Shown here: positions 1 to 59,172 of the stretch, piece by piece
How positions within the stretch are numbered: the first letter of the stretch is position 1
Layout: the number at the start of each line of letters is the position of its first letter
Origin: an uncultured Gammaproteobacteria bacterium
GTDB taxonomy: Bacteria > Patescibacteriota > Patescibacteriia > UBA11705 > DATKZF01
Assembly: GCA_964411255.1 (NCBI GenBank)
Contig: CAYPKD010000008.1
Span: forward strand, 1 to 59,172
Reading direction: 5' to 3'
Length of the DNA stretch: 59,172 nucleotides
Notes under the pieces: generated by a model
What the model was told of the DNA's origin: nothing
The model's database searches: none
Seen by the model: the letters and a program-made list of their open reading frames with translations, nothing else
Translations under genes and position numbers: made by a program

Positions 1-389
1 TTAATAACAATTGAACTTAATAACGGATTATCTCCAATTTCCTCAAGTGTTTCCTGAATTTTTGGATTATCCTTATGTTTTTCCTTAAATTTTTCCAAAG
101 CCTCGTCTTTTGATACAAAAACCACCTCTCTGATTTCTGGCATTTCAGTTAATTTATTTTGCAAATTATTTATCTCTGCCTGGCTTACTTCTTCATTAAA
201 ATATACACTGACGTCAATTTTTTCCTGAACAGAACTTATAACCTCGTCTGTCATCGCATTCATAAAAATCAACACATTAACTGAAAGTAAAGCCAAAGTT
301 AAAATACTGACTGTTACTAATGACAGCCAAATATTTCTCCAAAAATCCTGAACTGCAAATTTTAATACCCTTGCTAAGGCGACGAACAT
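1..389 (-). CDS. ftsX: Cell-division ABC permease FtsX, N-terminal part (gene runs off the window start)
   Basis: Absent from the ORF track because it is open at the window edge. Minus-strand translation from the ATG at 389-387 reads MFVALARVLKFAVQDFWRNIWLSLVTVSILTLALLSVNVLIF..., which is the FtsX TM1 plus extracytoplasmic-domain pattern. It lies directly downstream of ftsE. Confidence 0.75.
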   Translation of the reverse strand, partial: MFVALARVLKFAVQDFWRNIWLSLVTVSILTLALLSVNVLIFMNAMTDEVISSVQEKIDVSVYFNEEVSQAEINNLQNKLTEMPEIREVVFVSKDEALEKFKEKHKDNPKIQETLEEIGDNPLLSSIVI

Positions 390-442
390 AATTTAATTTG
401 TAATAATATAATAATCGACTTTCAACTACCAACTGTCAACTA

Positions 443-1123
443 TTATAAAATATACCTTCCGTGTTTTTGATCACTGATTATTTTTCCTTTTTCCAAAGTG
501 ATTACACGTTTTTTTAATAAATTAACAACTTCTCTATTATGTGTTACCAGTAATACTGTTGAGCCAAGCTCATTAATTTTTACCAAAAGCTCAATAATTT
601 CTTTTGTATTAATCGAATCTAAATTTCCAGTCGGCTCATCTGCTAATAAAATTTTTGGCCGGTGAATAAGTGATCTGGCAATAGCCACCCGTTGCTGTTC
701 TCCTCCAGACAGCTGGCGAGGATATCTATCTAGTTTGTCTTCAAGTCCTACAATTTTTATTATCTGAGGCACAATTTTTTTAATCTTTTTATATGGTGCT
801 CCGCAAACTTCCAGAGCAAATGCAATATTTTCAAAAATTGTTTTTTTGGGTAATAATTTAAAATCCTGAAATATAACACCAATCTGCCTGCGCAGGATTG
901 GAACATCTCGATATTTAATTCTGGTAATATTCCAACCGCCAATAATCACTTCTCCTTTAGTAGGTTTTTCTTCAGCCGTTAAAATCTTAACCAAAGTGGT
1001 CTTTCCAGTACCGCTCTGCCCCACTATTGAAACAAACTCTCTTGGCTTAATATGCAAATTAACACCATTTAAAGCTTTGGTTTCAGGTGGATAATGTTTT
1101 GTTACGCCTTTAAATTTAATCAT
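443..1123 (-). CDS. ftsE: Cell-division ABC ATPase FtsE
   Basis: Walker A GQSGTGKTT, ABC signature LSGGEQQRVAIARS and Walker B ILLADEPTGNLD. Length 226 aa, followed by ftsX. Confidence 0.9.
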   Translation of the reverse strand: MIKFKGVTKHYPPETKALNGVNLHIKPREFVSIVGQSGTGKTTLVKILTAEEKPTKGEVIIGGWNITRIKYRDVPILRRQIGVIFQDFKLLPKKTIFENIAFALEVCGAPYKKIKKIVPQIIKIVGLEDKLDRYPRQLSGGEQQRVAIARSLIHRPKILLADEPTGNLDSINTKEIIELLVKINELGSTVLLVTHNREVVNLLKKRVITLEKGKIISDQKHGRYIL

Positions 1124-1126
1124 AAT

Positions 1127-1885
1127 CTACTGTGGTAATTTAACTAATTCTACTTTCACATTATACAATACGCCGTCTCGTAAATTTCCGATTTGGGAAA
1201 AAGCAACTTTGTCCAAATCAATAACTCTTTCTGGAAAAATTGATCTAACCGGGCCATAGTCATTAACTGTTATAGTAACTGATTTTTGATTATCTAAATT
1301 TGTCACTTTCAGCAGACTGCCTTTTGGATAATCAGGAGAAGCAGCGCAATTACAATTTTTATATGCATACCAGCTGGCATGGCCAAATGTCATTGCCCCA
1401 TTTCTTTCTAATACAACCAATCTGGCATATGGCAAATGAAAAGCTGCTTTTACAAATTCAGAATCAGTCTTATATATTGGTAATTCTTCCCAGCTTTCAC
1501 TCACACCATTATAGAAAAACATGGCCTTTGTACTACTGGTCTGCCGAAATGGCTTAATTTTAACCCAAACCGGCCTTTCGCTGTTAAAAGCCTCTTTATT
1601 TTTTAAATCAAACTCATATACATCGGTTAATGGTACAGTTCCTTCGGGAAAGTCAAAAATTTCCCTGCTAAAATGCTTAGTCACCACATAACTAGGTTTA
1701 GTTAAAACGTCAGGGGTTACGCCGACATAAAACATCTGGTCCTGGCTGGTAATGGTGTATCCTCTGCTCAAAGTAACTTCGTCAATAAACAATTGAGAAG
1801 TGATTGGCTGAAATATATTAGCCTGAACTGGAATTGCACAGCTTAATGCAAATACCATAAATAGAAAAAATATTTTTTTAATCAT
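1127..1885 (-). CDS. Secreted RlpA-like (double-psi beta-barrel) protein
   Basis: N-terminal signal/TM segment. The C-terminus HASWYAYKNCNCAASPDYPKGSLLKVTNLDNQKSVTITVNDYGP...RVIDLDKVAF matches the RlpA/DPBB pattern. Confidence 0.7.
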   Translation of the reverse strand: MIKKIFFLFMVFALSCAIPVQANIFQPITSQLFIDEVTLSRGYTITSQDQMFYVGVTPDVLTKPSYVVTKHFSREIFDFPEGTVPLTDVYEFDLKNKEAFNSERPVWVKIKPFRQTSSTKAMFFYNGVSESWEELPIYKTDSEFVKAAFHLPYARLVVLERNGAMTFGHASWYAYKNCNCAASPDYPKGSLLKVTNLDNQKSVTITVNDYGPVRSIFPERVIDLDKVAFSQIGNLRDGVLYNVKVELVKLPQ

Positions 1886-1887
1886 AA

Positions 1888-1916
1888 TTGATATAATTCT
1901 TATTGAATGATATTAT
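1888..1916 (+). promoter_or_regulatory. Sigma70-type promoter for tRNA-Thr
   Basis: TTGATA (1888-1893), a 17-nt spacer, then TATTAT (1911-1916), about 24 nt upstream of the tRNA. Confidence 0.55.
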
Positions 1917-1939
1917 ATTTAATAATTCAATAATTAATG

Positions 1940-2014
1940 CCAAGATAGCTCAGCTGGCAGAGCAATGCTTTCGTAAAGCAGAGGTCGCGGGTTCGACTCC
2001 CGCTCTTGGCTCCA
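1940..2014 (+). tRNA. tRNA-Thr (anticodon CGU)
   Basis: Cloverleaf folded by hand: acceptor GCCAAGA/TCTTGGC, T-arm GCGGG-TTCGACT-CCCGC, anticodon loop TTCGTAA, encoded CCA. Confidence 0.9.
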
Positions 2015-2060
2015 GCCTTCGTTCTGATAAATCAGAACTACGGCTGGCAAGCTATTAATT

Positions 2061-2081
2061 GCAAGCGCTGCTTGCTTTTTT
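2061..2081 (+). terminator. Hairpin plus T-run after tRNA-Thr
   Basis: GCAAGC-GCT-GCTTGC followed by TTTTTT. It overlaps the stop codon of the convergent PPIase gene. Confidence 0.5.
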
Positions 2082-3036
2082 AAAATTCAATATATCTTCT
2101 TACCTTACTCTCAGCTATTATGTTTTGCAGATATTCCTCAAAATTTTCAAACATAATGTAAATATTAAAAAGCCATACTTCTGGATTTTCACCATCTTTT
2201 TTATCTTCAATTCTGATTATATGATAACCTTGTTCTGTTTTGATTAATTCGCTAACATCACCTTTTTCTAAAGAAAAGGCCACATTTGCTATCTCCTCGG
2301 GCATAGCATCTCTACTCATCCACCCAAGATCACCGCCTAATTCAGCTAATTGAGTATCATGACTATGTTCCTTTGCAATATCCTGAAAAGATTGTTCTCC
2401 TTTTTGAACCAATTTTAATACATCTTTAGCGGTCTTTTCAGCTTCTGACTGGACATCTTCATCGCTTAAGAAAGCTTCTCTCACCTTTTCCTGATATACA
2501 GAGGTTAACACTATTTTATTGAAAAAAGTATCAAAATCCCATCCATACAATTCCTGAATTTTTTGTTCCAGCTCTTCTTTGGAAGAACCTGATTCTTCAA
2601 CTATTTTATTTTTTTCAATTTCAAGCTCTTCATCAGTTAGTTTAATTTTAAATTTTTTTGCCAGTTGTTTAATAATCTTTTCATGAATCAGCTTATCCAT
2701 AACATCACTGTTAATTTGCTTATCAAGATCTTCAGTAATCTGTCCTTGCTGGCTTATCACCAAATTTTTTATTAACTCAACCTCTTCATTATATTGAGAT
2801 AACGTAATAACATCTCCATTTACTGTTGCTGCCGGATATGGAATTAATTGGGTTACCTTTTTCAAATAAACATTGTCTGTGCCATACTTATAGGCTAACA
2901 TGCCAGAAGCTAAAAACAGGCAAACAACAAAAACCACGGCGAGTATAACATACATTACCGGATGGCTAAGACTTTTCTTTTTGTGATTTTTCTTTTTATC
3001 AATAGAAGATTCTCTTCTTACTACATCATTTTCCAT
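2080..3036 (-). CDS. Membrane-anchored parvulin-type peptidyl-prolyl isomerase (PrsA/SurA-like)
   Basis: N-terminal TM segment. C-terminal PpiC motif GGDLGWMSRDAMPEEIANVAFSLEKGDVSELIKTEQGYHIIRIED. Confidence 0.8.
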   Translation of the reverse strand: MENDVVRRESSIDKKKNHKKKSLSHPVMYVILAVVFVVCLFLASGMLAYKYGTDNVYLKKVTQLIPYPAATVNGDVITLSQYNEEVELIKNLVISQQGQITEDLDKQINSDVMDKLIHEKIIKQLAKKFKIKLTDEELEIEKNKIVEESGSSKEELEQKIQELYGWDFDTFFNKIVLTSVYQEKVREAFLSDEDVQSEAEKTAKDVLKLVQKGEQSFQDIAKEHSHDTQLAELGGDLGWMSRDAMPEEIANVAFSLEKGDVSELIKTEQGYHIIRIEDKKDGENPEVWLFNIYIMFENFEEYLQNIIAESKVRRYIEF

Positions 3037-3039
3037 AAA

Positions 3040-3459
3040 TTATATTTTCCTTTCTCCAAAAAAATAATTCCACCAAAGCCTGATATTATTTGTAGTGCTG
3101 AATTTTTCAGACTGCTCTCCGGCTAACTCATTGGCTGAATTAATATTTGGATCTAAATTATTATTTTCAGTTTTTATAACCACTACTTTCTCTCCCTTTT
3201 TTTTATAATTAAAATTTACTCTGGCTTCCTGTTCTATATAACTTTCTGAATTATAATTATCAATTAATTTTATAAACTCATCCTGATCCACTTTTAGATT
3301 ATCTATTTCCTGCTGCAAATCTGATATCTCTTTATCTAACTGCCGCTTTTTTACAAATTCCTTACTGGCCGCTACTGAAAAAATTATTATTAAAACTATT
3401 CCAAAAGCAATTAATACCTTTGAATTTATCTTTTGCAAAAAATTATTTTTTTCTGCCAT
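3040..3459 (-). CDS. Septum-formation initiator (FtsB/DivIC-like)
   Basis: Single N-terminal TM followed by the coiled-coil QLDKEISDLQQEIDNLKVDQDEF and then ...IEQEARVNFNYKKKGEKVVVI. Confidence 0.65.
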   Translation of the reverse strand: MAEKNNFLQKINSKVLIAFGIVLIIIFSVAASKEFVKKRQLDKEISDLQQEIDNLKVDQDEFIKLIDNYNSESYIEQEARVNFNYKKKGEKVVVIKTENNNLDPNINSANELAGEQSEKFSTTNNIRLWWNYFFGERKI

Positions 3460-3490
3460 ATAATAATTATAGCAAATTCAATTATTAGCT

Positions 3491-4210
3491 TCAAATCGAT
3501 TGTTCTTTCCAATAGTCTTCTAAAATCTTATCGTTGACTTTTTTGCCATTTTCTTTTATAACAAGTTTGTCCTTATTATTTTTATTTAAACTTTGTTTTA
3601 ACGCAAAATATATTTTTTCCTGTTCATCTGTGCTTAAAGTCTTAATTTTTTTCAATAAATTCAACACCTCCTGCGCGGTTTCCAAATCCTCTTTTCCCTC
3701 CTCTATTTCCGTTTTTGGCTTGTATTTCCTCACCAATTCACTAAGTAATTTATGAATATCTTCTGGATCTTTTATATTATACAAAACTAAAGGCCGTTCA
3801 CTGCCCATTAACTTAATCCGGATATTGCCATATTTATACAAAGTTTGCCACAAGCCCTTTGAATTAAACGACATGTCCCTGACTTTTTCAAAAGGTATTT
3901 CAGACACTTTTTTATTAAAAAATCCCTGCTGATCATAATCAATAATTCTTTGGCTGGAAATTACAAAATAATTCTTTTTCCAAAAAAAGACGATCTTAAA
4001 AATATATAAAATACTGATCAATAAAATCAATAAGAACACCCACACGCCCCAGGTACCTCTGTTAAACAAAAAGAATAATAAGAAAAAATCAATTATAATA
4101 ATTAATACACTTATTATCAAGTGCGGCAAAAACATTAAAAAATAATGTCTCACTTCCAAAACCAATTCCTCATCATCTTTTAATTGAATTGGGGTATTAA
4201 ATTTTGGCAT
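3491..4210 (-). CDS. Membrane protein with PH-like (bPH/DUF304-type) domain, tentative
   Basis: Start trimmed to MPKFNTPIQL (4210) to avoid overlapping the ATPase gene. Two TM helices, then a ...ISSQRIIDYDQ...IRIKL... segment, then a Lys/Glu-rich tail. Confidence 0.5.
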   Translation of the reverse strand: MPKFNTPIQLKDDEELVLEVRHYFLMFLPHLIISVLIIIIDFFLLFFLFNRGTWGVWVFLLILLISILYIFKIVFFWKKNYFVISSQRIIDYDQQGFFNKKVSEIPFEKVRDMSFNSKGLWQTLYKYGNIRIKLMGSERPLVLYNIKDPEDIHKLLSELVRKYKPKTEIEEGKEDLETAQEVLNLLKKIKTLSTDEQEKIYFALKQSLNKNNKDKLVIKENGKKVNDKILEDYWKEQSI

Positions 4211-4244
4211 AGTACTTATATAATTACAATTATTTAATTGATAT

Positions 4245-6905
4245 TTATTTATACAATTCTTTATACTTCCTGCCAACAAAAATGTATTTTACTATTTCAA
4301 TTGATATAATTGCTACAATTCCCAAACCAAATAATAAAATCCAGTCTAGGCCGTTAAGAGGGGTAAATTTAAATAACTTTTGTGTGATTGGAATATAAAT
4401 TGGTAAAATATTCATTAACATGCCAAAACCCACAGCAACTAATAACCATTTATTTGACCAAAATTTAATTTTAAATATTGAAAGGCGCAAACTGCGACAA
4501 CTAAATATGTAAAACAATGAATCAATACCTAAAGCAGCAAACATAAAAGTTCTTATATGATTAATTTCAATCGATTGCCATTTATATAACCATACAAATA
4601 ATACAAATAAGATTAAGTCAGTTAAAATTCCAATGATAAAAATTATAGTGATCATTTCCTTATCTAAAATCCTTGACGTCTTAGGCTGCGGCTTTTGTTT
4701 CATAATATCAGGATCTGCCTTTTCCAATGTCAAAGAAGCAGCTGGCAAACTGTCAGTAATTAAATTCACCCATAAAATCTGTGCTGCTGTCAAAGGTAAT
4801 GGTAGTCCCAATAATAAACTTCCTAAAATCAATATTATTTCTGTAAATGAATCAGATAATAAATATACAACTACCTTTTTGATATTAGAAAATATCACTC
4901 TACCTTCTCGGATTGCATCAACTATCACTGATAGTCTGTTGTTTAATAATATTAAATCAGCAGTTTGTTTGGTTATTTCTGAACCAGCACCAACAGCAAT
5001 ACCCACATCTGCTGTTTTTAATGCTGGCGCATCATTCACTCCATCTCCGGTCATTGCCACCACCTGGTCATCTTCCTGGAAAGCATTAACAATTTTTAAT
5101 TTATCCTTTGGGCTGACTCTGGCAAAAACATTGATTTTTTTTATCACTTTTTTCAAATCTGCCTCATGCATCTTTGCCAAACTTTCACCGTCAATTATAG
5201 TCTGGTCTGAAATTTTTAATCCCATGTCAGCAGCTATTGATTTGGCTGTAAGCACATGATCTCCAGTAATCATCACTATTCTAATGCCTGCTTTTCTAAT
5301 ATCTTTAACAATCTTTTTAATGTCTTTTCGTAAAGGATCACGAATTATGAAAAATCCTAAAAAAATAAAATTCTTTGACTTGCTTATCTCTTTATCTTCT
5401 GAATCTTGATATTTATAGGCTGCAGCTAAAATTCGATAACCTTTGCTGCTATATTTTAAAAATTTTTGTTTTAAATCATCTTTTATCTCCTTTGTTAAAG
5501 GCAATGGTGTATGATTGCCATTTTGATAATATCTGCATAATTCTAAAACATTTTCAGGCGCTCCTTTGCAGTAAACTGCATTTTTATCTTCATCAAATTT
5601 ATTTAATGTAAACATCATCCGAAACCTAGAGGCAAATGGAATTTCAGCTAATCTAGGAAATTTTTCCTGCCATGAGATAACATCAATATTTTGCTCAATA
5701 GCTGAATATAAAATAGCTTTCTCAGTTGGTGAACCAATAATCTTTAATTTTTTTTGATCTTCCTCTGGATTAATAATAGTTGAATTATTGCACAATATGC
5801 CAGCCATTAGTAATTTTTTTTCTATTTGATTCAAATCGTGTTTTTTCAAACTATTTTCCCTATGCAAAGTGCTTAATTTTTCAACCTTCATTATGCCAGT
5901 TGTAATAGTCCCTGTCTTATCAACGCATAACACTGAAGTACTGCCTAAAGTCTCTGCCGCAACCAATTTTCGAACCAAAGATTTCTTTTTCAAAATCCGC
6001 TGCATTCCCACTGCCAAAATCACCGTCACTGCTACTGGCAGGCCTTCAGGAATTGCAGACACTGCACTGGCCACTGAAACTGTAAAAATTTCATTAAAAC
6101 TTCTACCAAGTAATAGTCCAACAATAAAAATTAGAAAAGCAAGTATTACTAAAACAATTCCTATTTTTTTTCCAAAACTTTGAAGCTGCATCTGAAAAGG
6201 CGTTTGTTCTTCTTCAGTTTCCTGCAGAATATCAGCAATATTACCAACCTCAGTGGACATTCCTGTATTTACAACTAAGGCCAATGCTGTACCCTGGCTT
6301 ATTAAAGTACCCATAAAGACCATGTTTTTCTGCTCAGCAGTGATTAAATCCTTTTTATGAATGGCATTAATATGCTTTGAAACAGGCTCAGACTCTCCGG
6401 TTAAAATCGCCTCTTGTGCCTGAAGCTGGTGGGATTCAATTAAACGGCAATCTGCTGGCACCTGATTGCCTGCTTCTAAATAAACAATATCACCTGGGAC
6501 AAGCTCTTCCATCGGAATTTCCACCTTATTCCCATCCCGAAAAACAATAGTTTTTAATTTTAAAAATCTTTTTAATTCAAAAAGAGCCTTTTGCGCTTTA
6601 CTTTCCTGAAAATATCCTAAAAACACATTAAGCAATACTGCAGCAAGTATTATGCCAAAATCCACCCATTCTTGTAAAAAACCTGAGATTATAGCGGCTA
6701 TTAGCAAAATATATATCAAAACTGACTTAAACTGAAATATAAATAATTTAAGCTCAGATAATGGTTTTTCTTCCACTAACTCATTTAATCCGCACTTATC
6801 AATCCTTTTTGAAGCTTCCTTATTTGAAAGCCCGCTTTTATTCGTTTTTAACTTTTTAAAAGCTTCTTGCACTGAAAGGCTGAACCAATTTATTTTTTTT
6901 GGCAT
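4245..6905 (-). CDS. Cation-transporting P-type ATPase (type II, Ca2+/Mg2+-like)
   Basis: Phosphorylation motif CVDKTGTIT, TGES, hinge MTGDGVNDAPALKTADVGIAV, about 10 TM segments. ATG at 6905 preferred over the TTG at 6917. Confidence 0.9.
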   Translation of the reverse strand: MPKKINWFSLSVQEAFKKLKTNKSGLSNKEASKRIDKCGLNELVEEKPLSELKLFIFQFKSVLIYILLIAAIISGFLQEWVDFGIILAAVLLNVFLGYFQESKAQKALFELKRFLKLKTIVFRDGNKVEIPMEELVPGDIVYLEAGNQVPADCRLIESHQLQAQEAILTGESEPVSKHINAIHKKDLITAEQKNMVFMGTLISQGTALALVVNTGMSTEVGNIADILQETEEEQTPFQMQLQSFGKKIGIVLVILAFLIFIVGLLLGRSFNEIFTVSVASAVSAIPEGLPVAVTVILAVGMQRILKKKSLVRKLVAAETLGSTSVLCVDKTGTITTGIMKVEKLSTLHRENSLKKHDLNQIEKKLLMAGILCNNSTIINPEEDQKKLKIIGSPTEKAILYSAIEQNIDVISWQEKFPRLAEIPFASRFRMMFTLNKFDEDKNAVYCKGAPENVLELCRYYQNGNHTPLPLTKEIKDDLKQKFLKYSSKGYRILAAAYKYQDSEDKEISKSKNFIFLGFFIIRDPLRKDIKKIVKDIRKAGIRIVMITGDHVLTAKSIAADMGLKISDQTIIDGESLAKMHEADLKKVIKKINVFARVSPKDKLKIVNAFQEDDQVVAMTGDGVNDAPALKTADVGIAVGAGSEITKQTADLILLNNRLSVIVDAIREGRVIFSNIKKVVVYLLSDSFTEIILILGSLLLGLPLPLTAAQILWVNLITDSLPAASLTLEKADPDIMKQKPQPKTSRILDKEMITIIFIIGILTDLILFVLFVWLYKWQSIEINHIRTFMFAALGIDSLFYIFSCRSLRLSIFKIKFWSNKWLLVAVGFGMLMNILPIYIPITQKLFKFTPLNGLDWILLFGLGIVAIISIEIVKYIFVGRKYKELYK

Positions 6906-6923
6906 AAATAAACACAAAAATTA

Positions 6924-7021
6924 ATCGCTAATTACCAATTACCAATTACAGATTACTACATATATTTTACCATATTTCCTCTATTCCTGCATCCTACATC
7001 CTGAATCCTGGATCATGAATC
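6924..7021. repeat. Two tracts of degenerate tandem heptamers flanking a putative extended -10
   Basis: 6924-6958: ATCGCTA ATTACCA ATTACCA ATTACAG ATTACTA. 6980-7021: TCTATTC CTGCATC CTACATC CTGAATC CTGGATC ATGAATC. Between them the minus strand reads TGGTAAAAT. Confidence 0.7.
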
Positions 7022-7091
7022 AAAAAGAGAAGACCTAGTCTTGGTATTTGGTCTGACAAATTTTAGTTTGTTTCCGAAGTCATTTAGAAAT

Positions 7092-7126
7092 AAAAAACTG
7101 CCCAAAGTATGCATTAAGCAGTTTTT
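7092..7126 (-). terminator. Rho-independent terminator after 7140..7460
   Basis: Stem AAAACTGC/GCAGTTTT with a 16-nt loop and flanking A/T runs. Confidence 0.55.
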
Positions 7127-7139
7127 AGTATTTAATCTC

Positions 7140-7460
7140 CTATGCAACAGCCTCGTCTTGCTCAACCTCAGATTCTTCAGGGTCATCCTCAGCCGGTTCT
7201 TCAACTTGCTCTTCCTCCTCAGCCTGAAGATCAGCACCTTCTCGGATAAAGGTAAACCAAGTTAATCTTGATCTTTTTTCAAAATCAACTGTCCATCCCA
7301 ATTTTTGATATTCATCAGAAATTCTATCAGCCATTTCTGAAGTTAAAGCGACAATGCCAAACCGCACAATATCTTTACCAGCAAACATCTCAATTCTGCG
7401 GTCAATTATAGTTTTATAATAACCTTCAAATACATCCTCCATTCTACCTGGTATTGGCAT
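7140..7460 (-). CDS. Hypothetical protein with acidic C-terminal tail
   Basis: 106-aa ORF. Strong SD GGGAGGGG 8 nt upstream of the ATG. Tail EEEEQVEEPAEDDPEESEVEQDE. Confidence 0.6.
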   Translation of the reverse strand: MPIPGRMEDVFEGYYKTIIDRRIEMFAGKDIVRFGIVALTSEMADRISDEYQKLGWTVDFEKRSRLTWFTFIREGADLQAEEEEQVEEPAEDDPEESEVEQDEAVA

Positions 7461-7571
7461 TATTCCGACCCCTCCCTTCTCCTAGTAGCATTACTAGGAT
7501 ATTTATATTTTTAGCATATTTATCTTATGAATAAATAAATATTTTGTCAAATAAAATTTTTTAATAAAATA

Positions 7572-7600
7572 TTGACATTTCAATTATAATACTGTATAAT
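7572..7600 (+). promoter_or_regulatory. Consensus sigma70 promoter for tRNA-Lys
   Basis: TTGACA (7572-7577), a 17-nt spacer, then TATAAT (7595-7600). Confidence 0.7.
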
Positions 7601-7673
7601 AGATATCGAGTTTATTTTTAGGAAATATGAAATGAAAAATCAGGTACGCGATGTAAAAATTAGAAATTTATCA

Positions 7674-7751
7674 GGGGTCCTTAGCTCAGTCGGTTAGAGC
7701 GCCAGCCTTTTAAGCTGGGCGTCCTGGGTTCGAATCCCAGAGGACCCACCA
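7674..7751 (+). tRNA. tRNA-Lys (anticodon UUU)
   Basis: Acceptor GGGGTCC/AGGACCC, anticodon stem CCAGC/GCTGG with loop CTTTTAA, T-arm CTGGG-TTCGAAT-CCCAG, encoded CCA. Confidence 0.9.
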
Positions 7752-7831
7752 TCCTTCGCGATAGCGAAGAAGGGCTCGAATTAAGCGAAAGAAGTGTTGA
7801 TTTCATTCGCTTCGGATGGCACAGCCATTAA

Positions 7832-7859
7832 AACAGCCTAACTAGGGCTTGTTTTTTTA
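7832..7859 (+). terminator. Terminator of the tRNA-Lys transcript
   Basis: Imperfect stem AACAGCC/GGCT(T)GTT followed by seven T. Confidence 0.45.
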
Positions 7860-7860
7860 T

Positions 7861-7890
7861 TTTAAAAAACCGCTAATTATGCTTAGCGGT
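7861..7890 (-). terminator. Terminator after 7890..8294
   Basis: Stem ACCGCTAA/TTAGCGGT (8 bp, 6-nt loop) followed by a T-run on the minus strand. Confidence 0.6.
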
Positions 7891-8294
7891 CATTGTTCTT
7901 GAAAAGGCGCCAAAATCTTGGTCTTCCATTCAAAAGTCATTGGATTATCTGGAAAAACAGCTACTTCATCAAAATATGGATTATTTCTAAATACTAAAAT
8001 GCTTTTCCACACAGATATACCAATCGTACCATTACTGGATTTTGTATCTGCCACGTGTTTTTTTGAAATGATAACAATGCAGCATTTTGAATGAGTAAGA
8101 AAAGCCCAGCCTTCAATTACTCTCATTTGTGATTTTATTCTAACCTTTACTGGCAATACATTTATTCTTTTTATACCTTCGTTTTTAAGTATATTAACAG
8201 CATTCATTTTTATCAAATGATCTCTGGATTCATCCCATCCGATAACAACCGGTTCTTTTTCAATCATTACTTCTCTATCCAATGCAGGTACCAT
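7890..8294 (-). CDS. Hypothetical protein
   Basis: 134-aa ORF with SD AAGGGAGGGG just upstream of the ATG. No motif recognised. Confidence 0.6.
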   Translation of the reverse strand: MVPALDREVMIEKEPVVIGWDESRDHLIKMNAVNILKNEGIKRINVLPVKVRIKSQMRVIEGWAFLTHSKCCIVIISKKHVADTKSSNGTIGISVWKSILVFRNNPYFDEVAVFPDNPMTFEWKTKILAPFQEQ

Positions 8295-8341
8295 TTCCCC
8301 TCCCTTTCAAAGGACAAAAAAAATATCATGAGATTACTTAA

Positions 8342-8436
8342 GGAACCTCTGAAAAATAAAATTTCGTTACGAAATTTTCAAATTTTAAAGCTAAAATTTA
8401 AGAATTGCAGTAGAAAATATGTTTTTCAGAGGGTCC
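8342..8436. other. Three-hairpin inverted-repeat element between murG and 7890..8294
   Basis: The outer arms GGAACCTCTGAAAAA (8342-8356) and TTTTTCAGAGGGTCC (8422-8436) pair at 14 of 15 positions. They enclose two perfect AT-rich hairpins: AAAATTTCG-TTA-CGAAATTTT and AAATTTTA-AAGC-TAAAATTT. Confidence 0.6.
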
Positions 8437-8451
8437 CTAATAGTCAAATAA

Positions 8452-9501
8452 TTATGTAATTTTTCTAATCATTTTTATATACTTATCATTTGCTTCAGCT
8501 GGCATTACAATTTTAATATTTTCTGACAATGAACCAAGCCGTTCTTTATCAAAAATTAATTTTTTAATATATTCTAAAAATTTCTCTGCTGTTAAATCTA
8601 TCTGATTTAAAACCAATACCGCTTTTTTTGAAGAAAAATAGGTGGCATTATTAAGCTGATCATTGTTTGGCAGAGGAATTAAGACTGTAGGCTTTGACAA
8701 CGCTGATAATTCAGTTAAAGATCCAAATCCTGCCCTGGAAACGACCAAATCAGCTGCGGCATAAGCATCAGGCAATTCTTGTGTTAAAAAAACAAATGAA
8801 TGATATCTTGGGTGTTTGAAATAAAATTGTTTTCCTTTACCTGTCACATGAATAACCTGGCAAAATTCAACTAAATCAGCTATGGTCTGCCTGACAAGCT
8901 TATTTATTGCTAGAGCGCCAGTTCCACCACCCATAACAAATAGTATTGGTAAATCTGGTTCTAAGTCAAATCTTTTTATTGCTGACTGCCTTGATCCGGA
9001 AAAAATCATTTTTCTAACTGGGTTTCCTGTAACTACAACTTTCTTTTTTGAAAAATATTTTTTCAATTCTTCAAAACTAACAGTTATCTTTGTGGCAAAA
9101 GGTTTCATTAATTTATTTGCTAAACCTACTTTTAAATCCTGCTGATGAACAATAATTTTTTTTCTCAAAAGCCATCCAGCCCAGACAACTGGCACACATA
9201 CAAAACTACCTGCTGTTAATATTACATTTGGTTTATATTTTAAAATTATAACAATACTCTGAAAATATCCAGCTATAAGTAAAAAAGGATCAATAAAAAT
9301 TCTCAAACTAAAATACCGCCTTAGCTTACCAGAACTAATAGCCTTAAATGCAATACCAATTTTTAGCACCACTTCTTTCTCAGGACCCTTTTTGGTGCCG
9401 ATCCAAAGAAATTCTGCATCTTCTTTTTGCAAATCTTCTTTTAATGCCAAAAGCGGCATTACTGATCCCATTGTTCCACCTCCGGAAAATAATATTTTCA
9501 T
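8452..9501 (-). CDS. murG: UDP-GlcNAc:lipid I N-acetylglucosaminyltransferase MurG
   Basis: N-terminus MKILFSGGGTMGSVMPLLAL, internal GGGTGA loop, 349 aa, GT28 layout. Confidence 0.88.
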   Translation of the reverse strand: MKILFSGGGTMGSVMPLLALKEDLQKEDAEFLWIGTKKGPEKEVVLKIGIAFKAISSGKLRRYFSLRIFIDPFLLIAGYFQSIVIILKYKPNVILTAGSFVCVPVVWAGWLLRKKIIVHQQDLKVGLANKLMKPFATKITVSFEELKKYFSKKKVVVTGNPVRKMIFSGSRQSAIKRFDLEPDLPILFVMGGGTGALAINKLVRQTIADLVEFCQVIHVTGKGKQFYFKHPRYHSFVFLTQELPDAYAAADLVVSRAGFGSLTELSALSKPTVLIPLPNNDQLNNATYFSSKKAVLVLNQIDLTAEKFLEYIKKLIFDKERLGSLSENIKIVMPAEANDKYIKMIRKIT

Positions 9502-9502
9502 A

Positions 9503-9625
9503 TTGTTTCATTGTCTCATTGTTTCACTGAATTATTTTTGTTAAAAATTAGTATATTGAATTCATTGATTTGTTAACTATAGCATTTAATTAACAATGAA
9601 ACCATGAAACAATAAAGCCATGATC
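9503..9625. repeat. Inverted tracts of tandem octamers bracketing the comFC-murG spacer
   Basis: 9503-9526: TTGTTTCA TTGTCTCA TTGTTTCA. 9594-9625: CAATGAAA CCATGAAA CAATAAAG CCATGATC. The two tracts are roughly reverse-complementary (about 18 of 20 over ATTGTTTCATNGTNTCATTG). Confidence 0.65.
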
Positions 9626-10346
9626 AATTTCCGTGAGCCAACGCCAATACATTCACTTCCTTAACACCTGCCAGTTTTATCGCCTTTGCCGCCTCATTCA
9701 TTGTCTGTCCAGTCGTAAATACATCATCAAATAAATAAACAATTTCCGGTACTTTTTCAAACTGAGCGTAAAAAGCACCCTTCATGTTTTCAAATCTTAA
9801 TTCCCTATTCAAATTTGCCTGCTGTTTTGTATTTTTAATTCTTTGCAAGGATTTTGCATCAAAATTCATATTCAAATGCGTACTAAGATGCCTGGCAATC
9901 AACTCTGCCTGATTAAATCCCCGCTCTAAATAACGCTTTTTATGTAAAGGAACAGGAATCAACTGCTTTCCGTTCAGTTTATCATCTAAATCAGCCATGT
10001 CAACTGCTTGGGCAAACATATCTGCCAGCTTTTCAGCTACTTCTTCAACATAATCAAACTTCAAAGTACTAATAATCTGCTTAATAACTCCTTCATATGT
10101 ACCCATTACAAAAACAGTATTAAAATTAAAATTATGTCTGCACGAATCACATAGCTGATTTGAAACTGTTGCATGTTTATTGCAAACAACACAACTCTGA
10201 CCAACTGGAACTTCCAAACATTTTAAACAATCTTCACACAAAAAAGAACCCTCCTTTTTGCATCCTAAACACGTTTTAGGAAATATCAAATCAAGGAAGG
10301 GGGATATAAGTTTTTTTCCAAAATTTTTATTGCCAGTATGCGCCAT
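9624..10346 (-). CDS. comFC: ComF-family phosphoribosyltransferase-fold competence protein (ComFC)
   Basis: N-terminal Cys clusters CLGC...CEDC...CVVC...CDSC and the PRTase motif YLFDDVFTTGQT. The start overlaps the upstream ORF by 20 nt. Confidence 0.85.
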   Translation of the reverse strand: MAHTGNKNFGKKLISPFLDLIFPKTCLGCKKEGSFLCEDCLKCLEVPVGQSCVVCNKHATVSNQLCDSCRHNFNFNTVFVMGTYEGVIKQIISTLKFDYVEEVAEKLADMFAQAVDMADLDDKLNGKQLIPVPLHKKRYLERGFNQAELIARHLSTHLNMNFDAKSLQRIKNTKQQANLNRELRFENMKGAFYAQFEKVPEIVYLFDDVFTTGQTMNEAAKAIKLAGVKEVNVLALAHGN

Positions 10347-10920
10347 TAATTAGCCAACTTCCGTCTATTTTTACAAATTCGACCTTTATATTCTGTTCAA
10401 ATGTTTTTGATTCACTATTTCTTTTCTCTGTCCGCTGAGTGGTAACCACCATCACAGCCTTATCCTGACTATAACTCTCAGTCTTAACGATTGGCGCACT
10501 GGTCGTTACACCATAATATTCACCGTTAAGCGGATATTTTGTAGATAATTCTTTTTTTTGTCCAATAACCCACTGTTGCATCTGTTCTGTCAATATACTA
10601 TTAAGATCATCTAAATTTATAAAACCAGCTTGATTGGAAAAACTGCCAAATCTTTCTGCAAAAACCCTGGCCAATGTCTGAAGCTGCTCTTCATTTTTTT
10701 CTTCTTCAGTCATTTTTGGTAAATCAATTGTCTTTCTTTCAACCTCTGGGACGATCGGCTGCCTTGGCGGCGGTTCCTGTTCATTTATTACAGTTGGCGG
10801 TGTTACATCTTCTGGCTGTTGCCGAAAATATAAGAATCCTAAAACAATTGCAACCACCAGTACCACGGCGATCATAATTAAAATAATTATTTTTGCACCA
10901 ACTGATAAATTATCAAGCAT
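10327..10920 (-). CDS. Bitopic membrane protein, possible VirB8/PrgL-like component (tentative)
   Basis: One N-terminal TM, a Pro/Glu linker and a roughly 120-aa C-terminal globular domain ending VEFVKIDGSWLINGAYWQ. The call rests on this architecture and the operon context only. Confidence 0.5.
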   Translation of the reverse strand: MLDNLSVGAKIIILIMIAVVLVVAIVLGFLYFRQQPEDVTPPTVINEQEPPPRQPIVPEVERKTIDLPKMTEEEKNEEQLQTLARVFAERFGSFSNQAGFINLDDLNSILTEQMQQWVIGQKKELSTKYPLNGEYYGVTTSAPIVKTESYSQDKAVMVVTTQRTEKRNSESKTFEQNIKVEFVKIDGSWLINGAYWQ

Positions 10921-10963
10921 ATTCGATTAGATTATTTCTTAACTCAATATTATCCTTAAAAAA

Positions 10964-12880
10964 CTATTTTGTAAACTTTGTTTTAATTTTCTCTTCAGAT
11001 TCCAGCTGCCCCTTTCCTTGGGCCATTTCCTCTTCCATTTCTTTTCTCATTCGCTCGATCTCCAGCAATTGCTGAGGATCAGATGTAATCAATTGATCTT
11101 CCATTCCAGATGCAACCACTTTAATAGCAGCATGCCTGTCACCGGCAAAAAAAATGCCTTCACCTACTCCGCCTTCCAATAATAAATATCTTTCGCCTTC
11201 AGTCAGCTGGAAAGTTTCCTGTACCAAATCAATGGCTGCGGGTGTCTGCCGCAAAAGCAGCTGTAAAGCAGAATTCTGTAAAATAGCTTTCCCCTGATTG
11301 GAAACTAAAAAGTCATTTACATCCTGGGTGATAGTAGTCACACCCAAATAATATTTTCGACAACGCTTAACCAATGCGTATATAAAGTCAGCGGAATCTT
11401 TTCGTTTCATCAACCACCAAGCCTCGTCAATTACTAAAATCCTTTTCTTTAATTCAGATCGGACAACATTCCAAATATAATTAACAATGTTATAAATTGC
11501 CATCGGCCTTAATTCATCTTCTAAATCTCTGACAGAAAACACAATCAGCTGATTTCGAACGTCAACATTTGTAGGTGAATTAAATAATCCGGAAAAAGTA
11601 CCTGTTGTAAATTTTTGCAACCTAATAGCTAAATCAGCTCCTCCTTCCATTCCATCTAAAACGTCATATAAATCCTGCATTATTGGCGGATCAAATGGCT
11701 TAGTTAGATCGGTTTCCGGCGTAATGTCCTTTTTAGCAAATGTTTGAAGCAATGCTTGGTCAACAATTGAGTCTTCCTGGTATGATAAATCCCCGATCAT
11801 TAATCTTACCAAACCCTTTAATGTAATAACTGCGCTTCTAATAATATCTTCTGTAGAAGTCATCTCTCCGATAGGCCGAGGCAAGTCAAACGGATTAATT
11901 TTACTTTCAGAAGCCAGGGAAATATTGACATATGTTCCGCCGACAGCATCGCTTAAATGCTTATATTCCCTTTCTGGATCAATAATTATCACATCAGTGC
12001 CAAACATTAGCGTTCTCAGCACTTCAAGCTTAATAGCATAACTTTTTCCAGAACCAGAAGTGGCGAAAACCACTGCATTTGCATTTTGAAGCGAAAACCG
12101 GTCAAAAATTATTAAGCTATTATTATGCCTGTTAACTCCAAATAAAACACCTTTATCAGAAGTCAATTCAGCTGAAACAAAAGGGAAAGAAGAGGCGATT
12201 GGCGAAGAATTAAGGTTTGCGGTAATCATTATTTCATCATTGCCCAAAGGCACGGTCGAAACAAATCCCTGCTCTGCCTGATATAATACGCGTTTAGTAT
12301 ATACTAATTTTGAACCAAATACATCCTCTATATCAGCTGTCAGATCATCTAATTCCTTTAAACTGTTTGCATACAAAGTGGTATATAATGCAAATTGAAA
12401 AAACTTTTCAATACCCTGAGTCAGGTCATCTCTTAATTTTTCAATGTCTTGAAGAGCGGTTTCTCTCATCGGATCTCTGGGCGCGCCCTTTTCCGCATCA
12501 GCTGTCAGCTGTGCCCTTAAAACTCCAACTTTATTCCTCAATTGTTTTAATACAATTTCAGACTTTAATGGATAGAAAAACATGCTAATATCTAAAGTGG
12601 CATTATAATTGATAATTGGAGCAAACCAGCCAACACTAATATATCTTGGATAGGTTAAAACAAACAATGTCCTCAAATATTTGCCTCCAAGCCGCAGATG
12701 GTCAGGCTTAACCTCCATTGCGCTTGGGGCAATCAAATCTAAAATTGAAACGACCCCTCTTTTATAGGAACGCCTTTCTTCAATCAATTTCTTAGTCTTC
12801 TCTGCTTTAATTTCCTCAGGTTTTTTCTGTTGAGGTAGCTCTTTTTTTTCTTTTGGCTCCATGCCAATAGGTTTTATCAT
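10964..12880 (-). CDS. virB4: VirB4/TrbE-family T4SS ATPase (central and C-terminal portion)
   Basis: Walker A FATSGSGKSYAIK, Walker B ILVIDEAWWLM, upstream motif LRLGGKYLRTLFVLTYPRYISVGWF. Confidence 0.9.
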   Translation of the reverse strand: MIKPIGMEPKEKKELPQQKKPEEIKAEKTKKLIEERRSYKRGVVSILDLIAPSAMEVKPDHLRLGGKYLRTLFVLTYPRYISVGWFAPIINYNATLDISMFFYPLKSEIVLKQLRNKVGVLRAQLTADAEKGAPRDPMRETALQDIEKLRDDLTQGIEKFFQFALYTTLYANSLKELDDLTADIEDVFGSKLVYTKRVLYQAEQGFVSTVPLGNDEIMITANLNSSPIASSFPFVSAELTSDKGVLFGVNRHNNSLIIFDRFSLQNANAVVFATSGSGKSYAIKLEVLRTLMFGTDVIIIDPEREYKHLSDAVGGTYVNISLASESKINPFDLPRPIGEMTSTEDIIRSAVITLKGLVRLMIGDLSYQEDSIVDQALLQTFAKKDITPETDLTKPFDPPIMQDLYDVLDGMEGGADLAIRLQKFTTGTFSGLFNSPTNVDVRNQLIVFSVRDLEDELRPMAIYNIVNYIWNVVRSELKKRILVIDEAWWLMKRKDSADFIYALVKRCRKYYLGVTTITQDVNDFLVSNQGKAILQNSALQLLLRQTPAAIDLVQETFQLTEGERYLLLEGGVGEGIFFAGDRHAAIKVVASGMEDQLITSDPQQLLEIERMRKEMEEEMAQGKGQLESEEKIKTKFTK

Positions 12881-12881
12881 A

Positions 12882-13592
12882 TTAAGTATTATCTACGTTT
12901 AATTTATTAACGTCCACTAACACTTGTTGTTCTGCAATTCCAGGATTATACACATTATAATATAATTCAATTAAACTTTGTGTGTCTAAAATTACTGATT
13001 TTAATCCCATGCTATTCAAATTTCCCTGAATATGCCCCACTCTTTGCATTAATTCACGGTAATATTTATCAAACTTTTCCTTTTTTATCTTAATCACCTG
13101 GCCAGGTGTAAATAACTCGGACATTTTTGAAAAAAATCCTTTTGGCTTGCCAGCTTCTGCCAAAGGACTGAAAGGCACCACTAAAAAGAATTTTTTACTC
13201 ATAATATCTCCGATTTCAACCAATTCATTAACAAAAGAAATATAATTATCAATTTGTTTTTTCAACAATTCATTGGTTACTTCTTTTTCATGCTCTCTTA
13301 ATTTATTAAGATAAACGTCAATATTTAATTTTCTTGATTGAACTACTATCTGAACAGGGAATTCTAAATAATTCAAAAAACCAACATAAGCACTAACTAT
13401 TGCTTCCTGTTCTTCTTCTGACTTTAAGGCAAAATTCACGCTGGAAACCATTATAACAGATCGCAATGTGCTGTCTTTTAAAATAACTGTATCATTTTTT
13501 ATTTCAGCAATATCTAAAAAAAGCTGAGTACTTTCAGAAACACTTGTTTTTTTCAATTTATCACTTTGCATTTCTCGTTTCTTTTTTGCCAT
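12882..13592 (-). CDS. VirB4 N-terminal-domain-like protein (separate ORF)
   Basis: The segment FLDIAEIKNDTVILKDSTLRSVIMVSSVNFALKSEEEQEAIVSAYVGFLNYLEFPVQIVVQSRKLNID resembles the first domain of single-chain Gram-positive VirB4 proteins. Its stop TAA is separated by 1 nt from the next ATG. Confidence 0.6.
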   Translation of the reverse strand: MAKKKREMQSDKLKKTSVSESTQLFLDIAEIKNDTVILKDSTLRSVIMVSSVNFALKSEEEQEAIVSAYVGFLNYLEFPVQIVVQSRKLNIDVYLNKLREHEKEVTNELLKKQIDNYISFVNELVEIGDIMSKKFFLVVPFSPLAEAGKPKGFFSKMSELFTPGQVIKIKKEKFDKYYRELMQRVGHIQGNLNSMGLKSVILDTQSLIELYYNVYNPGIAEQQVLVDVNKLNVDNT

Positions 13593-13602
13593 AATATATT
13601 AA

Positions 13603-14115
13603 TTATTTTTTCTTTACCGGCTGCCCCAAAGATACTGGAGCTGGACTGGATGCCTGAACTTCACCAGCATACATACCTCCTGTATTAACAATTAAAGTTA
13701 AATCTGATAAGCGTGAACCAGTAACCGGTTCTTTTCTAGCTATGCTTAGTTTTGGTTTTTCCTCAATATCAGACTTAACTTTTTCATGCATCTGCATAAT
13801 ATAAGCTTCTTTATTCCAAATACGCAGCCTTGGGCGCAACAATGTCTGAACAAAATTTAATAAGAAGAAATGAATCGGTCTGCCATTAATTTTTGCAAAA
13901 GCTAAAGTTCCAAATATGCCAAAATCAATAATTCCGCCGGCAATCAAAGAAAGCAGGCTGCCAAAACGATAAAGCAAAAATCCAATTAAAAAGGCTGCTA
14001 AAATTAAAATAAACTGCCTGACTGTTATCGGGCCGATAATTTTATCTTCAACATCTATAAATTGTGGAACAATATACTTTGCTAATGCCATAAATGTAAT
14101 AAGTATCTGTTTCAT
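13603..14115 (-). CDS. PrgI/VirB3-like small membrane protein
   Basis: VPQFIDVEDKIIGPITVRQFILILAAFLIGFLLY followed by a second TM. It lies immediately upstream of the VirB4 ORFs. Confidence 0.7.
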   Translation of the reverse strand: MKQILITFMALAKYIVPQFIDVEDKIIGPITVRQFILILAAFLIGFLLYRFGSLLSLIAGGIIDFGIFGTLAFAKINGRPIHFFLLNFVQTLLRPRLRIWNKEAYIMQMHEKVKSDIEEKPKLSIARKEPVTGSRLSDLTLIVNTGGMYAGEVQASSPAPVSLGQPVKKK

Positions 14116-14163
14116 CCGTTGTGATCAGTTGATCTGTTTTTTCCTAATTAATAATTATATAAA

Positions 14164-15153
14164 TTAAAACTGCATTTTTTCATTTGACTCCATTATTGCC
14201 TGAAATTCTTCATATGTCATAATTTTTTCACCTTTTTCAGTTTTTTCATTTATCACTTCTTCAATTGGTTTGTTCTGCTTAATGCTTTCATAGCCGATAT
14301 TTAAATACATTTGATAAACAGGCGACTGCTGCCAGGCATTGACCCCGTCAACTTTTTTTTGAATTGACTCTTCTGCTAACAGGCCAATCCTTTCCATCAA
14401 TTCACCCATTATTTCTTCTTTATTTGATCCGAGCCGGCGCAAATTAACCAAATCCATTGATCTTAACTCATCAACCGGCCCAACCAAAGACGGGCCAAAT
14501 GTGACATCTTGTAAAACCGGCTTTTGCTCATCCAAACCGCTTAAAGTCCTTCTTGATACCTCCTGAGCTGGGGCAGCTACTGAAGATTTTTGCACAGCTG
14601 GCACTGATTGCTTTGGCTGCTTTGGCTCGTATTCTCCGCGAATAATAGCCAGCCGTTTTTTTTCAACCTCTCTTAAATATTTTTTTATTGTGCTTAAAAT
14701 AGTCTCTGCCTTTTGCTCGTCAAATCCTATTCCACCAGCAACTGCTGAAGCGGTCAGCATATATTTAACTTCAATATCTTTTCTCACTCCCCGTAACCTT
14801 GATATGATTACACTGGTTAATTTTACATTGTCATATTGTGCAGCTGAAATCTGTAATTCATCAATGATCTTTTTTGCTATTTCTTCCAGCATCTGTTGTT
14901 CAATATCCCGTTTTTCCAGCGGCATTTCTTTAACCACCTCCACTTCTGATTTTTTTTCTTCCTTTACCACTTTTTTTTCTTCTTTTTTTAATTTTTTAAC
15001 TTCTTTTGGACTTAATAACTTTACAGCTTCATCATAAGAATAAAATTTTCCCTGATAATAATACTTAAACTCGCCTTTTTCATCTCTAACCAAAACAAAT
15101 TCCTCTGCTTTAGGACTAAATTCTACATTTTTTTTACTCTTTTTTTTTTGCAT
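14164..15153 (-). CDS. Hypothetical protein in the T4SS-like operon
   Basis: 329-aa ORF with a Lys/Glu-rich N-terminus. Co-directional with short gaps. No motif recognised. Confidence 0.6.
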   Translation of the reverse strand: MQKKKSKKNVEFSPKAEEFVLVRDEKGEFKYYYQGKFYSYDEAVKLLSPKEVKKLKKEEKKVVKEEKKSEVEVVKEMPLEKRDIEQQMLEEIAKKIIDELQISAAQYDNVKLTSVIISRLRGVRKDIEVKYMLTASAVAGGIGFDEQKAETILSTIKKYLREVEKKRLAIIRGEYEPKQPKQSVPAVQKSSVAAPAQEVSRRTLSGLDEQKPVLQDVTFGPSLVGPVDELRSMDLVNLRRLGSNKEEIMGELMERIGLLAEESIQKKVDGVNAWQQSPVYQMYLNIGYESIKQNKPIEEVINEKTEKGEKIMTYEEFQAIMESNEKMQF

Positions 15154-15159
15154 ACTATA

Positions 15160-16635
15160 TCACGCCCATTTAAATTTCTTCTCAGCCATATCATAAAATG
15201 CCAGTCTACTAAATTTCTCTTCTCCTCGTCTGGTATAATGTGTATCAAAATGAGTGGCTATCCTGGCTGATTCCTCTTCAGTTAATTCTAAACGCTCTTG
15301 CAAAATATACTTTAACATATATACCACAAACTGTGGCTGTGCTGGATTAACCACGAAATCATTTACCAAATTAGCTTTTCCAATACGATTTAAATAGCTG
15401 GTTAAATAATCCCGATATCTAATATCTTCCATTAAAAGTTTTATAAATCCTCCCTTTTCAACCAAAATCATAAGTGAAGCGATTGTTTTTATTTTGTCTT
15501 TTTTCAAAAATCCGACTTCCAGTTCATCAGATATTTTTTTCAAATCATTATTAGTCGCCTCTAACAATTTTTCTTTCATTATTTCAATCCGACTTTGCTC
15601 TTCTTTGCTGCCCACATACAATTCAAAAATGTCTTTTGGCGGCGGAGCTTTTTCTTTTTCAACTTTTTCATGTTCTTTAACAAACGCTTCAATGTCTGCA
15701 ACATCCTTATCTGTAAAAGGAAATATGGCAATATCTTCTAAATTTTTTCTTTGTGCATCATAAAAGAAATTTCGGATTGCTACATATAAATCCAATGCCA
15801 TGTCTAAAAGCTGACCTTGTTCCCGGTCTAATTTTTTTGCATTATGGCTTTCAGCCATGTACTTAGCTTTTTTTATGGAAGATACAGTGCCTTCAACTCC
15901 GACGATGGCAATAAAATCCTTAAGCCAATTTCCAATTGTCGGATCAACCATTTGGTTATTAACCTCAATTTTATCTCTGGTTAATATTTCCTGATTATTA
16001 ACTAATTTCTGGAGTATACTCATCTGATATTCTTCTTTTTCTAAAAATAACATTACCACCAGCGCATTTAGATCCAATTTTGTTCGAAAATCAGCCCATT
16101 TAAGCATATCAACCACCTGATCGCTAAAAATTGCACCTATGTCTTTTGATTCTTTTTCAGGATCGCGCAACTCAAGCGGTGGCGCTTTTTCGACTTCTTT
16201 TTTTGCCTCAACTTTATCTTCTAAAATTTCATCTTCTGGTGATTTTAATTGCTTAACCATTCCCTCTTCTTTTTTTAATTCTTTTTTAAAAGCATCCATC
16301 ACTTCATAATAGTCTTCCGGTTTTGAGCCTAAACTTGTTAAATATTTACTGACCTCGCCGTTAAAATATTTATCTAAAATTAAAAATTTCCTCCCTACTA
16401 TCTCTTTAGCAATGTCTTTTGCTTTCTGAGGCGCCATTTTTAGTTTGCTTTTGAATTCTTTATCTAAATCATTGACTTTTATTTTATTAAATAAAACATC
16501 ATTAATAATATCGCGAAATATTAAACTCTTCTTTGCAGGCAATTTATACTTATTAATCAAAGCAACATTAATCCGCGCTCCATAATCAGATTCATACACG
16601 CTTTGTGCCAATTTATTTTTTAATTTATCTGCCAT
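15160..16635 (-). CDS. Hypothetical protein in the T4SS-like operon
   Basis: 491-aa ORF with 5-6 nt gaps to both neighbours. No motif recognised. Confidence 0.6.
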   Translation of the reverse strand: MADKLKNKLAQSVYESDYGARINVALINKYKLPAKKSLIFRDIINDVLFNKIKVNDLDKEFKSKLKMAPQKAKDIAKEIVGRKFLILDKYFNGEVSKYLTSLGSKPEDYYEVMDAFKKELKKEEGMVKQLKSPEDEILEDKVEAKKEVEKAPPLELRDPEKESKDIGAIFSDQVVDMLKWADFRTKLDLNALVVMLFLEKEEYQMSILQKLVNNQEILTRDKIEVNNQMVDPTIGNWLKDFIAIVGVEGTVSSIKKAKYMAESHNAKKLDREQGQLLDMALDLYVAIRNFFYDAQRKNLEDIAIFPFTDKDVADIEAFVKEHEKVEKEKAPPPKDIFELYVGSKEEQSRIEIMKEKLLEATNNDLKKISDELEVGFLKKDKIKTIASLMILVEKGGFIKLLMEDIRYRDYLTSYLNRIGKANLVNDFVVNPAQPQFVVYMLKYILQERLELTEEESARIATHFDTHYTRRGEEKFSRLAFYDMAEKKFKWA

Positions 16636-16640
16636 AAATA

Positions 16641-19148
16641 TTATGTGTTATCATCAACTGTCTTTTGCATCTCTGGCGGCAAACTGCTATAAAATGATTT
16701 ATTATTTTGTATATTTTTAAATTCTGCTTTCATGTTTTTCTGAACCTCAGGACTGGTAACCTGAGCAGGCACGCTTGGATCACCCTGAGCCATTTTTGAT
16801 TTTAATCCTAATACAGCTTTTACAATGTTATCATTTCCAGTTTTCATTAATCCTGATAATTTACTGGTTGAAATATTTTGAGCAATTATCATTCTTTGAG
16901 CATCATCACCTTTTGTAAAATTACCTTTGTCATCCACTTTCAAAGCGTCTGCCAAGGCCCGGACATCTAACTTACTTGTATGATTTCCCAAACCTTCCAA
17001 GTCTGTGCCAAAAGCATCAAATGGATTTTCAGTAATCTTTGCTTCAACGCTTTTGAAATTCGTCTTATTAAATGCTTCAAGTGCATCCAGTTCTGCAGCT
17101 TCATCAGTTCCTTCAGCCGGAGACAAATCCCTTAATTCAGCTAATCTACCTGTAGGAACAACATTCCCCGCAGCGTCTTTTGTGGTCATGCCTTCTTTCA
17201 TCTTTTGCGCTTCAGACAAACCTTGCTTGGCATTTTTCGCAAAATCTCCGCCTTTGCCAAATATTCTTTTTAGTTCAGCATCAAAATTTTTGCCAAATGC
17301 CTGAGATAAAGTCAACATAGCATTTCCGTCTTTATAAAAGCTGGCAGCTTGGTCACGCAAATTTGTCTTATTCTTATCCTGATCGCCGATCAGCCCTTTT
17401 CTGCCTTCATGAGTTGAAAGATCATATTTAGCAAATGCATGATTTTTATTAACTTCATCTTCAACAGCCTTTTCAGTTGCAGTGCCTTTTAAGCTTCTAT
17501 ATACCTTCATCATATCTTCCTGATTGTCTTCATTAATGGCGCCTCCTTTAATTGCATTTATTAAATGAGCAGCAGCTTTTTCCATATTCGCTTCTTTAGT
17601 CATTACTTTTGCAGATTTTTTCGCATCATATTTTGAATCTTGCAGTTGCTTAAATTCCTTGCCTACTCTGGCCTTGGCTGCTTCATTCGAAGCACCCTTG
17701 GATCTGGTTACCTGGCTTCTGACATCAGATGCTAATTCTGGAGCGCCCATTGTGGCCAATCTCTTTAATCCTGCTAAAGTTCCAGTAGCGATGCCAACTG
17801 TCACTCCGGCAACGGCTCCTAAGCCACCCAAGCCCATTTCTTTAAATTCTTCCCTTCTTCTTCTATATTCAGCCCTGCCTCTTCTGGCAGCAGCTACTGG
17901 CGCTCGAAACGGAGCTTTTACTGCGCCGGCCACCGCTTCCCTGGCCACGCCTGCCGTTCTTTCCCAGCCTCTTTCAAATTTTGCTCCAAAGGCAGAAACC
18001 CTTTCTGCACGCCGTTTTTGTAAAACACCTTTTGCTGCCGCATATCTTTCACCTACAAACTTGGCGCCAGTTGCGCCATAAGCAGCTCCCTTAACTGCAC
18101 CCAATACTTTACCGCCAACAGCAGCTCCAACAGCGCCACCCATTTGTTTTGTTATTACGACTGCTCCGTATAATAATGCCACACCCACTGCAAATTGGGC
18201 CATGTTTGGCATGGTGGAACCAATAGCCTTAGTTCCTTCCTGAAGTTGTTTACCAGTTACACCTGATTTTTCTTGCGCTGATTTTGTAACTTCCTGCGCT
18301 TCTTGACTAACACCGCCATCTGCCTGCATCATTAATAATGCCAGCCAAAGAAAAAAAGCTAATATCGGACCAGTAGCTACCCAATTTCCAAATTTCTGCC
18401 ACCACTGCTTAGCCAATGATTGAGTGAACGGCAATAAAGATCCAACAAAGGCAAATGGAGATAAAATAATTAATATCCATAAAAATGCAATCCTGGCCAA
18501 TAAAATTACAAGCATTAAAATGCTAACCATTAACACAAAGAAAAACATGAATGCTGCTAATGCTAAGCTTAAAGCAATTTTCCAAAAATTTATTTCTTCC
18601 AATTGTCCGTCCTTTGCCTTCATCCAGGTATCCATTTGTAAGCCATTGATTAAGTTTGCCCCAGCTGAAGCCTGAAACCCATTTACAAAAGTAAGCATTA
18701 CAATTTGTCCAAAATCAATAATCAAACCACAAATCAATTTACTGAAATTAATTGCGACCGCAGCAAATATTACCTTTGGTAAAAGCGACTTAATCGAATA
18801 TTTTTCAATACGTAAAATAGTGGCAAAAGCAATGATCAACAAAATTACAACAAAAAACATGTTGCAAATATCACGAATAATAGTCCAGCCGGTAACAACT
18901 CCTGGATTATCTACAAATTCCTGAAAACCAGCAACAGCAATCACCAATGAAAACACCTGCATGGTTAACCAGCCTAAAATATATGCAATGCCGTAAAACA
19001 TTAATGCAAAAACCTGGCCGAAAAAATCACCGACAGCGCCAGCATAAACAGGAATATAAATTCCAATGCCAATTATCAAAAATAAAATGACGAGCACTGA
19101 AATAATTCGTGTTCTTGTTGGCTTGAGGGATTTGAAAAATCCTCCCAA
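16641..19148 (-). CDS. VirB6/TrbL-like polytopic membrane protein with long C-terminal extension
   Basis: About 7 hydrophobic segments in the first 330 aa, then an Ala/Gly/Arg/Lys-rich stretch and a roughly 350-aa soluble tail. The track start is a TTG that itself lies inside a GGGAGG string, so the start is uncertain. Confidence 0.65.
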   Translation of the reverse strand: MGGFFKSLKPTRTRIISVLVILFLIIGIGIYIPVYAGAVGDFFGQVFALMFYGIAYILGWLTMQVFSLVIAVAGFQEFVDNPGVVTGWTIIRDICNMFFVVILLIIAFATILRIEKYSIKSLLPKVIFAAVAINFSKLICGLIIDFGQIVMLTFVNGFQASAGANLINGLQMDTWMKAKDGQLEEINFWKIALSLALAAFMFFFVLMVSILMLVILLARIAFLWILIILSPFAFVGSLLPFTQSLAKQWWQKFGNWVATGPILAFFLWLALLMMQADGGVSQEAQEVTKSAQEKSGVTGKQLQEGTKAIGSTMPNMAQFAVGVALLYGAVVITKQMGGAVGAAVGGKVLGAVKGAAYGATGAKFVGERYAAAKGVLQKRRAERVSAFGAKFERGWERTAGVAREAVAGAVKAPFRAPVAAARRGRAEYRRRREEFKEMGLGGLGAVAGVTVGIATGTLAGLKRLATMGAPELASDVRSQVTRSKGASNEAAKARVGKEFKQLQDSKYDAKKSAKVMTKEANMEKAAAHLINAIKGGAINEDNQEDMMKVYRSLKGTATEKAVEDEVNKNHAFAKYDLSTHEGRKGLIGDQDKNKTNLRDQAASFYKDGNAMLTLSQAFGKNFDAELKRIFGKGGDFAKNAKQGLSEAQKMKEGMTTKDAAGNVVPTGRLAELRDLSPAEGTDEAAELDALEAFNKTNFKSVEAKITENPFDAFGTDLEGLGNHTSKLDVRALADALKVDDKGNFTKGDDAQRMIIAQNISTSKLSGLMKTGNDNIVKAVLGLKSKMAQGDPSVPAQVTSPEVQKNMKAEFKNIQNNKSFYSSLPPEMQKTVDDNT

Positions 19149-19226
19149 AGCATTCTGGATTTTATGCCTGATATTCAGATTTTTTTTAAATCTTAATAAA
19201 ATCTAGGCGCAATCCTAGTTATTTTA

Positions 19227-19255
19227 ATTATAACACAAAATTACGATAGCATCCA
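19227..19255 (-). promoter_or_regulatory. Possible extended -10 promoter of the T4SS-like operon
   Basis: The minus strand reads TGTTATAAT (TGn plus TATAAT). The -35 (TGGATG) is weak. Confidence 0.35.
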
Positions 19256-19287
19256 AAATAAAATTTTAACTTATCAACAGTTAAATG

Positions 19288-20559
19288 TTATAAAAATATG
19301 CCATTTTGCTTAGAAATCTTCGCATAATATTCACTGCTCTCCTTTAATTGTCTTTGCTTGGTTTCAAAATCAACTGATGCCAATCCAAATCTGGGTCTAT
19401 AACCTTCTGCCCATTCATAATTATCTAGCAGCGACCAGTAAAAATAACCGCGAACATCTACTCCTGCTTTTATCGCATAATAAATCTCTTCCAAATGCTC
19501 ATGAATAAACTGCTTTCTAAAACTGTCATCTTCCGTGGCAATACCATTTTCTGTAATGTATATTGGCTTCCCGTAAGTTGATAAATCAACTAAAACTTCA
19601 TAAATACCGTGCGGATGCACCAACCAGTTCATATCAGTCATTCTGCGGCCTTCAACTGCAGGGTCTTCCTGCATTGATAAAGATCGTTTGCCAAAACGGT
19701 ATTTTTTTTTCAATCTAACCTGAAAATAATAATTTATACCAAAAAAATCATGGTATTTAGGCCGTGATAAAATATAAAAACCATGATTTGAAAATTTGTA
19801 CAAATAATATTGCTGAAGCTGATCAAATAATTTGTGTTTTATATAATTTGAATATGCCTGCAAAGAATTGGCAATTCCCACTTCAGCTTGTTTATTAAAA
19901 TTTTGTTTCACAATTCTATGAATCAAAACGTATGCAGATTTATGCGCTTTTGCTAAATTCCAAAATACTCGAAATCCTAAAAGAGTCTTTTTCTTCATTG
20001 GCGGCCACCAGCCATGAAAATAACTGCAAAACACATAAACATCTGGCTCATTAATCGTTACCCAAAAATCAACCAAGTCACCTAAATTTTCCACTGCATA
20101 TTTTACATATCTAAGAAAATATTTTTTATTCTTTCCTTTTTCCCAGCCTTTTTTTAACATAAACCAGGCTGGATTTGTAAAATGATGAAGCGTCAGCATT
20201 ATTTTAATGTTACGTTTCTTCAGGTCTTCAAGAACATTTCGATAATGCTTTATTGCCTGGCTGTCAAATTTTCCCTCTTCTGGCTCAATTCTTGCCCATT
20301 CAATTGACAAACGATGGCAATTATTATTCATTTTTTGGATTAAATCAAAATCTTCCTTGTAGCGATTAAAACTATCGCAAGATGTTCCCACATCAGGGAT
20401 TTTTTCCAAAGCCTGCTTCACCCAAGGAACTTTATCCTTATATTTTCGAAAAGTCTCATGCGACCAGTCATTATTTTGACAGTCACCCTCGATTTGATGA
20501 GATGAAGTGGCTGTGCCCCAGAGAAAATTTACTGGGAATTTTATAAATCGTTTTTGCAT
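19288..20559 (-). CDS. Glycoside hydrolase family 1 beta-glucosidase
   Basis: FLWGTATSSHQIEG, acid/base TINEP and nucleophile YITENG. Confidence 0.9.
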   Translation of the reverse strand: MQKRFIKFPVNFLWGTATSSHQIEGDCQNNDWSHETFRKYKDKVPWVKQALEKIPDVGTSCDSFNRYKEDFDLIQKMNNNCHRLSIEWARIEPEEGKFDSQAIKHYRNVLEDLKKRNIKIMLTLHHFTNPAWFMLKKGWEKGKNKKYFLRYVKYAVENLGDLVDFWVTINEPDVYVFCSYFHGWWPPMKKKTLLGFRVFWNLAKAHKSAYVLIHRIVKQNFNKQAEVGIANSLQAYSNYIKHKLFDQLQQYYLYKFSNHGFYILSRPKYHDFFGINYYFQVRLKKKYRFGKRSLSMQEDPAVEGRRMTDMNWLVHPHGIYEVLVDLSTYGKPIYITENGIATEDDSFRKQFIHEHLEEIYYAIKAGVDVRGYFYWSLLDNYEWAEGYRPRFGLASVDFETKQRQLKESSEYYAKISKQNGIFL

Positions 20560-20611
20560 AAAAATTCATTAATATTCGTATTTCCATTATACAAGAACGG
20601 TTGGAATAAAT

Positions 20612-20633
20612 AAAACGGCAGATGCGCCGTTTT
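20612..20633 (-). terminator. Terminator after the LTD-protein gene (potentially bidirectional)
   Basis: Stem AAAACGGC/GCCGTTTT with a 6-nt loop. Confidence 0.6.
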
Positions 20634-20667
20634 ATTAAAAAATATTCAATTTGCAATTTACAAATTT

Positions 20668-23295
20668 TCAATTACTCTTCGCTAAATTAAATATTTTCAG
20701 CTTCCCCTTCTTTAAAAGATATAAAAATCCTAATCCTGCGCTTAACATGGCGGCAACAACAGTTAAAATTATTTTAACCGGCAATGTTTTTTTCATTGGC
20801 ACTTGTTCAACAACGGTTGCTCCTAATTCCTGCTCAGATGGCAAAACAGAAATATCTTCGTTCAACCTTGGGTAAAGACAAACATTTTCTTTATATGGTA
20901 ATAAGATACCGCTGACAAATACTCTTTGCCCGTTTTCTAGATCTTTTGTATTTAAACCTGCGTTTTTCCTAAAACAAACTGGTAAATCACCCTGTTCAGT
21001 TACTAAATTAAACCCGCTTGCTAATTTTTCTGAAATTTCTCCGTCTGCTGCGATTAAAAAACCAATCAAGTTTTGCTCTTCTTGGAAACTGAATTCTTTT
21101 AGATCTGCCAAACTCTGTCCCTCAACAACATTAATATCTTCAGCAGAACTTATTTTTATTTGAGACATTTCTTTTTTTGCAAATTTGCCTTTAATCTTTA
21201 CTCTCTGCCCGATTTGCAAACTGGGCCAATCAGCCTTATAAAAATACGCTTCAACTGCCAGATCCTCACTTTGCAAATACATTCTTTGTTTCAAAAATAA
21301 TCCTGGATTAACTGTAATCACTCCTTCAAATAAAACTAAATCGTCATCTTTTAGCTGACCAATATTTTCCTTTGTTAATGCTATATATTCAATTGGATTC
21401 TCTGTTGTAATTTTCTTTTCAGAACTTTTTTTTGTCAAGCTGGTTAATTTTTTCTCTGCCTCTTTTTTTTCAGAAATATTCTCATCTTCTTCAGCTATTT
21501 GTTGTACAATATTTTCTGTACCAGGTGTAGGTAAAGTGGTTAATTTCCAAAAACCAGTAGAATCCTTGACCAAAGCGTATGGCAAGACAACTTGTTTATT
21601 ATCAAAATCAACCATTGTTTTATCAAAAGATCCGTAAATCATTTGGTCTAAAAGCTGATCATCTTTTGAATAAAGCTGGACCATGTCGCCGGCATTATTT
21701 AAATTTTTTGTTTTTACTATCATATAAAATTTTGATGGAATAATGCCTTTTAAATGAAACTTTGTGCCGCTCCCCTCTTGCAGATAACAATCTGTCACTT
21801 CAATGTCTAAATCAGAAGAATTAAAAATTTCAATCCATTCTGTCTGGCCTGAAAATGGCTGGCTTACAACTTCATTAATAAAAAGCTTTCCTACTAAATT
21901 AATTGCTTCATTATTTGATGCTTCATTTTCCAATTGCTCGGTTTGTTCTTCAATTTCATCATTTTCCTCCAAAATTTGTTCATCTTGCTCAGCTGTTTGA
22001 ATCAAAGCAATTTCATTTTCCAATCCTGGTGTTTGTGTATATGTAAAACTCCAGTCATTAGCTGAGTTTGTATCAATATCTGAAACTCTGGCCAAAGACA
22101 TATTTTCTTCAATATCATCGCTCGTTTGCCAGGCGCTGCTGTCATCATTTTCAAAATCATTATTAGCCAGCCAATGGTCTGCGGTTGCCAAAAAGTTTGC
22201 CTGGTTGCTGCTTTTTGTAAATTTACCGTCATTGTTTGACCAAATTAATACGTCCTGCGTTTGATACTCAGCATTACGTAAAACCAATATATTATCTGTA
22301 CCAGTTAAATTTTTTTCTAAATTTAATAAAATAAAATCTCCATTATCATAAACTTCATCCTGATCTATTTCAAAAATCAAACTTTCTCCCTGAAATAGCT
22401 TCCAATGATTAAAATCACCCTGTTCAATTACTTTTAATTCAACCCAATCCTGAGATTCTTTAAATGCCACTTCATTTATCATTAATTTGCCCAAGACTTC
22501 CTCAACGACTTCTTCATCTTCAGGTTCTGACTGCTCATCATCTGAGTCATAATCATCAATAATAACATCATTAGAAGTGAAAGTTATATCTTCAGAAGCA
22601 AAATCTTCAATAATGACATCATCTGACGCATATTCAATAATTATCTCATCATCAGATGCAAATTCGTCCTCATCATCATCTAATTCATTTTCTAAAAAAT
22701 TCTCTGCTTTTGGCGTTGCAAAATCAGATACATTGTCATCTAAATTTTGTGAAACTAAACTTTCTGTCCAGGCATCTGGCAGATCTCCTGCTTCAATATC
22801 TTTTTTTCTAATCATTGAAGTTTTCCATTCATTATCTCCGAAAAAAGGAGCATCTCCCCCTCCAGCAACATCAATCAATTCATTTTGAGAATTATAAAGT
22901 TTGATTTGCAAACTGCTATTACTCAGGCTAACGTCACTGTCAATTAAATCTGGCTCAATATTTAAAACGGAATTTTCTTTATCAAAATTACTTATAACAA
23001 AAAATCCTCCTGCTTCAATTTCCAATCCTTGCGAAATTTCAAGCATTACTTTTTCTTCTCCGCTGCTTAATTTTGTTAAATACCATCCGCCTAAATCAAT
23101 ATTTTCGTTCGTTAAGTTTTTTAATTCAATAAATTCATCACTAGCAGAATAGCTAGAGCCTGCCCAGGCTAATTCATTTATTACAACAGTAATTCCCTGT
23201 GATTGAGCATTAAAACCAAATAGAAATGAAAAAACACAAAGTAATATTCCAATCAAGGCCAGGATAAATATTTTTTTATTTAAATCATATTGCAT
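20668..23295 (-). CDS. Cell-surface protein with three lamin-tail-domain (LTD) repeats, an acidic repeat linker, OB-like C-terminal region and a C-terminal TM anchor
   Basis: LTD signatures VVINELAWAGSS...EFIELKN, LMINEVAF...DWVELKV and LFINEVVSQPFSG..EWIEIFN. N-terminal signal sequence. C-terminal TM LPVKIILTVVAAMLSAGLGFLYLL. Confidence 0.8.
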   Translation of the reverse strand: MQYDLNKKIFILALIGILLCVFSFLFGFNAQSQGITVVINELAWAGSSYSASDEFIELKNLTNENIDLGGWYLTKLSSGEEKVMLEISQGLEIEAGGFFVISNFDKENSVLNIEPDLIDSDVSLSNSSLQIKLYNSQNELIDVAGGGDAPFFGDNEWKTSMIRKKDIEAGDLPDAWTESLVSQNLDDNVSDFATPKAENFLENELDDDEDEFASDDEIIIEYASDDVIIEDFASEDITFTSNDVIIDDYDSDDEQSEPEDEEVVEEVLGKLMINEVAFKESQDWVELKVIEQGDFNHWKLFQGESLIFEIDQDEVYDNGDFILLNLEKNLTGTDNILVLRNAEYQTQDVLIWSNNDGKFTKSSNQANFLATADHWLANNDFENDDSSAWQTSDDIEENMSLARVSDIDTNSANDWSFTYTQTPGLENEIALIQTAEQDEQILEENDEIEEQTEQLENEASNNEAINLVGKLFINEVVSQPFSGQTEWIEIFNSSDLDIEVTDCYLQEGSGTKFHLKGIIPSKFYMIVKTKNLNNAGDMVQLYSKDDQLLDQMIYGSFDKTMVDFDNKQVVLPYALVKDSTGFWKLTTLPTPGTENIVQQIAEEDENISEKKEAEKKLTSLTKKSSEKKITTENPIEYIALTKENIGQLKDDDLVLFEGVITVNPGLFLKQRMYLQSEDLAVEAYFYKADWPSLQIGQRVKIKGKFAKKEMSQIKISSAEDINVVEGQSLADLKEFSFQEEQNLIGFLIAADGEISEKLASGFNLVTEQGDLPVCFRKNAGLNTKDLENGQRVFVSGILLPYKENVCLYPRLNEDISVLPSEQELGATVVEQVPMKKTLPVKIILTVVAAMLSAGLGFLYLLKKGKLKIFNLAKSN

Positions 23296-23406
23296 ATGTT
23301 TTTAACAATTTTTCATTTACAAATGTTTAACAAATTGATAATTGAAAATCATTTAAAAATTCGTAAATTGGAATTTAAACTTATTAATTATCTCCTAGTC
23401 TCAACA

Positions 23407-23512
23407 GGTCAGCCGTACGAAACAACTGACCCGCTGAGCGCTATAATATTTAGCCTGCAAGCCGCAAACATTCTTATTTGCCAGCCTGAGCCGGCAAGTA
23501 GGTTTCGTATGC
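23407..23512. other. G+C-rich structured island (candidate hairpin/REP-like element or small RNA)
   Basis: Long-range pairing CGTACGAAAC (23414-23423) with GTTTCGTATG (23502-23511). Strong hairpin TTGCCAGC-CTGA-GCCGGCAA (23478-23497). Alternative stem GGTCAG/CTGACC (23407-12 with 23426-31). Confidence 0.45.
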
Positions 23513-23518
23513 CCTTAC

Positions 23519-24100
23519 TTATAAACTAGGCTTTGTTGATAGAAAAAAATATGGATATTCTTTCACATTCTTTACTAATTGCCATCGTTCCTTTACCGGT
23601 CCATTTTTCATCACATCCAATGTCTTTTGAAGATATTCGTCATCTTTAATCAAACTGACTCTTGAATCATCTGCCCACATTTTAAGTTTTTTTCCGTTAT
23701 CTATTTTTTTTGCTTCTTCTTTAAAAAACCAAATAATCCTTCGGGCATGAGACCGGTTAACTTTTTCATTTTTTTCAAAAAGCTCTATCATCGGCTGCTT
23801 CTCATCATCTTTTGCCTCTGCCCGCAGATTGTCCAAAATCTCATAGGATATTCGCTTTTTAAATTCCCCATAAACAGAGACTGGATTATCCTTATCTTTT
23901 GGCAGCTGAAAAAGCCAGTAAAAATGATTGGGCATAATCAAGTATGCGATATTTTTTACATTCATTTCCTTAGCCACTTCTTTTAAATTTCTAATCATCA
24001 AATCCAGATATACTTGATTAACAAATAGATTTTTTTTGCCAGCAACACTGCTTGAATAAAAGTACGTGCCGCCAGGCTGTTTTTCTATAAATTTTGGCAT
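23519..24100 (-). CDS. IS200/RAYT-like (HUH Y1 transposase fold) protein, probably degenerate
   Basis: YLIMPNHFYWLFQ aligns with the MPNHvHLL HUH motif, with the second His replaced by Tyr. The C-terminus ...LDVMKNGPVKERWQLVKNVKEYPYF resembles YIhxNPVkagLV..YpwSS without the Tyr. Confidence 0.6.
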   Translation of the reverse strand: MPKFIEKQPGGTYFYSSSVAGKKNLFVNQVYLDLMIRNLKEVAKEMNVKNIAYLIMPNHFYWLFQLPKDKDNPVSVYGEFKKRISYEILDNLRAEAKDDEKQPMIELFEKNEKVNRSHARRIIWFFKEEAKKIDNGKKLKMWADDSRVSLIKDDEYLQKTLDVMKNGPVKERWQLVKNVKEYPYFFLSTKPSL

Positions 24101-24214
24101 AAAATTTAATAGTTATTAATTATATTTTGCAAGCTTGCGACTTAATATCAAATATTAAAATGAAAAGATTAAAGCAAAAAGCAAAACGTAAAAAGCAAAA
24201 TAACAAATCAAAAA

Positions 24215-24580
24215 TTAAAATTTCTTCTTTCCCTTCAATGTCAGAATACTAGAGGCAAGAATATTTGCTATTTCAGTTACTTCTTTTAATAATTGTTCGG
24301 CCTTTTCTTGATTAGCTTTTTTAGCATCCCTTAATAATTCCAACCAAAACTTACTTTCATTTGCAGACTTCAAAGAATGATTAAAATAATTTGTAAAATC
24401 TCTTTTCGTACTTCCTGCTTGGGCTTCAATAAAATTTGCACCAATACTTGTTATGCTTCTTAATAATTGCCTACTAATCACTTGTACACCCAAATCTTTT
24501 TTATTCAGGACATCAATGAAATTGATACAATTAATTGCTAAACTATATGTTCTTTTTTTTATATCTTTTTTATTTTCCAT
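24215..24580 (-). CDS. Four-helix-bundle protein (23S rRNA IVS protein / Avd family)
   Basis: 121 aa. ANFIEAQAGSTKRDFTNYFNHSLKSANESKFWLELL is the family signature. Confidence 0.85.
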   Translation of the reverse strand: MENKKDIKKRTYSLAINCINFIDVLNKKDLGVQVISRQLLRSITSIGANFIEAQAGSTKRDFTNYFNHSLKSANESKFWLELLRDAKKANQEKAEQLLKEVTEIANILASSILTLKGKKKF

Positions 24581-24614
24581 ATTTTTTATTGTTCTCTTTC
24601 TTTTTTATAATAAT

Positions 24615-24652
24615 GTCGCAAAGCGACTCCAAATTTTTACTTTTTGCTTTTT
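24615..24652 (-). repeat. Copy C of the dispersed repeat AAAAAGCAAAAAGTAAAAWTTTGGAGTC plus hairpin
   Basis: The minus strand reads AAAAAGCAAAAAGTAAAAATTTGGAGTCGCTTTGCGAC. It matches 51532..51559 at 27 of 28 positions. Confidence 0.75.
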
Positions 24653-24676
24653 GATTTTTTAATTTTATTCAATTGC

Positions 24677-24726
24677 GTTCCCTGTGAAGCTTTTCTGGTG
24701 AAAGCGTCACCCGCTTCACAGGGAAC
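24677..24726. other. Perfect 14-bp G+C-rich stem with a structured loop
   Basis: GTTCCCTGTGAAGC (24677-24690) pairs with GCTTCACAGGGAAC (24713-24726). The loop contains GGTGA-AAGCG-TCACC. Confidence 0.7.
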
Positions 24727-24792
24727 CCCTCCACTTATATTGTCTCGTTTTCAATTCAAATTGAATAGACTTTTTTGTCGAGCAAACAAAAC

Positions 24793-24823
24793 AAAAAACT
24801 GCTTTTCTCCAAGCAGTTTTTTT
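24793..24823 (-). terminator. Bidirectional terminator after 24885..25838
   Basis: 10-bp stem AAAACTGCTT/AAGCAGTTTT with A/T runs on both sides. Confidence 0.65.
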
Positions 24824-24870
24824 AGTCTTATTTAAATTATTTTTATATCTTGTCAAACACTCTTGACAGC

Positions 24871-24879
24871 TGTGGATAA
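24871..24879 (+). promoter_or_regulatory. Perfect DnaA-box 9-mer (TGTGGATAA on the plus strand)
   Basis: Exact reverse complement of TTATCCACA, intergenic, 5 nt from the stop of 24885..25838. Confidence 0.5.
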
Positions 24880-24884
24880 CTTTT

Positions 24885-25838
24885 TTAATGCCCAAACATA
24901 ATATTTGCCTGCTTAATGTCCTGTCCTGACTGCAAAACTCCGCCCATATTTTCCAAAAAATCTTTTTGTATTTCTGGATTATTGGGAAAATCGGTAAAAT
25001 CCTTTAATGGCGCCCTTTGTCTAAACTTCATTTGAAAATTTCTATCTTTTAATTTTGCCAACATTTCCATAGCCTTTTTCTGGTCCTCAATCACTTTAAT
25101 TCCCTCAGCATGGAAATCTACAATTGGCCTGCCCATTATAACAATTAAATCTCCAGTAGCTAGCCGTTTATCTTCAGGAAATATTTTATAATTATGCATT
25201 AGCTTTACATTAATCTGTTTTCCCTGAGGTATGGAAATAATGAATTCATTGCTATTTAATGGTGGCACTACAACTTTTCCGATCAGACCATTATTCTTCA
25301 TCATACTTGGCCCGTGTTTTTTATAAATCATTTTAGCAACTGGTTTGAAAATCGGAACCTTTAATTCTTCATTATCAACCTTTTCCTGTACTTGATCATT
25401 AAAGTCTGATGCAAATATTGCTGTTCCACCCATTGAAGCGCCTGCTACCAATATTACAACAAACAATGCAAAAGGTTTTTTATAAGAAATTTCAAACCGA
25501 GACATCATCCATACTGCTATAACAAACAAAGCTAAAAAGCTTATTACTAACACATATGGTAAACTTTTTAATATTAAACTATAGCCTTGAACTCCAAAAG
25601 TCGTATATTCTAAGCTATTGCTTTCTCTAATATCGTACAAAGCCAAATTGACGATAAACACCATGGCAATAAAAATCAAAACAAAACTAAAAGTAAGTGT
25701 AAACTTTTTTGAATGAAAAAACCAAGCTGAGCGCATCTTGACATCTTTATCTTCAATTTTTTTCATAATAGAATCTGCAATATTCACCTCTTTTTTTTCT
25801 TTGGCTAGATTTTTTAGTTGTTCTTCAAAGTTATCCAT
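24885..25838 (-). CDS. Polytopic membrane protein, putative anti-sigma partner
   Basis: Begins 14 nt after the sigma gene. Short cytoplasmic N-terminus, 4 TM segments and a roughly 170-aa C-terminal domain. No motif recognised. Confidence 0.55.
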   Translation of the reverse strand: MDNFEEQLKNLAKEKKEVNIADSIMKKIEDKDVKMRSAWFFHSKKFTLTFSFVLIFIAMVFIVNLALYDIRESNSLEYTTFGVQGYSLILKSLPYVLVISFLALFVIAVWMMSRFEISYKKPFALFVVILVAGASMGGTAIFASDFNDQVQEKVDNEELKVPIFKPVAKMIYKKHGPSMMKNNGLIGKVVVPPLNSNEFIISIPQGKQINVKLMHNYKIFPEDKRLATGDLIVIMGRPIVDFHAEGIKVIEDQKKAMEMLAKLKDRNFQMKFRQRAPLKDFTDFPNNPEIQKDFLENMGGVLQSGQDIKQANIMFGH

Positions 25839-25852
25839 ATTCTTATTTTAAA

Positions 25853-26413
25853 CTAAATCTCAGAATTATCATAGATTTCTGCCAATCGTTTTTTGGCACG
25901 ATTTATTAAAATTCCTACTGCGTTTGTTGATTTCTTAACTATCTCCCCTATCTCTTCATAAGATCTTTCCTCCATATACCGCAAGACTAAAACTTCTTTA
26001 TAATTTGATGGCAACTTATGCATCTTTTCAACCAATTCTTCTTTTTCAGTATCAGTTTCAAGCTGCTGAGTTAAATCAAGGTCATCTGCAATGTCAATTT
26101 TATTTTCATCATCATCAATTGACTGTTTTTTTACTTTTGTATTCTTTTTCAACCAGTTAACAGATTCATTATGGGCAATCCTATAAATCCAGCTGGAGAA
26201 CTTTTTCTTTTGGTTAAAACCCTTTATATTTTTATATGCTTTTAAAAAAACTTCTTGTAAAATATCAGTCGCCTCTTCCCGATGATTGGTTAGCCTAAAA
26301 ATATAGGTATAGAGCCTACTTTGGTATCGTTCAACAATCAATGAATACGCGTCTTTATCTTCTTTTATTATCTTTTTAACGATTTGATTGTCCGTTATGT
26401 TCGCATTATCCAT
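25853..26413 (-). CDS. Sigma-70 family (ECF-size) RNA polymerase sigma factor
   Basis: 186 aa. Region 2 DILQEVFLKAYKNIKGF...WIYRIAHN. Region 4 SYEEIGEIVKKSTNAVGILINRAKKRL. Confidence 0.85.
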   Translation of the reverse strand: MDNANITDNQIVKKIIKEDKDAYSLIVERYQSRLYTYIFRLTNHREEATDILQEVFLKAYKNIKGFNQKKKFSSWIYRIAHNESVNWLKKNTKVKKQSIDDDENKIDIADDLDLTQQLETDTEKEELVEKMHKLPSNYKEVLVLRYMEERSYEEIGEIVKKSTNAVGILINRAKKRLAEIYDNSEI

Positions 26414-26462
26414 GTATTTCTCTCTATTAAATAATACAATTTATACTATAAAACATTTCATA

Positions 26463-26491
26463 TTTTAGCATTATTCCGCATTTAGTTCAAG
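26463..26491 (-). promoter_or_regulatory. Promoter of the sigma gene
   Basis: Minus strand: TTGAAC, a 17-nt spacer, then TGcTAAAAT (extended -10). Confidence 0.6.
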
Positions 26492-26496
26492 TATTA

Positions 26497-26525
26497 AAAA
26501 AGCCCTATAAATCAAGGGCTTTTTA
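26497..26525 (-). terminator. Terminator after paralogue P1
   Basis: Stem AAAAAGCCC/GGGCTTTTT with a 10-nt loop. Confidence 0.6.
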
Positions 26526-26539
26526 TATAAATTATTTAT

Positions 26540-28966
26540 TTACCAACCCATCATTTCATCTATTGTCTTTGAAGTTAAATCAGCTCCAGTAGGATATACA
26601 ATTGATGTTGGAACATTTTGAATAATAAAATCACTGTTAAACATGTTTGCATCAAATACACTTGAGCTAACATGCCTTTTTTCTCCATTATCAATATAAT
26701 AATTATTTGCATCTCCTGCATAACTTATCAATGCTCCGCTTGGATGAGAAAGTGTTGTGATACCTGTTCCTTTTACATAATTTGACCAAAATGCATCTGA
26801 AATATCCATAATCCTATCATTCCATAAATCTCCATAAAGCTGCTCAGCTAATTCTTGAGTTTCAATCCATCTGATCACTCCTCCTGGCTCAACTGCATAG
26901 ACTGGAGCTAAGGATTTAATTTTAACCAACCATGTACTTGGTCTCATAGTTACATTTTCCCCTAAAGGAATGGCAGCTAAATCAGCATCTGAGATGACTT
27001 TTATATGGTCAAAATCTCTAAACCAGCTAAAGAAAATTGTATCACTTGGAAATACATGCCTCTTTCCATCTGATCCTAAAATATAGACTGTTGACATGCT
27101 GCTACTTTTAATTAAATCTTCAACTTTCAAACTTACTGGAAAGCTTGGTTCATATGGTTCTTCTCCGGGTTCTTCTCCAGGTTCCTCGCCTGGCTCTTCT
27201 TCCGGTTCTTCAGGTGCTGCTGTTTGGACATAATCAATAGTGTCTGAATTAATACTAAATGATAAATTTCCAGTTGAGCTTTTAAATCTGGCATATACAG
27301 TTTTTTCTCCATACCCATCAGATAAGACCCAATTTTTTGAAGTATTATATTCTTCCCAGGTTGCGCCAATAAAGTCTGGGTCATTTGAAACGACCATATG
27401 CGTAGCATCTATTGCAAACAATGATAAAGTTACGTTTTGAGAAGTAGTCTCAGTTTCATTGTTGTTTATTTCTATTGATGTTTCTGAAGGATAGACAGCT
27501 GAACTTCCTCCTCCACCTCCGCCACCAACAGCGCCAGTCGTGTAGCTCCATTGACATGGAAGTGCGTCACCTAAAATATTGCCTGATCTGTCTGAAGCAG
27601 TATTAATTGATGCTGTATAAAGAGTAAGTGGATTATAATCATTGTGAGTCCATGTTCTCACTGATCGTCTGCTACTCCAACTTCCTGACCAACCGCCTGG
27701 ATTTGGACTACTTGATCTGTTTGCTGAAGCCATTGCCTCACTGAAAGTCACAACTAGGTCTGCAGATAGTCCGACTCCAGCAGCACCATTTGCCGGAGAA
27801 ACATTCATTATTACTGGATTAATATTATCTCTTAAAAATATTGCAGGAATCACTATCGGAACTGCATAAATATCCAATGGCGGTGTTACTGACTGAGTCA
27901 CAGTATCCACACCAACATCAGCTGCATTTACTCTTCTATTAAATTCAAAAGCTGCCCAGGAATTTCCAGCGATATGAGTAACATTTGATATGCTCGATAC
28001 ATTGCCTCCACTTATGTCATTATACGTAAAATCAGGAGGAGATAATGGAGTACTCCAAGCATTGCCATATACTGGTTCTGGAAATCCAGTCAATGGATCA
28101 ACAAAAACAATTTCAGCTAACTTTTGTCTCTCTGCTGTTTCGACAATTGTTGGTACAGGCGGGCCACCAATATCTGGAACCAATGAGGCACCACCAGCAA
28201 TACAAGAATTTCCCCATAAATCAACCACTGTAGGATTACAATCTAATATATCAATCCCCAATTCAGGAGGCGTAACCAATAAATTCATCATTGAAATAAT
28301 AAAATAATCGCCAGCAGTATGAGTTACACTAAACAATCCATTACCCTCTAAAGGAGGCAAATCTGTATGAAACAAATCAAGAACATTAACTGAACCGTCT
28401 GGGTTTGAACCAAAAACTGGAATAGAACCAATAGCTGGATTTACACTATCAAATTCTGTTAAAGCTATTGGTGTGCCTGCTACGGTTACACTTCCTGGGG
28501 ATGGAGCAATTGGGATATAAGTTCGAACTACTGGCCAGGCTCCGCCATTATCAACTAAACCGACCGGTACATTACTAGGCAGAGCACCGGCAATCGTATA
28601 AATTGATCCCATTTTTGCTTCAATTGTATCAGCAATATCACCCACAACTGCATTATTATTCATCGTTAATATTGCCCAATCGTTTCCTGGCGTATGATTA
28701 ATACTGGCAATACCACCCATACCGGCAGCATTATTATTGGTATAAACAAAATCACTTTTTTGTAAACCAATAGTTCTTGCACTATCTCCCCAAACATGAT
28801 TTGTAAATTTTACTAAAATCATATTTTTTATTGGTGCAGTGCTATCAAATAAAGCCATTGTAATGCCAGCTGTAAATGAAATTGCTTCTGCCGGCCTTGG
28901 CCCTGCAAAAAAAGATAAACTAAAAATAAACGAAACAATTAATAGACTAATAAAAAATTTTTTCAT
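26540..28966 (-). CDS. Secreted surface-layer-like paralogue P1 (SbsA-type Ig domain, Gly linker, beta-sandwich, (GEEP)n linker, shared C-terminal module)
   Basis: Signal peptide. DNINPVIMNVSPANGAAGVGLSADLVVTFSEAM (Big_5-like). GGGGGGGS. (PGEE)n. C-terminus VYILGSDGKRHVFPSDTIFFSWF...YAVEPGGVIRWI... Confidence 0.8.
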   Translation of the reverse strand: MKKFFISLLIVSFIFSLSFFAGPRPAEAISFTAGITMALFDSTAPIKNMILVKFTNHVWGDSARTIGLQKSDFVYTNNNAAGMGGIASINHTPGNDWAILTMNNNAVVGDIADTIEAKMGSIYTIAGALPSNVPVGLVDNGGAWPVVRTYIPIAPSPGSVTVAGTPIALTEFDSVNPAIGSIPVFGSNPDGSVNVLDLFHTDLPPLEGNGLFSVTHTAGDYFIISMMNLLVTPPELGIDILDCNPTVVDLWGNSCIAGGASLVPDIGGPPVPTIVETAERQKLAEIVFVDPLTGFPEPVYGNAWSTPLSPPDFTYNDISGGNVSSISNVTHIAGNSWAAFEFNRRVNAADVGVDTVTQSVTPPLDIYAVPIVIPAIFLRDNINPVIMNVSPANGAAGVGLSADLVVTFSEAMASANRSSSPNPGGWSGSWSSRRSVRTWTHNDYNPLTLYTASINTASDRSGNILGDALPCQWSYTTGAVGGGGGGGSSAVYPSETSIEINNNETETTSQNVTLSLFAIDATHMVVSNDPDFIGATWEEYNTSKNWVLSDGYGEKTVYARFKSSTGNLSFSINSDTIDYVQTAAPEEPEEEPGEEPGEEPGEEPYEPSFPVSLKVEDLIKSSSMSTVYILGSDGKRHVFPSDTIFFSWFRDFDHIKVISDADLAAIPLGENVTMRPSTWLVKIKSLAPVYAVEPGGVIRWIETQELAEQLYGDLWNDRIMDISDAFWSNYVKGTGITTLSHPSGALISYAGDANNYYIDNGEKRHVSSSVFDANMFNSDFIIQNVPTSIVYPTGADLTSKTIDEMMGW
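27156..27212 (-). repeat. 12-nt tandem repeats encoding the (PGEE)n linker in P1
   Basis: GGTTCTTCTCCG GGTTCTTCTCCA GGTTCCTCGCCT GGCTCTTCTTCC GGTTCTTCAGG on the plus strand. Confidence 0.7.
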
Positions 28967-29046
28967 AATTAAAGATTTGATTAATAAGCTAAAATTAGCG
29001 ATATCCTTCTCGCTTAATACTAAATATAAATTTCTTTGTTACTTGT

Positions 29047-29089
29047 ATTATACTAAATGATATAATTTTCAAATATTTATTTATCCACA
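29047..29089 (-). promoter_or_regulatory. P1 promoter region: TGTGGATAA, 28 nt, TATAAT
   Basis: On the minus strand, TGTGGATAA (29089-29081) lies 28 nt upstream of TATAAT (29052-29047). No good -35 hexamer. Confidence 0.5.
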
Positions 29090-29090
29090 A

Positions 29091-29116
29091 ATAAAAAAGA
29101 GGCCCATAACCTCTCT
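29091..29116 (-). terminator. Terminator after paralogue P2
   Basis: Stem AGAGG/CCTCT followed by a T-run on the minus strand. Confidence 0.5.
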
Positions 29117-29132
29117 CTTTTTTTTATAATTT

Positions 29133-31571
29133 TTACCAATCCATCATTTCATCTATTGTCTTTGAAGTTAAATCAGCTCCAGTAGGATATGTAATTGAAG
29201 TCGGTACATTTTGGATAATAAAGTCACTATTAAACATATTTGAGTCAAACACGCTTGAGCTTATCATTTGTTTTTCTCCATTATAAATATAATAATTATT
29301 ACCGTCGCCTTCATAACTGATCAATGCTCCGCTCGGATGGCTAGCCGTGGTAATACTTTCTCCCTTAATATAATTATTCCAAAATGCATCAGAAATATCT
29401 ACAGTTCTCTCATTCCAAATACCTCCGTATAATTGTTCTGCTAAACCTTGATTTGCTACCCACCTAATAACACCACCTGGCTCAACTGCATATACCTCCG
29501 CTAATGATTGAATCTTTACCAACCAAGTTCCTGGTCTCATTGTCACATTCGCGCCCAGCGGAATTGAGGCTAAAGTTGAATCAGATATCACTTGTACATC
29601 ATCAAAATCCCTAAACCAACTAAAATATACTGTATCAGTTGGAAAGACATGTCGCTTACCATCTGATCCTAATATATATACGGTTGACATGCTGCTATTT
29701 TTTACTAAATCGCCTACCATCAAACCTGCTGGGAAAGACGGTTCAGTAGGTTCTTCTCCGGGCTCTTCTCCGGGTTCCTCTCCTGGCTCATCAGGACCAG
29801 CTGTTTGGACATAATCAATGGTGTCTGAATTAATACTAAATGATAAATTTCCAGTTGAACTTTTAAATCTGGCATAAACAGTCTTTTCGCCATAACCATC
29901 AGTTAATGTCCACGCTTTTGAAGTATCATACTCTTCCCAAGTGGCTCCAATAAAGTCTGGGTCATTTGAAACGACCATATGCGTAGCATCAATTGCAAAT
30001 AATGATAAAGTTACGTTTTGAGAAGTAGTTTCAGCATCTCCACTATTTATTTCAATAGACGTTTCACTTGGATAAATGCCAGCACTACCACCTCCACCGC
30101 CTCCAGCACCGCCAGCTGTTGTAAAATTCCATAGATATGGCGAAGGATCACCCATTGTATTGGCTGCAGGTGAAAAATCAGTAATATTATTTAATGTAGC
30201 CAGATAAGGTGTACTTAGAGCAAAATCATTATGGGTATATGTTCGCACAGTATTATTTGAGCTCCATGAACCTGCCCACCCCCCTGGATTTGGTGCTGAA
30301 GGAGCTACAGCAATTGCACTGATAGATTCACTAAAATTGAAAATAATATTCTGGCTTATTGGAACATTAATGGCATTGTTAGCAGGGGTGGTACTCATTA
30401 CAACTGGATCTACATTATCAGCAATTGGTGTAGCTAAAGCCAAGAAATTGCCGAGAAAATCAATTAAAGGAAACGCTCCAGGCACTATCATATCAGCTCC
30501 TAAATCACCAGGAATGATCGGTAAGTCAGTTGTATATGTTCCCCAAGTATCTCCAGGTATATGAGTAACTGAAGTCATTGCAGTTGCTCCAGCGCCACCA
30601 TTGCCATCACCATAACCTATATCCCAGCCTATTAGAAGTGGGGATCCTGGAGGAAAAGGTCCACTAGTGCCAAATACAGCTTCTGGCACACCTCGAACAC
30701 CATCAAAAAATTCAAACTCTCCCATTGTGGCATTAGTAGTAGTTTCGGTTGAGAATAAAGTTGGTGGTGTAGCATCAACCTGAAGAGGAGCTCCAATTGG
30801 CAAACAAGGATTGCCCCATAAATCGGTAACTGCAACACAATCAATAATATCAGATCCTATCTCTGTTCCTACAAGTGGAATATTTAAGGTTAAAAATACT
30901 TTATAATCACCTGGAGTATGGTATGCATTTGCCAATCCATTTCCTTCAAGCGCAGGCACTGGGTTATCAATATATGATAAATCTGCACTGGCAATTGATC
31001 CATCAGGATTTGATCCATAAGCTGGTATAAATTGACCTGTATTAAAATTCATAAATTCTAACACACTTCTATTAAAACCTGGGCCGCCCGAAACTAATGC
31101 GCCTGGGATACCTGTTCCCGGATAAAAAATCTGTCCTATAGGTGCGCCAGAATTATCAGTTGGAGAAACTTGTGCGCCACCTGGCAATGCGCTGCCAATA
31201 GTATAAATTGACGCTTGCTTTGCTTCAATTGTATCAGCAAAATCTCCAGCAACCGCTCCGGCGTTCATGGTTAATATTGCCCAGTCATTTCCTGGTGTAT
31301 GATTAACACTGGAAATACCTCCCATACCTGCAGCATTATTATTGGTATAAATAAAATCACTTTTTTGTAAACCAGCTGTTCTGGCACTATCAGACCATAC
31401 ATGATTTAAAAATTTTACAAAAAGTAAATTACTGTTTGGCGCTGCACTGTCGAACATTGCATATACAATAGATGATGTATATGCATTTGCAGGGCTTACT
31501 GGCATAAATATAAAAGTAGATGCCAAAATAAAGATAAAAACAAATAAACTTAAAAATATTTTCTTTTCCAT
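29133..31571 (-). CDS. Secreted surface-layer-like paralogue P2
   Basis: Same architecture as P1. The N-terminal 130 aa and the C-terminal roughly 340 aa are highly similar to P1, and the centre is divergent. Confidence 0.8.
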   Translation of the reverse strand: MEKKIFLSLFVFIFILASTFIFMPVSPANAYTSSIVYAMFDSAAPNSNLLFVKFLNHVWSDSARTAGLQKSDFIYTNNNAAGMGGISSVNHTPGNDWAILTMNAGAVAGDFADTIEAKQASIYTIGSALPGGAQVSPTDNSGAPIGQIFYPGTGIPGALVSGGPGFNRSVLEFMNFNTGQFIPAYGSNPDGSIASADLSYIDNPVPALEGNGLANAYHTPGDYKVFLTLNIPLVGTEIGSDIIDCVAVTDLWGNPCLPIGAPLQVDATPPTLFSTETTTNATMGEFEFFDGVRGVPEAVFGTSGPFPPGSPLLIGWDIGYGDGNGGAGATAMTSVTHIPGDTWGTYTTDLPIIPGDLGADMIVPGAFPLIDFLGNFLALATPIADNVDPVVMSTTPANNAINVPISQNIIFNFSESISAIAVAPSAPNPGGWAGSWSSNNTVRTYTHNDFALSTPYLATLNNITDFSPAANTMGDPSPYLWNFTTAGGAGGGGGGSAGIYPSETSIEINSGDAETTSQNVTLSLFAIDATHMVVSNDPDFIGATWEEYDTSKAWTLTDGYGEKTVYARFKSSTGNLSFSINSDTIDYVQTAGPDEPGEEPGEEPGEEPTEPSFPAGLMVGDLVKNSSMSTVYILGSDGKRHVFPTDTVYFSWFRDFDDVQVISDSTLASIPLGANVTMRPGTWLVKIQSLAEVYAVEPGGVIRWVANQGLAEQLYGGIWNERTVDISDAFWNNYIKGESITTASHPSGALISYEGDGNNYYIYNGEKQMISSSVFDSNMFNSDFIIQNVPTSITYPTGADLTSKTIDEMMDW
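29749..29795 (-). repeat. 12-nt tandem repeats encoding the (PGEE)n linker in P2
   Basis: GGTTCTTCTCCG GGCTCTTCTCCG GGTTCCTCTCCT GGCTCATCAGG. Confidence 0.7.
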
Positions 31572-31683
31572 ATTGTTTAAAGTTTTATTAATAATTAAGT
31601 AAGATTATATTTAATTTATTAAGCTAAAATAAACGAATAATGTCGTTTTTCAATTGACAAAATAACATTTAACTTGTGTATTT

Positions 31684-31726
31684 ATTATACTAAAATACAA
31701 AATTTGCTGATATAGACTTATCCACA
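31684..31726 (-). promoter_or_regulatory. P2 promoter region: TGTGGATAA, 28 nt, TATAAT
   Basis: Minus-strand TGTGGATAA (31726-31718), exactly 28 nt, then TATAAT (31689-31684). Confidence 0.5.
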
Positions 31727-31773
31727 TAAAAAAAAGCCCAAAAGGACCTTTTTCTATATAAACTAATTTTCTA

Positions 31774-34700
31774 TTACAAACCCATCATTTCAACAATTGA
31801 CATTGAAGGCAAGTCTGCTCCAGGAGGATATACGATTGAATTTGATACATTTTGAATTACAAAGTCGCTGTTAAACATATTTGCATCAAATACGCTTGAG
31901 CTTATCAGTCTTGTTAAACCATTATCAATGTAAATATTATTTCCATCTCCCTCATAACTTATCAATGCTCCGCTTGGATGGCTAACAGTTGTAATGCCGT
32001 CTCCTTTGATATAATTTGGCCAAAATGCATCTGATACATCTACTATTATCTGATTCCAAATACTTCCGTAAAGCTGTTCTGCTATTTCCTCATTAGCTAT
32101 CCATCGAATAACTCCGCCTGGTTCAACAGCGTATACTGGAGCTAAAGATTGAATCTTTACCAACCATGTTCCTGGTCTCATTGTTACATTTGCACCTAAT
32201 GGTATGGCTGCTAAGTCTGCGTCTGAAATAACTTGTACTGCTGAAAAATCCTTAAACCAACTGAAATATACTTTGTCTGTTGGGAATACATGTCTTTTGC
32301 CATCTGATCCTAATATATAAACGGCTGAAGAATTGCTGCCCTTTATCAAATCACCTACTTTTAATTCTGAAGGATAAACTGGCTCTTCGCCTGGTTCTGG
32401 TTCTTCTCCAGGCTCTTCAGGTTCACTTGCTGTTTCAACATAATCAATGCTGTCTTGGGCAATAGTCTTTGCCGTATTACCTGAAGTACTCTTAAAATTT
32501 GCATATACTGTTTTTGTTTCATAACCACTGGTCAATGTCCATGTCTTTGAATTAGCATATGGTTCCCAAACTGCGCCCACAAAATTAGGATCGTTTGATA
32601 AGGTCATTTCATCTGCATCAGCTGCTACAATTGACAATGTTACTACTTGAGATTCTGTTTCAGCAACATCATTATTAATAATGACAGAAACATTTGACGG
32701 ATATACAGCACTACCTCCACCACCGCCTCCTCCAGGAGAAGAAGTTGTAAAGCTCCATGGGTTAGCTACAGGACCAGGGGCTAATCCCAATGCATTTACA
32801 TCCTGTCCGGCCGTAATCTGTTCAGTATATGACGTTCCGTAATCAAATAAATTATGTGAATAAGTAGCAACTGTATTTCCTGCACTCCAAGACACTGCCC
32901 AGCCACCTGGATCAGGACCAGCTGTTTGAGCTTGAGTTACTGTTCCTGTACTCATTGCTTCACTGAAAGTAACTATTAAATTTTGATTAACAAATACGCT
33001 TGGGGCTCCGCTTACTGGATTTGTTGACAAAATAATTGGAGCTGCGCCATCTGTTTCTGCCACAGTGCCTGAGCCAATTGTCACCATTGGATTGCCTGCT
33101 AAATCAGTAATCAGCCCTGTGGTTACAGTTGTAATATCAGGGATAGCTCCTGTATCCTGTCCTCCTAAAGGAGTTGGGAAATAAAATGTAGCATACTGAT
33201 CATTAGCAACATTGGCAGTTGGATGATTTGTATTAAAGGATGGTATTCCTGCTTCTCCTGTTAAGGCTAATCCTGCCCCGCCCCCATTATAAGAAGCATC
33301 AATAACTGGCTCATTAAATGTTACGCGATAAGTATCAATTATTCCCGGACTTGGAGGGCCAACACCGTCTGTATCTTGGGTATAGGCTGCAGTAATTGTT
33401 GGATTTTGCGTATCGACATCAAAGAAAGCAACCCATGTTAGTACTTCAACATTACCAGCCACGTCTGAAGCAGCTGAACTATCTAAACTTACACCTAAAA
33501 CATCTTCATTAGCATCAGTGATATTGAAAGTCTCTGTCCAAATTGTATTACCGCCGCCCCACGCTCCGTCAGAATTTGATGTAATGACACCAGCAGTGGC
33601 TCCAAAATTACTGGTCGGAGTAGAAGCTGGGTCCATTGCTTCATTATATGTAAATGTTACTTCCTGAGTTAAATCCCCATCATATATTGGATTAGTGCCA
33701 GCGCCTGGAACTGAAAATGGTTGAGTTACATCAACAACTATTGGTAATGCTGCTGATGCTACGCTAGTATTTCCAGCAGCATCAGTAGCTGTTGCTGTTA
33801 TATTATGAGCTGTACCAGTCTGACCGGCAGTAGTCATACCGCCAACAGTTACATTATAATTTCCTCCAGTTGCTGTTCCAGTTCCAATATTGCCATCAAC
33901 ATTACTGATTATAGTTATAGTTGACCCTGCTTCACCAGTTCCGTCAAACTGAGGAGTGGCATCGTTAGTTATATCATCAATGCTAGATGCGCCAGTATCA
34001 CTTGCTGCATTTAAATCTGGAACTGAAGGTGCTGCTGGTGGTGTATTATCAGTATTTAACTGACCTACTAACTGATAAGAGGTAAAACCTGCTAAATCAT
34101 CAGCTGTAACACATAAATAATCAGTATGGTCACCAGTAATAAAGAAATCAGTGCTATTAGTAAAAGGATTACCATAGGTATCAGTACCATCGCATGTGCT
34201 ATCAGCGCTATATCCATATTCTAAACTACCAGCATCTAGATTAGCATCAGTAACGGTCACGTTAATTGTATCTGTTTGTACTGGGCCAGCATCTGTACCA
34301 TTATTTATTGTAAAACCAGGAGCTGATGTATCAATCGTAATAGTCAGCGCTGGAGATGCCGGACTGCTGTTAGTAGCTGCATCAGTGGCCACAACGGTCA
34401 TGTTATGAGTTCCTTCAGATAATACAGAAACTGAGTAATTATAGATTCCACCACCAGCAGTCGTGCTACCAACTGCTCCGTCAATACTGCTGGTAAAAGC
34501 GACTGTAGATCCTGCTTCAGCTGTACCATCCAGTTGAGGAGTAGTATCACTGGTAATATCATCAACACTTGATGGTCCTGTATCACTTCCAGCATTTAGG
34601 TCTGGTGCTGGCGGCTGAGCTGGCGGTGTATTATCTGTATTTAACTGTCCTACCAACTGGTATGCGAAATTAAATGCTTGATCATATGCAACAACACATA

Positions 34701-35547
34701 AATAATCAGTATGATCACCTGTAATATTAAAATTTGTACTATTGGTAAATGGATTACCATAAGTATCCAAACCATCGCATGTGCTGTCAGGACTATAGCC
34801 GTAATTCAAACTTGAAGCGACTAAATTTGTATCGGTTACAGTTATATTTATAGTGTCTGTCTGCACAGGGCCAGCAGCTGTACCATCATTTATTGTAAAA
34901 CCAGGGGGGGTGCCGTCAATTGTTGCCGTTGCAATACCTGAGCCTGCTGCAGGACCAGTATCCACAGTATCTGAAATATTACCTGCTGAAACAGCAGCAG
35001 TAACTGTATTTGTGTCAGTAGCTCCTGCATTCATTTCATAAGCCACATAATATCTCTCTGTAGTACCTAAAGCGCAATTTGGATTAATATCACCAGAAGC
35101 AGCAGAACCATCAATAAAATCTTTATCAAAAAACACTTGCGGAGTGGCGTCAAATGCATTTGTTGCTCCACCAGCAGTACCTGAATATCCAATTAAGGTA
35201 TCTGAACTAGGACTAAATAACGCATTTCCATTTCCTCCGCAGCCTAAACCGTCATCATCAAGATATAATAAAACTCTATCAACATCAGCTTCTGGTGCTG
35301 TGCCTCCAGCGTCAATAATAATACTCTCTAAACTTCTATTATCAGCATCTTGTAAGTCAATACTCAACATAGCCTGAACTCCGCCAGGAGCAACCACTCC
35401 ACCAATAATAGCTACAGTCGCAGTATCAAAATTAGCTGCGCTGGCTACATTAACTGAAAAATTAAAAGCAAATGCGAATACCATTACAAAAATCATTAAA
35501 CTGATTAATGCAATTGGCATAATTTTGTTAATTTGTTTTTTTGTCAT
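31774..35547 (-). CDS. Secreted surface-layer-like paralogue P3 (1257 aa, with tandemly duplicated Ig-like block)
   Basis: Signal peptide, Thr/Gly/Ala/Asp-rich Ig-like repeats, Big_5-like segment, GGGGGGS, the same beta-sandwich, a PEEPGEEPEPGEEP linker and the same C-terminal module as P1 and P2. Confidence 0.8.
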   Translation of the reverse strand: MTKKQINKIMPIALISLMIFVMVFAFAFNFSVNVASAANFDTATVAIIGGVVAPGGVQAMLSIDLQDADNRSLESIIIDAGGTAPEADVDRVLLYLDDDGLGCGGNGNALFSPSSDTLIGYSGTAGGATNAFDATPQVFFDKDFIDGSAASGDINPNCALGTTERYYVAYEMNAGATDTNTVTAAVSAGNISDTVDTGPAAGSGIATATIDGTPPGFTINDGTAAGPVQTDTINITVTDTNLVASSLNYGYSPDSTCDGLDTYGNPFTNSTNFNITGDHTDYLCVVAYDQAFNFAYQLVGQLNTDNTPPAQPPAPDLNAGSDTGPSSVDDITSDTTPQLDGTAEAGSTVAFTSSIDGAVGSTTAGGGIYNYSVSVLSEGTHNMTVVATDAATNSSPASPALTITIDTSAPGFTINNGTDAGPVQTDTINVTVTDANLDAGSLEYGYSADSTCDGTDTYGNPFTNSTDFFITGDHTDYLCVTADDLAGFTSYQLVGQLNTDNTPPAAPSVPDLNAASDTGASSIDDITNDATPQFDGTGEAGSTITIISNVDGNIGTGTATGGNYNVTVGGMTTAGQTGTAHNITATATDAAGNTSVASAALPIVVDVTQPFSVPGAGTNPIYDGDLTQEVTFTYNEAMDPASTPTSNFGATAGVITSNSDGAWGGGNTIWTETFNITDANEDVLGVSLDSSAASDVAGNVEVLTWVAFFDVDTQNPTITAAYTQDTDGVGPPSPGIIDTYRVTFNEPVIDASYNGGGAGLALTGEAGIPSFNTNHPTANVANDQYATFYFPTPLGGQDTGAIPDITTVTTGLITDLAGNPMVTIGSGTVAETDGAAPIILSTNPVSGAPSVFVNQNLIVTFSEAMSTGTVTQAQTAGPDPGGWAVSWSAGNTVATYSHNLFDYGTSYTEQITAGQDVNALGLAPGPVANPWSFTTSSPGGGGGGGSAVYPSNVSVIINNDVAETESQVVTLSIVAADADEMTLSNDPNFVGAVWEPYANSKTWTLTSGYETKTVYANFKSTSGNTAKTIAQDSIDYVETASEPEEPGEEPEPGEEPVYPSELKVGDLIKGSNSSAVYILGSDGKRHVFPTDKVYFSWFKDFSAVQVISDADLAAIPLGANVTMRPGTWLVKIQSLAPVYAVEPGGVIRWIANEEIAEQLYGSIWNQIIVDVSDAFWPNYIKGDGITTVSHPSGALISYEGDGNNIYIDNGLTRLISSSVFDANMFNSDFVIQNVSNSIVYPPGADLPSMSIVEMMGL
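32381..32422 (-). repeat. Repeats encoding the (PGEE)n linker in P3
   Basis: GGCTCTTCGCCT GGTTCTGGTTCTTCTCCA GGCTCTTCAGG. Confidence 0.6.
33740..34925 (-). repeat. Tandem duplication (two units of about 590 bp / 195 aa) inside P3
   Basis: The protein block PGFTIN(D/N)GT.AGPVQTDTIN(I/V)TVTD.NL...DSTCDG.DTYGNPFTNST.F.ITGDHTDYLCV...QLVGQLNTDNTPPA...DTG.SS.DDIT.D.TPQ.DGT.EAGST occurs twice. Boundaries are approximate. Confidence 0.7.
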
Positions 35548-35631
35548 AAGAATAATAAAAATTAGTTATTAAAATAACTTAGGCAATTTTGCCTTTTATA
35601 AATATATAAAAATATTAGTTTTCTATCTTTA

Positions 35632-35671
35632 ATTATACAACATTTTATCGATATTAGTAAAGTTATCCACA
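35632..35671 (-). promoter_or_regulatory. P3 promoter region: TGTGGATAA, 25 nt, TATAAT
   Basis: Minus-strand TGTGGATAA (35671-35663), 25 nt, then TATAAT (35637-35632). Confidence 0.45.
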
Positions 35672-35675
35672 TATC

Positions 35676-35702
35676 AAAAAAGAGGCTATTTTTTTGCCTC
35701 TT
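35676..35702 (-). terminator. Terminator after P4
   Basis: Stem AAGAGGC/GCCTCTT with a 9-nt loop and a T-run on the minus strand. Confidence 0.6.
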
Positions 35703-35716
35703 TTTATCTATAATTT

Positions 35717-37399
35717 TTATTGATTTGACTGCTCTTGAAATTCTTCCAAATCCTCAAATTCCAAAGCCAACATTTCCAATAGGTTTTGAGCATTGGCAAA
35801 AGACTCACCTTCATAATAATCAGTATAAAATGAATCTGAAAGATCATCCACTTCATCTGCCCAATCAGTACCATACAGCATACTTGCATCTTCTTCTGTT
35901 TCCAGCCAATGAAGCTCTCCGCCTTCAGCTGCTAAAAATACCTTTGGTACTGACTGTAGCTTAAATAAACTTCCTGGTTTATATTGTACATTACTACCTA
36001 ATGGATATGATGCTAATTCTTCTGCTGATATTGTTTCTACACTGCTAAAATCATCAAACCATGAAAAGAAAATATTTTCATTTGGAAATACATGCCTAAC
36101 ATCACTTGAATCCAAGAAATAAACTGTAGAAAAATCAGGGGATTTTACCAATCGTCCATCTAAAGTTTCATATGTTTCAAATTCAACAAAACCAAAAACT
36201 GGAAAATCTATACCGAAAAACGGCATTTTTAGAAATTCTCCATCTGCTTTGGCAAAAAACAATGACAAACCAACCAGGTTTGAATTAACCACTACGTGCA
36301 CTTCACCCATAGAATTTGTTTCTTGGCTGTCTATGTATAATATTTCATCATATGAACCCTTAGTTGAAATCAATTCAATATGCTTGCCACTGACAGGATT
36401 TTCATTTTCATCAAGAACAGTCACTGTCACTTCCATGTCTTCTCCCACTGTACCAATAATTCGGTCTGGTATAATAGTTGAATTTTCATATGGCAAAGTG
36501 TCAGAAGGTGTGATATTAACTGTAATTGGCTCTTGCTGCGACCAAGTTCCTCTTGAATCTTTTGATTTCGTTTTAATTATATATTCACCTGGCGCAATAT
36601 TTGACCAGTCATATTTCCAAGTTAAAAAATATGGTTCAATGCCTGTCACGTCCATCCAGGTATCAGATTCACCCTGCTGGGTAATGCTAATCTGAACAAT
36701 TTCAACATTTGCTCCGCCTTGGTCTTTGGCCATTCCTTCAATCTGATAAGAATTGGCTGAATAAGAATCGCCATCAAATAAATTTGTAATATTTACCTTT
36801 GGGCCAAGCGGATCCTGATTAGCGCGTGTACTCAGCTGGTCATTTCCGATGACAACATTCTCAGTCGGGCCATTAACACCCAGTGCTGTAAAAATACCCA
36901 AATCTCCTGGATCATACATGCCATCTTCATTAAAATCTGTAAGCATTGGGATTCTGAATTTTAATGATTTGTTTGAAGCAATGTTTTTCTTTGTAGTGAC
37001 AGTGACAAACATGCGCAATCCTTCAGCTGAAATAAATTCATAAATATAATCAAAAAGCCAGCCGTTTATTTCATTTTTCCAGTCGCCAGCCAGTATTAAA
37101 TTATCTATGCCCATTCCTTGAAATCCTTCTGGACCGTCATCTGACCATAATTGTACTTGATCAATTTCACTTAGACTTGCGGTTCCAATATTTTGGAGTG
37201 TTAATGTTTCCAAAACATCTCCACCCATTACATCACATGGGAGAGTAAAATCCATTACTAAAAAATCAAAATTTTCTGAATAAACATAAGCTGTACCAAT
37301 CGGATGAACTTCAACCATTGATGAAGTAAAAGCCCTGGCTTCAAATCCTAAAAAGATAAAAGCCAAGCAGAGAAATAATACTAAAAATTTTTTAAACAT
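35717..37399 (-). CDS. Secreted paralogue P4 (Ig-like/Big_1-like domains plus shared C-terminal module)
   Basis: Signal peptide. C-terminus TVYFLDSSDVRHVFPNENIFFSWFDDFSSVETISAEELASYPLGSNV...LHWLETEEDASMLYG matches the module of P1-P3. Confidence 0.75.
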   Translation of the reverse strand: MFKKFLVLFLCLAFIFLGFEARAFTSSMVEVHPIGTAYVYSENFDFLVMDFTLPCDVMGGDVLETLTLQNIGTASLSEIDQVQLWSDDGPEGFQGMGIDNLILAGDWKNEINGWLFDYIYEFISAEGLRMFVTVTTKKNIASNKSLKFRIPMLTDFNEDGMYDPGDLGIFTALGVNGPTENVVIGNDQLSTRANQDPLGPKVNITNLFDGDSYSANSYQIEGMAKDQGGANVEIVQISITQQGESDTWMDVTGIEPYFLTWKYDWSNIAPGEYIIKTKSKDSRGTWSQQEPITVNITPSDTLPYENSTIIPDRIIGTVGEDMEVTVTVLDENENPVSGKHIELISTKGSYDEILYIDSQETNSMGEVHVVVNSNLVGLSLFFAKADGEFLKMPFFGIDFPVFGFVEFETYETLDGRLVKSPDFSTVYFLDSSDVRHVFPNENIFFSWFDDFSSVETISAEELASYPLGSNVQYKPGSLFKLQSVPKVFLAAEGGELHWLETEEDASMLYGTDWADEVDDLSDSFYTDYYEGESFANAQNLLEMLALEFEDLEEFQEQSNQ

Positions 37400-37402
37400 A
37401 AA

Positions 37403-38050
37403 TTATTTTTTATTTTTTAATATTTCAATTTCTTCTTTTATTCCCTCATTATTTGGCTCAAACTGCAAAGCGATTTCATAAAATTCAATTGCCTTACTGA
37501 TATTTCCCATTTCTCTATAAGCCAATGCCATCATTTTTGGCAATTCTGAATCATTTGGCATAAACTGCCTGCCATATTCAGCGATTGGTATGAATTCTGG
37601 CAATTTTTCCCTTTTAACATCAATATAAATAGTTAATAAATTTCGATACGCGCTGATCTGCTTCACATTATTTTCTATAATTTTTTTATTTGCTTGTTCA
37701 GCTTTATCAAAATTCTGGGTTCTTACATACAAAGAAGCCAGATTCATATAATATAAATTGTCATTTCTAACTTCAGTACAGCGTATATAATATTCTATTG
37801 CCCGCTCTAAATCTCCCTCATTTTCATAAGCCTCAGCAATAAAAAATAAAACATCTTTGTTATGTAAATCCTGCTCTAATTCTGTTTTTAAAATTTTAAT
37901 CTCATCTGTGTCATTTTGTTCATACACAGCAAAAGATTTTATATATGACTTTTGCTCACCTACTTTTACCCACCAGACTATACTTGCAAAACCTAAAATA
38001 ATTAGGATTATTAGTAAAATAAATAGGATTTTTTTTACTTTTTCATTCAT
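37403..38050 (-). CDS. Membrane-anchored TPR-repeat protein
   Basis: N-terminal TM followed by repeated A..YE..GD...AI.YY-type 34-aa units. There is a 3-nt gap to P4. Confidence 0.7.
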   Translation of the reverse strand: MNEKVKKILFILLIILIILGFASIVWWVKVGEQKSYIKSFAVYEQNDTDEIKILKTELEQDLHNKDVLFFIAEAYENEGDLERAIEYYIRCTEVRNDNLYYMNLASLYVRTQNFDKAEQANKKIIENNVKQISAYRNLLTIYIDVKREKLPEFIPIAEYGRQFMPNDSELPKMMALAYREMGNISKAIEFYEIALQFEPNNEGIKEEIEILKNKK

Positions 38051-38147
38051 AATATACTTTTTTATGTAATAAAATTTTACCAGAAATATCGAAAAAAATC
38101 AAATATAATGGAAAAAAGGGGAAACTTTATTTTCAGTGTTTTGACGT

Positions 38148-38177
38148 GGTAAGTCACTTTGGCCAAAGTGACTTACC
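38148..38177. other. Perfect 13-bp hairpin
   Basis: GGTAAGTCACTTT-GGCC-AAAGTGACTTACC. Confidence 0.7.
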
Positions 38178-38194
38178 ATTCGGATATTTTTAGG

Positions 38195-38367
38195 TGGAAT
38201 CGTTGTTGAATAATAGGTACGATGAGCGAGACATGTACTCGGGGAATCCCTAGCCTACGCCAAGGCTTCGGCTCGCAGGCAGATTCCCGCTTGGCAGTCT
38301 AGTTTCTCCTGCTCAAAAATGCTGAGGGAAAACTCTGTTTCCCCGCCCATATTCGTTGCAGGAAAAC
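38195..38367. ncRNA. Candidate structured RNA of unknown family; strand unresolved
   Basis: A roughly 170-nt stretch that is visibly far more G+C-rich than its flanks. Nested stems include GGGAATC/GATTCCC (38242-48 with 38283-89), a GGC-UUCG-GCU tetraloop hairpin, GGGAAA/TTTCCC and GTTTCC/GGAAAC. No credible ORF. Confidence 0.3.
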
Positions 38368-38393
38368 AAAACCCCGCCAAATGGCGGGGTTTT
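38368..38393 (-). terminator. Strong terminator after P5
   Basis: AAAACCCCGCC-AAAT-GGCGGGGTTTT, an 11-bp stem. Confidence 0.8.
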
Positions 38394-38417
38394 GACTATC
38401 TAATCTGTTAAAACAAA

Positions 38418-41400
38418 TTAGTATGTGAAGGTATTACCATTAACTGGTGTTTCCTTGGTTAATGAAGAATCAACCCAAGGAGGACCTGCTATAGGAAGTA
38501 ATTCAGTATCAGACCAGTCAATACCTCGTTGTGTTACAGAAGTAACAGCAAGGTCACCTGTCAAACTGGCAGTAAAGCTCTGTGGATTTACAGAACCTTG
38601 AGTATCAGTAATTAATTTGACACTCTTAGTTGTACCAGAAGAGACAGATAGTGTTGCATTCCAGCCAGTAGTACCTACGACATCAGCATATCCACCCATA
38701 TAAGCTCCTAATGGAAGAGCTGACCAGTATACTACTGAATTATCAAGAGTTCTCAATTCAGTATTATTAACACCACCACCAGCAATTGTACCACCAAAAT
38801 AGAATTCCATATTCATGACAGTAATGTCATCACCAGTCGCTGTTAAGTCAAGTCTTAATGCTTCTTGGTCTGGAGCGCCAGTTGCACTGCCACCAGGTGA
38901 ATTTACATTCTTGGTAACAGTTAGTAAACCGTCATATTGGTAGAAGTCATTTCCACCATATACTAGGCCAGGAACAACTGGGTTACCCCAAGTATCGTCA
39001 ATAGTATCAACAGTCTGCAAAGCAGCTCCTGAATCCATACCGACAGCTTCCATCAAGTATGTATCATTACCGCCAGCAGCCCAGTTACTCCAGTTAGCAC
39101 CTGTCTGAGTAGTTGCATCAGCAATACCCATAACAAAGTCATCACCTGAAGTTAACTGAGTCTTATCCTTTAATCCTACTTCACCAGTAAGAACCATTGA
39201 TCCGTCCTGAGGTACGACTAATGTACCAGATGTCAGGTTAAGAACACCTAAACAGGTTACAGGATCTAATGGAACTGAAGCTCCAAGCTGTGTAGCACCG
39301 TCCCATAGAGTTACATCACTCACATTAGCAGCACAGTTAACTGCACCTGCTGCAGTATTAGCCATTTGGCCAGCAAATACTGAAATCTTGGTAACGTCTA
39401 CATCTTCATATCGAGCTTCAAGCTTATATTTAAACACAGGATTTCCGCTTGATCCAGCAACTAATTGCGCAGCTACTGGAGTATCAGCATCCAATGTTAC
39501 ACGAAGCTCACCATTAGCTTGATATGTCTGAACAGGACTGATTGTTCCTGGTAAAGTTAAAGTACCAGCTACACCACTGTCATCACCGACAGCAGTAACT
39601 GCTGTGACATTGGCGATAAAGGTATTGGTAGCTGTTGGATTGGTATTGTCAACCAATAATGCAAGATTTTCAATATCAGTCATTGAGGCAATAAAGCCGT
39701 CATCAATGTTAAAGACAACAGTTTCAGGAGCAGTAGCAGAATACTGTTCTGTTTCACCGATTTGAACTAGGCCATCCCATAACTCAAAATTATTTAAGTT
39801 AGCCCATGTTTCAGTACCCCAGTTAGTAATGGTAATAGATGTTACTTTTATGTCTTCGCCACTACCAGTAGCATCTAATTCAATATTAGCCATTTCATGG
39901 TTTTGTGAACCAGCAATTACAGTACCGGCAATTGGGTTTGCACCCATGTCAGCATTTAATGCTGGGCCTTGGGCAGTCATAACATTACAGTTAATAACTG
40001 CGTTTGGTGTTGGGGTAATAGTCTTATTTGAAGTCAAACCTTTAACATTTGTTAAAGCAGTAGCTGGGTTCATTGAGACCTGATACTGCCTTCCAGCAGT
40101 GCCATTTGCTAATTTACCAGTTACAAAGACTTCATCAGTACCGCTCATCAATTCAAAGCTTGATGAGAAAGTGCCAGTAAATGTTGGCCATGCACCTGTC
40201 AAGTTAACAGGACCGCCCAATACTGTGCCAGTATCATCTAAGATTCTTAGCAAAGTGATATCATTTACTGTTTCAGCACCGCCAATACCTGTAACAGTTA
40301 CAGCCATTTGTCCAAATCTGACATCTTCACCCTTGATTAAGAAATCAAAGCTGCAAAGTTCTACATCAGATGAACCAACTGGAATATTTCCAGTTGCTGG
40401 AGCATTTGAACCTTTACTGACTGTTACAGTACCCTGGTTGATAGTGGTCAAAGGACCAACACCAGCCCAAGTACCTGCAGTCAAAGGTACGCCATAACCA
40501 TATGTAGCACCAGTAGCCTGGATAGTCCACGCAGAACCATCCCAGATATCAAAGCCAACAGTTCGTCCTGAACCGCCTACGACATCACTTCTACCGCCTA
40601 ATTCTACATAATTACCCTGAGTGACCTGTAATCCAGGTGTAGCCCAGACTAATTTGTCATCAGTGGTCCAATCAGCTGTACCATATGACATGCCAGCAGT
40701 AGTATTATATAATTCTAAGTCATCTAAATCAGATGTGATGAAACTTGAAGCAGTTCCTCTCATAAGAGTAACGTAGTCGATGTTAACATCTTCTACTGCA
40801 TTTGCCCAAAGTTTCATGTGTACAAAGATATGATCAGTAGCGTCAATATCTACAGTTGGAGTACCTGATGGTTGTAAAGTACCATTGTCAACTGTAAGAC
40901 CACCTACATTAATCGCAGTAAGGGTCATAGTGTTTCCATTTATTGGGAAAGCACCAGATACAGATGAAGCATTACTAACAATGTCAGATGCAGATTCAAT
41001 TCCAAATACTACTTCACCAGTACCGCCACCAAAACCAGGACCGTCAAAGGCTAATTCTAATGGCTGTGTAGCGCCATCAGACACAGTCCAACCGCCTGAT
41101 ACGTTAAATACTGCTTTATGATCAGCATTCAATGTTTGGCTAGTACCAACCATTGTGCCGTTTTCATATAATTTAGCAGCAGCAATTAAGGCATCTGTAC
41201 TTAAACCGCTTCGTAAGAAGCTAAGTTTATCGATTTTTACATCACCACCTGTAGCAGTAAAATTAACTTTTACAGCAGGGATATCAATAGCTGAATCAGG
41301 TACAGACTGGGCTGCTGGAGTATCAGCTGCCAAAGCAACTGTTAAAGCTCCGCCTGTTCCAGGACCTGGAACAACAGCACCGCCGCCCTGAGAATCATCT

Positions 41401-42107
41401 ACTAAATCAGCTTCGCCACCAGTAATTTCAGCACCATCACTGTATGAATCTAATACAGCTTGTGTAGTTACGTTAACATATTCCCAATAGAATCTGTTTG
41501 CGTAAAATGCTGATTCTGAGGCAATTCTTCTCTTCATGCCATCCCAGATTAAATATACATCTGGGCTTCCAGAAGCTTGTATTAAAAAGCCGTCTGGATA
41601 CCAAGTACCATCTAATTCAACACCTGTATCAGTATAATTTGGCCAAAAAGCGTCTGAAACATCAATCACTCTAGAGCCCCAATCTGCGCCAAACATAGTA
41701 ACAGCAGATGCTTCACTGTTCACCCAATATAATTTACCATCTCTACCAACTGCATAAACTTTTGGAATAGACTGGATCTTTATCAGTTTGGTGCCATAAC
41801 GAGTAACAACATTGCCTGCTAACGGAATAGCTGCAAGCTCTGCGTCTGTTATAACAATCACGCCTGAAAAGTCATACTGCCAAGTGAAATAATACTTGTC
41901 TTGAGGATATACATATCTATTTCCATCGCCTGCATTGAAATAGACAGCGTCAAAGCTACCCATGATAGTATCACCACCGGCAAGTGTTGCAGCACTTGCT
42001 ACTGGAACTAGAGTAGCGATGCCCATTGACCAAACAATAGTCGCAAGGACAACCCCAAAAGTAAAAACTTTTTTTAGGTTATTCATAATAATTTTAATCT
42101 CCTTCAC
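38418..42107 (-). CDS. Major S-layer-like protein P5 (1229 aa; shared module at the N-terminus, then repeated beta-sandwich-like units)
   Basis: SD AAGGAG. Signal peptide ...VPVASAAT. N-terminus AVYFNAGDGNRYVYPQDKYYFTWQYDFSGVIVITDAELAAIPLAGNV...LYWVNSEASAVTMFG. The remainder is Thr/Gly/Ala/Val-rich. Confidence 0.8.
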   Translation of the reverse strand: MKEIKIIMNNLKKVFTFGVVLATIVWSMGIATLVPVASAATLAGGDTIMGSFDAVYFNAGDGNRYVYPQDKYYFTWQYDFSGVIVITDAELAAIPLAGNVVTRYGTKLIKIQSIPKVYAVGRDGKLYWVNSEASAVTMFGADWGSRVIDVSDAFWPNYTDTGVELDGTWYPDGFLIQASGSPDVYLIWDGMKRRIASESAFYANRFYWEYVNVTTQAVLDSYSDGAEITGGEADLVDDSQGGGAVVPGPGTGGALTVALAADTPAAQSVPDSAIDIPAVKVNFTATGGDVKIDKLSFLRSGLSTDALIAAAKLYENGTMVGTSQTLNADHKAVFNVSGGWTVSDGATQPLELAFDGPGFGGGTGEVVFGIESASDIVSNASSVSGAFPINGNTMTLTAINVGGLTVDNGTLQPSGTPTVDIDATDHIFVHMKLWANAVEDVNIDYVTLMRGTASSFITSDLDDLELYNTTAGMSYGTADWTTDDKLVWATPGLQVTQGNYVELGGRSDVVGGSGRTVGFDIWDGSAWTIQATGATYGYGVPLTAGTWAGVGPLTTINQGTVTVSKGSNAPATGNIPVGSSDVELCSFDFLIKGEDVRFGQMAVTVTGIGGAETVNDITLLRILDDTGTVLGGPVNLTGAWPTFTGTFSSSFELMSGTDEVFVTGKLANGTAGRQYQVSMNPATALTNVKGLTSNKTITPTPNAVINCNVMTAQGPALNADMGANPIAGTVIAGSQNHEMANIELDATGSGEDIKVTSITITNWGTETWANLNNFELWDGLVQIGETEQYSATAPETVVFNIDDGFIASMTDIENLALLVDNTNPTATNTFIANVTAVTAVGDDSGVAGTLTLPGTISPVQTYQANGELRVTLDADTPVAAQLVAGSSGNPVFKYKLEARYEDVDVTKISVFAGQMANTAAGAVNCAANVSDVTLWDGATQLGASVPLDPVTCLGVLNLTSGTLVVPQDGSMVLTGEVGLKDKTQLTSGDDFVMGIADATTQTGANWSNWAAGGNDTYLMEAVGMDSGAALQTVDTIDDTWGNPVVPGLVYGGNDFYQYDGLLTVTKNVNSPGGSATGAPDQEALRLDLTATGDDITVMNMEFYFGGTIAGGGVNNTELRTLDNSVVYWSALPLGAYMGGYADVVGTTGWNATLSVSSGTTKSVKLITDTQGSVNPQSFTASLTGDLAVTSVTQRGIDWSDTELLPIAGPPWVDSSLTKETPVNGNTFTY

Positions 42108-42286
42108 CTCTAGGTATATTTTTACATCTATAGTTTGTAAAAATATATTCGAGGCTAATAATATCTTTAATTATGTCAGGACCTCTTGCTTATGCAAATC
42201 GACCTTTCTGGGTCTGACAACCTAAAGAGCTTGATTAATAATAAATATATATCTTTAGGATTTTTATAAATAATTAATAATAAATT

Positions 42287-43567
42287 TTATTGAATAGGTT
42301 CACTTATAACCTCTTTTATTTCTTCATTGTCTGTTGATTGAGACTCTGTTGATTCAGTAATTTCCTCCTCACTATCTTCAAGGATAGCCTCCTCTTCTTC
42401 TGGATTTTCTCTAACTTCTATTGTTTCGATTGTGTCTTCAACCTCTTTTGTTATAACATTACTTTCTTTGACCTTTTCAAATGCATTTGTAATATCACCT
42501 TGTTCAAGCAGCTCTTTAGCCTCATCTACTAATTTTCTCGCTTCATCTGGCTTTTGAATAACTTCTTCCATAGTACTTTCAGTTTGTTCAACCTCTTCTG
42601 CAACCGCCTCTTCTTCAACTACAACTTCCCCTGTCGCTACCGTCTCTTCATCAACAACCTCAGGATCTATTATTATTTCTTCTTCTTTTTCTTCTTTAAC
42701 TTCTTCCACCTCTTCTTTTTCAACATTTAATTGATCTACATCCTCTGTAACTTCATCAATTTTATCTTCTGCTTTTTTAATCTTTTTTTCAATTTTATCT
42801 GCTAATTCCTCAATTGACGTTTCAACTTCTCCTGAAACGTGTTTTTCAATTATTACATCAATTGCCACGTCAGAAGCCTGTTCAGCAGCATCCTGCGCAT
42901 CATCCAAATCATCAATCACTTCATCTTCTCCAGTTATATCAATTAATTCCTGTTTTTTCTTCTCAATTTTGTTTGAAATATCCTCTACTTTTTCATCCAC
43001 TTTTTCTGCCACGTCAACGATTTCCTGAGCTGATTTTGGTTTCATTTTTACTTTTTCTAAATGATATTTAACATTATCCATTTGATTTTTTAATTCATTG
43101 GCAGCTACTTTCATGTTTTCTTTTTGATTTTCCGGCTTTTTAGGATTATCTGATAACTTATCCATTTCATTTAATCTTTCATCGGCAAAATCAATATACA
43201 AGTCTGTTTTCTTTCTATCATCTACTGTCATGCCAGCCTGAATCTTTTCCCGGGTTAATTTCACCTTATATAAAACATCTCCGGGCACACTTCCTTTTGA
43301 TGCGCTCACGCTAAATATCGAAGCTCCAAATACAATGGCGATAATTAATGTGATCGCGCCAACAGGTTTGTATACAAAAGTTTTTATACTTGATGGCATA
43401 AAAGCCTTGAAGCCATACCATGTTTTCTTTACGGCTGATGCTTCAGTAGCGCTTGCCTGTCCTTTTATTTGAGAAATCAAAAGACTTCTGTTTGTTTTTT
43501 TCCAATCAGAATTTGCGCCTAGAGCTCTAAGCGATTTTAATTGTTTAATTAGATCTTTCTCAGTCAT
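42287..43567 (-). CDS. DUF5667-like membrane protein, putative anti-sigma partner, acidic coiled-coil tail
   Basis: Overlaps the sigma gene by 8 nt. One TM. ASKGSVPGDVLYKVKLTREKIQ... matches the DUF5667 pattern. Glu/Asp/Val-rich C-terminus. Confidence 0.6.
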   Translation of the reverse strand: MTEKDLIKQLKSLRALGANSDWKKTNRSLLISQIKGQASATEASAVKKTWYGFKAFMPSSIKTFVYKPVGAITLIIAIVFGASIFSVSASKGSVPGDVLYKVKLTREKIQAGMTVDDRKKTDLYIDFADERLNEMDKLSDNPKKPENQKENMKVAANELKNQMDNVKYHLEKVKMKPKSAQEIVDVAEKVDEKVEDISNKIEKKKQELIDITGEDEVIDDLDDAQDAAEQASDVAIDVIIEKHVSGEVETSIEELADKIEKKIKKAEDKIDEVTEDVDQLNVEKEEVEEVKEEKEEEIIIDPEVVDEETVATGEVVVEEEAVAEEVEQTESTMEEVIQKPDEARKLVDEAKELLEQGDITNAFEKVKESNVITKEVEDTIETIEVRENPEEEEAILEDSEEEITESTESQSTDNEEIKEVISEPIQ

Positions 43568-44114
43568 GGAAAATGTCTTTTAATGTTTTTAAAGCTCGAT
43601 GTATAAGTACCCGAATATTGCTTTTTGTCTTATTTAATATCTCAGCAATTTCTGAAATATTTAAGTCTTCAATATATCTTAATATTATTACCTCGCGATA
43701 TTCTTCCTTTAATAATTTTAATTTGCTTTCGATTTGCTCCAAATCTATTTTTATATCAAGCTCATCAATTATGCTTGTTCTGTCTTTTACAATTTCCTCA
43801 AACTGTTCAGAGCTTGAGACAACAGAATCTTTTGATTTTTGCCTGTAATAATCCACTATGCAATTTCTAGCCACTCGATAAATTAATGCATTAAAATTTT
43901 CAATCTTCTTTTCACTTTTTTGTAAATAGTGCCATGTCTTTAAAAAAACATCTGAAGTTATATCCTGCGCATTCTCATCAGTGGCGACCTTAAATCTGAC
44001 AAATCTGAAAATCTGGTCAATATACATATCATAAAGTTTACCAAATGCCTCTGGGTCTTTTTGATTCTTTGCCTGATAAAGTAAATATTTGATTTTTAAA
44101 ATTTTACTTTTCAT
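43560..44114 (-). CDS. Sigma-70 family (ECF-size) sigma factor
   Basis: 184 aa. Region 2 DITSDVFLKTWHYL...LIYRVARN. Region 4 NISEIAEILNKTKSNIRVLIHRALKTL. Confidence 0.85.
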   Translation of the reverse strand: MKSKILKIKYLLYQAKNQKDPEAFGKLYDMYIDQIFRFVRFKVATDENAQDITSDVFLKTWHYLQKSEKKIENFNALIYRVARNCIVDYYRQKSKDSVVSSSEQFEEIVKDRTSIIDELDIKIDLEQIESKLKLLKEEYREVIILRYIEDLNISEIAEILNKTKSNIRVLIHRALKTLKDIFHD

Positions 44115-44253
44115 TTAATATGTCGCCAAATAGTTAATTTTGTTACAGTCTTTATCATAAAATATTTACATAACTTTGTAAAGACTTTTTTTATAACAAG
44201 ACAATTTTGTAAATAGTATGTCAATAATACTGTAAATATTACGCAAACCTACA

Positions 44254-44282
44254 TTGACAAATCTCTTTACATATGCTATAAA
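44254..44282 (+). promoter_or_regulatory. Promoter of the HTH gene
   Basis: TTGACA (44254-44259), a 17-nt spacer, then TATAAA (44277-44282). Confidence 0.6.
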
Positions 44283-44339
44283 ATACTACAAAAGTATACA
44301 CCAGTGTGGACTTTTATATATTTTAATGATAAAATACAA

Positions 44340-44654
44340 ATGAATAATATGGTAAATAACCAACAAAAAATAATTCGGGTATCAATTTCTGAAGGAGCAA
44401 GGTTATTAGGAGTTGATCCACATACTATAAGACGAGCTATTAAGGCTGGTGAATTAACATATGTTGTTGTCCAAGGAAGATATAAAATAAATTTTGAAGG
44501 TTTAATTAAATGGTCTCAAAGAAAAATCAGGATAAAAAATAAAATGGAAAAAGACGGAATAGGTCAATATGTAGATAAATGGAAAATTTCAAATAAATTA
44601 TACTCCCCAAATCCAGATGCTATTAAGAATAAAGATCCCGATATGAAGCGCTAA
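44340..44654 (+). CDS. Excisionase/MerR-type helix-turn-helix DNA-binding protein
   Basis: SISEGARLLGVDPHTIRRAIKAGELTYVVVQGRYKI. ATG at 44340 preferred over the GTG at 44304, but the start is uncertain. Confidence 0.7.
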   Translation: MNNMVNNQQKIIRVSISEGARLLGVDPHTIRRAIKAGELTYVVVQGRYKINFEGLIKWSQRKIRIKNKMEKDGIGQYVDKWKISNKLYSPNPDAIKNKDPDMKR

Positions 44655-44682
44655 AAAAATTTAATCTAACCCTTGATATTCA

Positions 44683-44717
44683 GCAAAGCAAACCAGTAAT
44701 TCCCGCTTTGCTTTTTT
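44683..44717 (+). terminator. Terminator after the HTH gene
   Basis: Stem GCAAAGC/GCTTTGC followed by TTTTTT. Confidence 0.55.
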
Positions 44718-44723
44718 AATTTT

Positions 44724-44750
44724 AAAAAGATGCAACAGAAAATTGCATCC
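44724..44750 (-). terminator. Terminator after the GT4 gene
   Basis: Stem GATGCAA/TTGCATC followed by a T-run on the minus strand. Confidence 0.55.
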
Positions 44751-44764
44751 TTTAAATATTTACC

Positions 44765-45925
44765 TTAACCATTTATCTTAATTGGTTTTGTCTTCCTTAA
44801 TTGCCCCTTGCTCATTGCTTCTTTATAAAGCCTTTCAGTTCTACTTGCAATAGACTGCCAATTATATTCTTCTTTTACAGACTCTCTTAACCTTTGGCCA
44901 AAGGTTGGCAACCAGTTTTTATTTTCCATCAGTCTCTCAATTTTAATTTTTAAATCAGTTGCATCTCCTTGTTTAAAAACTAAAAATTTTTCTAATTCAT
45001 CTGGGATTAATTCTAAATGCTCTGGAATATTTGAAACAACCGCCGGCACTCCATATGACATTGACTCAAGCACAGTGATTGGCAAACCCTCTAAATCTGA
45101 CGGGTGAATAAATAATAATGCATTTGCAAAAAGCTGCTCAAGTGCCTCACCTGACTGATATCCGGTGAATAATATTCTTGAATCATCTGCTGCCATTTTT
45201 TTTAGTTGCTGAACATATTCATCAGTGAAAGCTGAACCTCCAGCTATTACCAATTTTTTATCAGTTTTTATTTTCTTAAATGCTTCAATTAGCAAATCCA
45301 ATCTTTTATGCTTAACCAATCGCACTGCAATAAAAAAATATTCCTTGCTTTTTAAATTAAATTTTTCATTGATAATATTTTCGCCAGTTATTTCTGGCAA
45401 AATTGTACCATTTGGGATATACGTTGTCTCCTCTTTATATGTATTGTAACAATATTTTTTTAATACCTTAGATACAGTGATTGTTTCATGAGCAAACTTT
45501 ACAGCAAAAAATTCTCCAAGCCGTAGAAAAAATCTGGCACCACTTCCCCACTTATCATGCATCCGGTCTTTGCAATGAAAAGTTACAATTACTTTTGCCC
45601 GATATTTAAAAACTCTCGGAATCCATGACATCAATGCCGGCCCAACACCATGGTAATGAATTATATCGTATTGTTTAAATAAGACGTTTATAGAGGCAAA
45701 CAAGGTATGGGATATAGCATCAAAATGCTTTGTTTTAATTGATGGCAATGATATTAAATTAACGCCATTAAATTCCTTCAACTCTTTATCAGTGTACCAG
45801 GGCCTGGTATATACAAAAATATCATGGCCAAGCTCAGCCATGTTTATTGCTAAATTTTCTACATGACGCTCAATACCGCCAAATTTTGTGGGTAAACCCT
45901 TTTGTCCAATATAAGCTATTTTCAT
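44765..45925 (-). CDS. Family 4 glycosyltransferase
   Basis: MKIAYIGQKGLP...GGIERHV N-terminus and the EX7E region EGLPITVLESMSYGVPAVV. Confidence 0.85.
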   Translation of the reverse strand: MKIAYIGQKGLPTKFGGIERHVENLAINMAELGHDIFVYTRPWYTDKELKEFNGVNLISLPSIKTKHFDAISHTLFASINVLFKQYDIIHYHGVGPALMSWIPRVFKYRAKVIVTFHCKDRMHDKWGSGARFFLRLGEFFAVKFAHETITVSKVLKKYCYNTYKEETTYIPNGTILPEITGENIINEKFNLKSKEYFFIAVRLVKHKRLDLLIEAFKKIKTDKKLVIAGGSAFTDEYVQQLKKMAADDSRILFTGYQSGEALEQLFANALLFIHPSDLEGLPITVLESMSYGVPAVVSNIPEHLELIPDELEKFLVFKQGDATDLKIKIERLMENKNWLPTFGQRLRESVKEEYNWQSIASRTERLYKEAMSKGQLRKTKPIKING

Positions 45926-45964
45926 ATTTATAAAATAGCACATTTATTTAAAAAAGTCAATTAC

Positions 45965-46405
45965 TTATTTTTTTTGTTTTTTACCAAAATATCCATTTTC
46001 TTTTGCTTTTTGAATCTCATTCACACACTTTTCACAAATACCAAAAAAGAAAAAAGTATTTGTTTCAATCTGAGATTTCAAGTCTTTTGACACTTTTTTA
46101 TTGATTTTTTTTGTATCAATACCTTTTACATTATAGATCCGGTGACATTTTCTGCAAACAAAATGAGCATCATTATTTTTTGCATCATATCTTGTCGGAC
46201 CCTTATCAAAATCTAATGCGGAAATTATATTTTCTTCAACCAAATTATGAAGATTTCTATAAACAGTAGCAAAGCTTATTTGAGGCAATAAATTACGAAC
46301 TGCTAAAAAAATCTCTTCAGCTGTTGGATGTCTATCAGTATTAAGCAGGAAATTCATGATCATCTTTCTTTGGTTTGTTAATCTAATTTTTGGCTTATTT
46401 AACAT
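45965..46405 (-). CDS. fur: Fur-family metalloregulator
   Basis: RLTNQRKMIMNFL...HPTAEEIF winged helix, plus CRKC and CEKC zinc-site pairs. Confidence 0.85.
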   Translation of the reverse strand: MLNKPKIRLTNQRKMIMNFLLNTDRHPTAEEIFLAVRNLLPQISFATVYRNLHNLVEENIISALDFDKGPTRYDAKNNDAHFVCRKCHRIYNVKGIDTKKINKKVSKDLKSQIETNTFFFFGICEKCVNEIQKAKENGYFGKKQKK

Positions 46406-46435
46406 ATTTTAACAAGTAATCATTCTTAAATACAA

Positions 46436-46454
46436 GTTATTATCATTATTATAT
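46436..46454 (-). promoter_or_regulatory. Fur-box-like operator upstream of the Fur-family gene
   Basis: The minus strand reads AATAATGATAATAAC, compared with the consensus GATAATGATAATCATTATC, about 30 nt upstream of the start. Confidence 0.4.
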
Positions 46455-46487
46455 ACAGTATATTACTATTTGAGAATAATTCAAGTC

Positions 46488-46496
46488 TTTATCCAC
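46488..46496 (+). promoter_or_regulatory. Perfect DnaA-box 9-mer TTATCCACA
   Basis: Exact match, intergenic, upstream of the Fur-family gene. Confidence 0.5.
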
Positions 46497-46554
46497 AATT
46501 CTTTTCCGTCATGTAGCACATATCATATAACACATAGCAAAGGCAAAGGCGAGT

Positions 46555-46735
46555 TTAGGTCAGAGGTATGGAGGCTTGAATCGTAAAAAACGAAAAGTGA
46601 ACAAATTAAATAAAAATTACAAAATGACCGCTGTCCAGTCTGTCATCTCGAGCCCCTCGACTACGCTCGGGACAGGCTCCGTCGAGAGATCTATCTAACA
46701 GCCTTGTATAACCCAAAATAGCAGGTCTTGTAAAT
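46555..46735. other. G+C-rich, purine-skewed structured island in a 380-bp intergenic gap
   Basis: GCAAAGGCAAAGGCGAGTTTAGGTCAGAGGTATGGAGG is followed by the nested palindromes CTGTCC/GGACAG, GAGCC/GGCTC and CTCGAC/GTCGAG (46630-46692). Confidence 0.4.
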
Positions 46736-46756
46736 AAAAAACGACCTTTTGGTCGA
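46734..46756 (-). terminator. Terminator after 46786..47340
   Basis: CGACC-TTTT-GGTCG with a T-run on the minus strand. Confidence 0.55.
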
Positions 46757-46785
46757 AAAATATCATTGATTATTTCTAAGTTCTT

Positions 46786-47340
46786 TTAATGTCCTAAATT
46801 ATACAAAATATAACTTCTTATTTCATCTAAAACATGCTCAGAAAGTAAAGAAGCTTCATTATACGATTTAACGCAAATATTTGGCTTACCAATATTTTTT
46901 AAATGCTTTATTGATCTTTTATAATCATTTTCAAATCCTTTTTCTGGAAAAAATAAATGCATTGCAGAACTGCTTTGTTCAAGCAAATGTTTTATATCCA
47001 AACTATTTGAATATAATGAATGTTCTCGAATTTTCTTTTCTTTTATAATAATAGGCTGAATTGAAAAAATACCACTAATCTGATTTGATTCAACAGCTTC
47101 TAATACAGGTAAAAATCCCCAGCCTTCTGTTAAATAATATAGTTCAAAACCTCTTTGATTATGCGTTTCATTTAATAATTTTAATTCATTAAGAATACCT
47201 TTCCATTCCATGTTAATTAGATCCTGAGGAGTTTTACCAAATTCAATAACTTCAACATTTGGCTTTGCAATGCTTTTTGCCCATTCTGCAAACTGAGAGT
47301 TTGGCAGATGAAGGTTTGGTATAACTATTATTCTTTGCAT
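46786..47340 (-). CDS. Hypothetical protein
   Basis: 184-aa ORF, 5 nt downstream of the DUF134 gene. No motif recognised. Confidence 0.55.
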   Translation of the reverse strand: MQRIIVIPNLHLPNSQFAEWAKSIAKPNVEVIEFGKTPQDLINMEWKGILNELKLLNETHNQRGFELYYLTEGWGFLPVLEAVESNQISGIFSIQPIIIKEKKIREHSLYSNSLDIKHLLEQSSSAMHLFFPEKGFENDYKRSIKHLKNIGKPNICVKSYNEASLLSEHVLDEIRSYILYNLGH

Positions 47341-47345
47341 ATTAT

Positions 47346-47633
47346 CTATTCATCTGATTTTTTAATGGTAATTGCCTTTCCATTAATTAATGCATCGCTT
47401 ACTTTGACATATGCTGAATTTAATATTCGCTGAAAAGTACTCTGAGAAGTCTTCATTTGCTTGGCGCACTGATTTTGATCAAAGTTTTTAATATTTTTTA
47501 ATCTTAAAGCCTCAAGCTCCTCCCGGTCTAATTCAATTGACTTTAAATGCCTCATAGGTATCCCATGTGGCTTAAAATATGTTACATTTGGACGAAATCT
47601 AATAAATCGTCTTTGTCTTGGTCTTGGAGTCAT
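47346..47633 (-). CDS. DUF134-family predicted DNA-binding protein
   Basis: RRFIRFRPNVTYFKPHGIPMRHLKSIELDREELEALRL... followed by an HTH-like segment QCAKQMKTSQSTFQRILNSA. Confidence 0.75.
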   Translation of the reverse strand: MTPRPRQRRFIRFRPNVTYFKPHGIPMRHLKSIELDREELEALRLKNIKNFDQNQCAKQMKTSQSTFQRILNSAYVKVSDALINGKAITIKKSDE

Positions 47634-47717
47634 ATGTAATTAAAAACAAGGGCTATTTCATTGGTGATTATAACATATAAATCTGCCATATAAAAGCCCT
47701 TATTTTTAAAATAAATC

Positions 47718-47903
47718 TTACTGGTCCTTTTTGTCTTCATCATTCTGCGCTTGCCTTCCAAGTCCTAACCGTCTTCCAATACCTCTGCCTCTGGCTGGAC
47801 GGCCATTTTTACTACCATTGCCGCAGGGGCCTAAACCCCGACCAGTTCCAGCACCCTTTCCCAAAGGACCTGTTCCATCTTGATTTGGCATATTTTTAGC
47901 CAT
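47718..47903 (-). CDS. DUF5320-like small Gly/Arg-rich protein
   Basis: MAKNMPNQDGTGPLGKGAGTGRGLGPCGNGSKNGRPARGRGIGRRLGLGR.... The track ORF was trimmed because its 5' part overlaps the promoter at 47980..48008. Confidence 0.65.
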   Translation of the reverse strand: MAKNMPNQDGTGPLGKGAGTGRGLGPCGNGSKNGRPARGRGIGRRLGLGRQAQNDEDKKDQ

Positions 47904-47979
47904 AAGCCCAGGATCGCAGGCAATCAGTATATAATTGCATGAATCCGGACTTAATGAATTAATTACTTCTCCTATTATG

Positions 47980-48008
47980 AGTATATACCCAAAACTATAT
48001 TTTGTCAA
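47980..48008 (-). promoter_or_regulatory. Promoter of the DUF5320-DUF134 operon
   Basis: Minus strand: TTGACA, a 17-nt spacer, then TATACT, immediately after the terminator. Confidence 0.6.
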
Positions 48009-48010
48009 AT

Positions 48011-48040
48011 TTAAAAAAGGGATTATATTAAATCCCTTTT
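48011..48040 (-). terminator. Terminator after the radical-SAM gene
   Basis: 10-bp stem AAAAGGGATT/AATCCCTTTT with a 6-nt loop. Confidence 0.65.
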
Positions 48041-48048
48041 ATTTACTC

Positions 48049-49380
48049 CTATGGCCTCACATTCCAAAGCCTTTCGTAAACTGATCTGAAATGCTTATAA
48101 AGTTCTTCAAATCTTAGGTGGAGCGTATCTCCTGTTTTGAATTCTCTAACCTTTGTATTGTAAAAATCAGAAGTATAGTATTGCCACTGATGCCAAAACA
48201 TGAAAAATTTCATTTTTTCTCGAACAATTGGATTTCGAATAAGAAACGGGGTTTTTGAATCATAATACTTATAATCTTCAGGTGAAACATGGGCATAATA
48301 CTTATCCCAAATTTTTGTTCCTCTAAATGGCATGAGGAAATTACCACATATCATTTCCGGCGCCAATTCTTCAATTCGAGCCATTAAAATCTGATAAAAT
48401 TCAGCTCCAGCCTCACGACTAATAATACGTAAAGGATCAACAATAAATGAAAGATATGCCATTATGCCATGTTCTTTCATCCAGGCGACTACCTGGTCAA
48501 GTTTGCTATTTTTTCTATATTCAACTGTCGGATCCTCAAGTCCAAGGCAAATCATGTAAACACCGTGGTCAGCCATAAATTTTAATTTTTCTTCATTCAA
48601 AGTATTAGCAGAGGCAAAAAGATAAATCTTAGTATTTGGCAGAGCCTGGTGAACAGCTGCCAGCCGTTCTCGCCAATCTTTTTGCATAGTAAAGTTTTCA
48701 TCTCTAAAAAAAATAAAGTTTGGATTATAAACTCTCAGACTTTTCGCTTCTCTCTCTACAAATTCCAAAGGTTTAGAAAGAATTTTCGGACACATCATTG
48801 GTGTGCAGCAAAAATCGCAGGGCGGCTTCATACTACAGCCAATTGATGTATTTATTGAAACAACACGATCTGACGGTCTCTTATCTGGAATAATCTGCTG
48901 ATTGCAGCTAATATCATATAAATCTCTTCGAGGAAGATTTTTATGTACTGTCACTCCCTGGACAATTTGTCCTGACTGTTCAATAGTGGCAAAAAAGTCA
49001 TCGCAAGGGCCCTGAACTATTTTATAAGCATATCGTTCAAAATCTTCTGGAAATGAGGTTGGATGATATCCGCCAACAACAATTTTTTCTTTGTCATGTT
49101 TTAATGCCCATCGAATAAATTCATCATAGCCGCTGATATAAACTGAGCACACATACCATTCTACATCTTCATCATTAAAATCATCATTTGACATATTATA
49201 TTCAACGTTTTGTCCAGGCGGCAAAACTGTCAAAACTGACGGCTCAAGCCCAAGATTAAAATCAGATCTTGGAAAAGTCATACCAATGATTCTGTTTGTT
49301 TTTCTATCAGAAAGCAAATCAGTAAAATTAATCCTTCTCCAGGTTTTAATACCATATCCGGTCTTTGTTGTATCTGCCAT
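48049..49380 (-). CDS. B12-binding-domain-like / radical SAM protein with a CX5CX2C cluster motif
   Basis: IVVGGYHPTSFPEDF (B12-domain-like) followed by NTSIGCSMKPPCDFCC. Start set at MADTT..., 5 nt after the SD AAGGAGG. Confidence 0.75.
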   Translation of the reverse strand: MADTTKTGYGIKTWRRINFTDLLSDRKTNRIIGMTFPRSDFNLGLEPSVLTVLPPGQNVEYNMSNDDFNDEDVEWYVCSVYISGYDEFIRWALKHDKEKIVVGGYHPTSFPEDFERYAYKIVQGPCDDFFATIEQSGQIVQGVTVHKNLPRRDLYDISCNQQIIPDKRPSDRVVSINTSIGCSMKPPCDFCCTPMMCPKILSKPLEFVEREAKSLRVYNPNFIFFRDENFTMQKDWRERLAAVHQALPNTKIYLFASANTLNEEKLKFMADHGVYMICLGLEDPTVEYRKNSKLDQVVAWMKEHGIMAYLSFIVDPLRIISREAGAEFYQILMARIEELAPEMICGNFLMPFRGTKIWDKYYAHVSPEDYKYYDSKTPFLIRNPIVREKMKFFMFWHQWQYYTSDFYNTKVREFKTGDTLHLRFEELYKHFRSVYERLWNVRP

Positions 49381-49427
49381 TGTTGCCTCCTTGAGTGGCA
49401 TTTATTTTCAAAAAACAAGAACAAAAT

Positions 49428-49456
49428 ATAATAATATAATTTATTGAATTTGTCAA
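49428..49456 (-). promoter_or_regulatory. Promoter of the radical-SAM gene
   Basis: Minus strand: TTGACA, a 17-nt spacer, then TATTAT. Confidence 0.6.
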
Positions 49457-49505
49457 CAAAAAAACACCAAAACGGTGAATTTATATAAACTAGATTATTT
49501 ATAAA

Positions 49506-50045
49506 TTACTTAATAATTTTCTTTAACTCATTTGATATTAGCTTGAAACTTTCAACGCTGCCTGACCATTTTTCTGGCTCTGTCTGCATAGATTTTATAA
49601 TTTCATATTTATCCATCCATTTCACCTTCTGTACTTCATCATCCTCAAATCGTAAATTACTTGTATCTTCTGGGCCTTTATAAAAAAATATGTGGGTGAA
49701 TTCATTATTTGGATAATGATCTCTTTTTCTAACCAATCCTTTTATAAAATCTGAATATTTCAAAGAAAGTCCAATCTCTTCTTTTATTTCATCTGTTAAC
49801 GCTTGCTCAATTGTTTCACCGGCTTTTACATGACCGCCAAAGCGCGTATCCCAACAATTTGGATGCAGATCTTTTGTCTTTGATCTTAAATGCACTAAAA
49901 AATAATATTTGTCATTTTCTTTTCTAAAATAATAAATATGTACAGTTCTGTGCCAAAGCCCTGTGCTATGAACTTGCGATCTGGATTTTACTTCACCTGT
50001 ATTTACATTATTCTCATCAACTATATCAAAATATTCTTCTTGCAT
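49506..50045 (-). CDS. Nudix hydrolase
   Basis: Nudix box GGHVKAGETIEQALTDEIKEEIGL. Confidence 0.85.
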   Translation of the reverse strand: MQEEYFDIVDENNVNTGEVKSRSQVHSTGLWHRTVHIYYFRKENDKYYFLVHLRSKTKDLHPNCWDTRFGGHVKAGETIEQALTDEIKEEIGLSLKYSDFIKGLVRKRDHYPNNEFTHIFFYKGPEDTSNLRFEDDEVQKVKWMDKYEIIKSMQTEPEKWSGSVESFKLISNELKKIIK

Positions 50046-50125
50046 AGTATTGTTATTTATAATGGAAAGTATAGTTATAATCTATCAAAAAAGAACATCT
50101 TTGGGAAATTATTTTGACCATATAC

Positions 50126-50154
50126 TTGATTTATACTTATAAATCTGCTAAAAT
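50126..50154 (+). promoter_or_regulatory. Promoter of tRNA-Gln
   Basis: TTGATT, a 17-nt spacer, then TGcTAAAAT (extended -10). Confidence 0.6.
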
Positions 50155-50203
50155 TTGATCATATTTGTTTGTAATTTGTCATTTAGAAATTTAACTTTTT
50201 CAT

Positions 50204-50277
50204 TCGGAGATCGTCTAATGGTAGGACGCCAGGTTCTGGCCCTGGTAATCCTGGTTCGAATCCAGGTCTCCGAGCCA
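50204..50277 (+). tRNA. tRNA-Gln (anticodon CUG)
   Basis: Acceptor TCGGAGA/TCTCCGA, anticodon stem CCAGG/CCTGG with loop TTCTGGC, T-arm CCTGG-TTCGAAT-CCAGG, encoded CCA. Confidence 0.88.
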
Positions 50278-50301
50278 AATAAGCTGTTTATTTTATCTAA
50301 T

Positions 50302-50333
50302 AAAAAACTGATCAGCATTTGAGCATAATCAGT
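50302..50333 (-). terminator. Terminator after 50347..50949
   Basis: Stem ACTGAT/ATCAGT followed by a T-run on the minus strand. Confidence 0.45.
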
Positions 50334-50346
50334 ATATGGATTTTCC

Positions 50347-50949
50347 TTATTTTACCAAAAAATCATCTGCAAAACTGCTATCCACTTTTTGATCCTGTTC
50401 AGATGATGTATCATTAAAAAACCAGTCATCAAAGGAGATAAACTCCAGTTGATCTTGATTAATAAGCCCCCACCATCTGAGATCCATAACATTTGCTGGA
50501 AACATTATGAATGGTTTGTAATCTAACATTCTAGCAGCTCTCATCAACGGTTCTGCCAAAGGAAAAGATCCTGAAATAAGACAAATTCTTTTTTGTTGGA
50601 ATGTAAAAGCTGCCATTGCATATGCCATTGAAGCATCATGCCGAAAACACAGTCTTTCAATAAATTTTGTTGATATTTCTTGTTCAGAACCTGATATCAA
50701 AGAAGTCTCTTTTGGCAAAAACTTTCTAATAGTCCAACCCATTGATTTCAGAATGTTAATAAATTTAAGTTGGCCAGCATTTCCCGCAAAGAAGTTTGTC
50801 CAACCAAAAAACTCTACTTCATATTCTGAAAACCTATCTTTCAAGTACTCTGTAATTTCCGAATATTTAACACGTCCCATGTCTCTTGTAGACATATAAA
50901 GCATAGACAGATCACACATTACAGCAAAAACTTGTTTATTTGGTGCCAC
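50347..50949 (-). CDS. Hypothetical protein (weak NYN/LabA-like resemblance)
   Basis: GTG start 5 nt after AGGAGG. QVFAVMCDLSMLYM... and ICLISGSFPLAEPL loosely resemble NYN-domain motifs. Confidence 0.55.
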   Translation of the reverse strand: MAPNKQVFAVMCDLSMLYMSTRDMGRVKYSEITEYLKDRFSEYEVEFFGWTNFFAGNAGQLKFINILKSMGWTIRKFLPKETSLISGSEQEISTKFIERLCFRHDASMAYAMAAFTFQQKRICLISGSFPLAEPLMRAARMLDYKPFIMFPANVMDLRWWGLINQDQLEFISFDDWFFNDTSSEQDQKVDSSFADDFLVK

Positions 50950-51129
50950 TTTTTCCTCCTATGGCTATTTAGTACCTTAAAAAAAAATAGCAAAAAACAC
51001 ATTTTTTGTCAACCACTTCTTTAATTTACATAAATCATAAATATAAATAGTCTAAAATATGTCCCATGCTAGATTTTTAAAAGAAAAAATAAGCCAACTC
51101 AGACCTGTATATATTTTATCCCCAAAAAA

Positions 51130-51158
51130 TAGACTTTTTTTAAAAAACCTGCTATTAT
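51130..51158 (+). promoter_or_regulatory. Probable promoter of the HU gene
   Basis: TAGACT, a 17-nt spacer, then TGcTATTAT (extended -10). Confidence 0.45.
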
Positions 51159-51188
51159 ATCATCACAAGATAATTAACATAATTTTTT

Positions 51189-51470
51189 ATGGCAAAAATG
51201 ACAAAATCTCAAATGTTGACAGCCTTAGCTGAAAAGACAGGGATGTCAAAAAAAGACGTAGCAGAATTCATGGACACCTTTGCAGAAATGGCTTATTATG
51301 AAGTCAAAACCAATGGTGAATTCGTTATTCCAGGAATTGGCAAATTAGTTAAAAAACACAGAAAAGCTAGAATGGGCCGAAACCCAGCTACAGGCGAATC
51401 TATTCAAATTCCTGCAAAAACAGTTGTTAAATTCAGAGTTGCAAAGGCTGCAAAAGACTCAGTACTCTAA
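51189..51470 (+). CDS. hup: HU/IHF-family nucleoid protein
   Basis: 93 aa. GRNPATGESIQIPAKTVVKFRVAK arm motif. Confidence 0.9.
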   Translation: MAKMTKSQMLTALAEKTGMSKKDVAEFMDTFAEMAYYEVKTNGEFVIPGIGKLVKKHRKARMGRNPATGESIQIPAKTVVKFRVAKAAKDSVL

Positions 51471-51489
51471 TAAAGATCAGAATAAAAAA

Positions 51490-51518
51490 GCCGCCGTAAT
51501 ATTCGGCGGACTTTTTTT
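51490..51518 (+). terminator. Terminator after hup
   Basis: GCCGCCG-TAATATT-CGGCGG(A)C followed by TTTTTTT. Confidence 0.7.
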
Positions 51519-51531
51519 AAAAGCAAAAATA

Positions 51532-51571
51532 AAAAAGCAAAAAGTAAAATTTTGGAGTCTGCTTCGCAGAC
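51532..51571 (+). repeat. Copy A of the dispersed repeat (A-rich heptamers, TTTGGAGTC, hairpin, T-run)
   Basis: AAAAAGCAAAAAGTAAAATTTTGGAGTCTGCTTCGCAGAC followed by TTTTTTAT. Confidence 0.75.
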
Positions 51572-51655
51572 TTTTTTATTTCGGTCAAAAGTTGATTCCC
51601 ACCATAGGCGGGTAGAGATTATTATTGATTTAATTTTGTTTTGCGTATAAAAAAT

Positions 51656-51705
51656 GTCCCGATAAATCGGGACTCCATATTTTTTCTTTTTTCTTTTTGC
51701 TTTTT
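51656..51705 (-). repeat. Copy B of the dispersed repeat; doubles as the dnaX terminator
   Basis: The minus strand reads AAAAAGCAAAAAGAAAAAAGAAAAAATATGGAGTCCCGATTTATCGGGAC followed by ATTTTTTAT. It is inverted relative to copy A. Confidence 0.7.
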
Positions 51706-53380
51706 ACTTTTCTACAACACTTCCACCAAACATATCCAGCGCATCTTTCAATTCATTATCAGAAACATTAGAAGTCTTAACATTAACATTTTCATTTTTC
51801 TCTGGTAGATCTTTTCTCATATTTTCATCGATCTTATTCTCTACAATTAATTTTTTTTCAAAAGATTGTTCCAATGCTTTTTCGATAATCATTTTATTTT
51901 TTATGTCATCAGCTCTTTCTAATTGGATTTTAAATGGAAAAGCAACAATTACTTTATTACCCACCAAATTCACCGGCTGTCCAACCTGAAGTGACATACT
52001 GAGTGAATAATTATCTTTTTTTATTACTTTGATTACCTCAGGCCAGCGTGATTTTATCTGAGAAAAAGTTAAAGTGACGTTATTTGAATCCAAATGATCA
52101 GAATCTTTTGAAGCTGCATTTAAAAGTTTATTCTCATCTGCTGGATTATTTAAATTTACTTCCTTTTCCCTTTTTTCTTCTGGTTCATTTTTAATAACCG
52201 GGTCCTGTTTTTCTTTTTGCTCAATTTTTTGAGGTTCTATCTTAGTCTCAGGTTTTAATGCTGGTTTATTCAGGTCTGCGCTGGTTAAAGATTGTTCGCA
52301 TAAATCAACGATGGCCAGCTCTAATGACAGCTGCAAAACATAACTTTGTCTAAATTCTTCTTTTGATTTCATTAAAGTACCAATAATTTTTGCCAAATCA
52401 GCAGCGGAAACATTTTGCAGCATATTAATCAAATCATCTAAGGATTTTTCTTCAACTTCCTGCGCTAATTCTGAAACATCTTTTTTTACTTTATATAACA
52501 AACATTTTCGTAAAAATTCTATAAAGTCATTGGTGAACTGACTCAACTCAACTCCCTCTTCCATCAGCTGATTAATTAATTCAATAGCCCCTTTAGTATT
52601 CTTTTCACTGATAAATTTTAATAAATCAAACATTGACTGAAAATTTGATCTTGGTAAAATCAGTTCAGCTAATTCCAATGTTATTTTTTTCTCACCCAAA
52701 GACAATACCTGCTCAAGCAAACTCTCGGAGTCTCTGACACATCCAAACGAGTACTTGGCAATTCTTTTTAACACGTCCTCGTCAACATTAACCCCTTCTT
52801 CGGTTACAATCCATTTTAACCTCTCAAGCAAATTATCAACATTAATTTTTTTATAATCAAACCGCTGGCAGCGGGATATGATAGTGACCGGGACTTTGTG
52901 AACCTCAGTAGTGGCTAAAATAAAAATTACATGAGCTGGCGGTTCTTCCAAAACTTTTAACAATGCATTAAAAGCGCTGATTGACAGCATGTGTACTTCA
53001 TCAATTATAAAAACCTTGTACTTCCGCTTTGACGGAGTGAATCTGGCATTATTGATAATGTTTTCCCGCACATTATCCACTCCAGTATGAGATGCTGCGT
53101 CAATTTCAATCACATCCAAAGATTTACTTTCCAAAATTTCAAGGCAAGAATCACATTTATTGCACGGTTCACCATGCTCCTTAAGGTCAAGGCAATTTAC
53201 TGCTTTTGACAAAAGCCGAGCCAATGTTGTCTTTCCAGTACCTCTGGGACCGCAAAAAAGATAAGCATGACCAAGCTTATCAGCTTCAATTTCATTTTGA
53301 AGCGTGGTTTTTATATGATTTTGGCCAGAAATCTGAGAAAAATTCTGCGGCCTGTATTTTCTGTATAAAGCTATTGACAT
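51704..53380 (-). CDS. dnaX: DNA polymerase III gamma/tau subunit
   Basis: GPRGTGKTT Walker A, Zn module CLDLKEHGEPCNKCDSC, DEVHML, SRCQRF sensor. Confidence 0.9.
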   Translation of the reverse strand: MSIALYRKYRPQNFSQISGQNHIKTTLQNEIEADKLGHAYLFCGPRGTGKTTLARLLSKAVNCLDLKEHGEPCNKCDSCLEILESKSLDVIEIDAASHTGVDNVRENIINNARFTPSKRKYKVFIIDEVHMLSISAFNALLKVLEEPPAHVIFILATTEVHKVPVTIISRCQRFDYKKINVDNLLERLKWIVTEEGVNVDEDVLKRIAKYSFGCVRDSESLLEQVLSLGEKKITLELAELILPRSNFQSMFDLLKFISEKNTKGAIELINQLMEEGVELSQFTNDFIEFLRKCLLYKVKKDVSELAQEVEEKSLDDLINMLQNVSAADLAKIIGTLMKSKEEFRQSYVLQLSLELAIVDLCEQSLTSADLNKPALKPETKIEPQKIEQKEKQDPVIKNEPEEKREKEVNLNNPADENKLLNAASKDSDHLDSNNVTLTFSQIKSRWPEVIKVIKKDNYSLSMSLQVGQPVNLVGNKVIVAFPFKIQLERADDIKNKMIIEKALEQSFEKKLIVENKIDENMRKDLPEKNENVNVKTSNVSDNELKDALDMFGGSVVEK

Positions 53381-53390
53381 AGATTATTTA

Positions 53391-53530
53391 GAAGGCCTTA
53401 GAGGACATAAGGGGGCTTAAAAAGGCTATGAAGTAAAGATGTAAATATGGCATTACCAATACTGATGCTGCCTCCTCGACACCTTTACCTCTAAACCTCT
53501 TAAGCCTTCTTTGCCTTCTTAAGCCTTCTT
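53391..53530. other. Rod-like imperfect hairpin of about 140 nt immediately upstream of dnaX (candidate RNA)
   Basis: The arms 53391-53442 and 53479-53530 pair over about 45 positions. Many mismatches are transitions, which are G-U compatible on the minus-strand transcript. The 3' arm carries GCCTTCTT three times. Confidence 0.45.
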
Positions 53531-53574
53531 TAAAACGTGTGTATATTTTAACAGATAATAAATAAAAATCAAAC

Positions 53575-53603
53575 TTGCTTTTTTTGTGTAAAATTAATAT
53601 AAT
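53575..53603 (+). promoter_or_regulatory. Promoter of the glycan-export operon
   Basis: TTGCTT, a 17-nt spacer, then TATAAT. Confidence 0.55.
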
Positions 53604-53639
53604 AGATGAGTAAAATTCTCAAAAAAATTAAAAGAAAAA

Positions 53640-54461
53640 ATGTCAGAAACTACGATAATAAGGCCGAAAAAAAGGTTTAGTATTAAGGACCTTAAAGAAG
53701 TATGGCAATACAAAGAATTGTTATATTTTTTTACTTGGCGTGATTTTAAGGTTCGTTATAAACAAACAGTGATTGGAATACTATGGGCACTGTTGCAGCC
53801 ATTTATAACAATGATTGTTTTTACCGTATTTTTTGGAAAATTAGCCAAAATGCCTTCTGATGGAATTCCATATCCAATATTTGTATATGTAGGTCTACTA
53901 ATCTGGCATTTTTTTTCAGGAGCATTATCTGAGGCTAGCAATTCTTTAGTATCAAATAAAGCAATTATTACTAAAGTATACTTTCCAAGATTAATTCTAC
54001 CAATTTCATCAACAGTCACCAGATTTGTTGATTTTATTATTGCTTCAGGTATATTAGTCGCTTTAATGATTTATTATCAATATACTCCAAATTTAACCGG
54101 ATTATTAATATTGCCGCTTTTATTAATTATTACTTTTATTGTTTCAATCGGGCTTGGGATGTTTTTAGCAGCCGTCAATGTTAAATACAGAGATGTTCGC
54201 TATGCTTTACCGTTTTTTATCCAAATGCTTTTATTTTTAACTCCTGTTATATATCCAACCAGTATTGCTGGAAATTATTCATGGCTGTTGGCAATAAATC
54301 CAATGACTGGGGTAATCAAAGCTGCCAGGGCAGCAATTTTGGGCAATGCGCCGATCAATTGGGAGCTTTTGGGAATCTCTGCATTAACCGGAATTATCAT
54401 TTTAGTCATTGGAATCATTTATTTCAAAAAGACTGAGAGATATTTTGCAGATATAGCGTAA
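53640..54461 (+). CDS. wzm: ABC-2 type polysaccharide/teichoic-acid export permease (Wzm/TagG-like)
   Basis: 273 aa, 6 TM. YKELLYFFTWRDFKVRYKQTVIGILWALLQP is the ABC-2 signature. Confidence 0.85.
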   Translation: MSETTIIRPKKRFSIKDLKEVWQYKELLYFFTWRDFKVRYKQTVIGILWALLQPFITMIVFTVFFGKLAKMPSDGIPYPIFVYVGLLIWHFFSGALSEASNSLVSNKAIITKVYFPRLILPISSTVTRFVDFIIASGILVALMIYYQYTPNLTGLLILPLLLIITFIVSIGLGMFLAAVNVKYRDVRYALPFFIQMLLFLTPVIYPTSIAGNYSWLLAINPMTGVIKAARAAILGNAPINWELLGISALTGIIILVIGIIYFKKTERYFADIA

Positions 54462-54469
54462 AAAAATAT

Positions 54470-55258
54470 ATGACAATTATACAAAACATTCAAAAAAAAC
54501 TTTGGCTTAAAAAAAATAAAAAACTCCCGGCTTTTATCCATATCCCAAAAACTGGAGGCACTTATATTTCACAATTGGAAACAACTAAAAAACCGGTTAT
54601 ATGGCCGATGAAATACTTTGGACATTGCTGTGTTGCAGATACTGATAAACTAATTGCAGAAAACTATCCACCCCAAAGGGGATATAAAGATAAACCGATA
54701 ATAGACATAAATCTCTTAAAAGATAATTATTTTACTTTTGCTACCGTTCGTAATATTTTCGATTGGCTAGTTAGTTATTGGGGCCATGCTGGTGGTCATA
54801 ACAATAAATACAAAAATACCAATCACTACGATTATCAAATAGCGCAAAAAGGATTCGATTATCTAATAAAAACCATTGTTAATAGAACTGATAAATGGCC
54901 CTCAAGAAAATTCATACACTTTGCAATATTTTCTTACCATGGAGATTTGGCTGTTGATTGGCTAAATAGAATCGAAACCCTAGACAAAGATCTTTCAGAA
55001 TTAGCTAAATATAAAAACTTATCATATAAAAAAAAGGAAAAACAACGATTAGGTACTAGAAAAAAAGATCATCGAGAATATTATACGCCTGAATTAATTA
55101 AATTGGTTAATGATACCTGGCAAAGGGAATTGGATTTATTTGGTTATTCATTTGATGGTCTAAACATTCAAAACGCTATAATTAAAAATCAAGTAACTGA
55201 AAATCAAAAAAATAATATTAAATATTACTGGGAACAGGATAATTTGATAATTGATTAA
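54470..55258 (+). CDS. Sulfotransferase (family-2-like)
   Basis: 5'-PSB-type motif FIHIPKTGGTYIS near the N-terminus. Confidence 0.65.
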   Translation: MTIIQNIQKKLWLKKNKKLPAFIHIPKTGGTYISQLETTKKPVIWPMKYFGHCCVADTDKLIAENYPPQRGYKDKPIIDINLLKDNYFTFATVRNIFDWLVSYWGHAGGHNNKYKNTNHYDYQIAQKGFDYLIKTIVNRTDKWPSRKFIHFAIFSYHGDLAVDWLNRIETLDKDLSELAKYKNLSYKKKEKQRLGTRKKDHREYYTPELIKLVNDTWQRELDLFGYSFDGLNIQNAIIKNQVTENQKNNIKYYWEQDNLIID

Positions 55259-55286
55259 TTGCAACATTGATTTATATTAAATAATT

Positions 55287-56528
55287 ATGAATCGAATTAT
55301 TGAAATAACTAATATATCTAAAAAATATAAAATAAATACCAATCGCGGTAATTATGTTGCTTTACGCGATGTTTTATCTAATGCTTTTAGAAATCCATTT
55401 AAATATGCCAAGGACAAAACAAAATCCTTTATCAAAGGTAAAGAAGAATTCTGGGCTTTGCAAGATATAAACTTCTCAGTTGAAAAAGGAGAAACAATTG
55501 GAATAATCGGACATAATGGAGCTGGCAAATCAACTCTTCTCAAAATTTTATCGCAAATTACGCCGCCAACAACTGGGAAAATCAAATTGAATGGCCGAGT
55601 CGCTTCACTTTTAGAAGTCGGTACTGGATTTAATCCGGAATTAACTGGCAGGGAGAATATTTATTTAAGCGGCGCCATTTTAGGAATGACTAAAGAGGAG
55701 ATTAAAAAAAGATTTGATGATATTGTTGACTTTGCAGGTGTAAATAAATTTATTGACACGCCAATAAAACGCTATTCCTCAGGTATGATGGTCAGACTGG
55801 GGTTTGCTGTTGCCGCTCACCTGGAACCAGATATTTTATTGGTTGATGAAGTTTTGGCAGTTGGTGATGCGGAGTTTCAAAAAAAATGTTTGGGAAAGAT
55901 GGATGAAGTGACCAAACAGGGAGGAAGAACGATTCTTTTCGTTAGCCATAATATGGGGGCAGTACAAAATCTATGTCCAAAGAGTATCTTACTGCAAAAC
56001 GGAAAAATTAAATCCATGGGCAAATCAAGTGACATTATTAATGAATATATTCATTCAATAGATATTAATAACGCCTCAAGTAAAATTGAAAATGAATATT
56101 TTTCAATTAATAAAATTAATATAATGCCAATCAATAATGATTTAATTGTTTCAGGAGCAGATATAAAAATTGCATTATCAATATCATTTAAACAAGAAAT
56201 TAATAATCCAGCACTGATACTTGCGATAAAAACAGATTCAGGCATGGAACTTTCACGATTTTCAACTTATCCTATTGCTGGGATTAAAATACCAAAATTT
56301 GATAAAAGAACATACAACTTCTCTATAGCACTAAAACAAATACCGTTTTCTGGCGGGCAATATAGACTAGCCTTTGGATTATCTCAACCAAAAATTAAAT
56401 TTTTAGTGCCATTAACAGATATATATAATTTTGATATTGAACCATCTGATTTTTATAAAACCGGGCATCTGATGACGAAAAAGCAAGGATATATACTAAT
56501 TAAACACCAATGGTCATTGAATGATTAA
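55287..56528 (+). CDS. wzt: Polysaccharide export ABC ATPase with C-terminal substrate-binding-type extension (Wzt/TagH-like)
   Basis: Walker A GHNGAGKST, signature YSSGMMVRLGFA, Walker B ILLVDEVLAVGD, plus about 160 extra C-terminal residues. Confidence 0.85.
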   Translation: MNRIIEITNISKKYKINTNRGNYVALRDVLSNAFRNPFKYAKDKTKSFIKGKEEFWALQDINFSVEKGETIGIIGHNGAGKSTLLKILSQITPPTTGKIKLNGRVASLLEVGTGFNPELTGRENIYLSGAILGMTKEEIKKRFDDIVDFAGVNKFIDTPIKRYSSGMMVRLGFAVAAHLEPDILLVDEVLAVGDAEFQKKCLGKMDEVTKQGGRTILFVSHNMGAVQNLCPKSILLQNGKIKSMGKSSDIINEYIHSIDINNASSKIENEYFSINKINIMPINNDLIVSGADIKIALSISFKQEINNPALILAIKTDSGMELSRFSTYPIAGIKIPKFDKRTYNFSIALKQIPFSGGQYRLAFGLSQPKIKFLVPLTDIYNFDIEPSDFYKTGHLMTKKQGYILIKHQWSLND

Positions 56529-56530
56529 AT

Positions 56531-57511
56531 ATGGATGAAAAAAATTTTCCTAAAATAATTTGCTCTTCAGTTATCCGTTCCAGCAATAAAGGAGAAAGTC
56601 ATGGCGGGATTTATATTGTTGATTTAAATACAAATAAATTCGAAAAAACAATTAATTTTAATAATGAGACAATTGACTGGCAAGGCAGGGGTGGTGACCG
56701 TGGTCTAAGAGGAATTGCATTTTACAAAGACAATATTATTTTAGCCGCCAGTGATGAAATATTTTTTTATGATAAAAACTTTAATCTTAAAAAATCGTAT
56801 AAAAATAAATATCTAAAACATTGTCATGAGATATTTGTATATCAAGATAAACTTTTTATAACCTCAACCGGATTTGATTCAATTCTCATATTTGATTTAG
56901 AACAACGAGTTTTTACTAAGGGATTTTGTATAAGAAAAAGATCAAAACGTTTTCAATTTTTATTTAAAAAATTACGGAACCGATATCGCGCAACGCTGGA
57001 ATTAAAACTGCATGTATTTAATCCCAATAAAAATAATGGACCTAAATCAATAGAGACAGTACATATTAATAATACATTTTTTCAAGATAATAAAATATTC
57101 TTATCTGGAACAAAAGTAGATGGGCTATTCTATATTGAAAATAATAAAATAAAATATTATTCTACCATTCCAAAAACAACTCACAATGTTATGTTTTGGA
57201 AAAATAATTTACTCTTTAACAGCACAAACCAAGAACAAATCATCCATCAAGATACTAAAGGCAACATAATAGATACATTTGAAATAAAAAAATATAATAG
57301 TGACGTTTTATTACACAACGAATTATCTGATATACATGCAAAACAGGCTTTTGGCAGGGGTTTAACAACATATGACGATTTGGTAATAGGCGGTTCTTCG
57401 CCAGCAACAATATCAATATATAAAATCGGCCAGAGTAAACCAATTAAAACAATCAATTTAACTACTGATATACGGAATGCCATTCACGGTTTAGAAATCT
57501 GGCCTTACTAA
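56531..57511 (+). CDS. Hypothetical protein (repeat-rich, possibly beta-propeller-like)
   Basis: 326-aa ORF, tightly packed in the operon. No motif recognised. Confidence 0.55.
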   Translation: MDEKNFPKIICSSVIRSSNKGESHGGIYIVDLNTNKFEKTINFNNETIDWQGRGGDRGLRGIAFYKDNIILAASDEIFFYDKNFNLKKSYKNKYLKHCHEIFVYQDKLFITSTGFDSILIFDLEQRVFTKGFCIRKRSKRFQFLFKKLRNRYRATLELKLHVFNPNKNNGPKSIETVHINNTFFQDNKIFLSGTKVDGLFYIENNKIKYYSTIPKTTHNVMFWKNNLLFNSTNQEQIIHQDTKGNIIDTFEIKKYNSDVLLHNELSDIHAKQAFGRGLTTYDDLVIGGSSPATISIYKIGQSKPIKTINLTTDIRNAIHGLEIWPY

Positions 57512-57520
57512 ATAAATAAT

Positions 57521-58336
57521 ATGTCTATAATTTTAATGCACTGCTTTGCCCGATCTGGAGGAACTGTTTTAAACCAATGCATAGGATCTTTACCAAATGT
57601 GGTAATAATGTCAGAAGTCAGCTCTTTTGGCGGTGGAAAAGGAAGTGGCCCGATTTCACACCGTACCATTAAAGAGCAAGCAAAAGCTTGGTACAATATT
57701 GATCTAAAAAATGATGACTATATTGAGAGTGCCTTAGAATTACATGAATATTGCGAAAAGCACAATCTTAAACTAGTTATCCGAGAATGGAGCTTTATTA
57801 ATTTTGTACCGCAAAAATACAATAATTTTAATCCACCAAAAAAATTATATACATTAGAACAACTAACCAGTCATTGTAAAATAATTCCTTTTGCTTTTGT
57901 ACGTGATGCAATAGATGTTTGTATATCCAGGAATATTGCACCTAACAAATTTTCCCCAACTTATTTAAATTATGTCAAGGAATTAATTAATAAAAATATA
58001 AAAATATTTAAATATGAAGATTTTTGTAAAAATCCTAATGATAGTTTAAAAACTATTTGTCATTATACTAACCTACAATTCAGTCATTCATATAAGGACT
58101 ATTTGAATTTTAATAAAGTTAATGGTGATGTACAGAATCCTAAAGCTTCTCGCGGCATAAAACAAAAAAGGATTCAACCCTTACCAAGAAAAATTATTTC
58201 TCGAAAAATGATTAAATTATTTGATCAAAACAAGCAAATAAAACTGGCAAATAAACTCTTAGGTTATCCATTATTATATTCTGATGTTCAGCCTGAAAAA
58301 AATTTATTAAAACGAATTAAGTATTTTTTCATTTAG
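57521..58336 (+). CDS. Sulfotransferase-like protein
   Basis: N-terminal FARSGGTVLNQ (PAPS P-loop-like) and C-terminal FKYEDFCKNPNDSLKTICHYTNLQF, typical of sulfotransferases. Confidence 0.55.
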   Translation: MSIILMHCFARSGGTVLNQCIGSLPNVVIMSEVSSFGGGKGSGPISHRTIKEQAKAWYNIDLKNDDYIESALELHEYCEKHNLKLVIREWSFINFVPQKYNNFNPPKKLYTLEQLTSHCKIIPFAFVRDAIDVCISRNIAPNKFSPTYLNYVKELINKNIKIFKYEDFCKNPNDSLKTICHYTNLQFSHSYKDYLNFNKVNGDVQNPKASRGIKQKRIQPLPRKIISRKMIKLFDQNKQIKLANKLLGYPLLYSDVQPEKNLLKRIKYFFI

Positions 58337-58363
58337 TAATTAAATTAAAATTTTGATTAAGTT

Positions 58364-59172
58364 ATGACATATTTGCAATACATATATAAAAAAATACAAC
58401 ATAAAATGCCATTGAAAGCATTGAGTGAATTAGAACAAAAACAAATTGATTCTTTGAGAAAAGAAATCAAAACATTAGAAACAGACCAAAATGATGCAAT
58501 TACTTCCGAACATACAGAAGATGCTTGGCTTAAAAACATAAGGCAGCTAAGGGAAAAAATTATAAATCAAGATCCCCGTAATTTTCTAAATTGGGATGTT
58601 ATTCAACATACAATGTTTCATCAATGCAAAAAAGTAGAATTGGATTATTTAAAAAAAATGAAAAGATGGGACAAATTCAATGAAGCCTTAACAGAATCGA
58701 GGATTGGTAATCCATTGCCTTATAAACATCTGCCAACAAGCAGTGGTAATTTAATTCATCAGGCATACAATTTTGCACAAATACTAAATGAATTTGATTT
58801 TCAAATAAATGATATAAAAACAATTTTTGAATTTGGTGGCGGCTATGGAGCAATGTCATATTTTTTATTTAATTATGGATTTTCCGGTAAATATATAATA
58901 TTTGACTTGCCGGAATTTGCTGCATTGCAAAAATATTATCTAAATGCATCCGGTATTGATGAAAATAAGAACCTGTCTACAGTTTCTTCTATACAGGAAT
59001 TATCACAAATTTTAGATGAAAATAATGTTGATATTTTCATTGCCAATTGGTCTTTAAGTGAAGTACCGATAAATACCAGACAAAAAATTATTAATACAAT
59101 TCCAAATTGTAAATATTATTTAATTGCATATCAAGAAAATTTCAAATCAATAAATAATATTGAATATTTTAA
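58364..59172 (+). CDS. Class I SAM-dependent (sugar O-)methyltransferase-like protein, 3' end beyond the window
   Basis: Absent from the ORF track because it is open at the edge. My translation reads MTYLQYIYKK...IFEFGGGYGAMSYFLFNYGFSGKYIIFDLPEF... (GxGxG SAM motif). The start could instead be MPLKAL at 58406. Confidence 0.65.
   Translation, partial: MTYLQYIYKKIQHKMPLKALSELEQKQIDSLRKEIKTLETDQNDAITSEHTEDAWLKNIRQLREKIINQDPRNFLNWDVIQHTMFHQCKKVELDYLKKMKRWDKFNEALTESRIGNPLPYKHLPTSSGNLIHQAYNFAQILNEFDFQINDIKTIFEFGGGYGAMSYFLFNYGFSGKYIIFDLPEFAALQKYYLNASGIDENKNLSTVSSIQELSQILDENNVDIFIANWSLSEVPINTRQKIINTIPNCKYYLIAYQENFKSINNIEYF

Follow-up and report, generated by a model that had tools for sequence, protein, structure and literature searches.

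A chromosomal type IV secretion gene cluster joined to comFC in an ABY1-class patescibacterium

Introduction

What is the role of a type IV secretion system (T4SS) whose genes lie in a bacterial chromosome, have no relaxase gene beside them, and run directly into comFC? Such a cluster occupies positions 9624-19148 (minus strand) of the window, the whole 59,172-nucleotide stretch of DNA that was analysed, and a preliminary description had taken it for a ComB-like apparatus for DNA uptake or host contact. It is well supported that this cluster represents, in class ABY1, the chromosomal T4SS common to most Patescibacteria, with no relaxase in cis. It is also well supported that the cluster descends from monoderm MPF-FATA conjugation machinery, and that its translocon is built from PrgI/VirB3, a VirB8-like protein, a putative VirB6-like channel protein, and VirB4 with a separate TrsD-like N-terminal segment. 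Two lineage-specific soluble proteins accompany these components. What the preliminary description reported of the sequence was partly confirmed, with small corrections to the number of ORFs, the VirB4 "pieces", the VirB6 call and an OB-like domain. Its interpretation was partly supported; the chromosomal setting, the VirB8-like protein and the comFC linkage stood, and descent from ComB and novelty did not. A relaxase-less chromosomal T4SS, its adjacency to comF and the import hypothesis were published in 2023-2025 and so are not new: Quiñonero-Coronel et al. (2025; PMC12102498) describe relaxase-less chromosomal T4SSs, with comF/radA co-localised in ABY1, and propose import. The locus is biologically important though known.

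Organization of the gene cluster

The cluster is a string of eight co-directional ORFs, one fewer than first counted, that runs from 19148 down to 9624. As had been described, the spacing is small (5, 6, 48, 10, 1 and 43 nt), and comFC starts inside the VirB8-like gene (p197, encoding 197 aa), with which it shares 20 nt (ATGGCGCATACTGGCAATAA). The same core gene order is present in 80 related loci, all from CPR bacteria; these are metagenome-assembled genomes recognised as CPR either from the organism name or from the conserved gene order itself, some of the records carrying other organism names. Three of the 80 (GW2011_GWA2_40_23, GWC2_42_12 and GWA2_43_13) belong to class ABY1 according to the PMC12102498 dataset. 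The host genome is that of an ultrasmall ABY1-class patescibacterium, for which the locus is ordinary.

Upstream of the first gene lies a 139-nt intergenic region (19149..19287, minus strand) that is likely to be the operon start, judging from its sequence patterns. It contains a TG-n-TATAAT motif, whose TATAAT occupies 19232-19227, and, at 19218-19203, a small hairpin that precedes a T-rich stretch. Nothing terminator-like was found at the p197/comFC junction. comFC is probably the last gene of the transcript and co-transcribed with the cluster.

Large surface proteins with Ig-like and lamin tail domains are encoded near the cluster in the window. The membrane-anchored lamin tail domain protein at 20668..23295 (minus strand) matches PF00932 LTD in two stretches (3.6e-22) and has hydrophobic segments at its N and C termini. 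The earlier "lamin-tail/OB-like" label holds for the lamin tail; the OB part is sub-threshold (tRNA_anti-codon, E 0.009). Among the related loci, only the six closest have homologues ahead of the VirB6-like gene; the protein is a clade-specific upstream neighbour and may be functionally unlinked to the cluster.

The translocon and its accompanying proteins

The first gene (16641..19148, minus strand) encodes an 835-aa polytopic membrane protein with six to seven hydrophobic segments within residues 1-335 and a hydrophilic C-terminal extension of ~500 aa (the "extended VirB6" type). Its topology and position fit the VirB6/TrbL type to which it had been assigned, and its family is syntenic in 43 related loci. 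PF04610 TrbL is matched by 4 of 42 family members (best 1.2e-5); against this, the window protein itself has no Pfam match. The NCBIfam model NF046089 (CD3337/EF1877 mobilome membrane protein) gives E 1.6e-3, and a PDB profile search returned coiled-coil noise only. Identification of the window protein as VirB6 is weakly supported.

Two soluble, Lys/Glu-rich proteins follow, both on the minus strand. The larger (15160..16635, 491 aa) has no transmembrane segment, and profile searches against Pfam, NCBIfam, PHROGs and the PDB gave no match. It is lineage-specific: its homologues are all annotated as hypothetical and all come from Patescibacteria. An ORF of this family occupies the equivalent position in ~40 related loci, the iterated-HMM matches in further loci being ORFs of the smaller, 329-aa type. 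The 329-aa protein (14164..15153), all-helical in its AF2 model (pLDDT 74.8), has its gene immediately before prgI in 73 related loci and belongs to a family of 2,608 clusters at 50% identity that has no Pfam model; a Foldseek search of the PDB with this model gave nothing at E <0.5. Neither protein was assigned a function, by profile searches for the 491-aa protein or by Foldseek for the 329-aa protein.

The small membrane protein at 13603..14115 (minus strand) is a PrgI/VirB3-like protein, as had been proposed. It matches PF12666 above the cut-off (4.9e-8; 33.8 bits vs 27), contains two hydrophobic segments in residues 25-74, and is conserved in 77 loci.

VirB4 had been described as being in two pieces. 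The split is real; however, no gene has been disrupted. The 236-aa product of 12882..13592 (minus strand) is a conserved TrsD-like protein that aligns with the N-terminal region of models of complete VirB4 (positions 93-233 of NF045975 VirB4_plasma, 1.5e-10; positions 20-89 of NF045971) and also matches NF041427 TrsD (2.1e-5). Its ORF is separate from virB4 in 79/79 related loci, and 63 of the 79 family members match PF11130 TraC_F_IV. The VirB4 ATPase proper (10964..12880, minus strand) is of the monoderm MPF-FATA type, scoring 346.7 bits against NF045971 conju_CD1110 (cut-off 325) over model positions 185-729 of 752. It also matches P-loop_TraG (3e-26) and carries a Walker A motif (ATSGSGKS) and a Walker B motif (ILVIDE at residue 481).

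Directly downstream of virB4, here and in 76 loci, is a gene for a bitopic protein (10327..10920, minus strand, 197 aa) with an N-terminal TM helix, a Pro-rich linker and an NTF2-like domain. A VirB8-like fold is supported by its AF2 model (pLDDT 84.8, >90 in the domain), for which the best Foldseek match in the PDB is CagV (6iqt; E 2e-5, TMt 0.72); other top matches are PrgL (7aed), TcpC (3ub1), TraH (5aiw), Brucella VirB8 (5jbs) and R388 TrwG. Because the NTF2 fold is generic, gene context also feeds this call, and the VirB8/PrgL-type architecture suggested earlier is borne out by the predicted structure.

The cluster contains no genes for VirB7, VirB9, VirB10 or a VirB1-like hydrolase. A VirB2-like pilin was sought with an HMM of the T4SS_pilin-containing family from related loci, and none was found among window ORFs of at least 40 aa.

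comFC and the downstream slot

The last gene (9624..10346, minus strand) encodes a ComF-family (ComFC/GntX-like) protein with a DZR_2 zinc ribbon (2.3e-7) and a phosphoribosyltransferase domain (Pribosyltran match), four CxxC motifs and the PRPP loop DDVFTTGQT. Its scores lie below the cut-offs of both TIGR00201 comF (2.1e-35; 122 bits vs 233.55) and NF008616 GntX (1.2e-35; 123 bits vs 304). Judged from these profiles and motifs, it is clearly homologous to the ComF family, and divergent.

The preliminary description had left conservation of the comFC linkage to be checked in relatives, and the linkage is conserved in some of them. comFC directly follows the VirB8-like gene in 25 of the 67 informative loci, and a neighbour-joining tree of VirB4 places these in three distinct clades. 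In ~29 of the 67 the slot holds a dsbA-like gene alone (at a contig end), dsbA-radA or radA, and in ~10 it holds VirB2-like T4SS_pilin genes. The comFC, dsbA-like and radA genes are all co-oriented with the cluster. Across the 25 loci with comFC, its spacing from the VirB8-like gene ranges between -50 and +184 nt, and the 20-nt overlap is present here and in the closest relative. Synteny stops directly after comFC: the next gene belongs to 14 different families in 23 loci, and therefore the VirB8-like/comFC junction is kept tighter than the surrounding synteny.

Import or export?

One reading, to which we would give somewhat less than an even chance, is that the ABY1 version of the Patescibacteria T4SS serves as a host-contact conduit through which nucleic acid moves inward. 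The apparatus would sit at the site of host-cell contact and conduct macromolecules; in ABY1 the substrate would most likely be nucleic acid entering the cell. ComFC would then receive incoming single-stranded DNA in the cytoplasm, and RadA, whose gene fills the equivalent downstream slot, would take this role in sister clades. The slot after the VirB8-like gene speaks for import, holding comFC or dsbA/radA-type genes in ~54/67 cases. The Patescibacteria T4SS lacks a relaxase, its ABY1 loci commonly carry comF, recG and radA, and it has been proposed to take in DNA or other host macromolecules (PMC12102498). Tubular structures, possibly T4SS pili, have been reported at a parasite-host interface (bioRxiv 10.64898/2026.06.21.733656).

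Several considerations argue against import. In ~10 related loci, pilin genes replace comFC or radA in the slot, and the comFC product of the window falls below the curated ComF cut-off. T4SSs overwhelmingly export. CPR genomes are gene-dense and co-directional, and overlaps and read-through are common in them without functional coupling. To our knowledge, the partners of ComFC are ComEC and ComFA, with no T4SS among them.

It is also plausible, if rather doubtful, that the same T4SS exports proteins or forms a contact or pilus structure at the host surface, comFC being a housekeeping neighbour that is co-transcribed by chance. Such an export or contact role is assumed for Saccharibacteria. 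In the one patescibacterium tested, Southlakia epibionticum, epibiotic growth has an essential need of the T4SS, whereas ComEC, ComF and DprA did not score as fitness genes and are dispensable (PMC10633639; PMC12857230); the essential role of the T4SS there is therefore not via the Com pathway, and its authors consider that it may export proteins or serve some other role (PMC10633639). The pilin genes in the slot of related ABY1 loci, the Ig-like and lamin tail domain surface proteins nearby in the window, and a comFC/p197 overlap that is not conserved also fit export or contact. However, chance fits poorly with two transformation/recombination genes, comFC and radA, filling ~54/67 slots, or with synteny that stops directly after comFC. 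In addition, no gene was recognised as a candidate effector or chaperone, and the window has no pilin gene.

A chromosomal locus

The preliminary description regarded the cluster as chromosomal machinery rather than a conjugative element, and its surroundings support this. Housekeeping genes flank it, with murG downstream and dnaX and sigma factors at a greater distance, and the composition of the cluster matches that around it. Pfam scans of window ORFs of at least 90 aa, covering all but a few ORFs antisense to longer genes, detected no relaxase, VirD4, VirB11 or integrase, as had been claimed. A check for borders likewise found no integrase and no att-like flanking repeat within the window, and no tRNA gene adjoins the cluster. 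Little can be concluded from finding no coupling protein in 59 kb: VirD4 homologues, found in 2,918 of 3,035 Patescibacteria genomes, are mostly distant from virB4, and one may be encoded elsewhere in this genome (PMC12102498).

A decayed integrative conjugative element, its relaxase, coupling protein and integrase lost or lying outside the window, is very unlikely. Eighty divergent CPR chromosomal loci share the core order (VirB4 identity to relatives 67-86%, accessory proteins ~30%), all eight ORFs are intact, the Walker motifs are preserved, and neither att-like repeats, an adjacent tRNA nor a compositional shift marks the cluster. Relaxases occur in only 103 of the 3,035 genomes (PMC12102498). 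In favour of such an element are a VirB4 most similar to conjugative proteins of the CD1110/CTn2 family, the pairing of TrsD with VirB4, which the pGO1 subclass also shows (PMC12102498), and a weak hint of an IS200-like Y1 transposase 4.4 kb upstream (23519-24100, E 0.0065).

Comparison with known systems

True homology to the Helicobacter pylori ComB DNA-uptake T4SS, as the name "ComB-like" had implied, is scarcely credible: the two share VirB3, VirB4, VirB6 and VirB8 roles, neither has a VirD4 or VirB11 gene nearby, and H. pylori transformation needs ComFC too (PMC12857230; PMC10633639 ref 32), but VirB4 here passes the MPF-FATA model and falls far below the cut-offs of TIGR00929 VirB4_CagE (114 vs 643 bits) and PRK13898 (41 vs 1050), VirB7, VirB9 and VirB10 are absent, as expected for a monoderm envelope, and ComB carries dsDNA across an outer membrane that this organism does not have. 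The VirB4 type and the lack of VirB7/9/10 refute homology by descent, and the resemblance is one of functional analogy only, which may still hold. ComB is a T4SS without VirD4 and VirB11 that imports DNA, with ComFC acting downstream in the cytoplasm. In contrast to the present cluster, it is a diderm MPF-T system with VirB7/9/10, it crosses the outer membrane only, and its genes have no operon link to comFC of the kind found here.

The archaeal Ced system (CedA/CedB) offers another comparison, a VirB4/HerA-type ATPase driving DNA import from another cell across a single membrane. It belongs to a different lineage, however; the VirB4 here scores 41 bits against NF041017 CedB (cut-off 700), and no CedA homologues are present.

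The monoderm MPF-FATA systems (pGO1 TrsD/TrsE, CTn2 CD1110, pCF10 PrgH-L) are closer. The VirB4 passes the CD1110 cut-off, the TrsD-like split resembles that of pGO1, PrgI is present, there is no outer-membrane core, and the VirB8-like fold is similar to those of PrgL, TraH and TcpC. Unlike these systems, the cluster is passed on vertically as part of a chromosome and does not travel on a mobile element, and the window has no relaxase, coupling protein, oriT, adhesin, peptidoglycan hydrolase or integrase.

The Patescibacteria T4SS (Wang et al. 2023 Cell, PMC10633639; Quiñonero-Coronel et al. 2025 Microb Genom, PMC12102498) differs in that a VirB2-like pilin gene, frequent though not universal there, and a VirB1-like hydrolase are missing here, and the present cluster does not adjoin dnaA or dnaN. 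The two conserved proteins of 329 and 491 aa between the VirB6-like protein and PrgI are unnamed in the text consulted from PMC12102498. Shared with that system are VirB4 with a separate TrsD, PrgI/VirB3 and, with weaker support, a VirB6-like protein, and a chromosomal location with no relaxase nearby (PMC12102498). The cluster also encodes a VirB8 homologue, detected almost only in ABY1, and, as in the ABY1 loci where comF/radA are co-located with the T4SS, it is joined to comF (PMC12102498).

Organization of the T4SS cluster

The minus strand between positions 19148 and 9624 carries eight co-directional ORFs, rather than the nine counted in the preliminary description. Along the cluster the ORFs are separated by 5, 6, 48, 10, 1, and 43 nt, and the final two, encoding a VirB8-like protein (p197) and a ComF-family protein, share 20 nt, just as first reported. 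The GC content of the window is ~33%, and the minus strand holds nearly every gene as far as ~53.4 kb. The operon may start in the 139-nt gap 5' of the first cluster gene, given the TG-n-TATAAT motif and the small hairpin located there. A terminator upstream of comFC had been considered earlier; a sequence scan of the window detected no terminator-like site at the p197/comFC junction.

The first gene (16641-19148) encodes p835, an 835-aa protein with 6-7 hydrophobic segments in its first 335 residues and a hydrophilic tail of ~500 aa. This topology fits the original VirB6/TrbL call, as does the match of 4 of 42 family members to TrbL/VirB6 in Pfam (best 1.2e-5); the window protein itself has no Pfam match, and its match to NF046089, a Gram-positive mobilome membrane family, is weak (1.6e-3). 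Thus, p835 is a probable, not a proven, VirB6-like protein. The PrgI/VirB3 protein (13603-14115) exceeds the Pfam cut-off, in agreement with its first naming. It is followed by a 236-aa TrsD-like protein (12882-13592), which matches TrsD and also aligns with the N-terminal part of models of complete VirB4, and by a 638-aa VirB4 (10964-12880), which exceeds the curated cut-off of the CD1110 (MPF-FATA) family, spans positions 185-729 of that model, and retains intact Walker motifs. Given these matches, the earlier wording "VirB4 in two pieces" is anatomically apt; however, no gene is broken, and the TrsD plus VirB4 arrangement is conserved. Iterated HMMs find TrsD as a separate ORF in 79 of 79 related loci, and 63 of the 79 relatives of the 236-aa protein match PF11130 (TraC_F_IV).

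The last gene before comFC (10327-10920) encodes the 197-aa p197, whose predicted structure (pLDDT 84.8) has an NTF2-like domain joined through a linker to a TM helix. In a Foldseek search, the best PDB matches of the predicted structure are the VirB8 homologues CagV, PrgL, TcpC, TraH, Brucella VirB8, and R388 TrwG, which supports the VirB8/PrgL-type architecture proposed from the sequence. The VirB8-like gene was found in 76 related loci using iterated HMMs; a "TolB-like" iterated HMM was discarded because it had drifted to the part of p197 that holds the TM helix and linker. PDB sequence profile searches with the family alignments of p197, TrsD, p835, and p491 returned only TM/linker noise and coiled-coil matches, and PHROGs contained no match for p329, p491, p835, p197, or the lamin tail domain protein encoded upstream.

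Two accessory proteins, p491 (15160-16635) and p329 (14164-15153), are soluble and Lys/Glu-rich. Profile searches of both and a Foldseek search of p329 had been proposed in the preliminary description. Neither protein has a match in Pfam, NCBIfam, or PHROGs; p491, whose homologues are all hypothetical, has none in a PDB profile search, and the all-helical AF2 model of p329 (pLDDT 74.8) has none in the PDB using Foldseek. The p329 family is nevertheless large, comprising 2,608 clusters at 50% identity, 1,798 of them with E below 1e-30. Its members, typically 450-550 aa and lacking a Pfam model, are conserved at the centre, where the motif reads "ISRLRxVRxD...GG(L/I)G", and in a helical domain of ~110 aa at the C terminus. 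The p329 HMM matches p491 at 3e-6, and iterated HMMs of the two cross-match the same ORFs; a shared domain was dropped, as the hhalign probability is just 5%.

Relatives of the cluster

A VirB4 scan over 185,579 species genomes yielded 293 relatives, of which the best 80, with 67-86% identity, were taken. Most of these 80 records bear CPR names (Falkowbacteria, Uhrbacteria, Magasanikbacteria, Jacksonbacteria, Veblenbacteria, "Parcubacteria/Patescibacteria group"); many bear other organism names, mostly "uncultured Gammaproteobacteria", yet the gene order is the same. Three of the 80 are assigned to GTDB class ABY1 in the supplement of PMC12102498, and in one of these three, GW2011_GWA2_40_23, the gene order of the window is kept in full from the lamin tail domain gene through murG. 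Iterated HMMs applied to the locus ORFs give a conserved order of VirB6-like, (p491), p329, PrgI, TrsD, VirB4, and VirB8-like genes. We are confident that the cluster is an ABY1-type Patescibacteria T4SS.

In eight related loci, small ORFs lie between p329 and prgI. They were considered as VirB2 pilins and set aside; by sequence they appear to be 23S-rRNA-intervening-sequence (four-helix-bundle) proteins. A gene for a protein of this kind is also present in the window, at 24215-24580 (PF05635), and ORFs that resemble its family by sequence sit within the T4SS operon in seven related genomes (L008, L012, L013, L028, L047, L059, and L074), between the p329 homologue and trsD. Such placement points to a small gene, mobile or selfish, that tolerates places inside operons.

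The gene following the VirB8-like gene

The ComF-family protein (9624-10346) has double zinc ribbons and a PRPP loop and scores under the curated cut-offs of both ComF and GntX. Conservation of its position can be judged in 67 related loci with enough sequence beyond the VirB8-like gene. In 25 of these comFC follows directly, so the adjacency, whose conservation the preliminary description proposed to test, is kept in these relatives. About 29 have a DsbA-like thioredoxin then RadA, RadA alone, or the DsbA-like protein alone at a contig end; ~10 encode there a small TM protein and a Cys-rich one carrying a T4SS_pilin domain (PF18895), and a few have other genes. Examples of these alternatives in sister ABY1 clades are found at 12817-15073 of locus L055 and 12546-14559 of locus L010; in such clades, DsbA may form disulfides in the Cys-rich pilins.

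On a rough neighbour-joining tree of VirB4, the comFC state occurs in three separate clades. Directly beyond comFC, 14 different gene families are present across 23 loci; thus, the p197-comFC junction is kept more tightly than background gene order. The overlap as such is not a conserved feature: across comFC loci, gaps run from -50 to +184 nt. Since two different transformation/recombination genes occupy this position in ~80% of loci, a functional tie to DNA handling seems more likely than chance adjacency, but is not proven.

Surroundings of the cluster

Downstream of the cluster lie murG, tRNA-Lys, a P-type ATPase gene, and a DivIC/FtsB-type (septum formation initiator) gene. Upstream are genes for a GH1 glycosidase, a lamin tail domain surface protein, sigma factors, and five very large surface proteins, followed by dnaX. 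The surface protein had been described as lamin-tail/OB-like; the lamin tail domain holds, and the OB-like region is a sub-threshold hint. Between this gene and the T4SS cluster, the GH1 beta-glucosidase gene (19288-20559) has no counterpart in any of the 80 related loci and was therefore probably inserted into this genome recently. A 193-aa ORF (23519-24100) with a sub-threshold match to an IS200-like Y1 transposase (E 0.0065) is the window's sole hint of mobility.

The five large surface-protein genes are consecutive (26540-42107). Four of the products match Ig-like domains (Big_5, Big_13, Big_1, and others); the fifth, of 1229 aa, has no Pfam match. Three paralogous genes (26540-28966, 29133-31571, and 31774-35547) have a common upstream module, at intergenic sites 29081, 31718, and 35663, consisting of a GC hairpin with a T-run, an exact DnaA-box-like 9-mer TGTGGATAA (gene strand), a spacer of ~20-30 nt, and a TATAAT box, which is TAGTATAAT in two of the three. 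The module looks like a common promoter or operator, not a replication origin. GC skew stays negative over the first ~53 kb and switches sign together with the flip in gene orientation at ~53381-53639, between dnaX on the minus strand and an ABC-2 transporter gene on the plus strand. This switch, ~35 kb from the T4SS, could mark a replication origin or terminus; a search near 53.4 kb for a DnaA-box cluster, dnaA, and dnaN found none.

Function of the system

The reading we favour, while holding it tentatively, is inward transfer: nucleic acid would move inward through the T4SS at host contact and then be passed to ComFC or RadA. ComFC and RadA act on incoming ssDNA rather than exported DNA, and it is this, together with the linkage data, that favours import. 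If the ABY1 link to comFC/radA reflects real coupling, these nucleotide-auxotrophic epibionts would use host nucleic acid as food or for recombination by way of a repurposed conjugation machine. The main rival, somewhat less probable, is that the system exports protein or forms a pilus or contact, with comFC an incidental neighbour. It draws support from the pilin genes that occupy the same position in one clade and from Saccharibacteria genetics: in a saccharibacterium, epibiotic growth requires a Gram-positive-like T4SS in which neither a relaxase nor a coupling protein is recognisable, and the fitness genes of this organism do not include ComEC, ComF, or DprA (Wang et al. 2023, PMC10633639). 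A decayed ICE is rejected as highly improbable; the search for repeat borders within the window, directed at att-like direct repeats as well as a tRNA target near the cluster, gave AT-rich chance matches only, and relaxase, VirD4, VirB11, and integrase were not found within the 59 kb, as noted originally. ComEC, ComEA, and DprA were not found there either. True homology with ComB, one sense of the earlier "ComB-like" label, is rejected as more improbable still.

A bolder version of the import reading, which we consider unlikely, is that the ABY1 T4SS imports host DNA independently of ComEC, with ComFC (RadA in sister clades) as a dedicated cytoplasmic acceptor docked to VirB4/TrsD and with p329 and p491 replacing the missing coupling protein.

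Comparison with known systems

No T4SS before that of Patescibacteria had been shown to be essential to the growth of its owner. A survey of 3,035 genomes (Quiñonero-Coronel et al. 2025, PMC12102498) reports that Patescibacteria VirB4 forms a monophyletic clade related to MPF-FATA; that TrsD, PrgI, VirB6, and VirB2-like proteins are widespread, with VirB8 homologues almost confined to ABY1; and that relaxases occur in just 103 genomes. It also describes comF, recG, and radA as common members of T4SS loci in ABY1. VirD4 homologues were present in 2,918 genomes, usually distant from virB4, and thus the absence of a coupling protein from the window says little about the genome. The survey proposes that the system takes up DNA or other macromolecules of the host; a 2025 FEMS review (PMC12857230) restates this picture. 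Consequently, the preliminary description, whose feature is real and correctly located and whose interpretation is supported in part, reproduces existing literature in both observation and hypothesis. The window does not add a system of a new kind; its locus is an ordinary member of one already described, comF linkage included. To that system the present analysis adds locus counts for the comFC, dsbA-radA, and pilin genes that share the position after the VirB8-like gene, a p197-comFC junction that is conserved and followed by variable genes, predicted-structure support for the VirB8 assignment, and two conserved accessory protein families, p329 and p491.

Follow-up and report, generated by a model that had tools for sequence, protein, structure and literature searches.

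SLH triplets (PF00395) consist of three tandem repeats of ~55-60 aa with a helical fold; they lie at one terminus of S-layer and accessory proteins and provide a non-covalent tether to the wall. CWB2 (PF04122) is the triple motif of Clostridioides difficile SlpA and of 28 cell-wall-protein paralogues, where the three tandem repeats stand at either terminus and anchor SlpA and the accessory surface proteins to one wall polymer. PG_binding_1 (PF01471), a helical bundle, is carried by S-layer-type proteins of Paceibacteria. Versions with a PG-binding domain ranked within the top five secreted proteins by expression, as judged by transcription, and the domains were read as possible host-attachment devices, not as a means of holding the protein to the cell's own wall (Kuroda et al. 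2024, PMC10936435). The accessible part of a 2024 preprint describes a predicted Patescibacteria S-layer protein with six Ig-like domains (A0A1G2EN61, A0A1F5NRV7, A0A0G1WWP5, A0A1F4NSF7 and GMX59286.1), for which AlphaFold-multimer predicts a hexameric p6 lattice (10.1101/2024.05.28.596244). In that lattice model the C-terminal domain is the outward tip and therefore the N-terminus faces the cell.

An ORF check of the window, the whole stretch of 59,172 nucleotides analysed here, located five ORFs (P1-P5) on the minus strand where a preliminary description of this DNA had placed them, with the exception of the start of P5, which is corrected below. The features of the region are as follows.

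24885-25838, minus strand: membrane-protein gene downstream of P1 (with the next gene, a block at 24885..26413)
25853-26413, minus strand: second sigma-70 gene, downstream of P1
26540..28966, minus strand: P1, 808 aa, secreted, Big_5 and C-terminal module
26543-27133, minus strand: P1 C-terminal module (repeats A, B and C), profile match
29133..31571, minus strand: P2, 812 aa, secreted paralogue of P1, Big_5 and C-terminal module
29136-29726, minus strand: P2 C-terminal module (A, B and C), profile match
31774..35547, minus strand: P3, 1257 aa, secreted, Big_13, Big_6 and Big_5, Pro/Glu linker, C-terminal module
31777-32367, minus strand: P3 C-terminal module (A, B and C), the sequence taken for the structure model
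35717..37399, minus strand: P4, secreted, Ig-like (Big_1/Invasin_D3, Y_Y_Y), repeats A and B, then an acidic tail
35792-36169, minus strand: P4 module (A and B only), profile match
37403..38050, minus strand: TPR membrane protein gene, 3 nt upstream of P4
38367..38394, minus strand: hairpin resembling an intrinsic terminator, 24 nt past the P5 stop codon, with a T-run and a 12-bp stem that has 8 GC pairs
38418..42086, minus strand: P5, probable S-layer protein, 1222 aa from the corrected start
41412-41990, minus strand: P5 N-terminal module (A, B and C), directly after the signal peptide
42199..42207, minus strand: 9-mer AAAGGTCGA, conserved upstream of P5-like genes
42287..43567, minus strand: DUF5667 single-pass membrane protein (Pfam DUF5667), start overlapping the sigma gene by 8 nt
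43560..44114, minus strand: ECF-type sigma-70 factor (Sigma70_r2/r4 domains), upstream of P5

The relationships between the five proteins were determined by pairwise BLASTP. P1 and P2 are 59% identical across 820 aa, and P3 is 46-51% identical to either of them across 600-710 aa. P5 matches P1, P2 and P3 at 40-45% identity over 186-202 aa (E 7e-35 to 7e-37), the aligned part being residues 40-238 of P5 and the C-termini of the other three, while P4 matches the remaining four at 39-47% identity over 116-126 aa (E 1e-23 to 1e-30). The module is therefore common to all five, as had been claimed, with E-values from 1e-23 to 1e-37; the term “five paralogues” is apt for P1-P3, which are related over their full length, but P4 and P5 share the module alone. 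Big_5 domains were found in each of P1-P3, in agreement with the Ig-like segments noted previously. The TPR gene and P4, separated by a gap of 3 nt, probably form one transcript, again as proposed. The second sigma-70 gene and its neighbouring membrane-protein gene are also kept after a P1-like gene in locus L007. T4SS-like genes lie 7-15 kb downstream, within the window.

Searched against a six-frame translation of the window, the module profile matched these five ORFs only. The module (~125-195 aa) is built of three tandem homologous repeats of ~60 aa, A, B and C (hhalign probability 91-97%, E 1e-6 to 2e-10), of which P4 has A and B only; this replaces the original layout of a module plus a half-repeat. 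Its conserved residues, for the most part Gly, aromatic, Lys, Arg and Asp, show no recognisable catalytic motif. No sequence match to the module was found in Pfam, NCBIfam or the PDB, and in Pfam the whole module had none even at E<=10. SLH (PF00395) matched neither the module nor its single repeats at E<=10, and PG_binding_1 (PF01471) and CWB2 (PF04122) likewise gave no match to the module. The module resembles SLH triplets in arrangement but not in sequence or in the make-up of its repeats, each of four strands and two helices; it shares with CWB2 the three tandem repeats common to an S-layer protein and accessory surface proteins, at either terminus, but differs in fold and lineage; and it is unrelated in sequence to PG_binding_1, which is a single domain of ~60 aa and not a triple repeat.

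The HMM search suggested in the preliminary description, carried out exhaustively, recovered 6,581 protein clusters with the module, nearly all from Patescibacteria. The module is very common in CPR bacteria and missing from domain databases. Among the best 148 representatives it follows the signal peptide in 76, is C-terminal in 70 and is internal in 2, and up to 7 copies occur. Many unrelated extracellular passenger domains are joined to it at either terminus, its partners including subtilase, cohesin, dockerin, Big_1/Invasin, Big_5 and DUF3048. The best representatives also include proteins of ~600-730 aa with an N-terminal module, which are paralleled by a three-domain form of 643-727 aa in the accessible part of the preprint. 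Three viral contigs encode secreted proteins with the module; on one of these, a single case, the module gene overlaps a lysozyme-like gene whose domain match is sub-threshold (23.5 vs 27 bits).

A structure prediction had also been called for, and an AF2 model was made of the P3 module (pLDDT 91, pTM 0.83). Each modelled repeat runs strand-strand-strand-helix-strand-helix by DSSP. In a Foldseek search of the PDB the best 11 matches were all to EccB1, EccB3 or EccB5, with a best E of 1.8e-4 at probability 0.99 (EccB1). Only the best EccB match reached E<=0.001 and the next family stood at E 0.28, making EccB the only family of solved structures with a significant fold match; phage amidases and lysozymes matched weakly (E 0.25-2.6). 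EccB R1-R4 (3x3n, 4kk7, 5cyu, 7np7) and the module have in common extracytoplasmic tandem repeats of ~55 aa, each with a four-stranded sheet and two helices. The global TM-score between module and EccB is low, at 0.25, and the match therefore holds at the level of the single repeat; the spatial arrangement of the repeats is different and the sequence similarity is sub-significant, the EccB Pfam model (PF05108) matching 2 of 31 single repeats (best E 0.049) and not the whole module. Neither the anchor module common to these proteins nor its EccB-like fold appears to have been described before.

Identification of the module proteins themselves as EccB was rejected, as they have cleavable signal peptides and other bodies, and no N-terminal TM helix, central core domain or T7SS locus; EccC, EccD and WXG100 families gave no match in 29 scanned of the ~43 window ORFs of at least 120 aa. 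It is also very improbable that the module has an enzymatic or secretion role, whether as an ATPase or part of a secretion machine, as claimed for EccB1, or as an export sorting signal. Although its fold resembles a T7SS core component and the window has T4SS-like genes 7-15 kb downstream, the module contains neither a transmembrane segment nor the EccB core domain and is not matched by Pfam EccB. It is found at either terminus, with as many as 7 copies in a protein, binding domains can take its place, and its conserved residues have no recognisable catalytic motif.

The repeats of EccB, with their four-stranded sheet and two helices, are reported to resemble the wall-binding subunit PlyCB, and those of EccB1 pack via hydrophobic helices (PMC4769845). 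The ligand of PlyCB is wall polyrhamnose (10.1101/2021.03.19.436156). PlyCB (4F87), from the streptococcal phage lysin PlyC, differs from the module in having one domain only and in assembling into octameric rings, and it was absent from the best 50 PDB matches; its link to the module runs indirectly via EccB1 R1.

Homologues of the P5 body that have no module align with P5 from residue ~240-259, just past the module. In members of the family the module is replaced at the same N-terminal position by PG_binding_1 or by three SLH domains, both known wall-binding domains. PG_binding_1 scores above the Pfam cut-off in P0209 (aa 90-153), P0215 (aa 94-160) and P0219 (aa 84-150), and just below it in P0214 and P0220; within the P5 family it was seen only in homologues without the module, and these homologous proteins are of ~1150-1200 aa. 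P0222 has three N-terminal SLH domains (120 bits) in the exact position of the module, P0221 has one SLH that narrowly passes the cut-off (21.1 vs 20.8 bits), and for P0225 there is a precomputed SLH match. We take this interchange, read from sequence, as the key evidence that the module would be an anchor. Together with the placement at either terminus and the EccB-like fold, it supports the earlier proposal of an envelope-anchoring domain analogous to SLH.

The swap also bears on whether the module could instead be a protein-protein docking domain for a lattice or envelope protein, such that P1-P4 would be hung on P5 and not on the wall. EccB belongs, as a subunit, to a membrane complex of several proteins (7np7, 7nps, 6sgy), the packing of EccB1 repeats through hydrophobic helices would suit such a role, and some module proteins also contain cohesin or dockerin domains. 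This is nevertheless unlikely, since the module sits in P5 too and the domains that replace it in P5 homologues bind wall polymers and are not protein-docking domains.

P5 was described as a protein of 1229 aa starting at GTG 42107. That codon lies inside the Shine-Dalgarno sequence, and both gene callers and homologues begin at MNNLKK...; the start is therefore ATG 42086, giving 1222 aa. The strong Shine-Dalgarno sequence and terminator attributed to the gene were recovered, as GAAGGAG preceding it and as the 12-bp, 8-GC hairpin, and this strong terminator appears to close a transcript of the gene's own. Behind the signal peptide of P5 come the A-B-C module, then a linker rich in Gly, and ~6.5 tandem β-sandwich units of ~150 aa (internal repeat offsets of 149/306/462/613/807 aa, 6-7 units). 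The AF2 model of the body is all-β (pLDDT 82) and its fold search returned generic multi-Ig matches only. The protein is acidic (pI 4.05) and poor in cysteine (4 Cys). At least 69 homologues of ~1150-1350 aa form a conserved family. The conserved ~1200-aa family, the tandem β-sandwich units, the acidity and low cysteine content, and the terminator and Shine-Dalgarno sequence of the gene favour P5 as the chief structural component of an S-layer-like system, as first suggested.

In its architecture, P5 fits the protein of the preprint, as far as its accessible part describes it: a signal peptide, 1131-1274 aa (~1130-1270 aa as a working range) and about six tandem Ig-like domains, with many homologues across Patescibacteria classes, as for the P5 family. 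The S-layer reading of P5 is therefore not new, and the statement that CPR S-layer proteins are essentially uncharacterised is partly outdated, a family that P5 fits having been predicted in 2024 and the high transcription of versions with a PG-binding domain having been shown in the same year (PMC10936435). In its accessible part, the preprint's description of the S-layer protein does not mention this anchor module.

The orientation of the lattice is also relevant to the idea that the module is an adhesin for host-cell peptidoglycan or polysaccharide in episymbiosis rather than an anchor to the cell's own wall. CPR bacteria are episymbionts, the Ig domains of P1-P4 are adhesin-like, and host attachment has been proposed for PG-binding domains (Kuroda et al., PMC10936435). 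However, the N-terminus, where P5 carries the module, faces the cell in the lattice model given in the accessible part of the preprint; SLH, which takes the module's place in some homologues, is a classical own-wall anchor; and the module is the sole candidate for a retention device, no C-terminal TM helix, lipobox or LPXTG motif having been seen on inspection of the module proteins of the window. We consider a host adhesin improbable, slightly more so than docking.

Upstream of P5, the ECF sigma and DUF5667 genes form an arrangement that also precedes P5-like genes in 7 other loci. The position of its gene suggests that the DUF5667 protein is an anti-sigma factor. Furthermore, AAAGGTCGA recurred, with one mismatch at most, in each of the 8 upstream regions examined, where it lies 61-474 nt ahead of the ATG; elsewhere in the window an exact copy occurs only at 10379-10387. 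The 9-mer may be a promoter or 5'-UTR element.

We think it fairly probable, taking these computational observations together, that the region is a CPR surface cluster in which P5 is the S-layer or main lattice protein and the module a non-covalent wall anchor. P5 would be exported by its Sec signal peptide, its three EccB-repeat-like domains would fasten the lattice to the wall at its base, and the ~six β-sandwich domains beyond the Gly-rich linker would build the lattice. The module would probably recognise peptidoglycan or a wall-linked polysaccharide through its conserved aromatic and basic residues. P1-P4 would be accessory surface proteins with adhesin-type Ig-like bodies, bearing the C-terminal module behind flexible Pro/Glu or Gly linkers; as they carry the module of P5, they would be displayed on the same wall ligand. 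The ECF sigma and DUF5667 genes directly upstream probably regulate P5, and by analogy with the homologues that carry PG-binding domains (PMC10936435) P5 may be highly expressed.

The CPR, or Patescibacteria, account for much of the diversity of bacteria, but their envelope is poorly understood, and “hypothetical” is the annotation of most of the large proteins that they secrete. If the module marks wall-anchored proteins, thousands of uncultured genomes could have their surface proteome read from sequence. Wall anchoring, if true, would also account for the tethering of the predicted S-layer where a lineage lacks PG_binding_1 and would suggest wall binding as a function for the T7SS EccB repeats; a tagged module would then be a probe for the wall ligand, and possibly an affinity or labelling reagent to enrich CPR cells. 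A bolder generalisation, which we advance tentatively and with some doubt, is that the triple repeat is the main lineage-specific wall-targeting device in a large part of the CPR, with at least 6,500 clusters wall-anchored, a single glycan-binding fold family and dedicated sigma control. Were this so, the wall-anchored proteome would span S-layer proteins, adhesins and proteases; the ECF sigma and DUF5667 anti-sigma factors would control the S-layer gene via the conserved upstream element; and the T7SS EccB repeats, actinophage proteins and PlyCB would belong with the module to one ancient family of wall-glycan-binding domains.

All five of the secreted-protein ORFs in the preliminary description (P1-P5) were found on the minus strand, at the positions claimed for them, and a profile of the module that they have in common identified these five ORFs and no others in a six-frame translation of the window. 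The claim that the five are paralogues holds for P1-P3, which are related on the full scale of the protein (46-59% identity over 600-820 aa by BLASTP), but not for P4 and P5, which have only the module in common with the rest; by BLASTP, P5 aligns with P1-P3 at 40-45% identity across about 190-200 aa (E about 1e-35 to 1e-37) and P4 with the other four at 39-47% identity across about 120 aa (E 1e-23 to 1e-30). There was no sign of recent gene conversion among P1-P3, since their nucleotide identity is merely 70-82%. The module occupies these positions:

P1, aa 612-808
P2, aa 616-812
P3, aa 1061-1257
P4, aa 411-536
P5, aa 40-232 (numbered from GTG 42107)

What had been taken for a module plus a half-repeat is in fact three tandem repeats of about 60 aa, here termed A, B and C, as seen by inspection and by profile-profile comparison (probabilities of 91% for A-B, 96% for A-C and 97% for B-C); P4 has repeats A and B only. 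N-terminal of the module in P1-P3 is a Pro/Glu-rich linker (EEPGEEPGEEP), and C-terminal of it in P5 is a Gly-rich one. The Pfam domains of these proteins are Big_5 in P1-P3, with Big_13 and Big_6 additionally in P3, and Big_1/Invasin_D3 and Y_Y_Y in P4. A gap of 3 nt separates the end of the TPR gene from P4.

The preliminary description had called for a search of the module against domain databases and for prediction of its structure. No described domain was matched: Pfam (2025 copy), NCBIfam (2026) and PHROGs gave zero matches to the whole module or to single repeats, even at E<=10, and a module profile run against the full set of PDB sequences returned nothing meaningful. Designed β-propellers, which appeared in the PDB sequence search, were dismissed as a trivial 12-residue match, and EAP/MAP as non-significant. 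A 12-sequence alignment gave a confident AlphaFold2 model of the P3 module (pLDDT 91.1, pTM 0.83), in which each repeat has the order strand-strand-strand-helix-strand-helix. When this model was compared with the PDB by Foldseek, the top eleven matches all belonged to the mycobacterial type VII secretion system (EccB1, EccB3 or EccB5); the first of them (E 1.8e-4, probability 0.99) was the sole match at E<=0.001, and the first non-EccB family was ranked at E 0.28. Global TM-scores against EccB are low (0.25), so the likeness is confined to individual repeats and does not extend to how they are arranged. The EccB Pfam model was also the commonest sub-significant match of single repeats (2/31, best E 0.049). 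Judged by the defining profiles of SLH, PG_binding_1 and EccB, the module falls outside all three families; its predicted repeat fold is shared with EccB, and it would work in the manner of SLH and PG_binding_1. An enzymatic or secretion role for the module is very improbable.

Among predicted viral structures, the best matches to the module fold were small uncharacterised actinophage proteins, headed by a Rhodococcus phage Weasels2 protein (E 3.5e-5, TM 0.76). Weak, non-significant matches in that set were to phage amidases and lysozymes and to a CHAP protein. A first set of patterns gave no module loci in the IMG/VR viral scan. A second set, for which query rows 2-8 were artificial A/B-unit concatenations used for deriving search patterns only, gave three predicted viral contigs with secreted proteins bearing repeats A and B (L090, L091 and L092), including the following:

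3357-4813 of IMG/VR UViG_3300014208_000414 (L091)

Here the module gene shares 4 nt with a lysozyme-like, TM-anchored gene, which scores 23.5 bits against SLT_3, under the 27-bit cut-off. The layout resembles that of PlyCA and PlyCB, the latter a phage wall-binding subunit, in a single weak case.

With a word-indexed homology search no more than 7 relatives of the module came up, a bad underestimate of the size of the family: when 1.84 billion representatives were searched exhaustively with HMMER, 6,581 module clusters passed a threshold of E<=1e-3 and 2,854 passed E<=1e-30. Among the 148 best representatives, the module lies directly behind the signal peptide in 76 and at the extreme C-terminus in 70; in the remaining 2 it is internal, with seven copies in one of them (P0076). 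In species-representative genomes, scanned with alignment A1, the matches are essentially all in Patescibacteria (Uhrbacteria, Buchananbacteria, Falkowbacteria and Parcubacteria). The title “uncultured Gammaproteobacteria bacterium” is borne by many of the assemblies with the module (e.g. OZ246408.1 and CAZKGL010000001.1). The two of these records that are single large contigs measure about 0.8-1.0 Mb and have CPR-type genes, and the titles therefore look like placeholder or wrong taxonomy; P0167 is likewise labelled Bipolaricaulota. The window itself is part of a 214-kb metagenomic contig. Two or more adjacent module genes occur in 21 of 82 loci, and tandem pairs of small (about 270-330 aa) N-terminal-module proteins are found at L038, L039, L043, L053, L064 and L071, in Uhrbacteria and similar genomes.

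The partners of a C-terminal module include a subtilase with Big_1, a bacterial-surface Ig-like domain with dockerin, cohesin with CarboxypepD_reg, Big_5 and Invasin_D3; DUF3048 is the partner in one N-terminal-module protein. As SLH, CWB2, LysM and GW modules show, surface-retention domains are typically recognised by one module being joined through flexible linkers to diverse extracellular bodies. By analogy, the flexible linkers of the present module and its many unrelated extracellular bodies suggest a surface-retention domain. Alternatively, the module could adhere to a host surface, which we think unlikely.

The strongest argument for the module as a wall anchor is a domain swap within the P5 family. 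Thirteen members of this family lack the module. Nine of these align with P5 from its aa ~229-259 onward, at the module or immediately behind it, and from their own residue ~157-250. PG_binding_1 is found at the N-terminus above the Pfam cut-off in P0209, P0215 and P0219, slightly below it in P0214 and P0220, and as a precomputed match in P0224. The N-terminus of P0222 carries three SLH domains (120 bits), and P0225 has a precomputed SLH match; P0221 has one SLH barely over the cut-off and aligns with P5 from aa 724 only, and hence is outside the nine. With PG_binding_1 or SLH at its place, the module corresponds in position to two classical anchors that bind the wall, ahead of a homologous lattice-type body. 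Docking of the module to the lattice or to another envelope protein is an improbable reading, if a little less so than host adhesion; the domains found at the module's place are wall-binding ones. We consider it likely that the module is a non-covalent wall anchor of three EccB-repeat-like domains, N-terminal in the probable S-layer protein P5 and C-terminal in the four accessory surface proteins.

The occurrence of SLH in place of the module likewise favours the P5 body having an S-layer role. The start of P5 had been placed at GTG 42107 (1229 aa) and is corrected here to ATG 42086 (1222 aa), because the GTG falls within the Shine-Dalgarno sequence GGTGAAGGAG, public gene calls give 1222 aa and P5 homologues begin MNNLKK...; the terminator described 3' of the stop, a strong hairpin with a T-run, was confirmed. 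The body (aa 241-1229, numbered from the GTG) is homologous to 53 of the 148 best module representatives, and a direct search with it found at least 69 proteins, nearly all of 1150-1350 aa and hypothetical proteins of Patescibacteria. Its AF2 model is all-β (pLDDT 82), and self-comparison of the P5-family profile gives 6-7 tandem units of about 150 aa (offsets 149, 306, 462, 613 and 807 aa). The fold matches of the modelled body are to generic multi-Ig proteins only (PrgB Ig-like domains, integrins and α2-macroglobulins), which would neither support nor oppose an S-layer role. P5 is an acidic protein (pI 4.05) with 4 cysteines and a high content of Gly, Thr, Ala and Val. Its signal peptide is as follows:

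41991-42086, minus strand, P5 signal peptide (aa 1-32)

Signal peptides of P5-family proteins have a conserved motif, [TS]xxW[STA]x[GM] (TIVWSMG in P5). It is present in 38/56 module-bearing P5 homologues, 1/13 module-less ones and 1/72 C-terminal-module proteins, and may, like the YSIRK motif, denote a signal peptide of a specialised kind.

The surroundings of the array include these features:

42287-44114, minus strand, ECF sigma-70 and DUF5667 genes before P5, with an 8-nt mutual overlap
42199-42207, minus strand, 9-mer AAAGGTCGA, 121 nt before the P5 ATG (consensus (A/C)AA(G/C)GT(C/T)GA)
38051-38366, minus strand, spacer between P5 and the TPR gene, 367 nt, GC-rich for the genome
53640-56528, plus strand, Wzm/Wzt-type ABC polysaccharide exporter and sulfotransferase, about 11.5 kb from P5
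10964-19148, minus strand, T4SS-like or conjugation-like cluster with a TraG/VirB4-type P-loop ATPase and a PrgI-family protein
20668-23295, minus strand, 875-aa protein with two lamin-tail domains (LTD), without the module
24215-24580, minus strand, 23S_rRNA_IVP-family (four-helix-bundle) gene

An ECF sigma-70 and/or DUF5667 membrane-protein gene, usually both, lies directly 5' of an N-terminal-module gene at seven independent Patescibacteria loci (L008, L011, L012, L020, L022, L024 and L062), five of which match the P5 body by BLASTP. From this gene order, sigma factor, anti-sigma factor and S-layer gene look like a conserved trio. The pair is absent at PG_binding_1-type (L088) and SLH-type (L086) homologues. 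In the closest genome (L007), P4-like, P3-like and P1-like genes are kept, followed by the second sigma and membrane-protein pair, which in the window lies downstream of P1. The 9-mer precedes the P5-like gene in 8/8 loci examined, with at most one mismatch, and shows no enrichment across the whole window; its role could be that of a 5'-UTR element or of a promoter used by the adjacent ECF sigma factor, and no -35 or -10 elements could be assigned. A perfect 13-bp-stem hairpin, GGTAAGTCACTTTGGCCAAAGTGACTTACC, lies at about 38147-38176 inside the P5/TPR spacer and has no Rfam match, the Rfam scan of the window giving 3 tRNAs only. A Wzm/Wzt cluster with glycosyltransferases also adjoins the SLH-type P5 homologue (L086 17786-19784), and such clusters could make a wall polymer to which the anchor binds. 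Large proteins without annotation, 491 and 835 aa long, are also part of the T4SS-like cluster. The LTD protein is probably another large surface protein; between it and the array are the 23S_rRNA_IVP gene and an unannotated 193-aa gene. Elsewhere the window has a GH1 enzyme and a GT4 glycosyltransferase.

S-layer proteins of 1131-1274 aa have been predicted for Patescibacteria in a 2024 preprint (10.1101/2024.05.28.596244), and P5 fits the family as described there in size, signal peptide and six-to-seven-unit architecture. In three Paceibacteria the most highly expressed secreted proteins have peptidoglycan-binding domains and Ig-like folds (Kuroda et al. 2024, PMC10936435), an architecture also seen in the PG_binding_1-bearing P5 homologues; the preprint states that these highly expressed proteins are homologues of its S-layer protein. 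The three-repeat module does not appear in the accessible parts of either text, and the phrases “EccB-like”, “PlyCB-like” and “EccB repeat” had no occurrence in the literature searched. The anchor module is, as far as we could find, an undescribed domain family. From the matching architecture we infer that P5 is homologous to the preprint's S-layer proteins and adds a new member to a family that had been predicted before. P5, the probable S-layer protein, would be tethered to the wall via its N-terminal module, and the accessory surface proteins P1-P4 would be held on the wall non-covalently via a C-terminal one.

Follow-up and report, generated by a model that had tools for sequence, protein, structure and literature searches.

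A conserved DnaA-box 9-mer upstream of predicted promoters in an envelope and host-interaction gene cluster of an uncultured Patescibacterium

The window, by which we mean the whole 59,172-nt stretch of DNA analysed here, comes from an uncultured organism known solely from metagenomes. It contains an envelope and host-interaction gene cluster in which three genes for Big_5 surface proteins, each behind a predicted promoter (P1, P2 and P3), and one Fur-family gene are preceded by exact copies of the 9-mer TGTGGATAA, and a fifth copy lies reversed at the end of a sigma operon. TGTGGATAA and TTATCCACA denote the same element; counted as TTATCCACA, it lies on the minus strand at the reversed site and on the plus strand at the other four. 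The features of these sites, listed by gene strand, are as follows.

24871-24879, minus strand: reversed box, reading TTATCCACA in gene direction, 5 nt after the stop codon of a 317-aa anti-sigma-like gene
29047-29052, minus strand: predicted -10 of P1, TATAAT, 28 nt after the box
29081-29089, minus strand: P1 box, TGTGGATAA, upstream of the gene for an 808-aa Big_5 surface protein (26540-28966)
29093-29119, minus strand: terminator hairpin of the 812-aa gene, adjoining the P1 box upstream (-12.2 kcal/mol, z = -3.3)
31684-31689, minus strand: predicted -10 of P2, TATAAT, 28 nt after the box
31718-31726, minus strand: P2 box, TGTGGATAA, upstream of the 812-aa Big_5 gene (29133-31571)
35632-35637, minus strand: predicted -10 of P3, TATAAT, 25 nt after the box
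35663-35671, minus strand: P3 box, TGTGGATAA, upstream of the 1257-aa Big_5 gene (31774-35547)
46436-46452, minus strand: Fur/PerR-box-like sequence ATAATAATGATAATAAC, just downstream of the -10 of the Fur-family gene
46457-46484, minus strand: predicted promoter of the Fur-family gene, with -35 TTGAAT (46484-46479), a 16-nt spacer and -10 TATACT (46462-46457)
46489-46497, minus strand: box TGTGGATAA upstream of the Fur-family gene (45965-46405)

Five exact boxes compare with 0.77 expected in the window, and 0 of 100 shuffled sequences reached that number. All five fall within the 5173 nt of intergenic DNA (27% G+C, about 0.06 boxes expected), where TGTGGATAA is the commonest 9-mer excluding low-complexity ones. 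An earlier note on this DNA had claimed five perfect boxes, all intergenic, with fewer than one expected in 59 kb; our recount and the computed expectation agree, and so do the coordinates of four boxes, the fourth box having been placed at 46488-46496, off by one from its actual position at 46489-46497. The near-match that it had seen inside dnaX, TTATCCACT at 53073, does lie within that gene. Across about 210 kb of non-redundant sequence from all lineages compared, exact boxes number 17 in intergenic and 2 in coding DNA, against rough expectations of about 0.3 and about 2; coding DNA holds them at the chance rate. The box does not belong to a repeat family, which had been named as a possible objection. 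In the window, one-mismatch variants show no enrichment (27 versus 21), and boxes with at most two mismatches at N24-29 of other window promoters numbered 49 against 35 +/- 7 in shuffles, with nothing convincing beyond the sites listed here. The exact boxes are single, 2.5-11 kb apart in the window, and second boxes 2-3 bp away occur at background level, the best neighbouring 9-mer agreeing at 2-7 of 9 positions, mostly 4-5. At the Fur sites these best neighbouring 9-mers coincide with the -35 hexamer. All seven sites, counting the two variants described below, are confined to 16.6-52 kb of the window, in one conserved cluster of about 35 kb. Some 44 kb of sequence flanking it in this genome yielded none, a distribution suggestive of a local regulon.

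The position of the box relative to the predicted promoters is nearly fixed. At 14 of the 17 forward sites TATAAT or TATACT follows at N = 25-28, the rest having N38 (two sites) and N50. With the transcription start assumed to lie 7 nt after the predicted -10, the box covers about -38 to -49 and is centred at -42 to -45, a computed value in line with the activator-type position near -45 proposed earlier. A search for RNA runs holding this sequence gave none. The proposed spacings, box-N28-TATAAT at P1 and P2 and N25 at P3, were verified, and the boxes were rightly described as lying just downstream of the preceding gene's terminator, since rho-independent hairpins (z = -3.3 to -4.4) stand directly 5' of the P1-P3 boxes. 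The surface-gene promoters have weak -35 hexamers. At the Fur-family gene the layout is box-N4-TTGAAT-N16-TATACT, and ATAATAATGATAATAAC, which we take to be a Fur/PerR-type site from its resemblance to the Fur-box consensus, would provide probable autoregulation. The predicted arrangement resembles class II activator promoters (CRP/FNR at -41.5; PhoB pho boxes), in that the box adjoins or replaces a weak -35 ahead of a strong -10 and that its alternative positions (N37-39, N50) lie about one and two helical turns further upstream; it differs from them in that the 9-mer is asymmetric, whereas their sites are dimer palindromes or direct repeats, and in that the starts are predicted. We envisage that a sequence-specific protein would bind this 9-mer as a monomer, the near-perfect -10 (G-TATAAT or TATACT) lying 25-28 nt downstream, and would most likely activate transcription as class II activators do, with repression as a second possibility.

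This geometry bears on two other explanations. The first, raised as an aside in the earlier note, is that dispersed boxes titrate DnaA, as a reservoir like E. coli datA or the DnaA-box clusters of B. subtilis, with no role in transcription. The likeness lies in perfect intergenic boxes outside oriC, several of them here within 22 kb, and a conserved high density of DnaA motifs has been reported near E. coli origins (PMC12371093); but the boxes are not clustered within about 1 kb, no local group of at least 4-5 exists, each is tied to one promoter, no origin is nearby, and the 25-28 nt spacing and the orientation to the -10 are conserved across lineages, neither of which titration needs. The fixed geometry thus points to transcription, and we regard titration as improbable. 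Neither dnaA nor oriC was found in the window or in any of the retrieved loci, which extend up to 10 kb to either side of window genes or their homologues. An oriC combines a DnaA-box cluster with an AT-rich unwinding element, usually by dnaA/dnaN and at the GC-skew minimum; the strand and GC-skew switch at about 53.5 kb was considered as a candidate and rejected, as its intergenic region is without boxes, and beyond it lie a glycan-synthesis cluster and then minus-strand genes again. The second explanation is that the 9-mer is a -35 element for one of the two ECF sigma factors of the cluster, which holds two ECF sigma/anti-sigma-like gene pairs, one of these operons having the reversed box at its end. 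ECF -35 and -10 motifs are 16-17 nt apart, and the usual -35 motifs are 'AAC'. The box is unlike these, no -10-like motif is conserved 16-20 nt downstream of it in 11 aligned sites, its conserved partner is a sigma-70-type TATAAT at 25-28 nt, and the Fur promoter has its own conserved TTGAAT-N16-TATACT, all of which make an ECF -35 very improbable. In comparisons by eye with consensus sequences, a sigma-28 -10, a sigma-H -35, a CRP half-site, WalR/PhoB direct repeats, the IHF consensus and an ECF -35 were all rejected because the partner element was missing.

We compared loci in synteny with the window across related uncultured lineages of Patescibacteria, up to seven per site. Upstream of the first Big_5 gene (P3), the box is retained in 7 of 7 lineages, exactly in the window, L007, L008, L018/L020, L022 and L004 and with one mismatch (AGTGGATAA) in L021; identity is 0.97 within the box, 0.33 over the 30 nt preceding it and 0.43 over the 20 nt that follow, at loci whose synteny was confirmed and whose proteins are 28-47% identical. 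In L004 the box is 50 nt from TATAAT, and two more paralogues there are without a box. The orthologous P2 box is retained at L007:6705. At the Fur-family gene, the box forms the upstream edge of a promoter block conserved in five lineages and is retained in all five (exact in the window, L015, L018 and L023; TGTGGACAA, one mismatch, in L017), and the reversed box is retained in 4 of 4 (window, L020 and L021; L022 as TTGTCCACA, one mismatch). Absence of the box from orthologous promoters, which would have spoken against a function, was thus not what we found: the box is retained there with its flanks randomised, and an element kept in place while the surrounding DNA changed completely indicates a real regulatory site. 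On these alignments the box is under constraint, as a conserved element upstream of predicted promoters. The metagenome scan used a trimmed four-sequence domain alignment and gave five loci, of which L009-L011 are non-syntenic and uninformative. Homologues of the 808-aa protein are very sparse, with a single full-length match (28% identity); the P0007 locus (L006), which lacks synteny, is without a box, and a search of GTDB genomes with the ECF sigma factor gave one distant match (31% identity).

This comparison also decides how the three surface-gene boxes should be counted. The genes behind P1, P2 and P3 are paralogues (55-59% identical), and P1 and P2 are paralogous copies whose upstream regions can still be aligned (genes 59% identical; box-to--10 spacer about 64% identical, counted on the alignment), so the three boxes are not independent within this genome and their independence rests on the cross-lineage comparison. 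The earlier claim that the spacer is not conserved needs correcting for P1 versus P2. A tandem-duplication relic, with chance supplying the remaining boxes (about one is expected per window) and no function, would suit these paralogues; it is contradicted by orthologous boxes that persist between flanks of random-level identity, and do so at three unrelated loci, namely the surface genes, the Fur-family gene and the 3' end of the sigma operon. This idea would revive if the loci compared were one segment recently spread by horizontal transfer, but protein identities of 28-64% argue against that, and we give the relic hardly any weight.

Two variant boxes extend the set.

19271-19279, minus strand: variant box TGTTGATAA ahead of an 835-aa gene, followed after 38 nt by TATAAT (19232-19227)
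51116-51124, plus strand: variant box TTATCCCCA, in reversed orientation, upstream of the HU gene (51189-51470)

The 835-aa gene heads a T4SS-like operon, and TGTTGATAA-N37/38-TATAAT is kept in four lineages (window, L020, L021 and L022) despite unrelated spacers. The HU variant stands 5 nt before a -35 TAGACT and 28 nt before TATTAT; it is identical in L018:8670 (N27), and L023 has TGTGTATAA instead, at N39. The element is not specific to surface-protein genes, as it is found also at the Fur-family gene, as a variant at the T4SS-like operon and, probably, at HU. The two conserved variants alter bases critical to E. coli DnaA, TTATCAACA at C6 and TTATCCCCA at A7, and TTGTCCACA, which recurs naturally in L017 and L022, is the actinobacterial DnaA-box consensus.

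Our data suggest DnaA as the most likely reader of the element. The DnaA-box consensus TTATNCACA is matched by exact TTATCCACA at the five window sites and at 12 more in the related loci. Conservation spans exactly 9 bp, with positions -1 and +1 variable, and the block is non-palindromic, as would suit DnaA domain IV, which reads its 9-mer as a monomer. A 9-mer with exactly these boundaries is the universal high-affinity DnaA box, and the exact boundaries and asymmetry of the match point to DnaA. We put at roughly 0.52 the probability that TGTGGATAA is an upstream element of sigma-70-type promoters across the envelope and host-interaction cluster that is likely bound by an activator, most likely DnaA, the DnaA specificity of this lineage being assumed. 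In several bacteria, DnaA activates or represses transcription from boxes close to promoters (PMC8203912), and both roles are documented (PMC8203912, PMC11317965). The known DnaA-regulated promoters (E. coli dnaA, nrdAB, polA and purH; B. subtilis sda and dnaA; Caulobacter gcrA) share the consensus TTATCCACA in a promoter-proximal, intergenic location, whereas the boxes here are single and not pairs 2-3 bp apart, lie at a fixed position of about -42 to -45, precede surface-protein genes, the gene of a Fur-like regulator and a T4SS-like operon instead of genes with replication or nucleotide functions, and belong to an uncultured Patescibacterium with DnaA as their putative reader. With DnaA as reader, the major Big_5 surface proteins, the Fur/PerR-like regulator, the T4SS-like operon and probably HU would be tied to the initiator, through its amount or nucleotide state. 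We only tentatively extend this to a DnaA recruited, in bacteria with few regulators, as master class II-type activator of the host-interaction apparatus formed by these same targets, HU among them, through single consensus boxes at a fixed promoter position, so that surface remodelling and secretion would be switched directly by replication and nucleotide status.

A serious rival is a dedicated transcription factor whose gene lies within the cluster or close to it, because the sites are single, lie in one 35-kb cluster and include two variants at DnaA-critical bases; the DnaA-box match would then be coincidental, and DnaA at most a bystander or competitor. Candidates are a conserved divergent HTH_17 (excisionase/MerR-like) protein (44304-44654), whose gene is syntenic in the window, L018 and L023, and a DUF134 protein (47346-47633), although we know of no motif for either, which we count against this explanation. 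The absence of sites from the flanks favours such a factor, as do the variants TGTTGATAA and TGGGGATAA and the C found at position 5 at nearly all listed sites, where DnaA tolerates N. The single boxes favour it too, since E. coli DnaA occupies almost exclusively paired boxes, with 13 of 32 consensus single boxes bound (PMC11317965). On the other side, an arbitrary 9-bp operator would match the DnaA consensus and its boundaries in about 1 in 10^5 cases, a figure weakened by the selection of the finding for this match. Any perfect TTATCCACA should moreover be a nanomolar DnaA site, so that DnaA could hardly be excluded from these promoters. We consider a dedicated factor possible rather than probable.

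Patescibacteria live in dependence on their cell surface, with tiny genomes and few regulators, and to our knowledge almost nothing is known about their transcriptional regulation; the ultra-small bacteria studied here are probably episymbiotic. Our analysis supplies a well-defined, evolutionarily validated cis-element for this group, defines a small regulon of surface proteins, a T4SS-like operon, a Fur-like regulator and probably HU, and names DnaA as the obvious candidate reader. Should DnaA prove to be the reader, its known work in transcription would extend to a new target class and to a new architecture in which single boxes occupy a class II position, and would directly link replication status with host-interaction functions. 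If it is not, some other protein must either share the highest-affinity DnaA site or compete for it, which would be of interest for replication control.

The reversed box belongs to a separate conserved module of about 200 nt, which includes the promoter-like element of the next operon and the following features.

24849-24870, minus strand: palindrome GCTGTCAAGAGTGTTTGACAAG, TGTC...GACA, adjoining the reversed box
24793-24822, no strand assigned: bidirectional terminator hairpin, after the reversed box and palindrome

An antisense promoter driven by the reversed box was rejected on inspection, as no -10 is consistent in the four lineages, and an Rfam search of the module 3' of the box gave sub-threshold chance matches only. 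At the end of E. coli asnC, a DnaA box reportedly acts as an orientation-dependent block to transcription (work of Schaefer and Messer). The likeness to that gene-end block lies in a reversed box 5 nt after a stop codon, before a hairpin and terminator, at the end of an ECF sigma operon; the box here differs in sitting within the conserved module with the next operon's promoter-like element. The inner pairs of the palindrome GCTGTCAAGAGTGTTTGACAAG covary between lineages.

The DnaA-box 9-mer TTATCCACA is, with a probability of about 0.9, a real and conserved cis-regulatory site of sigma-70-type promoters. As the earlier note had read, five exact copies occur in the window. By chance 0.77 would be expected, and at least five were reached in 0 of 100 dinucleotide shuffles; one-mismatch variants, at 27 against 21 expected, are not enriched. 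Four copies lie on the plus strand (29081-29089, 31718-31726, 35663-35671 and 46489-46497, the last first reported one nucleotide off, at 46488-46496) and one, the reversed box, on the minus strand (24871-24879). Because, with few exceptions, the protein genes between 0 and 53.4 kb lie on the minus strand, the four plus-strand copies read TGTGGATAA toward the downstream gene, and TGTGGATAA is the commonest 9-mer, low-complexity sequence aside, in the intergenic DNA of the window (5173 nt on a gene map made from the ORF list, 27% G+C, ~0.06 boxes expected). The nearest coding match is indeed TTATCCACT at 53073, within dnaX. No convincing site beyond those described here was found in the window, nor any in 10-kb extensions on either side, so the known sites are confined to 16.6-52 kb.

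Three of the boxes precede the promoters P1, P2 and P3 of the genes for the 808-, 812- and 1257-aa surface proteins. Inspection of these promoters reproduced the spacings reported before, and the placement of each box just past the terminator of the previous gene agrees with the good rho-independent hairpin found upstream of it.

Boxes and predicted -10 elements of the surface-protein promoters (N, nucleotides between box and -10)
P1, minus strand: TGTGGATAA-N28-TATAAT, -10 at 29052-29047
P2, minus strand: TGTGGATAA-N28-TATAAT, -10 at 31689-31684
P3, minus strand: TGTGGATAA-N25-TATAAT, -10 at 35637-35632

At the surface-gene promoters the -10 is perfect, with a G before it in every case, and the -35 hexamers are poor. 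Counted from an assumed start 7 nt past the -10, the box covers about -38 to -49 and is centred at -42 to -45. Weak -35, perfect -10 and box position together correspond, as far as sequence can tell, to those of a class II activator site, at which a bound protein would activate a sigma-70-type promoter in the class II manner; the box could conceivably act in repression by occlusion instead. Since the conserved block is exactly 9 bp long and asymmetric, with variable adjoining positions, it points to a monomeric reader. Between the box-to--10 spacings of ~25-28, 37-39 and 50 nt, the steps amount to about one and two turns of the helix. In its 5' untranslated region (28990-29015, 31620-31650 and 35575-35600), each of the three genes has a small hairpin, with ATTTTAGCTTA after it in two cases, and these genes have no recognisable Shine-Dalgarno sequence before the ATG; other genes have one (for example at 50949).

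The three products are paralogous Big_5-domain proteins, 55-59% identical, with a very conserved C-terminal domain in common. The upstream regions of P1 and P2 are still alignable, so the three surface-gene boxes are of common ancestry, and the boxes partly reflect duplication within the window genome; at ~64% identity from box to -10 (hand count on the alignment), the earlier statement that this stretch is not conserved was too strong for P1 against P2. The deciding comparison is that with other lineages. Syntenic loci (L numbers, as locus:position) were fetched with homologues of four kinds as entry points (surface protein, Fur protein, 317-aa protein, shared C-terminal domain), giving up to seven further lineages with protein identities to the window of 28-89%; synteny in the most distant, L004, was verified gene by gene.

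Box at the promoter of the first Big_5 gene (the P3 equivalent) in related lineages
L007:2750, exact box, N25 to TATAAT
L008:536, exact box, N26 to TATAAT
L018:20210 (= L020:6082), exact box, N25 to TATAAT
L022:2395, exact box, N26 to TATAAT
L004:4223, exact box, N50 to TATAAT
L021:6469, box is AGTGGATAA, N26 to TATAAT

At this promoter the box has a mean pairwise identity of 0.97, the 30 nt before it 0.33 and the 20 nt after it 0.43; columns without any change number 8 of 9 in the box and 3 of 50 in the flanks. Other paralogue promoters also have an exact box (L007:6705, N28; L022:6821, N27), and two further paralogues in L004 have none. The earlier note had allowed that the 9-mer might be over-represented regardless of position, or absent from orthologous promoters. 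Neither is the case: the box is present at those promoters in related lineages, and, over all lineages, 17 exact intergenic boxes stand against ~0.3 expected and two coding ones (L018:12279 and L022:13208) against ~2 expected, counts and expectations alike being our own estimates from the fetched loci.

The box at the Fur-family gene promoter is exact in L015, L018/L019 and L023 and reads TGTGGACAA in L017. Conservation at this promoter reaches upstream as far as the box: the lineages share box-N3/4-TTGAAT-N16-TATA(C/A)T and, after it, a Fur-box-like ATAATGATAAT, and the sequences above the box are unrelated between them. Directly downstream of the -10, a Fur/PerR-box-like ATAATAATGATAATAAC (46436-46452) is kept in five lineages, and because of this conserved site near its own -10 the Fur-family gene is probably autoregulated. 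Upstream of the 835-aa protein gene, the variant TGTTGATAA lies 37-38 nt ahead of TATAAT in the window (19279-19271), L020, L021 and L022, with unrelated spacers among the four. In the window and L018, the HU promoter has TTATCCCCA, facing the other way, at 4-5 nt upstream of the -35 and 27-28 nt upstream of the -10; in L023 this site is lost and TGTGTATAA is present at N39.

As to the protein that reads the box, the balance tips slightly toward DnaA. The element matches the universal high-affinity DnaA box with identical boundaries, and the recurrent natural variant TTGTCCACA is the actinobacterial DnaA-box consensus. At position 5, where DnaA accepts any base, nearly all listed sites have C, and two conserved variants change C6 or A7. 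DnaA is documented as both activator and repressor from promoter-proximal boxes (PMC8203912). In E. coli, its occupancy in vivo requires two boxes with 2-3 bp between them, and of 32 single consensus boxes only 13 are bound (PMC11317965); no second box is present beside the listed sites. This singleness, the nearly constant C and the C6 or A7 changes counsel caution on DnaA and favour a dedicated factor whose specificity coincides with the DnaA box, as does the limitation of the sites to a single gene cluster in which small HTH proteins are also encoded. Candidates for it are the HTH_17 protein (44304-44654) and a DUF134 protein. Such a factor is less likely than DnaA but a serious rival, and all other explanations together are improbable.

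DnaA-regulated promoters are the closest known systems, from which the present case differs in its single boxes at a fixed class II-like position, in its targets (surface proteins, a Fur-like regulator and a T4SS-like operon) and in its phylum, Patescibacteria. The mechanism of box action is one that we infer, and our literature search found no paper on DnaA boxes in Patescibacteria or at the promoters of surface proteins. Three other roles were ruled out: an origin of replication, on examination of the strand/skew switch region of the window and the flanking locus; a DnaA titration cluster, the boxes being single and kilobases apart; and an ECF sigma -35, there being no conserved partner 16-20 nt downstream of the box.

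The reversed box belongs to a different module from the promoter boxes. Lying 5 nt past the 317-aa gene's stop codon, it has the exact sequence in L020 and L021 and TTGTCCACA in L022. It opens a conserved non-coding module of ~200 nt (window 24675-24879, minus strand; L020:11245-11460, L021:10962-11180, L022:11046-11258).

Elements of the module, in order
TTATCCACA, the reversed box
G-N-TGTC...GACA palindrome, inner pairs covarying
bidirectional terminator
GACAAAAAAGTCTATT
GAYAAT
long 5' stem-loop GAGGGGTTCCC...GGGAAC, with compensatory changes

Internal distances are constant, with 125-127 nt from box to GAYAAT in all four lineages. Rfam holds no family for the module, and no consistent antisense promoter was found after the box in the four lineages. 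The reversed box may serve the ECF sigma operon as a block or end signal, or it may be a distal site that belongs to the promoter coming next.

The source bacterium is uncultured and found in sediment and seawater metagenomes only, with no close relative among GTDB species representatives. The cluster is conserved.

Gene order of the cluster on the minus strand
Fur-family gene, preceded by the fourth box
glycosyltransferase
HTH_17 gene, divergent
ECF sigma and DUF5667 protein
1229-aa protein
TPR protein
560-aa Big_1 protein
three Big_5 genes
second ECF sigma and 317-aa anti-sigma-like protein
23S_rRNA_IVP gene
193-aa protein
LTD-domain protein
glycosidase
835-aa protein, first of the T4SS-like operon

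Five large surface proteins (26540-28966, 29133-31571, 31774-35547, 35717-37399 and 38418-42107) share a ~130-aa domain (GDLIK..STVY.LG.DGKRHVFP..YFSWF.DFS.V..IS..LA..PLG.NV) with no Pfam match, C-terminal in four and, from a short matching motif, apparently N-terminal in the 1229-aa protein; PGEE-type linkers lie ahead of it, and it may serve to anchor these proteins in the cell envelope. The operon led by the 835-aa protein (window 10964-19148; L022:15125-20942) encodes T4SS/conjugation-like components, namely PrgI, TraC-like and TraG/VirB4-type P-loop ATPase products. It corresponds to the Patescibacteria T4SS, for which a preprint (bioRxiv 10.1101/2025.01.22.634366) reports homology with the conjugation machinery of monoderms. 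The 23S_rRNA_IVP (four-helix-bundle) gene (window 24215-24580; L021:11256-11504) sits between a conserved leader and the 193-aa gene and is missing at the equivalent place in L020 and L022. A motif AAAAAGCAAAAAG...GGAGTC-hairpin-GAC, which may represent a mobile element or a small repeat, recurs before this gene and after dnaX (24615-24665 and 51640-51715; also 51530-51560, inverted). Finally, a plus-strand glycan-synthesis/export cluster (window 53640-59172; L012:3432-15526) with a Wzm/Wzt-type ABC transporter and glycosyl- and methyltransferases is lower in G+C (~28-30%) and breaks the otherwise uniform minus-strand orientation, which accounts for the local change of GC skew.
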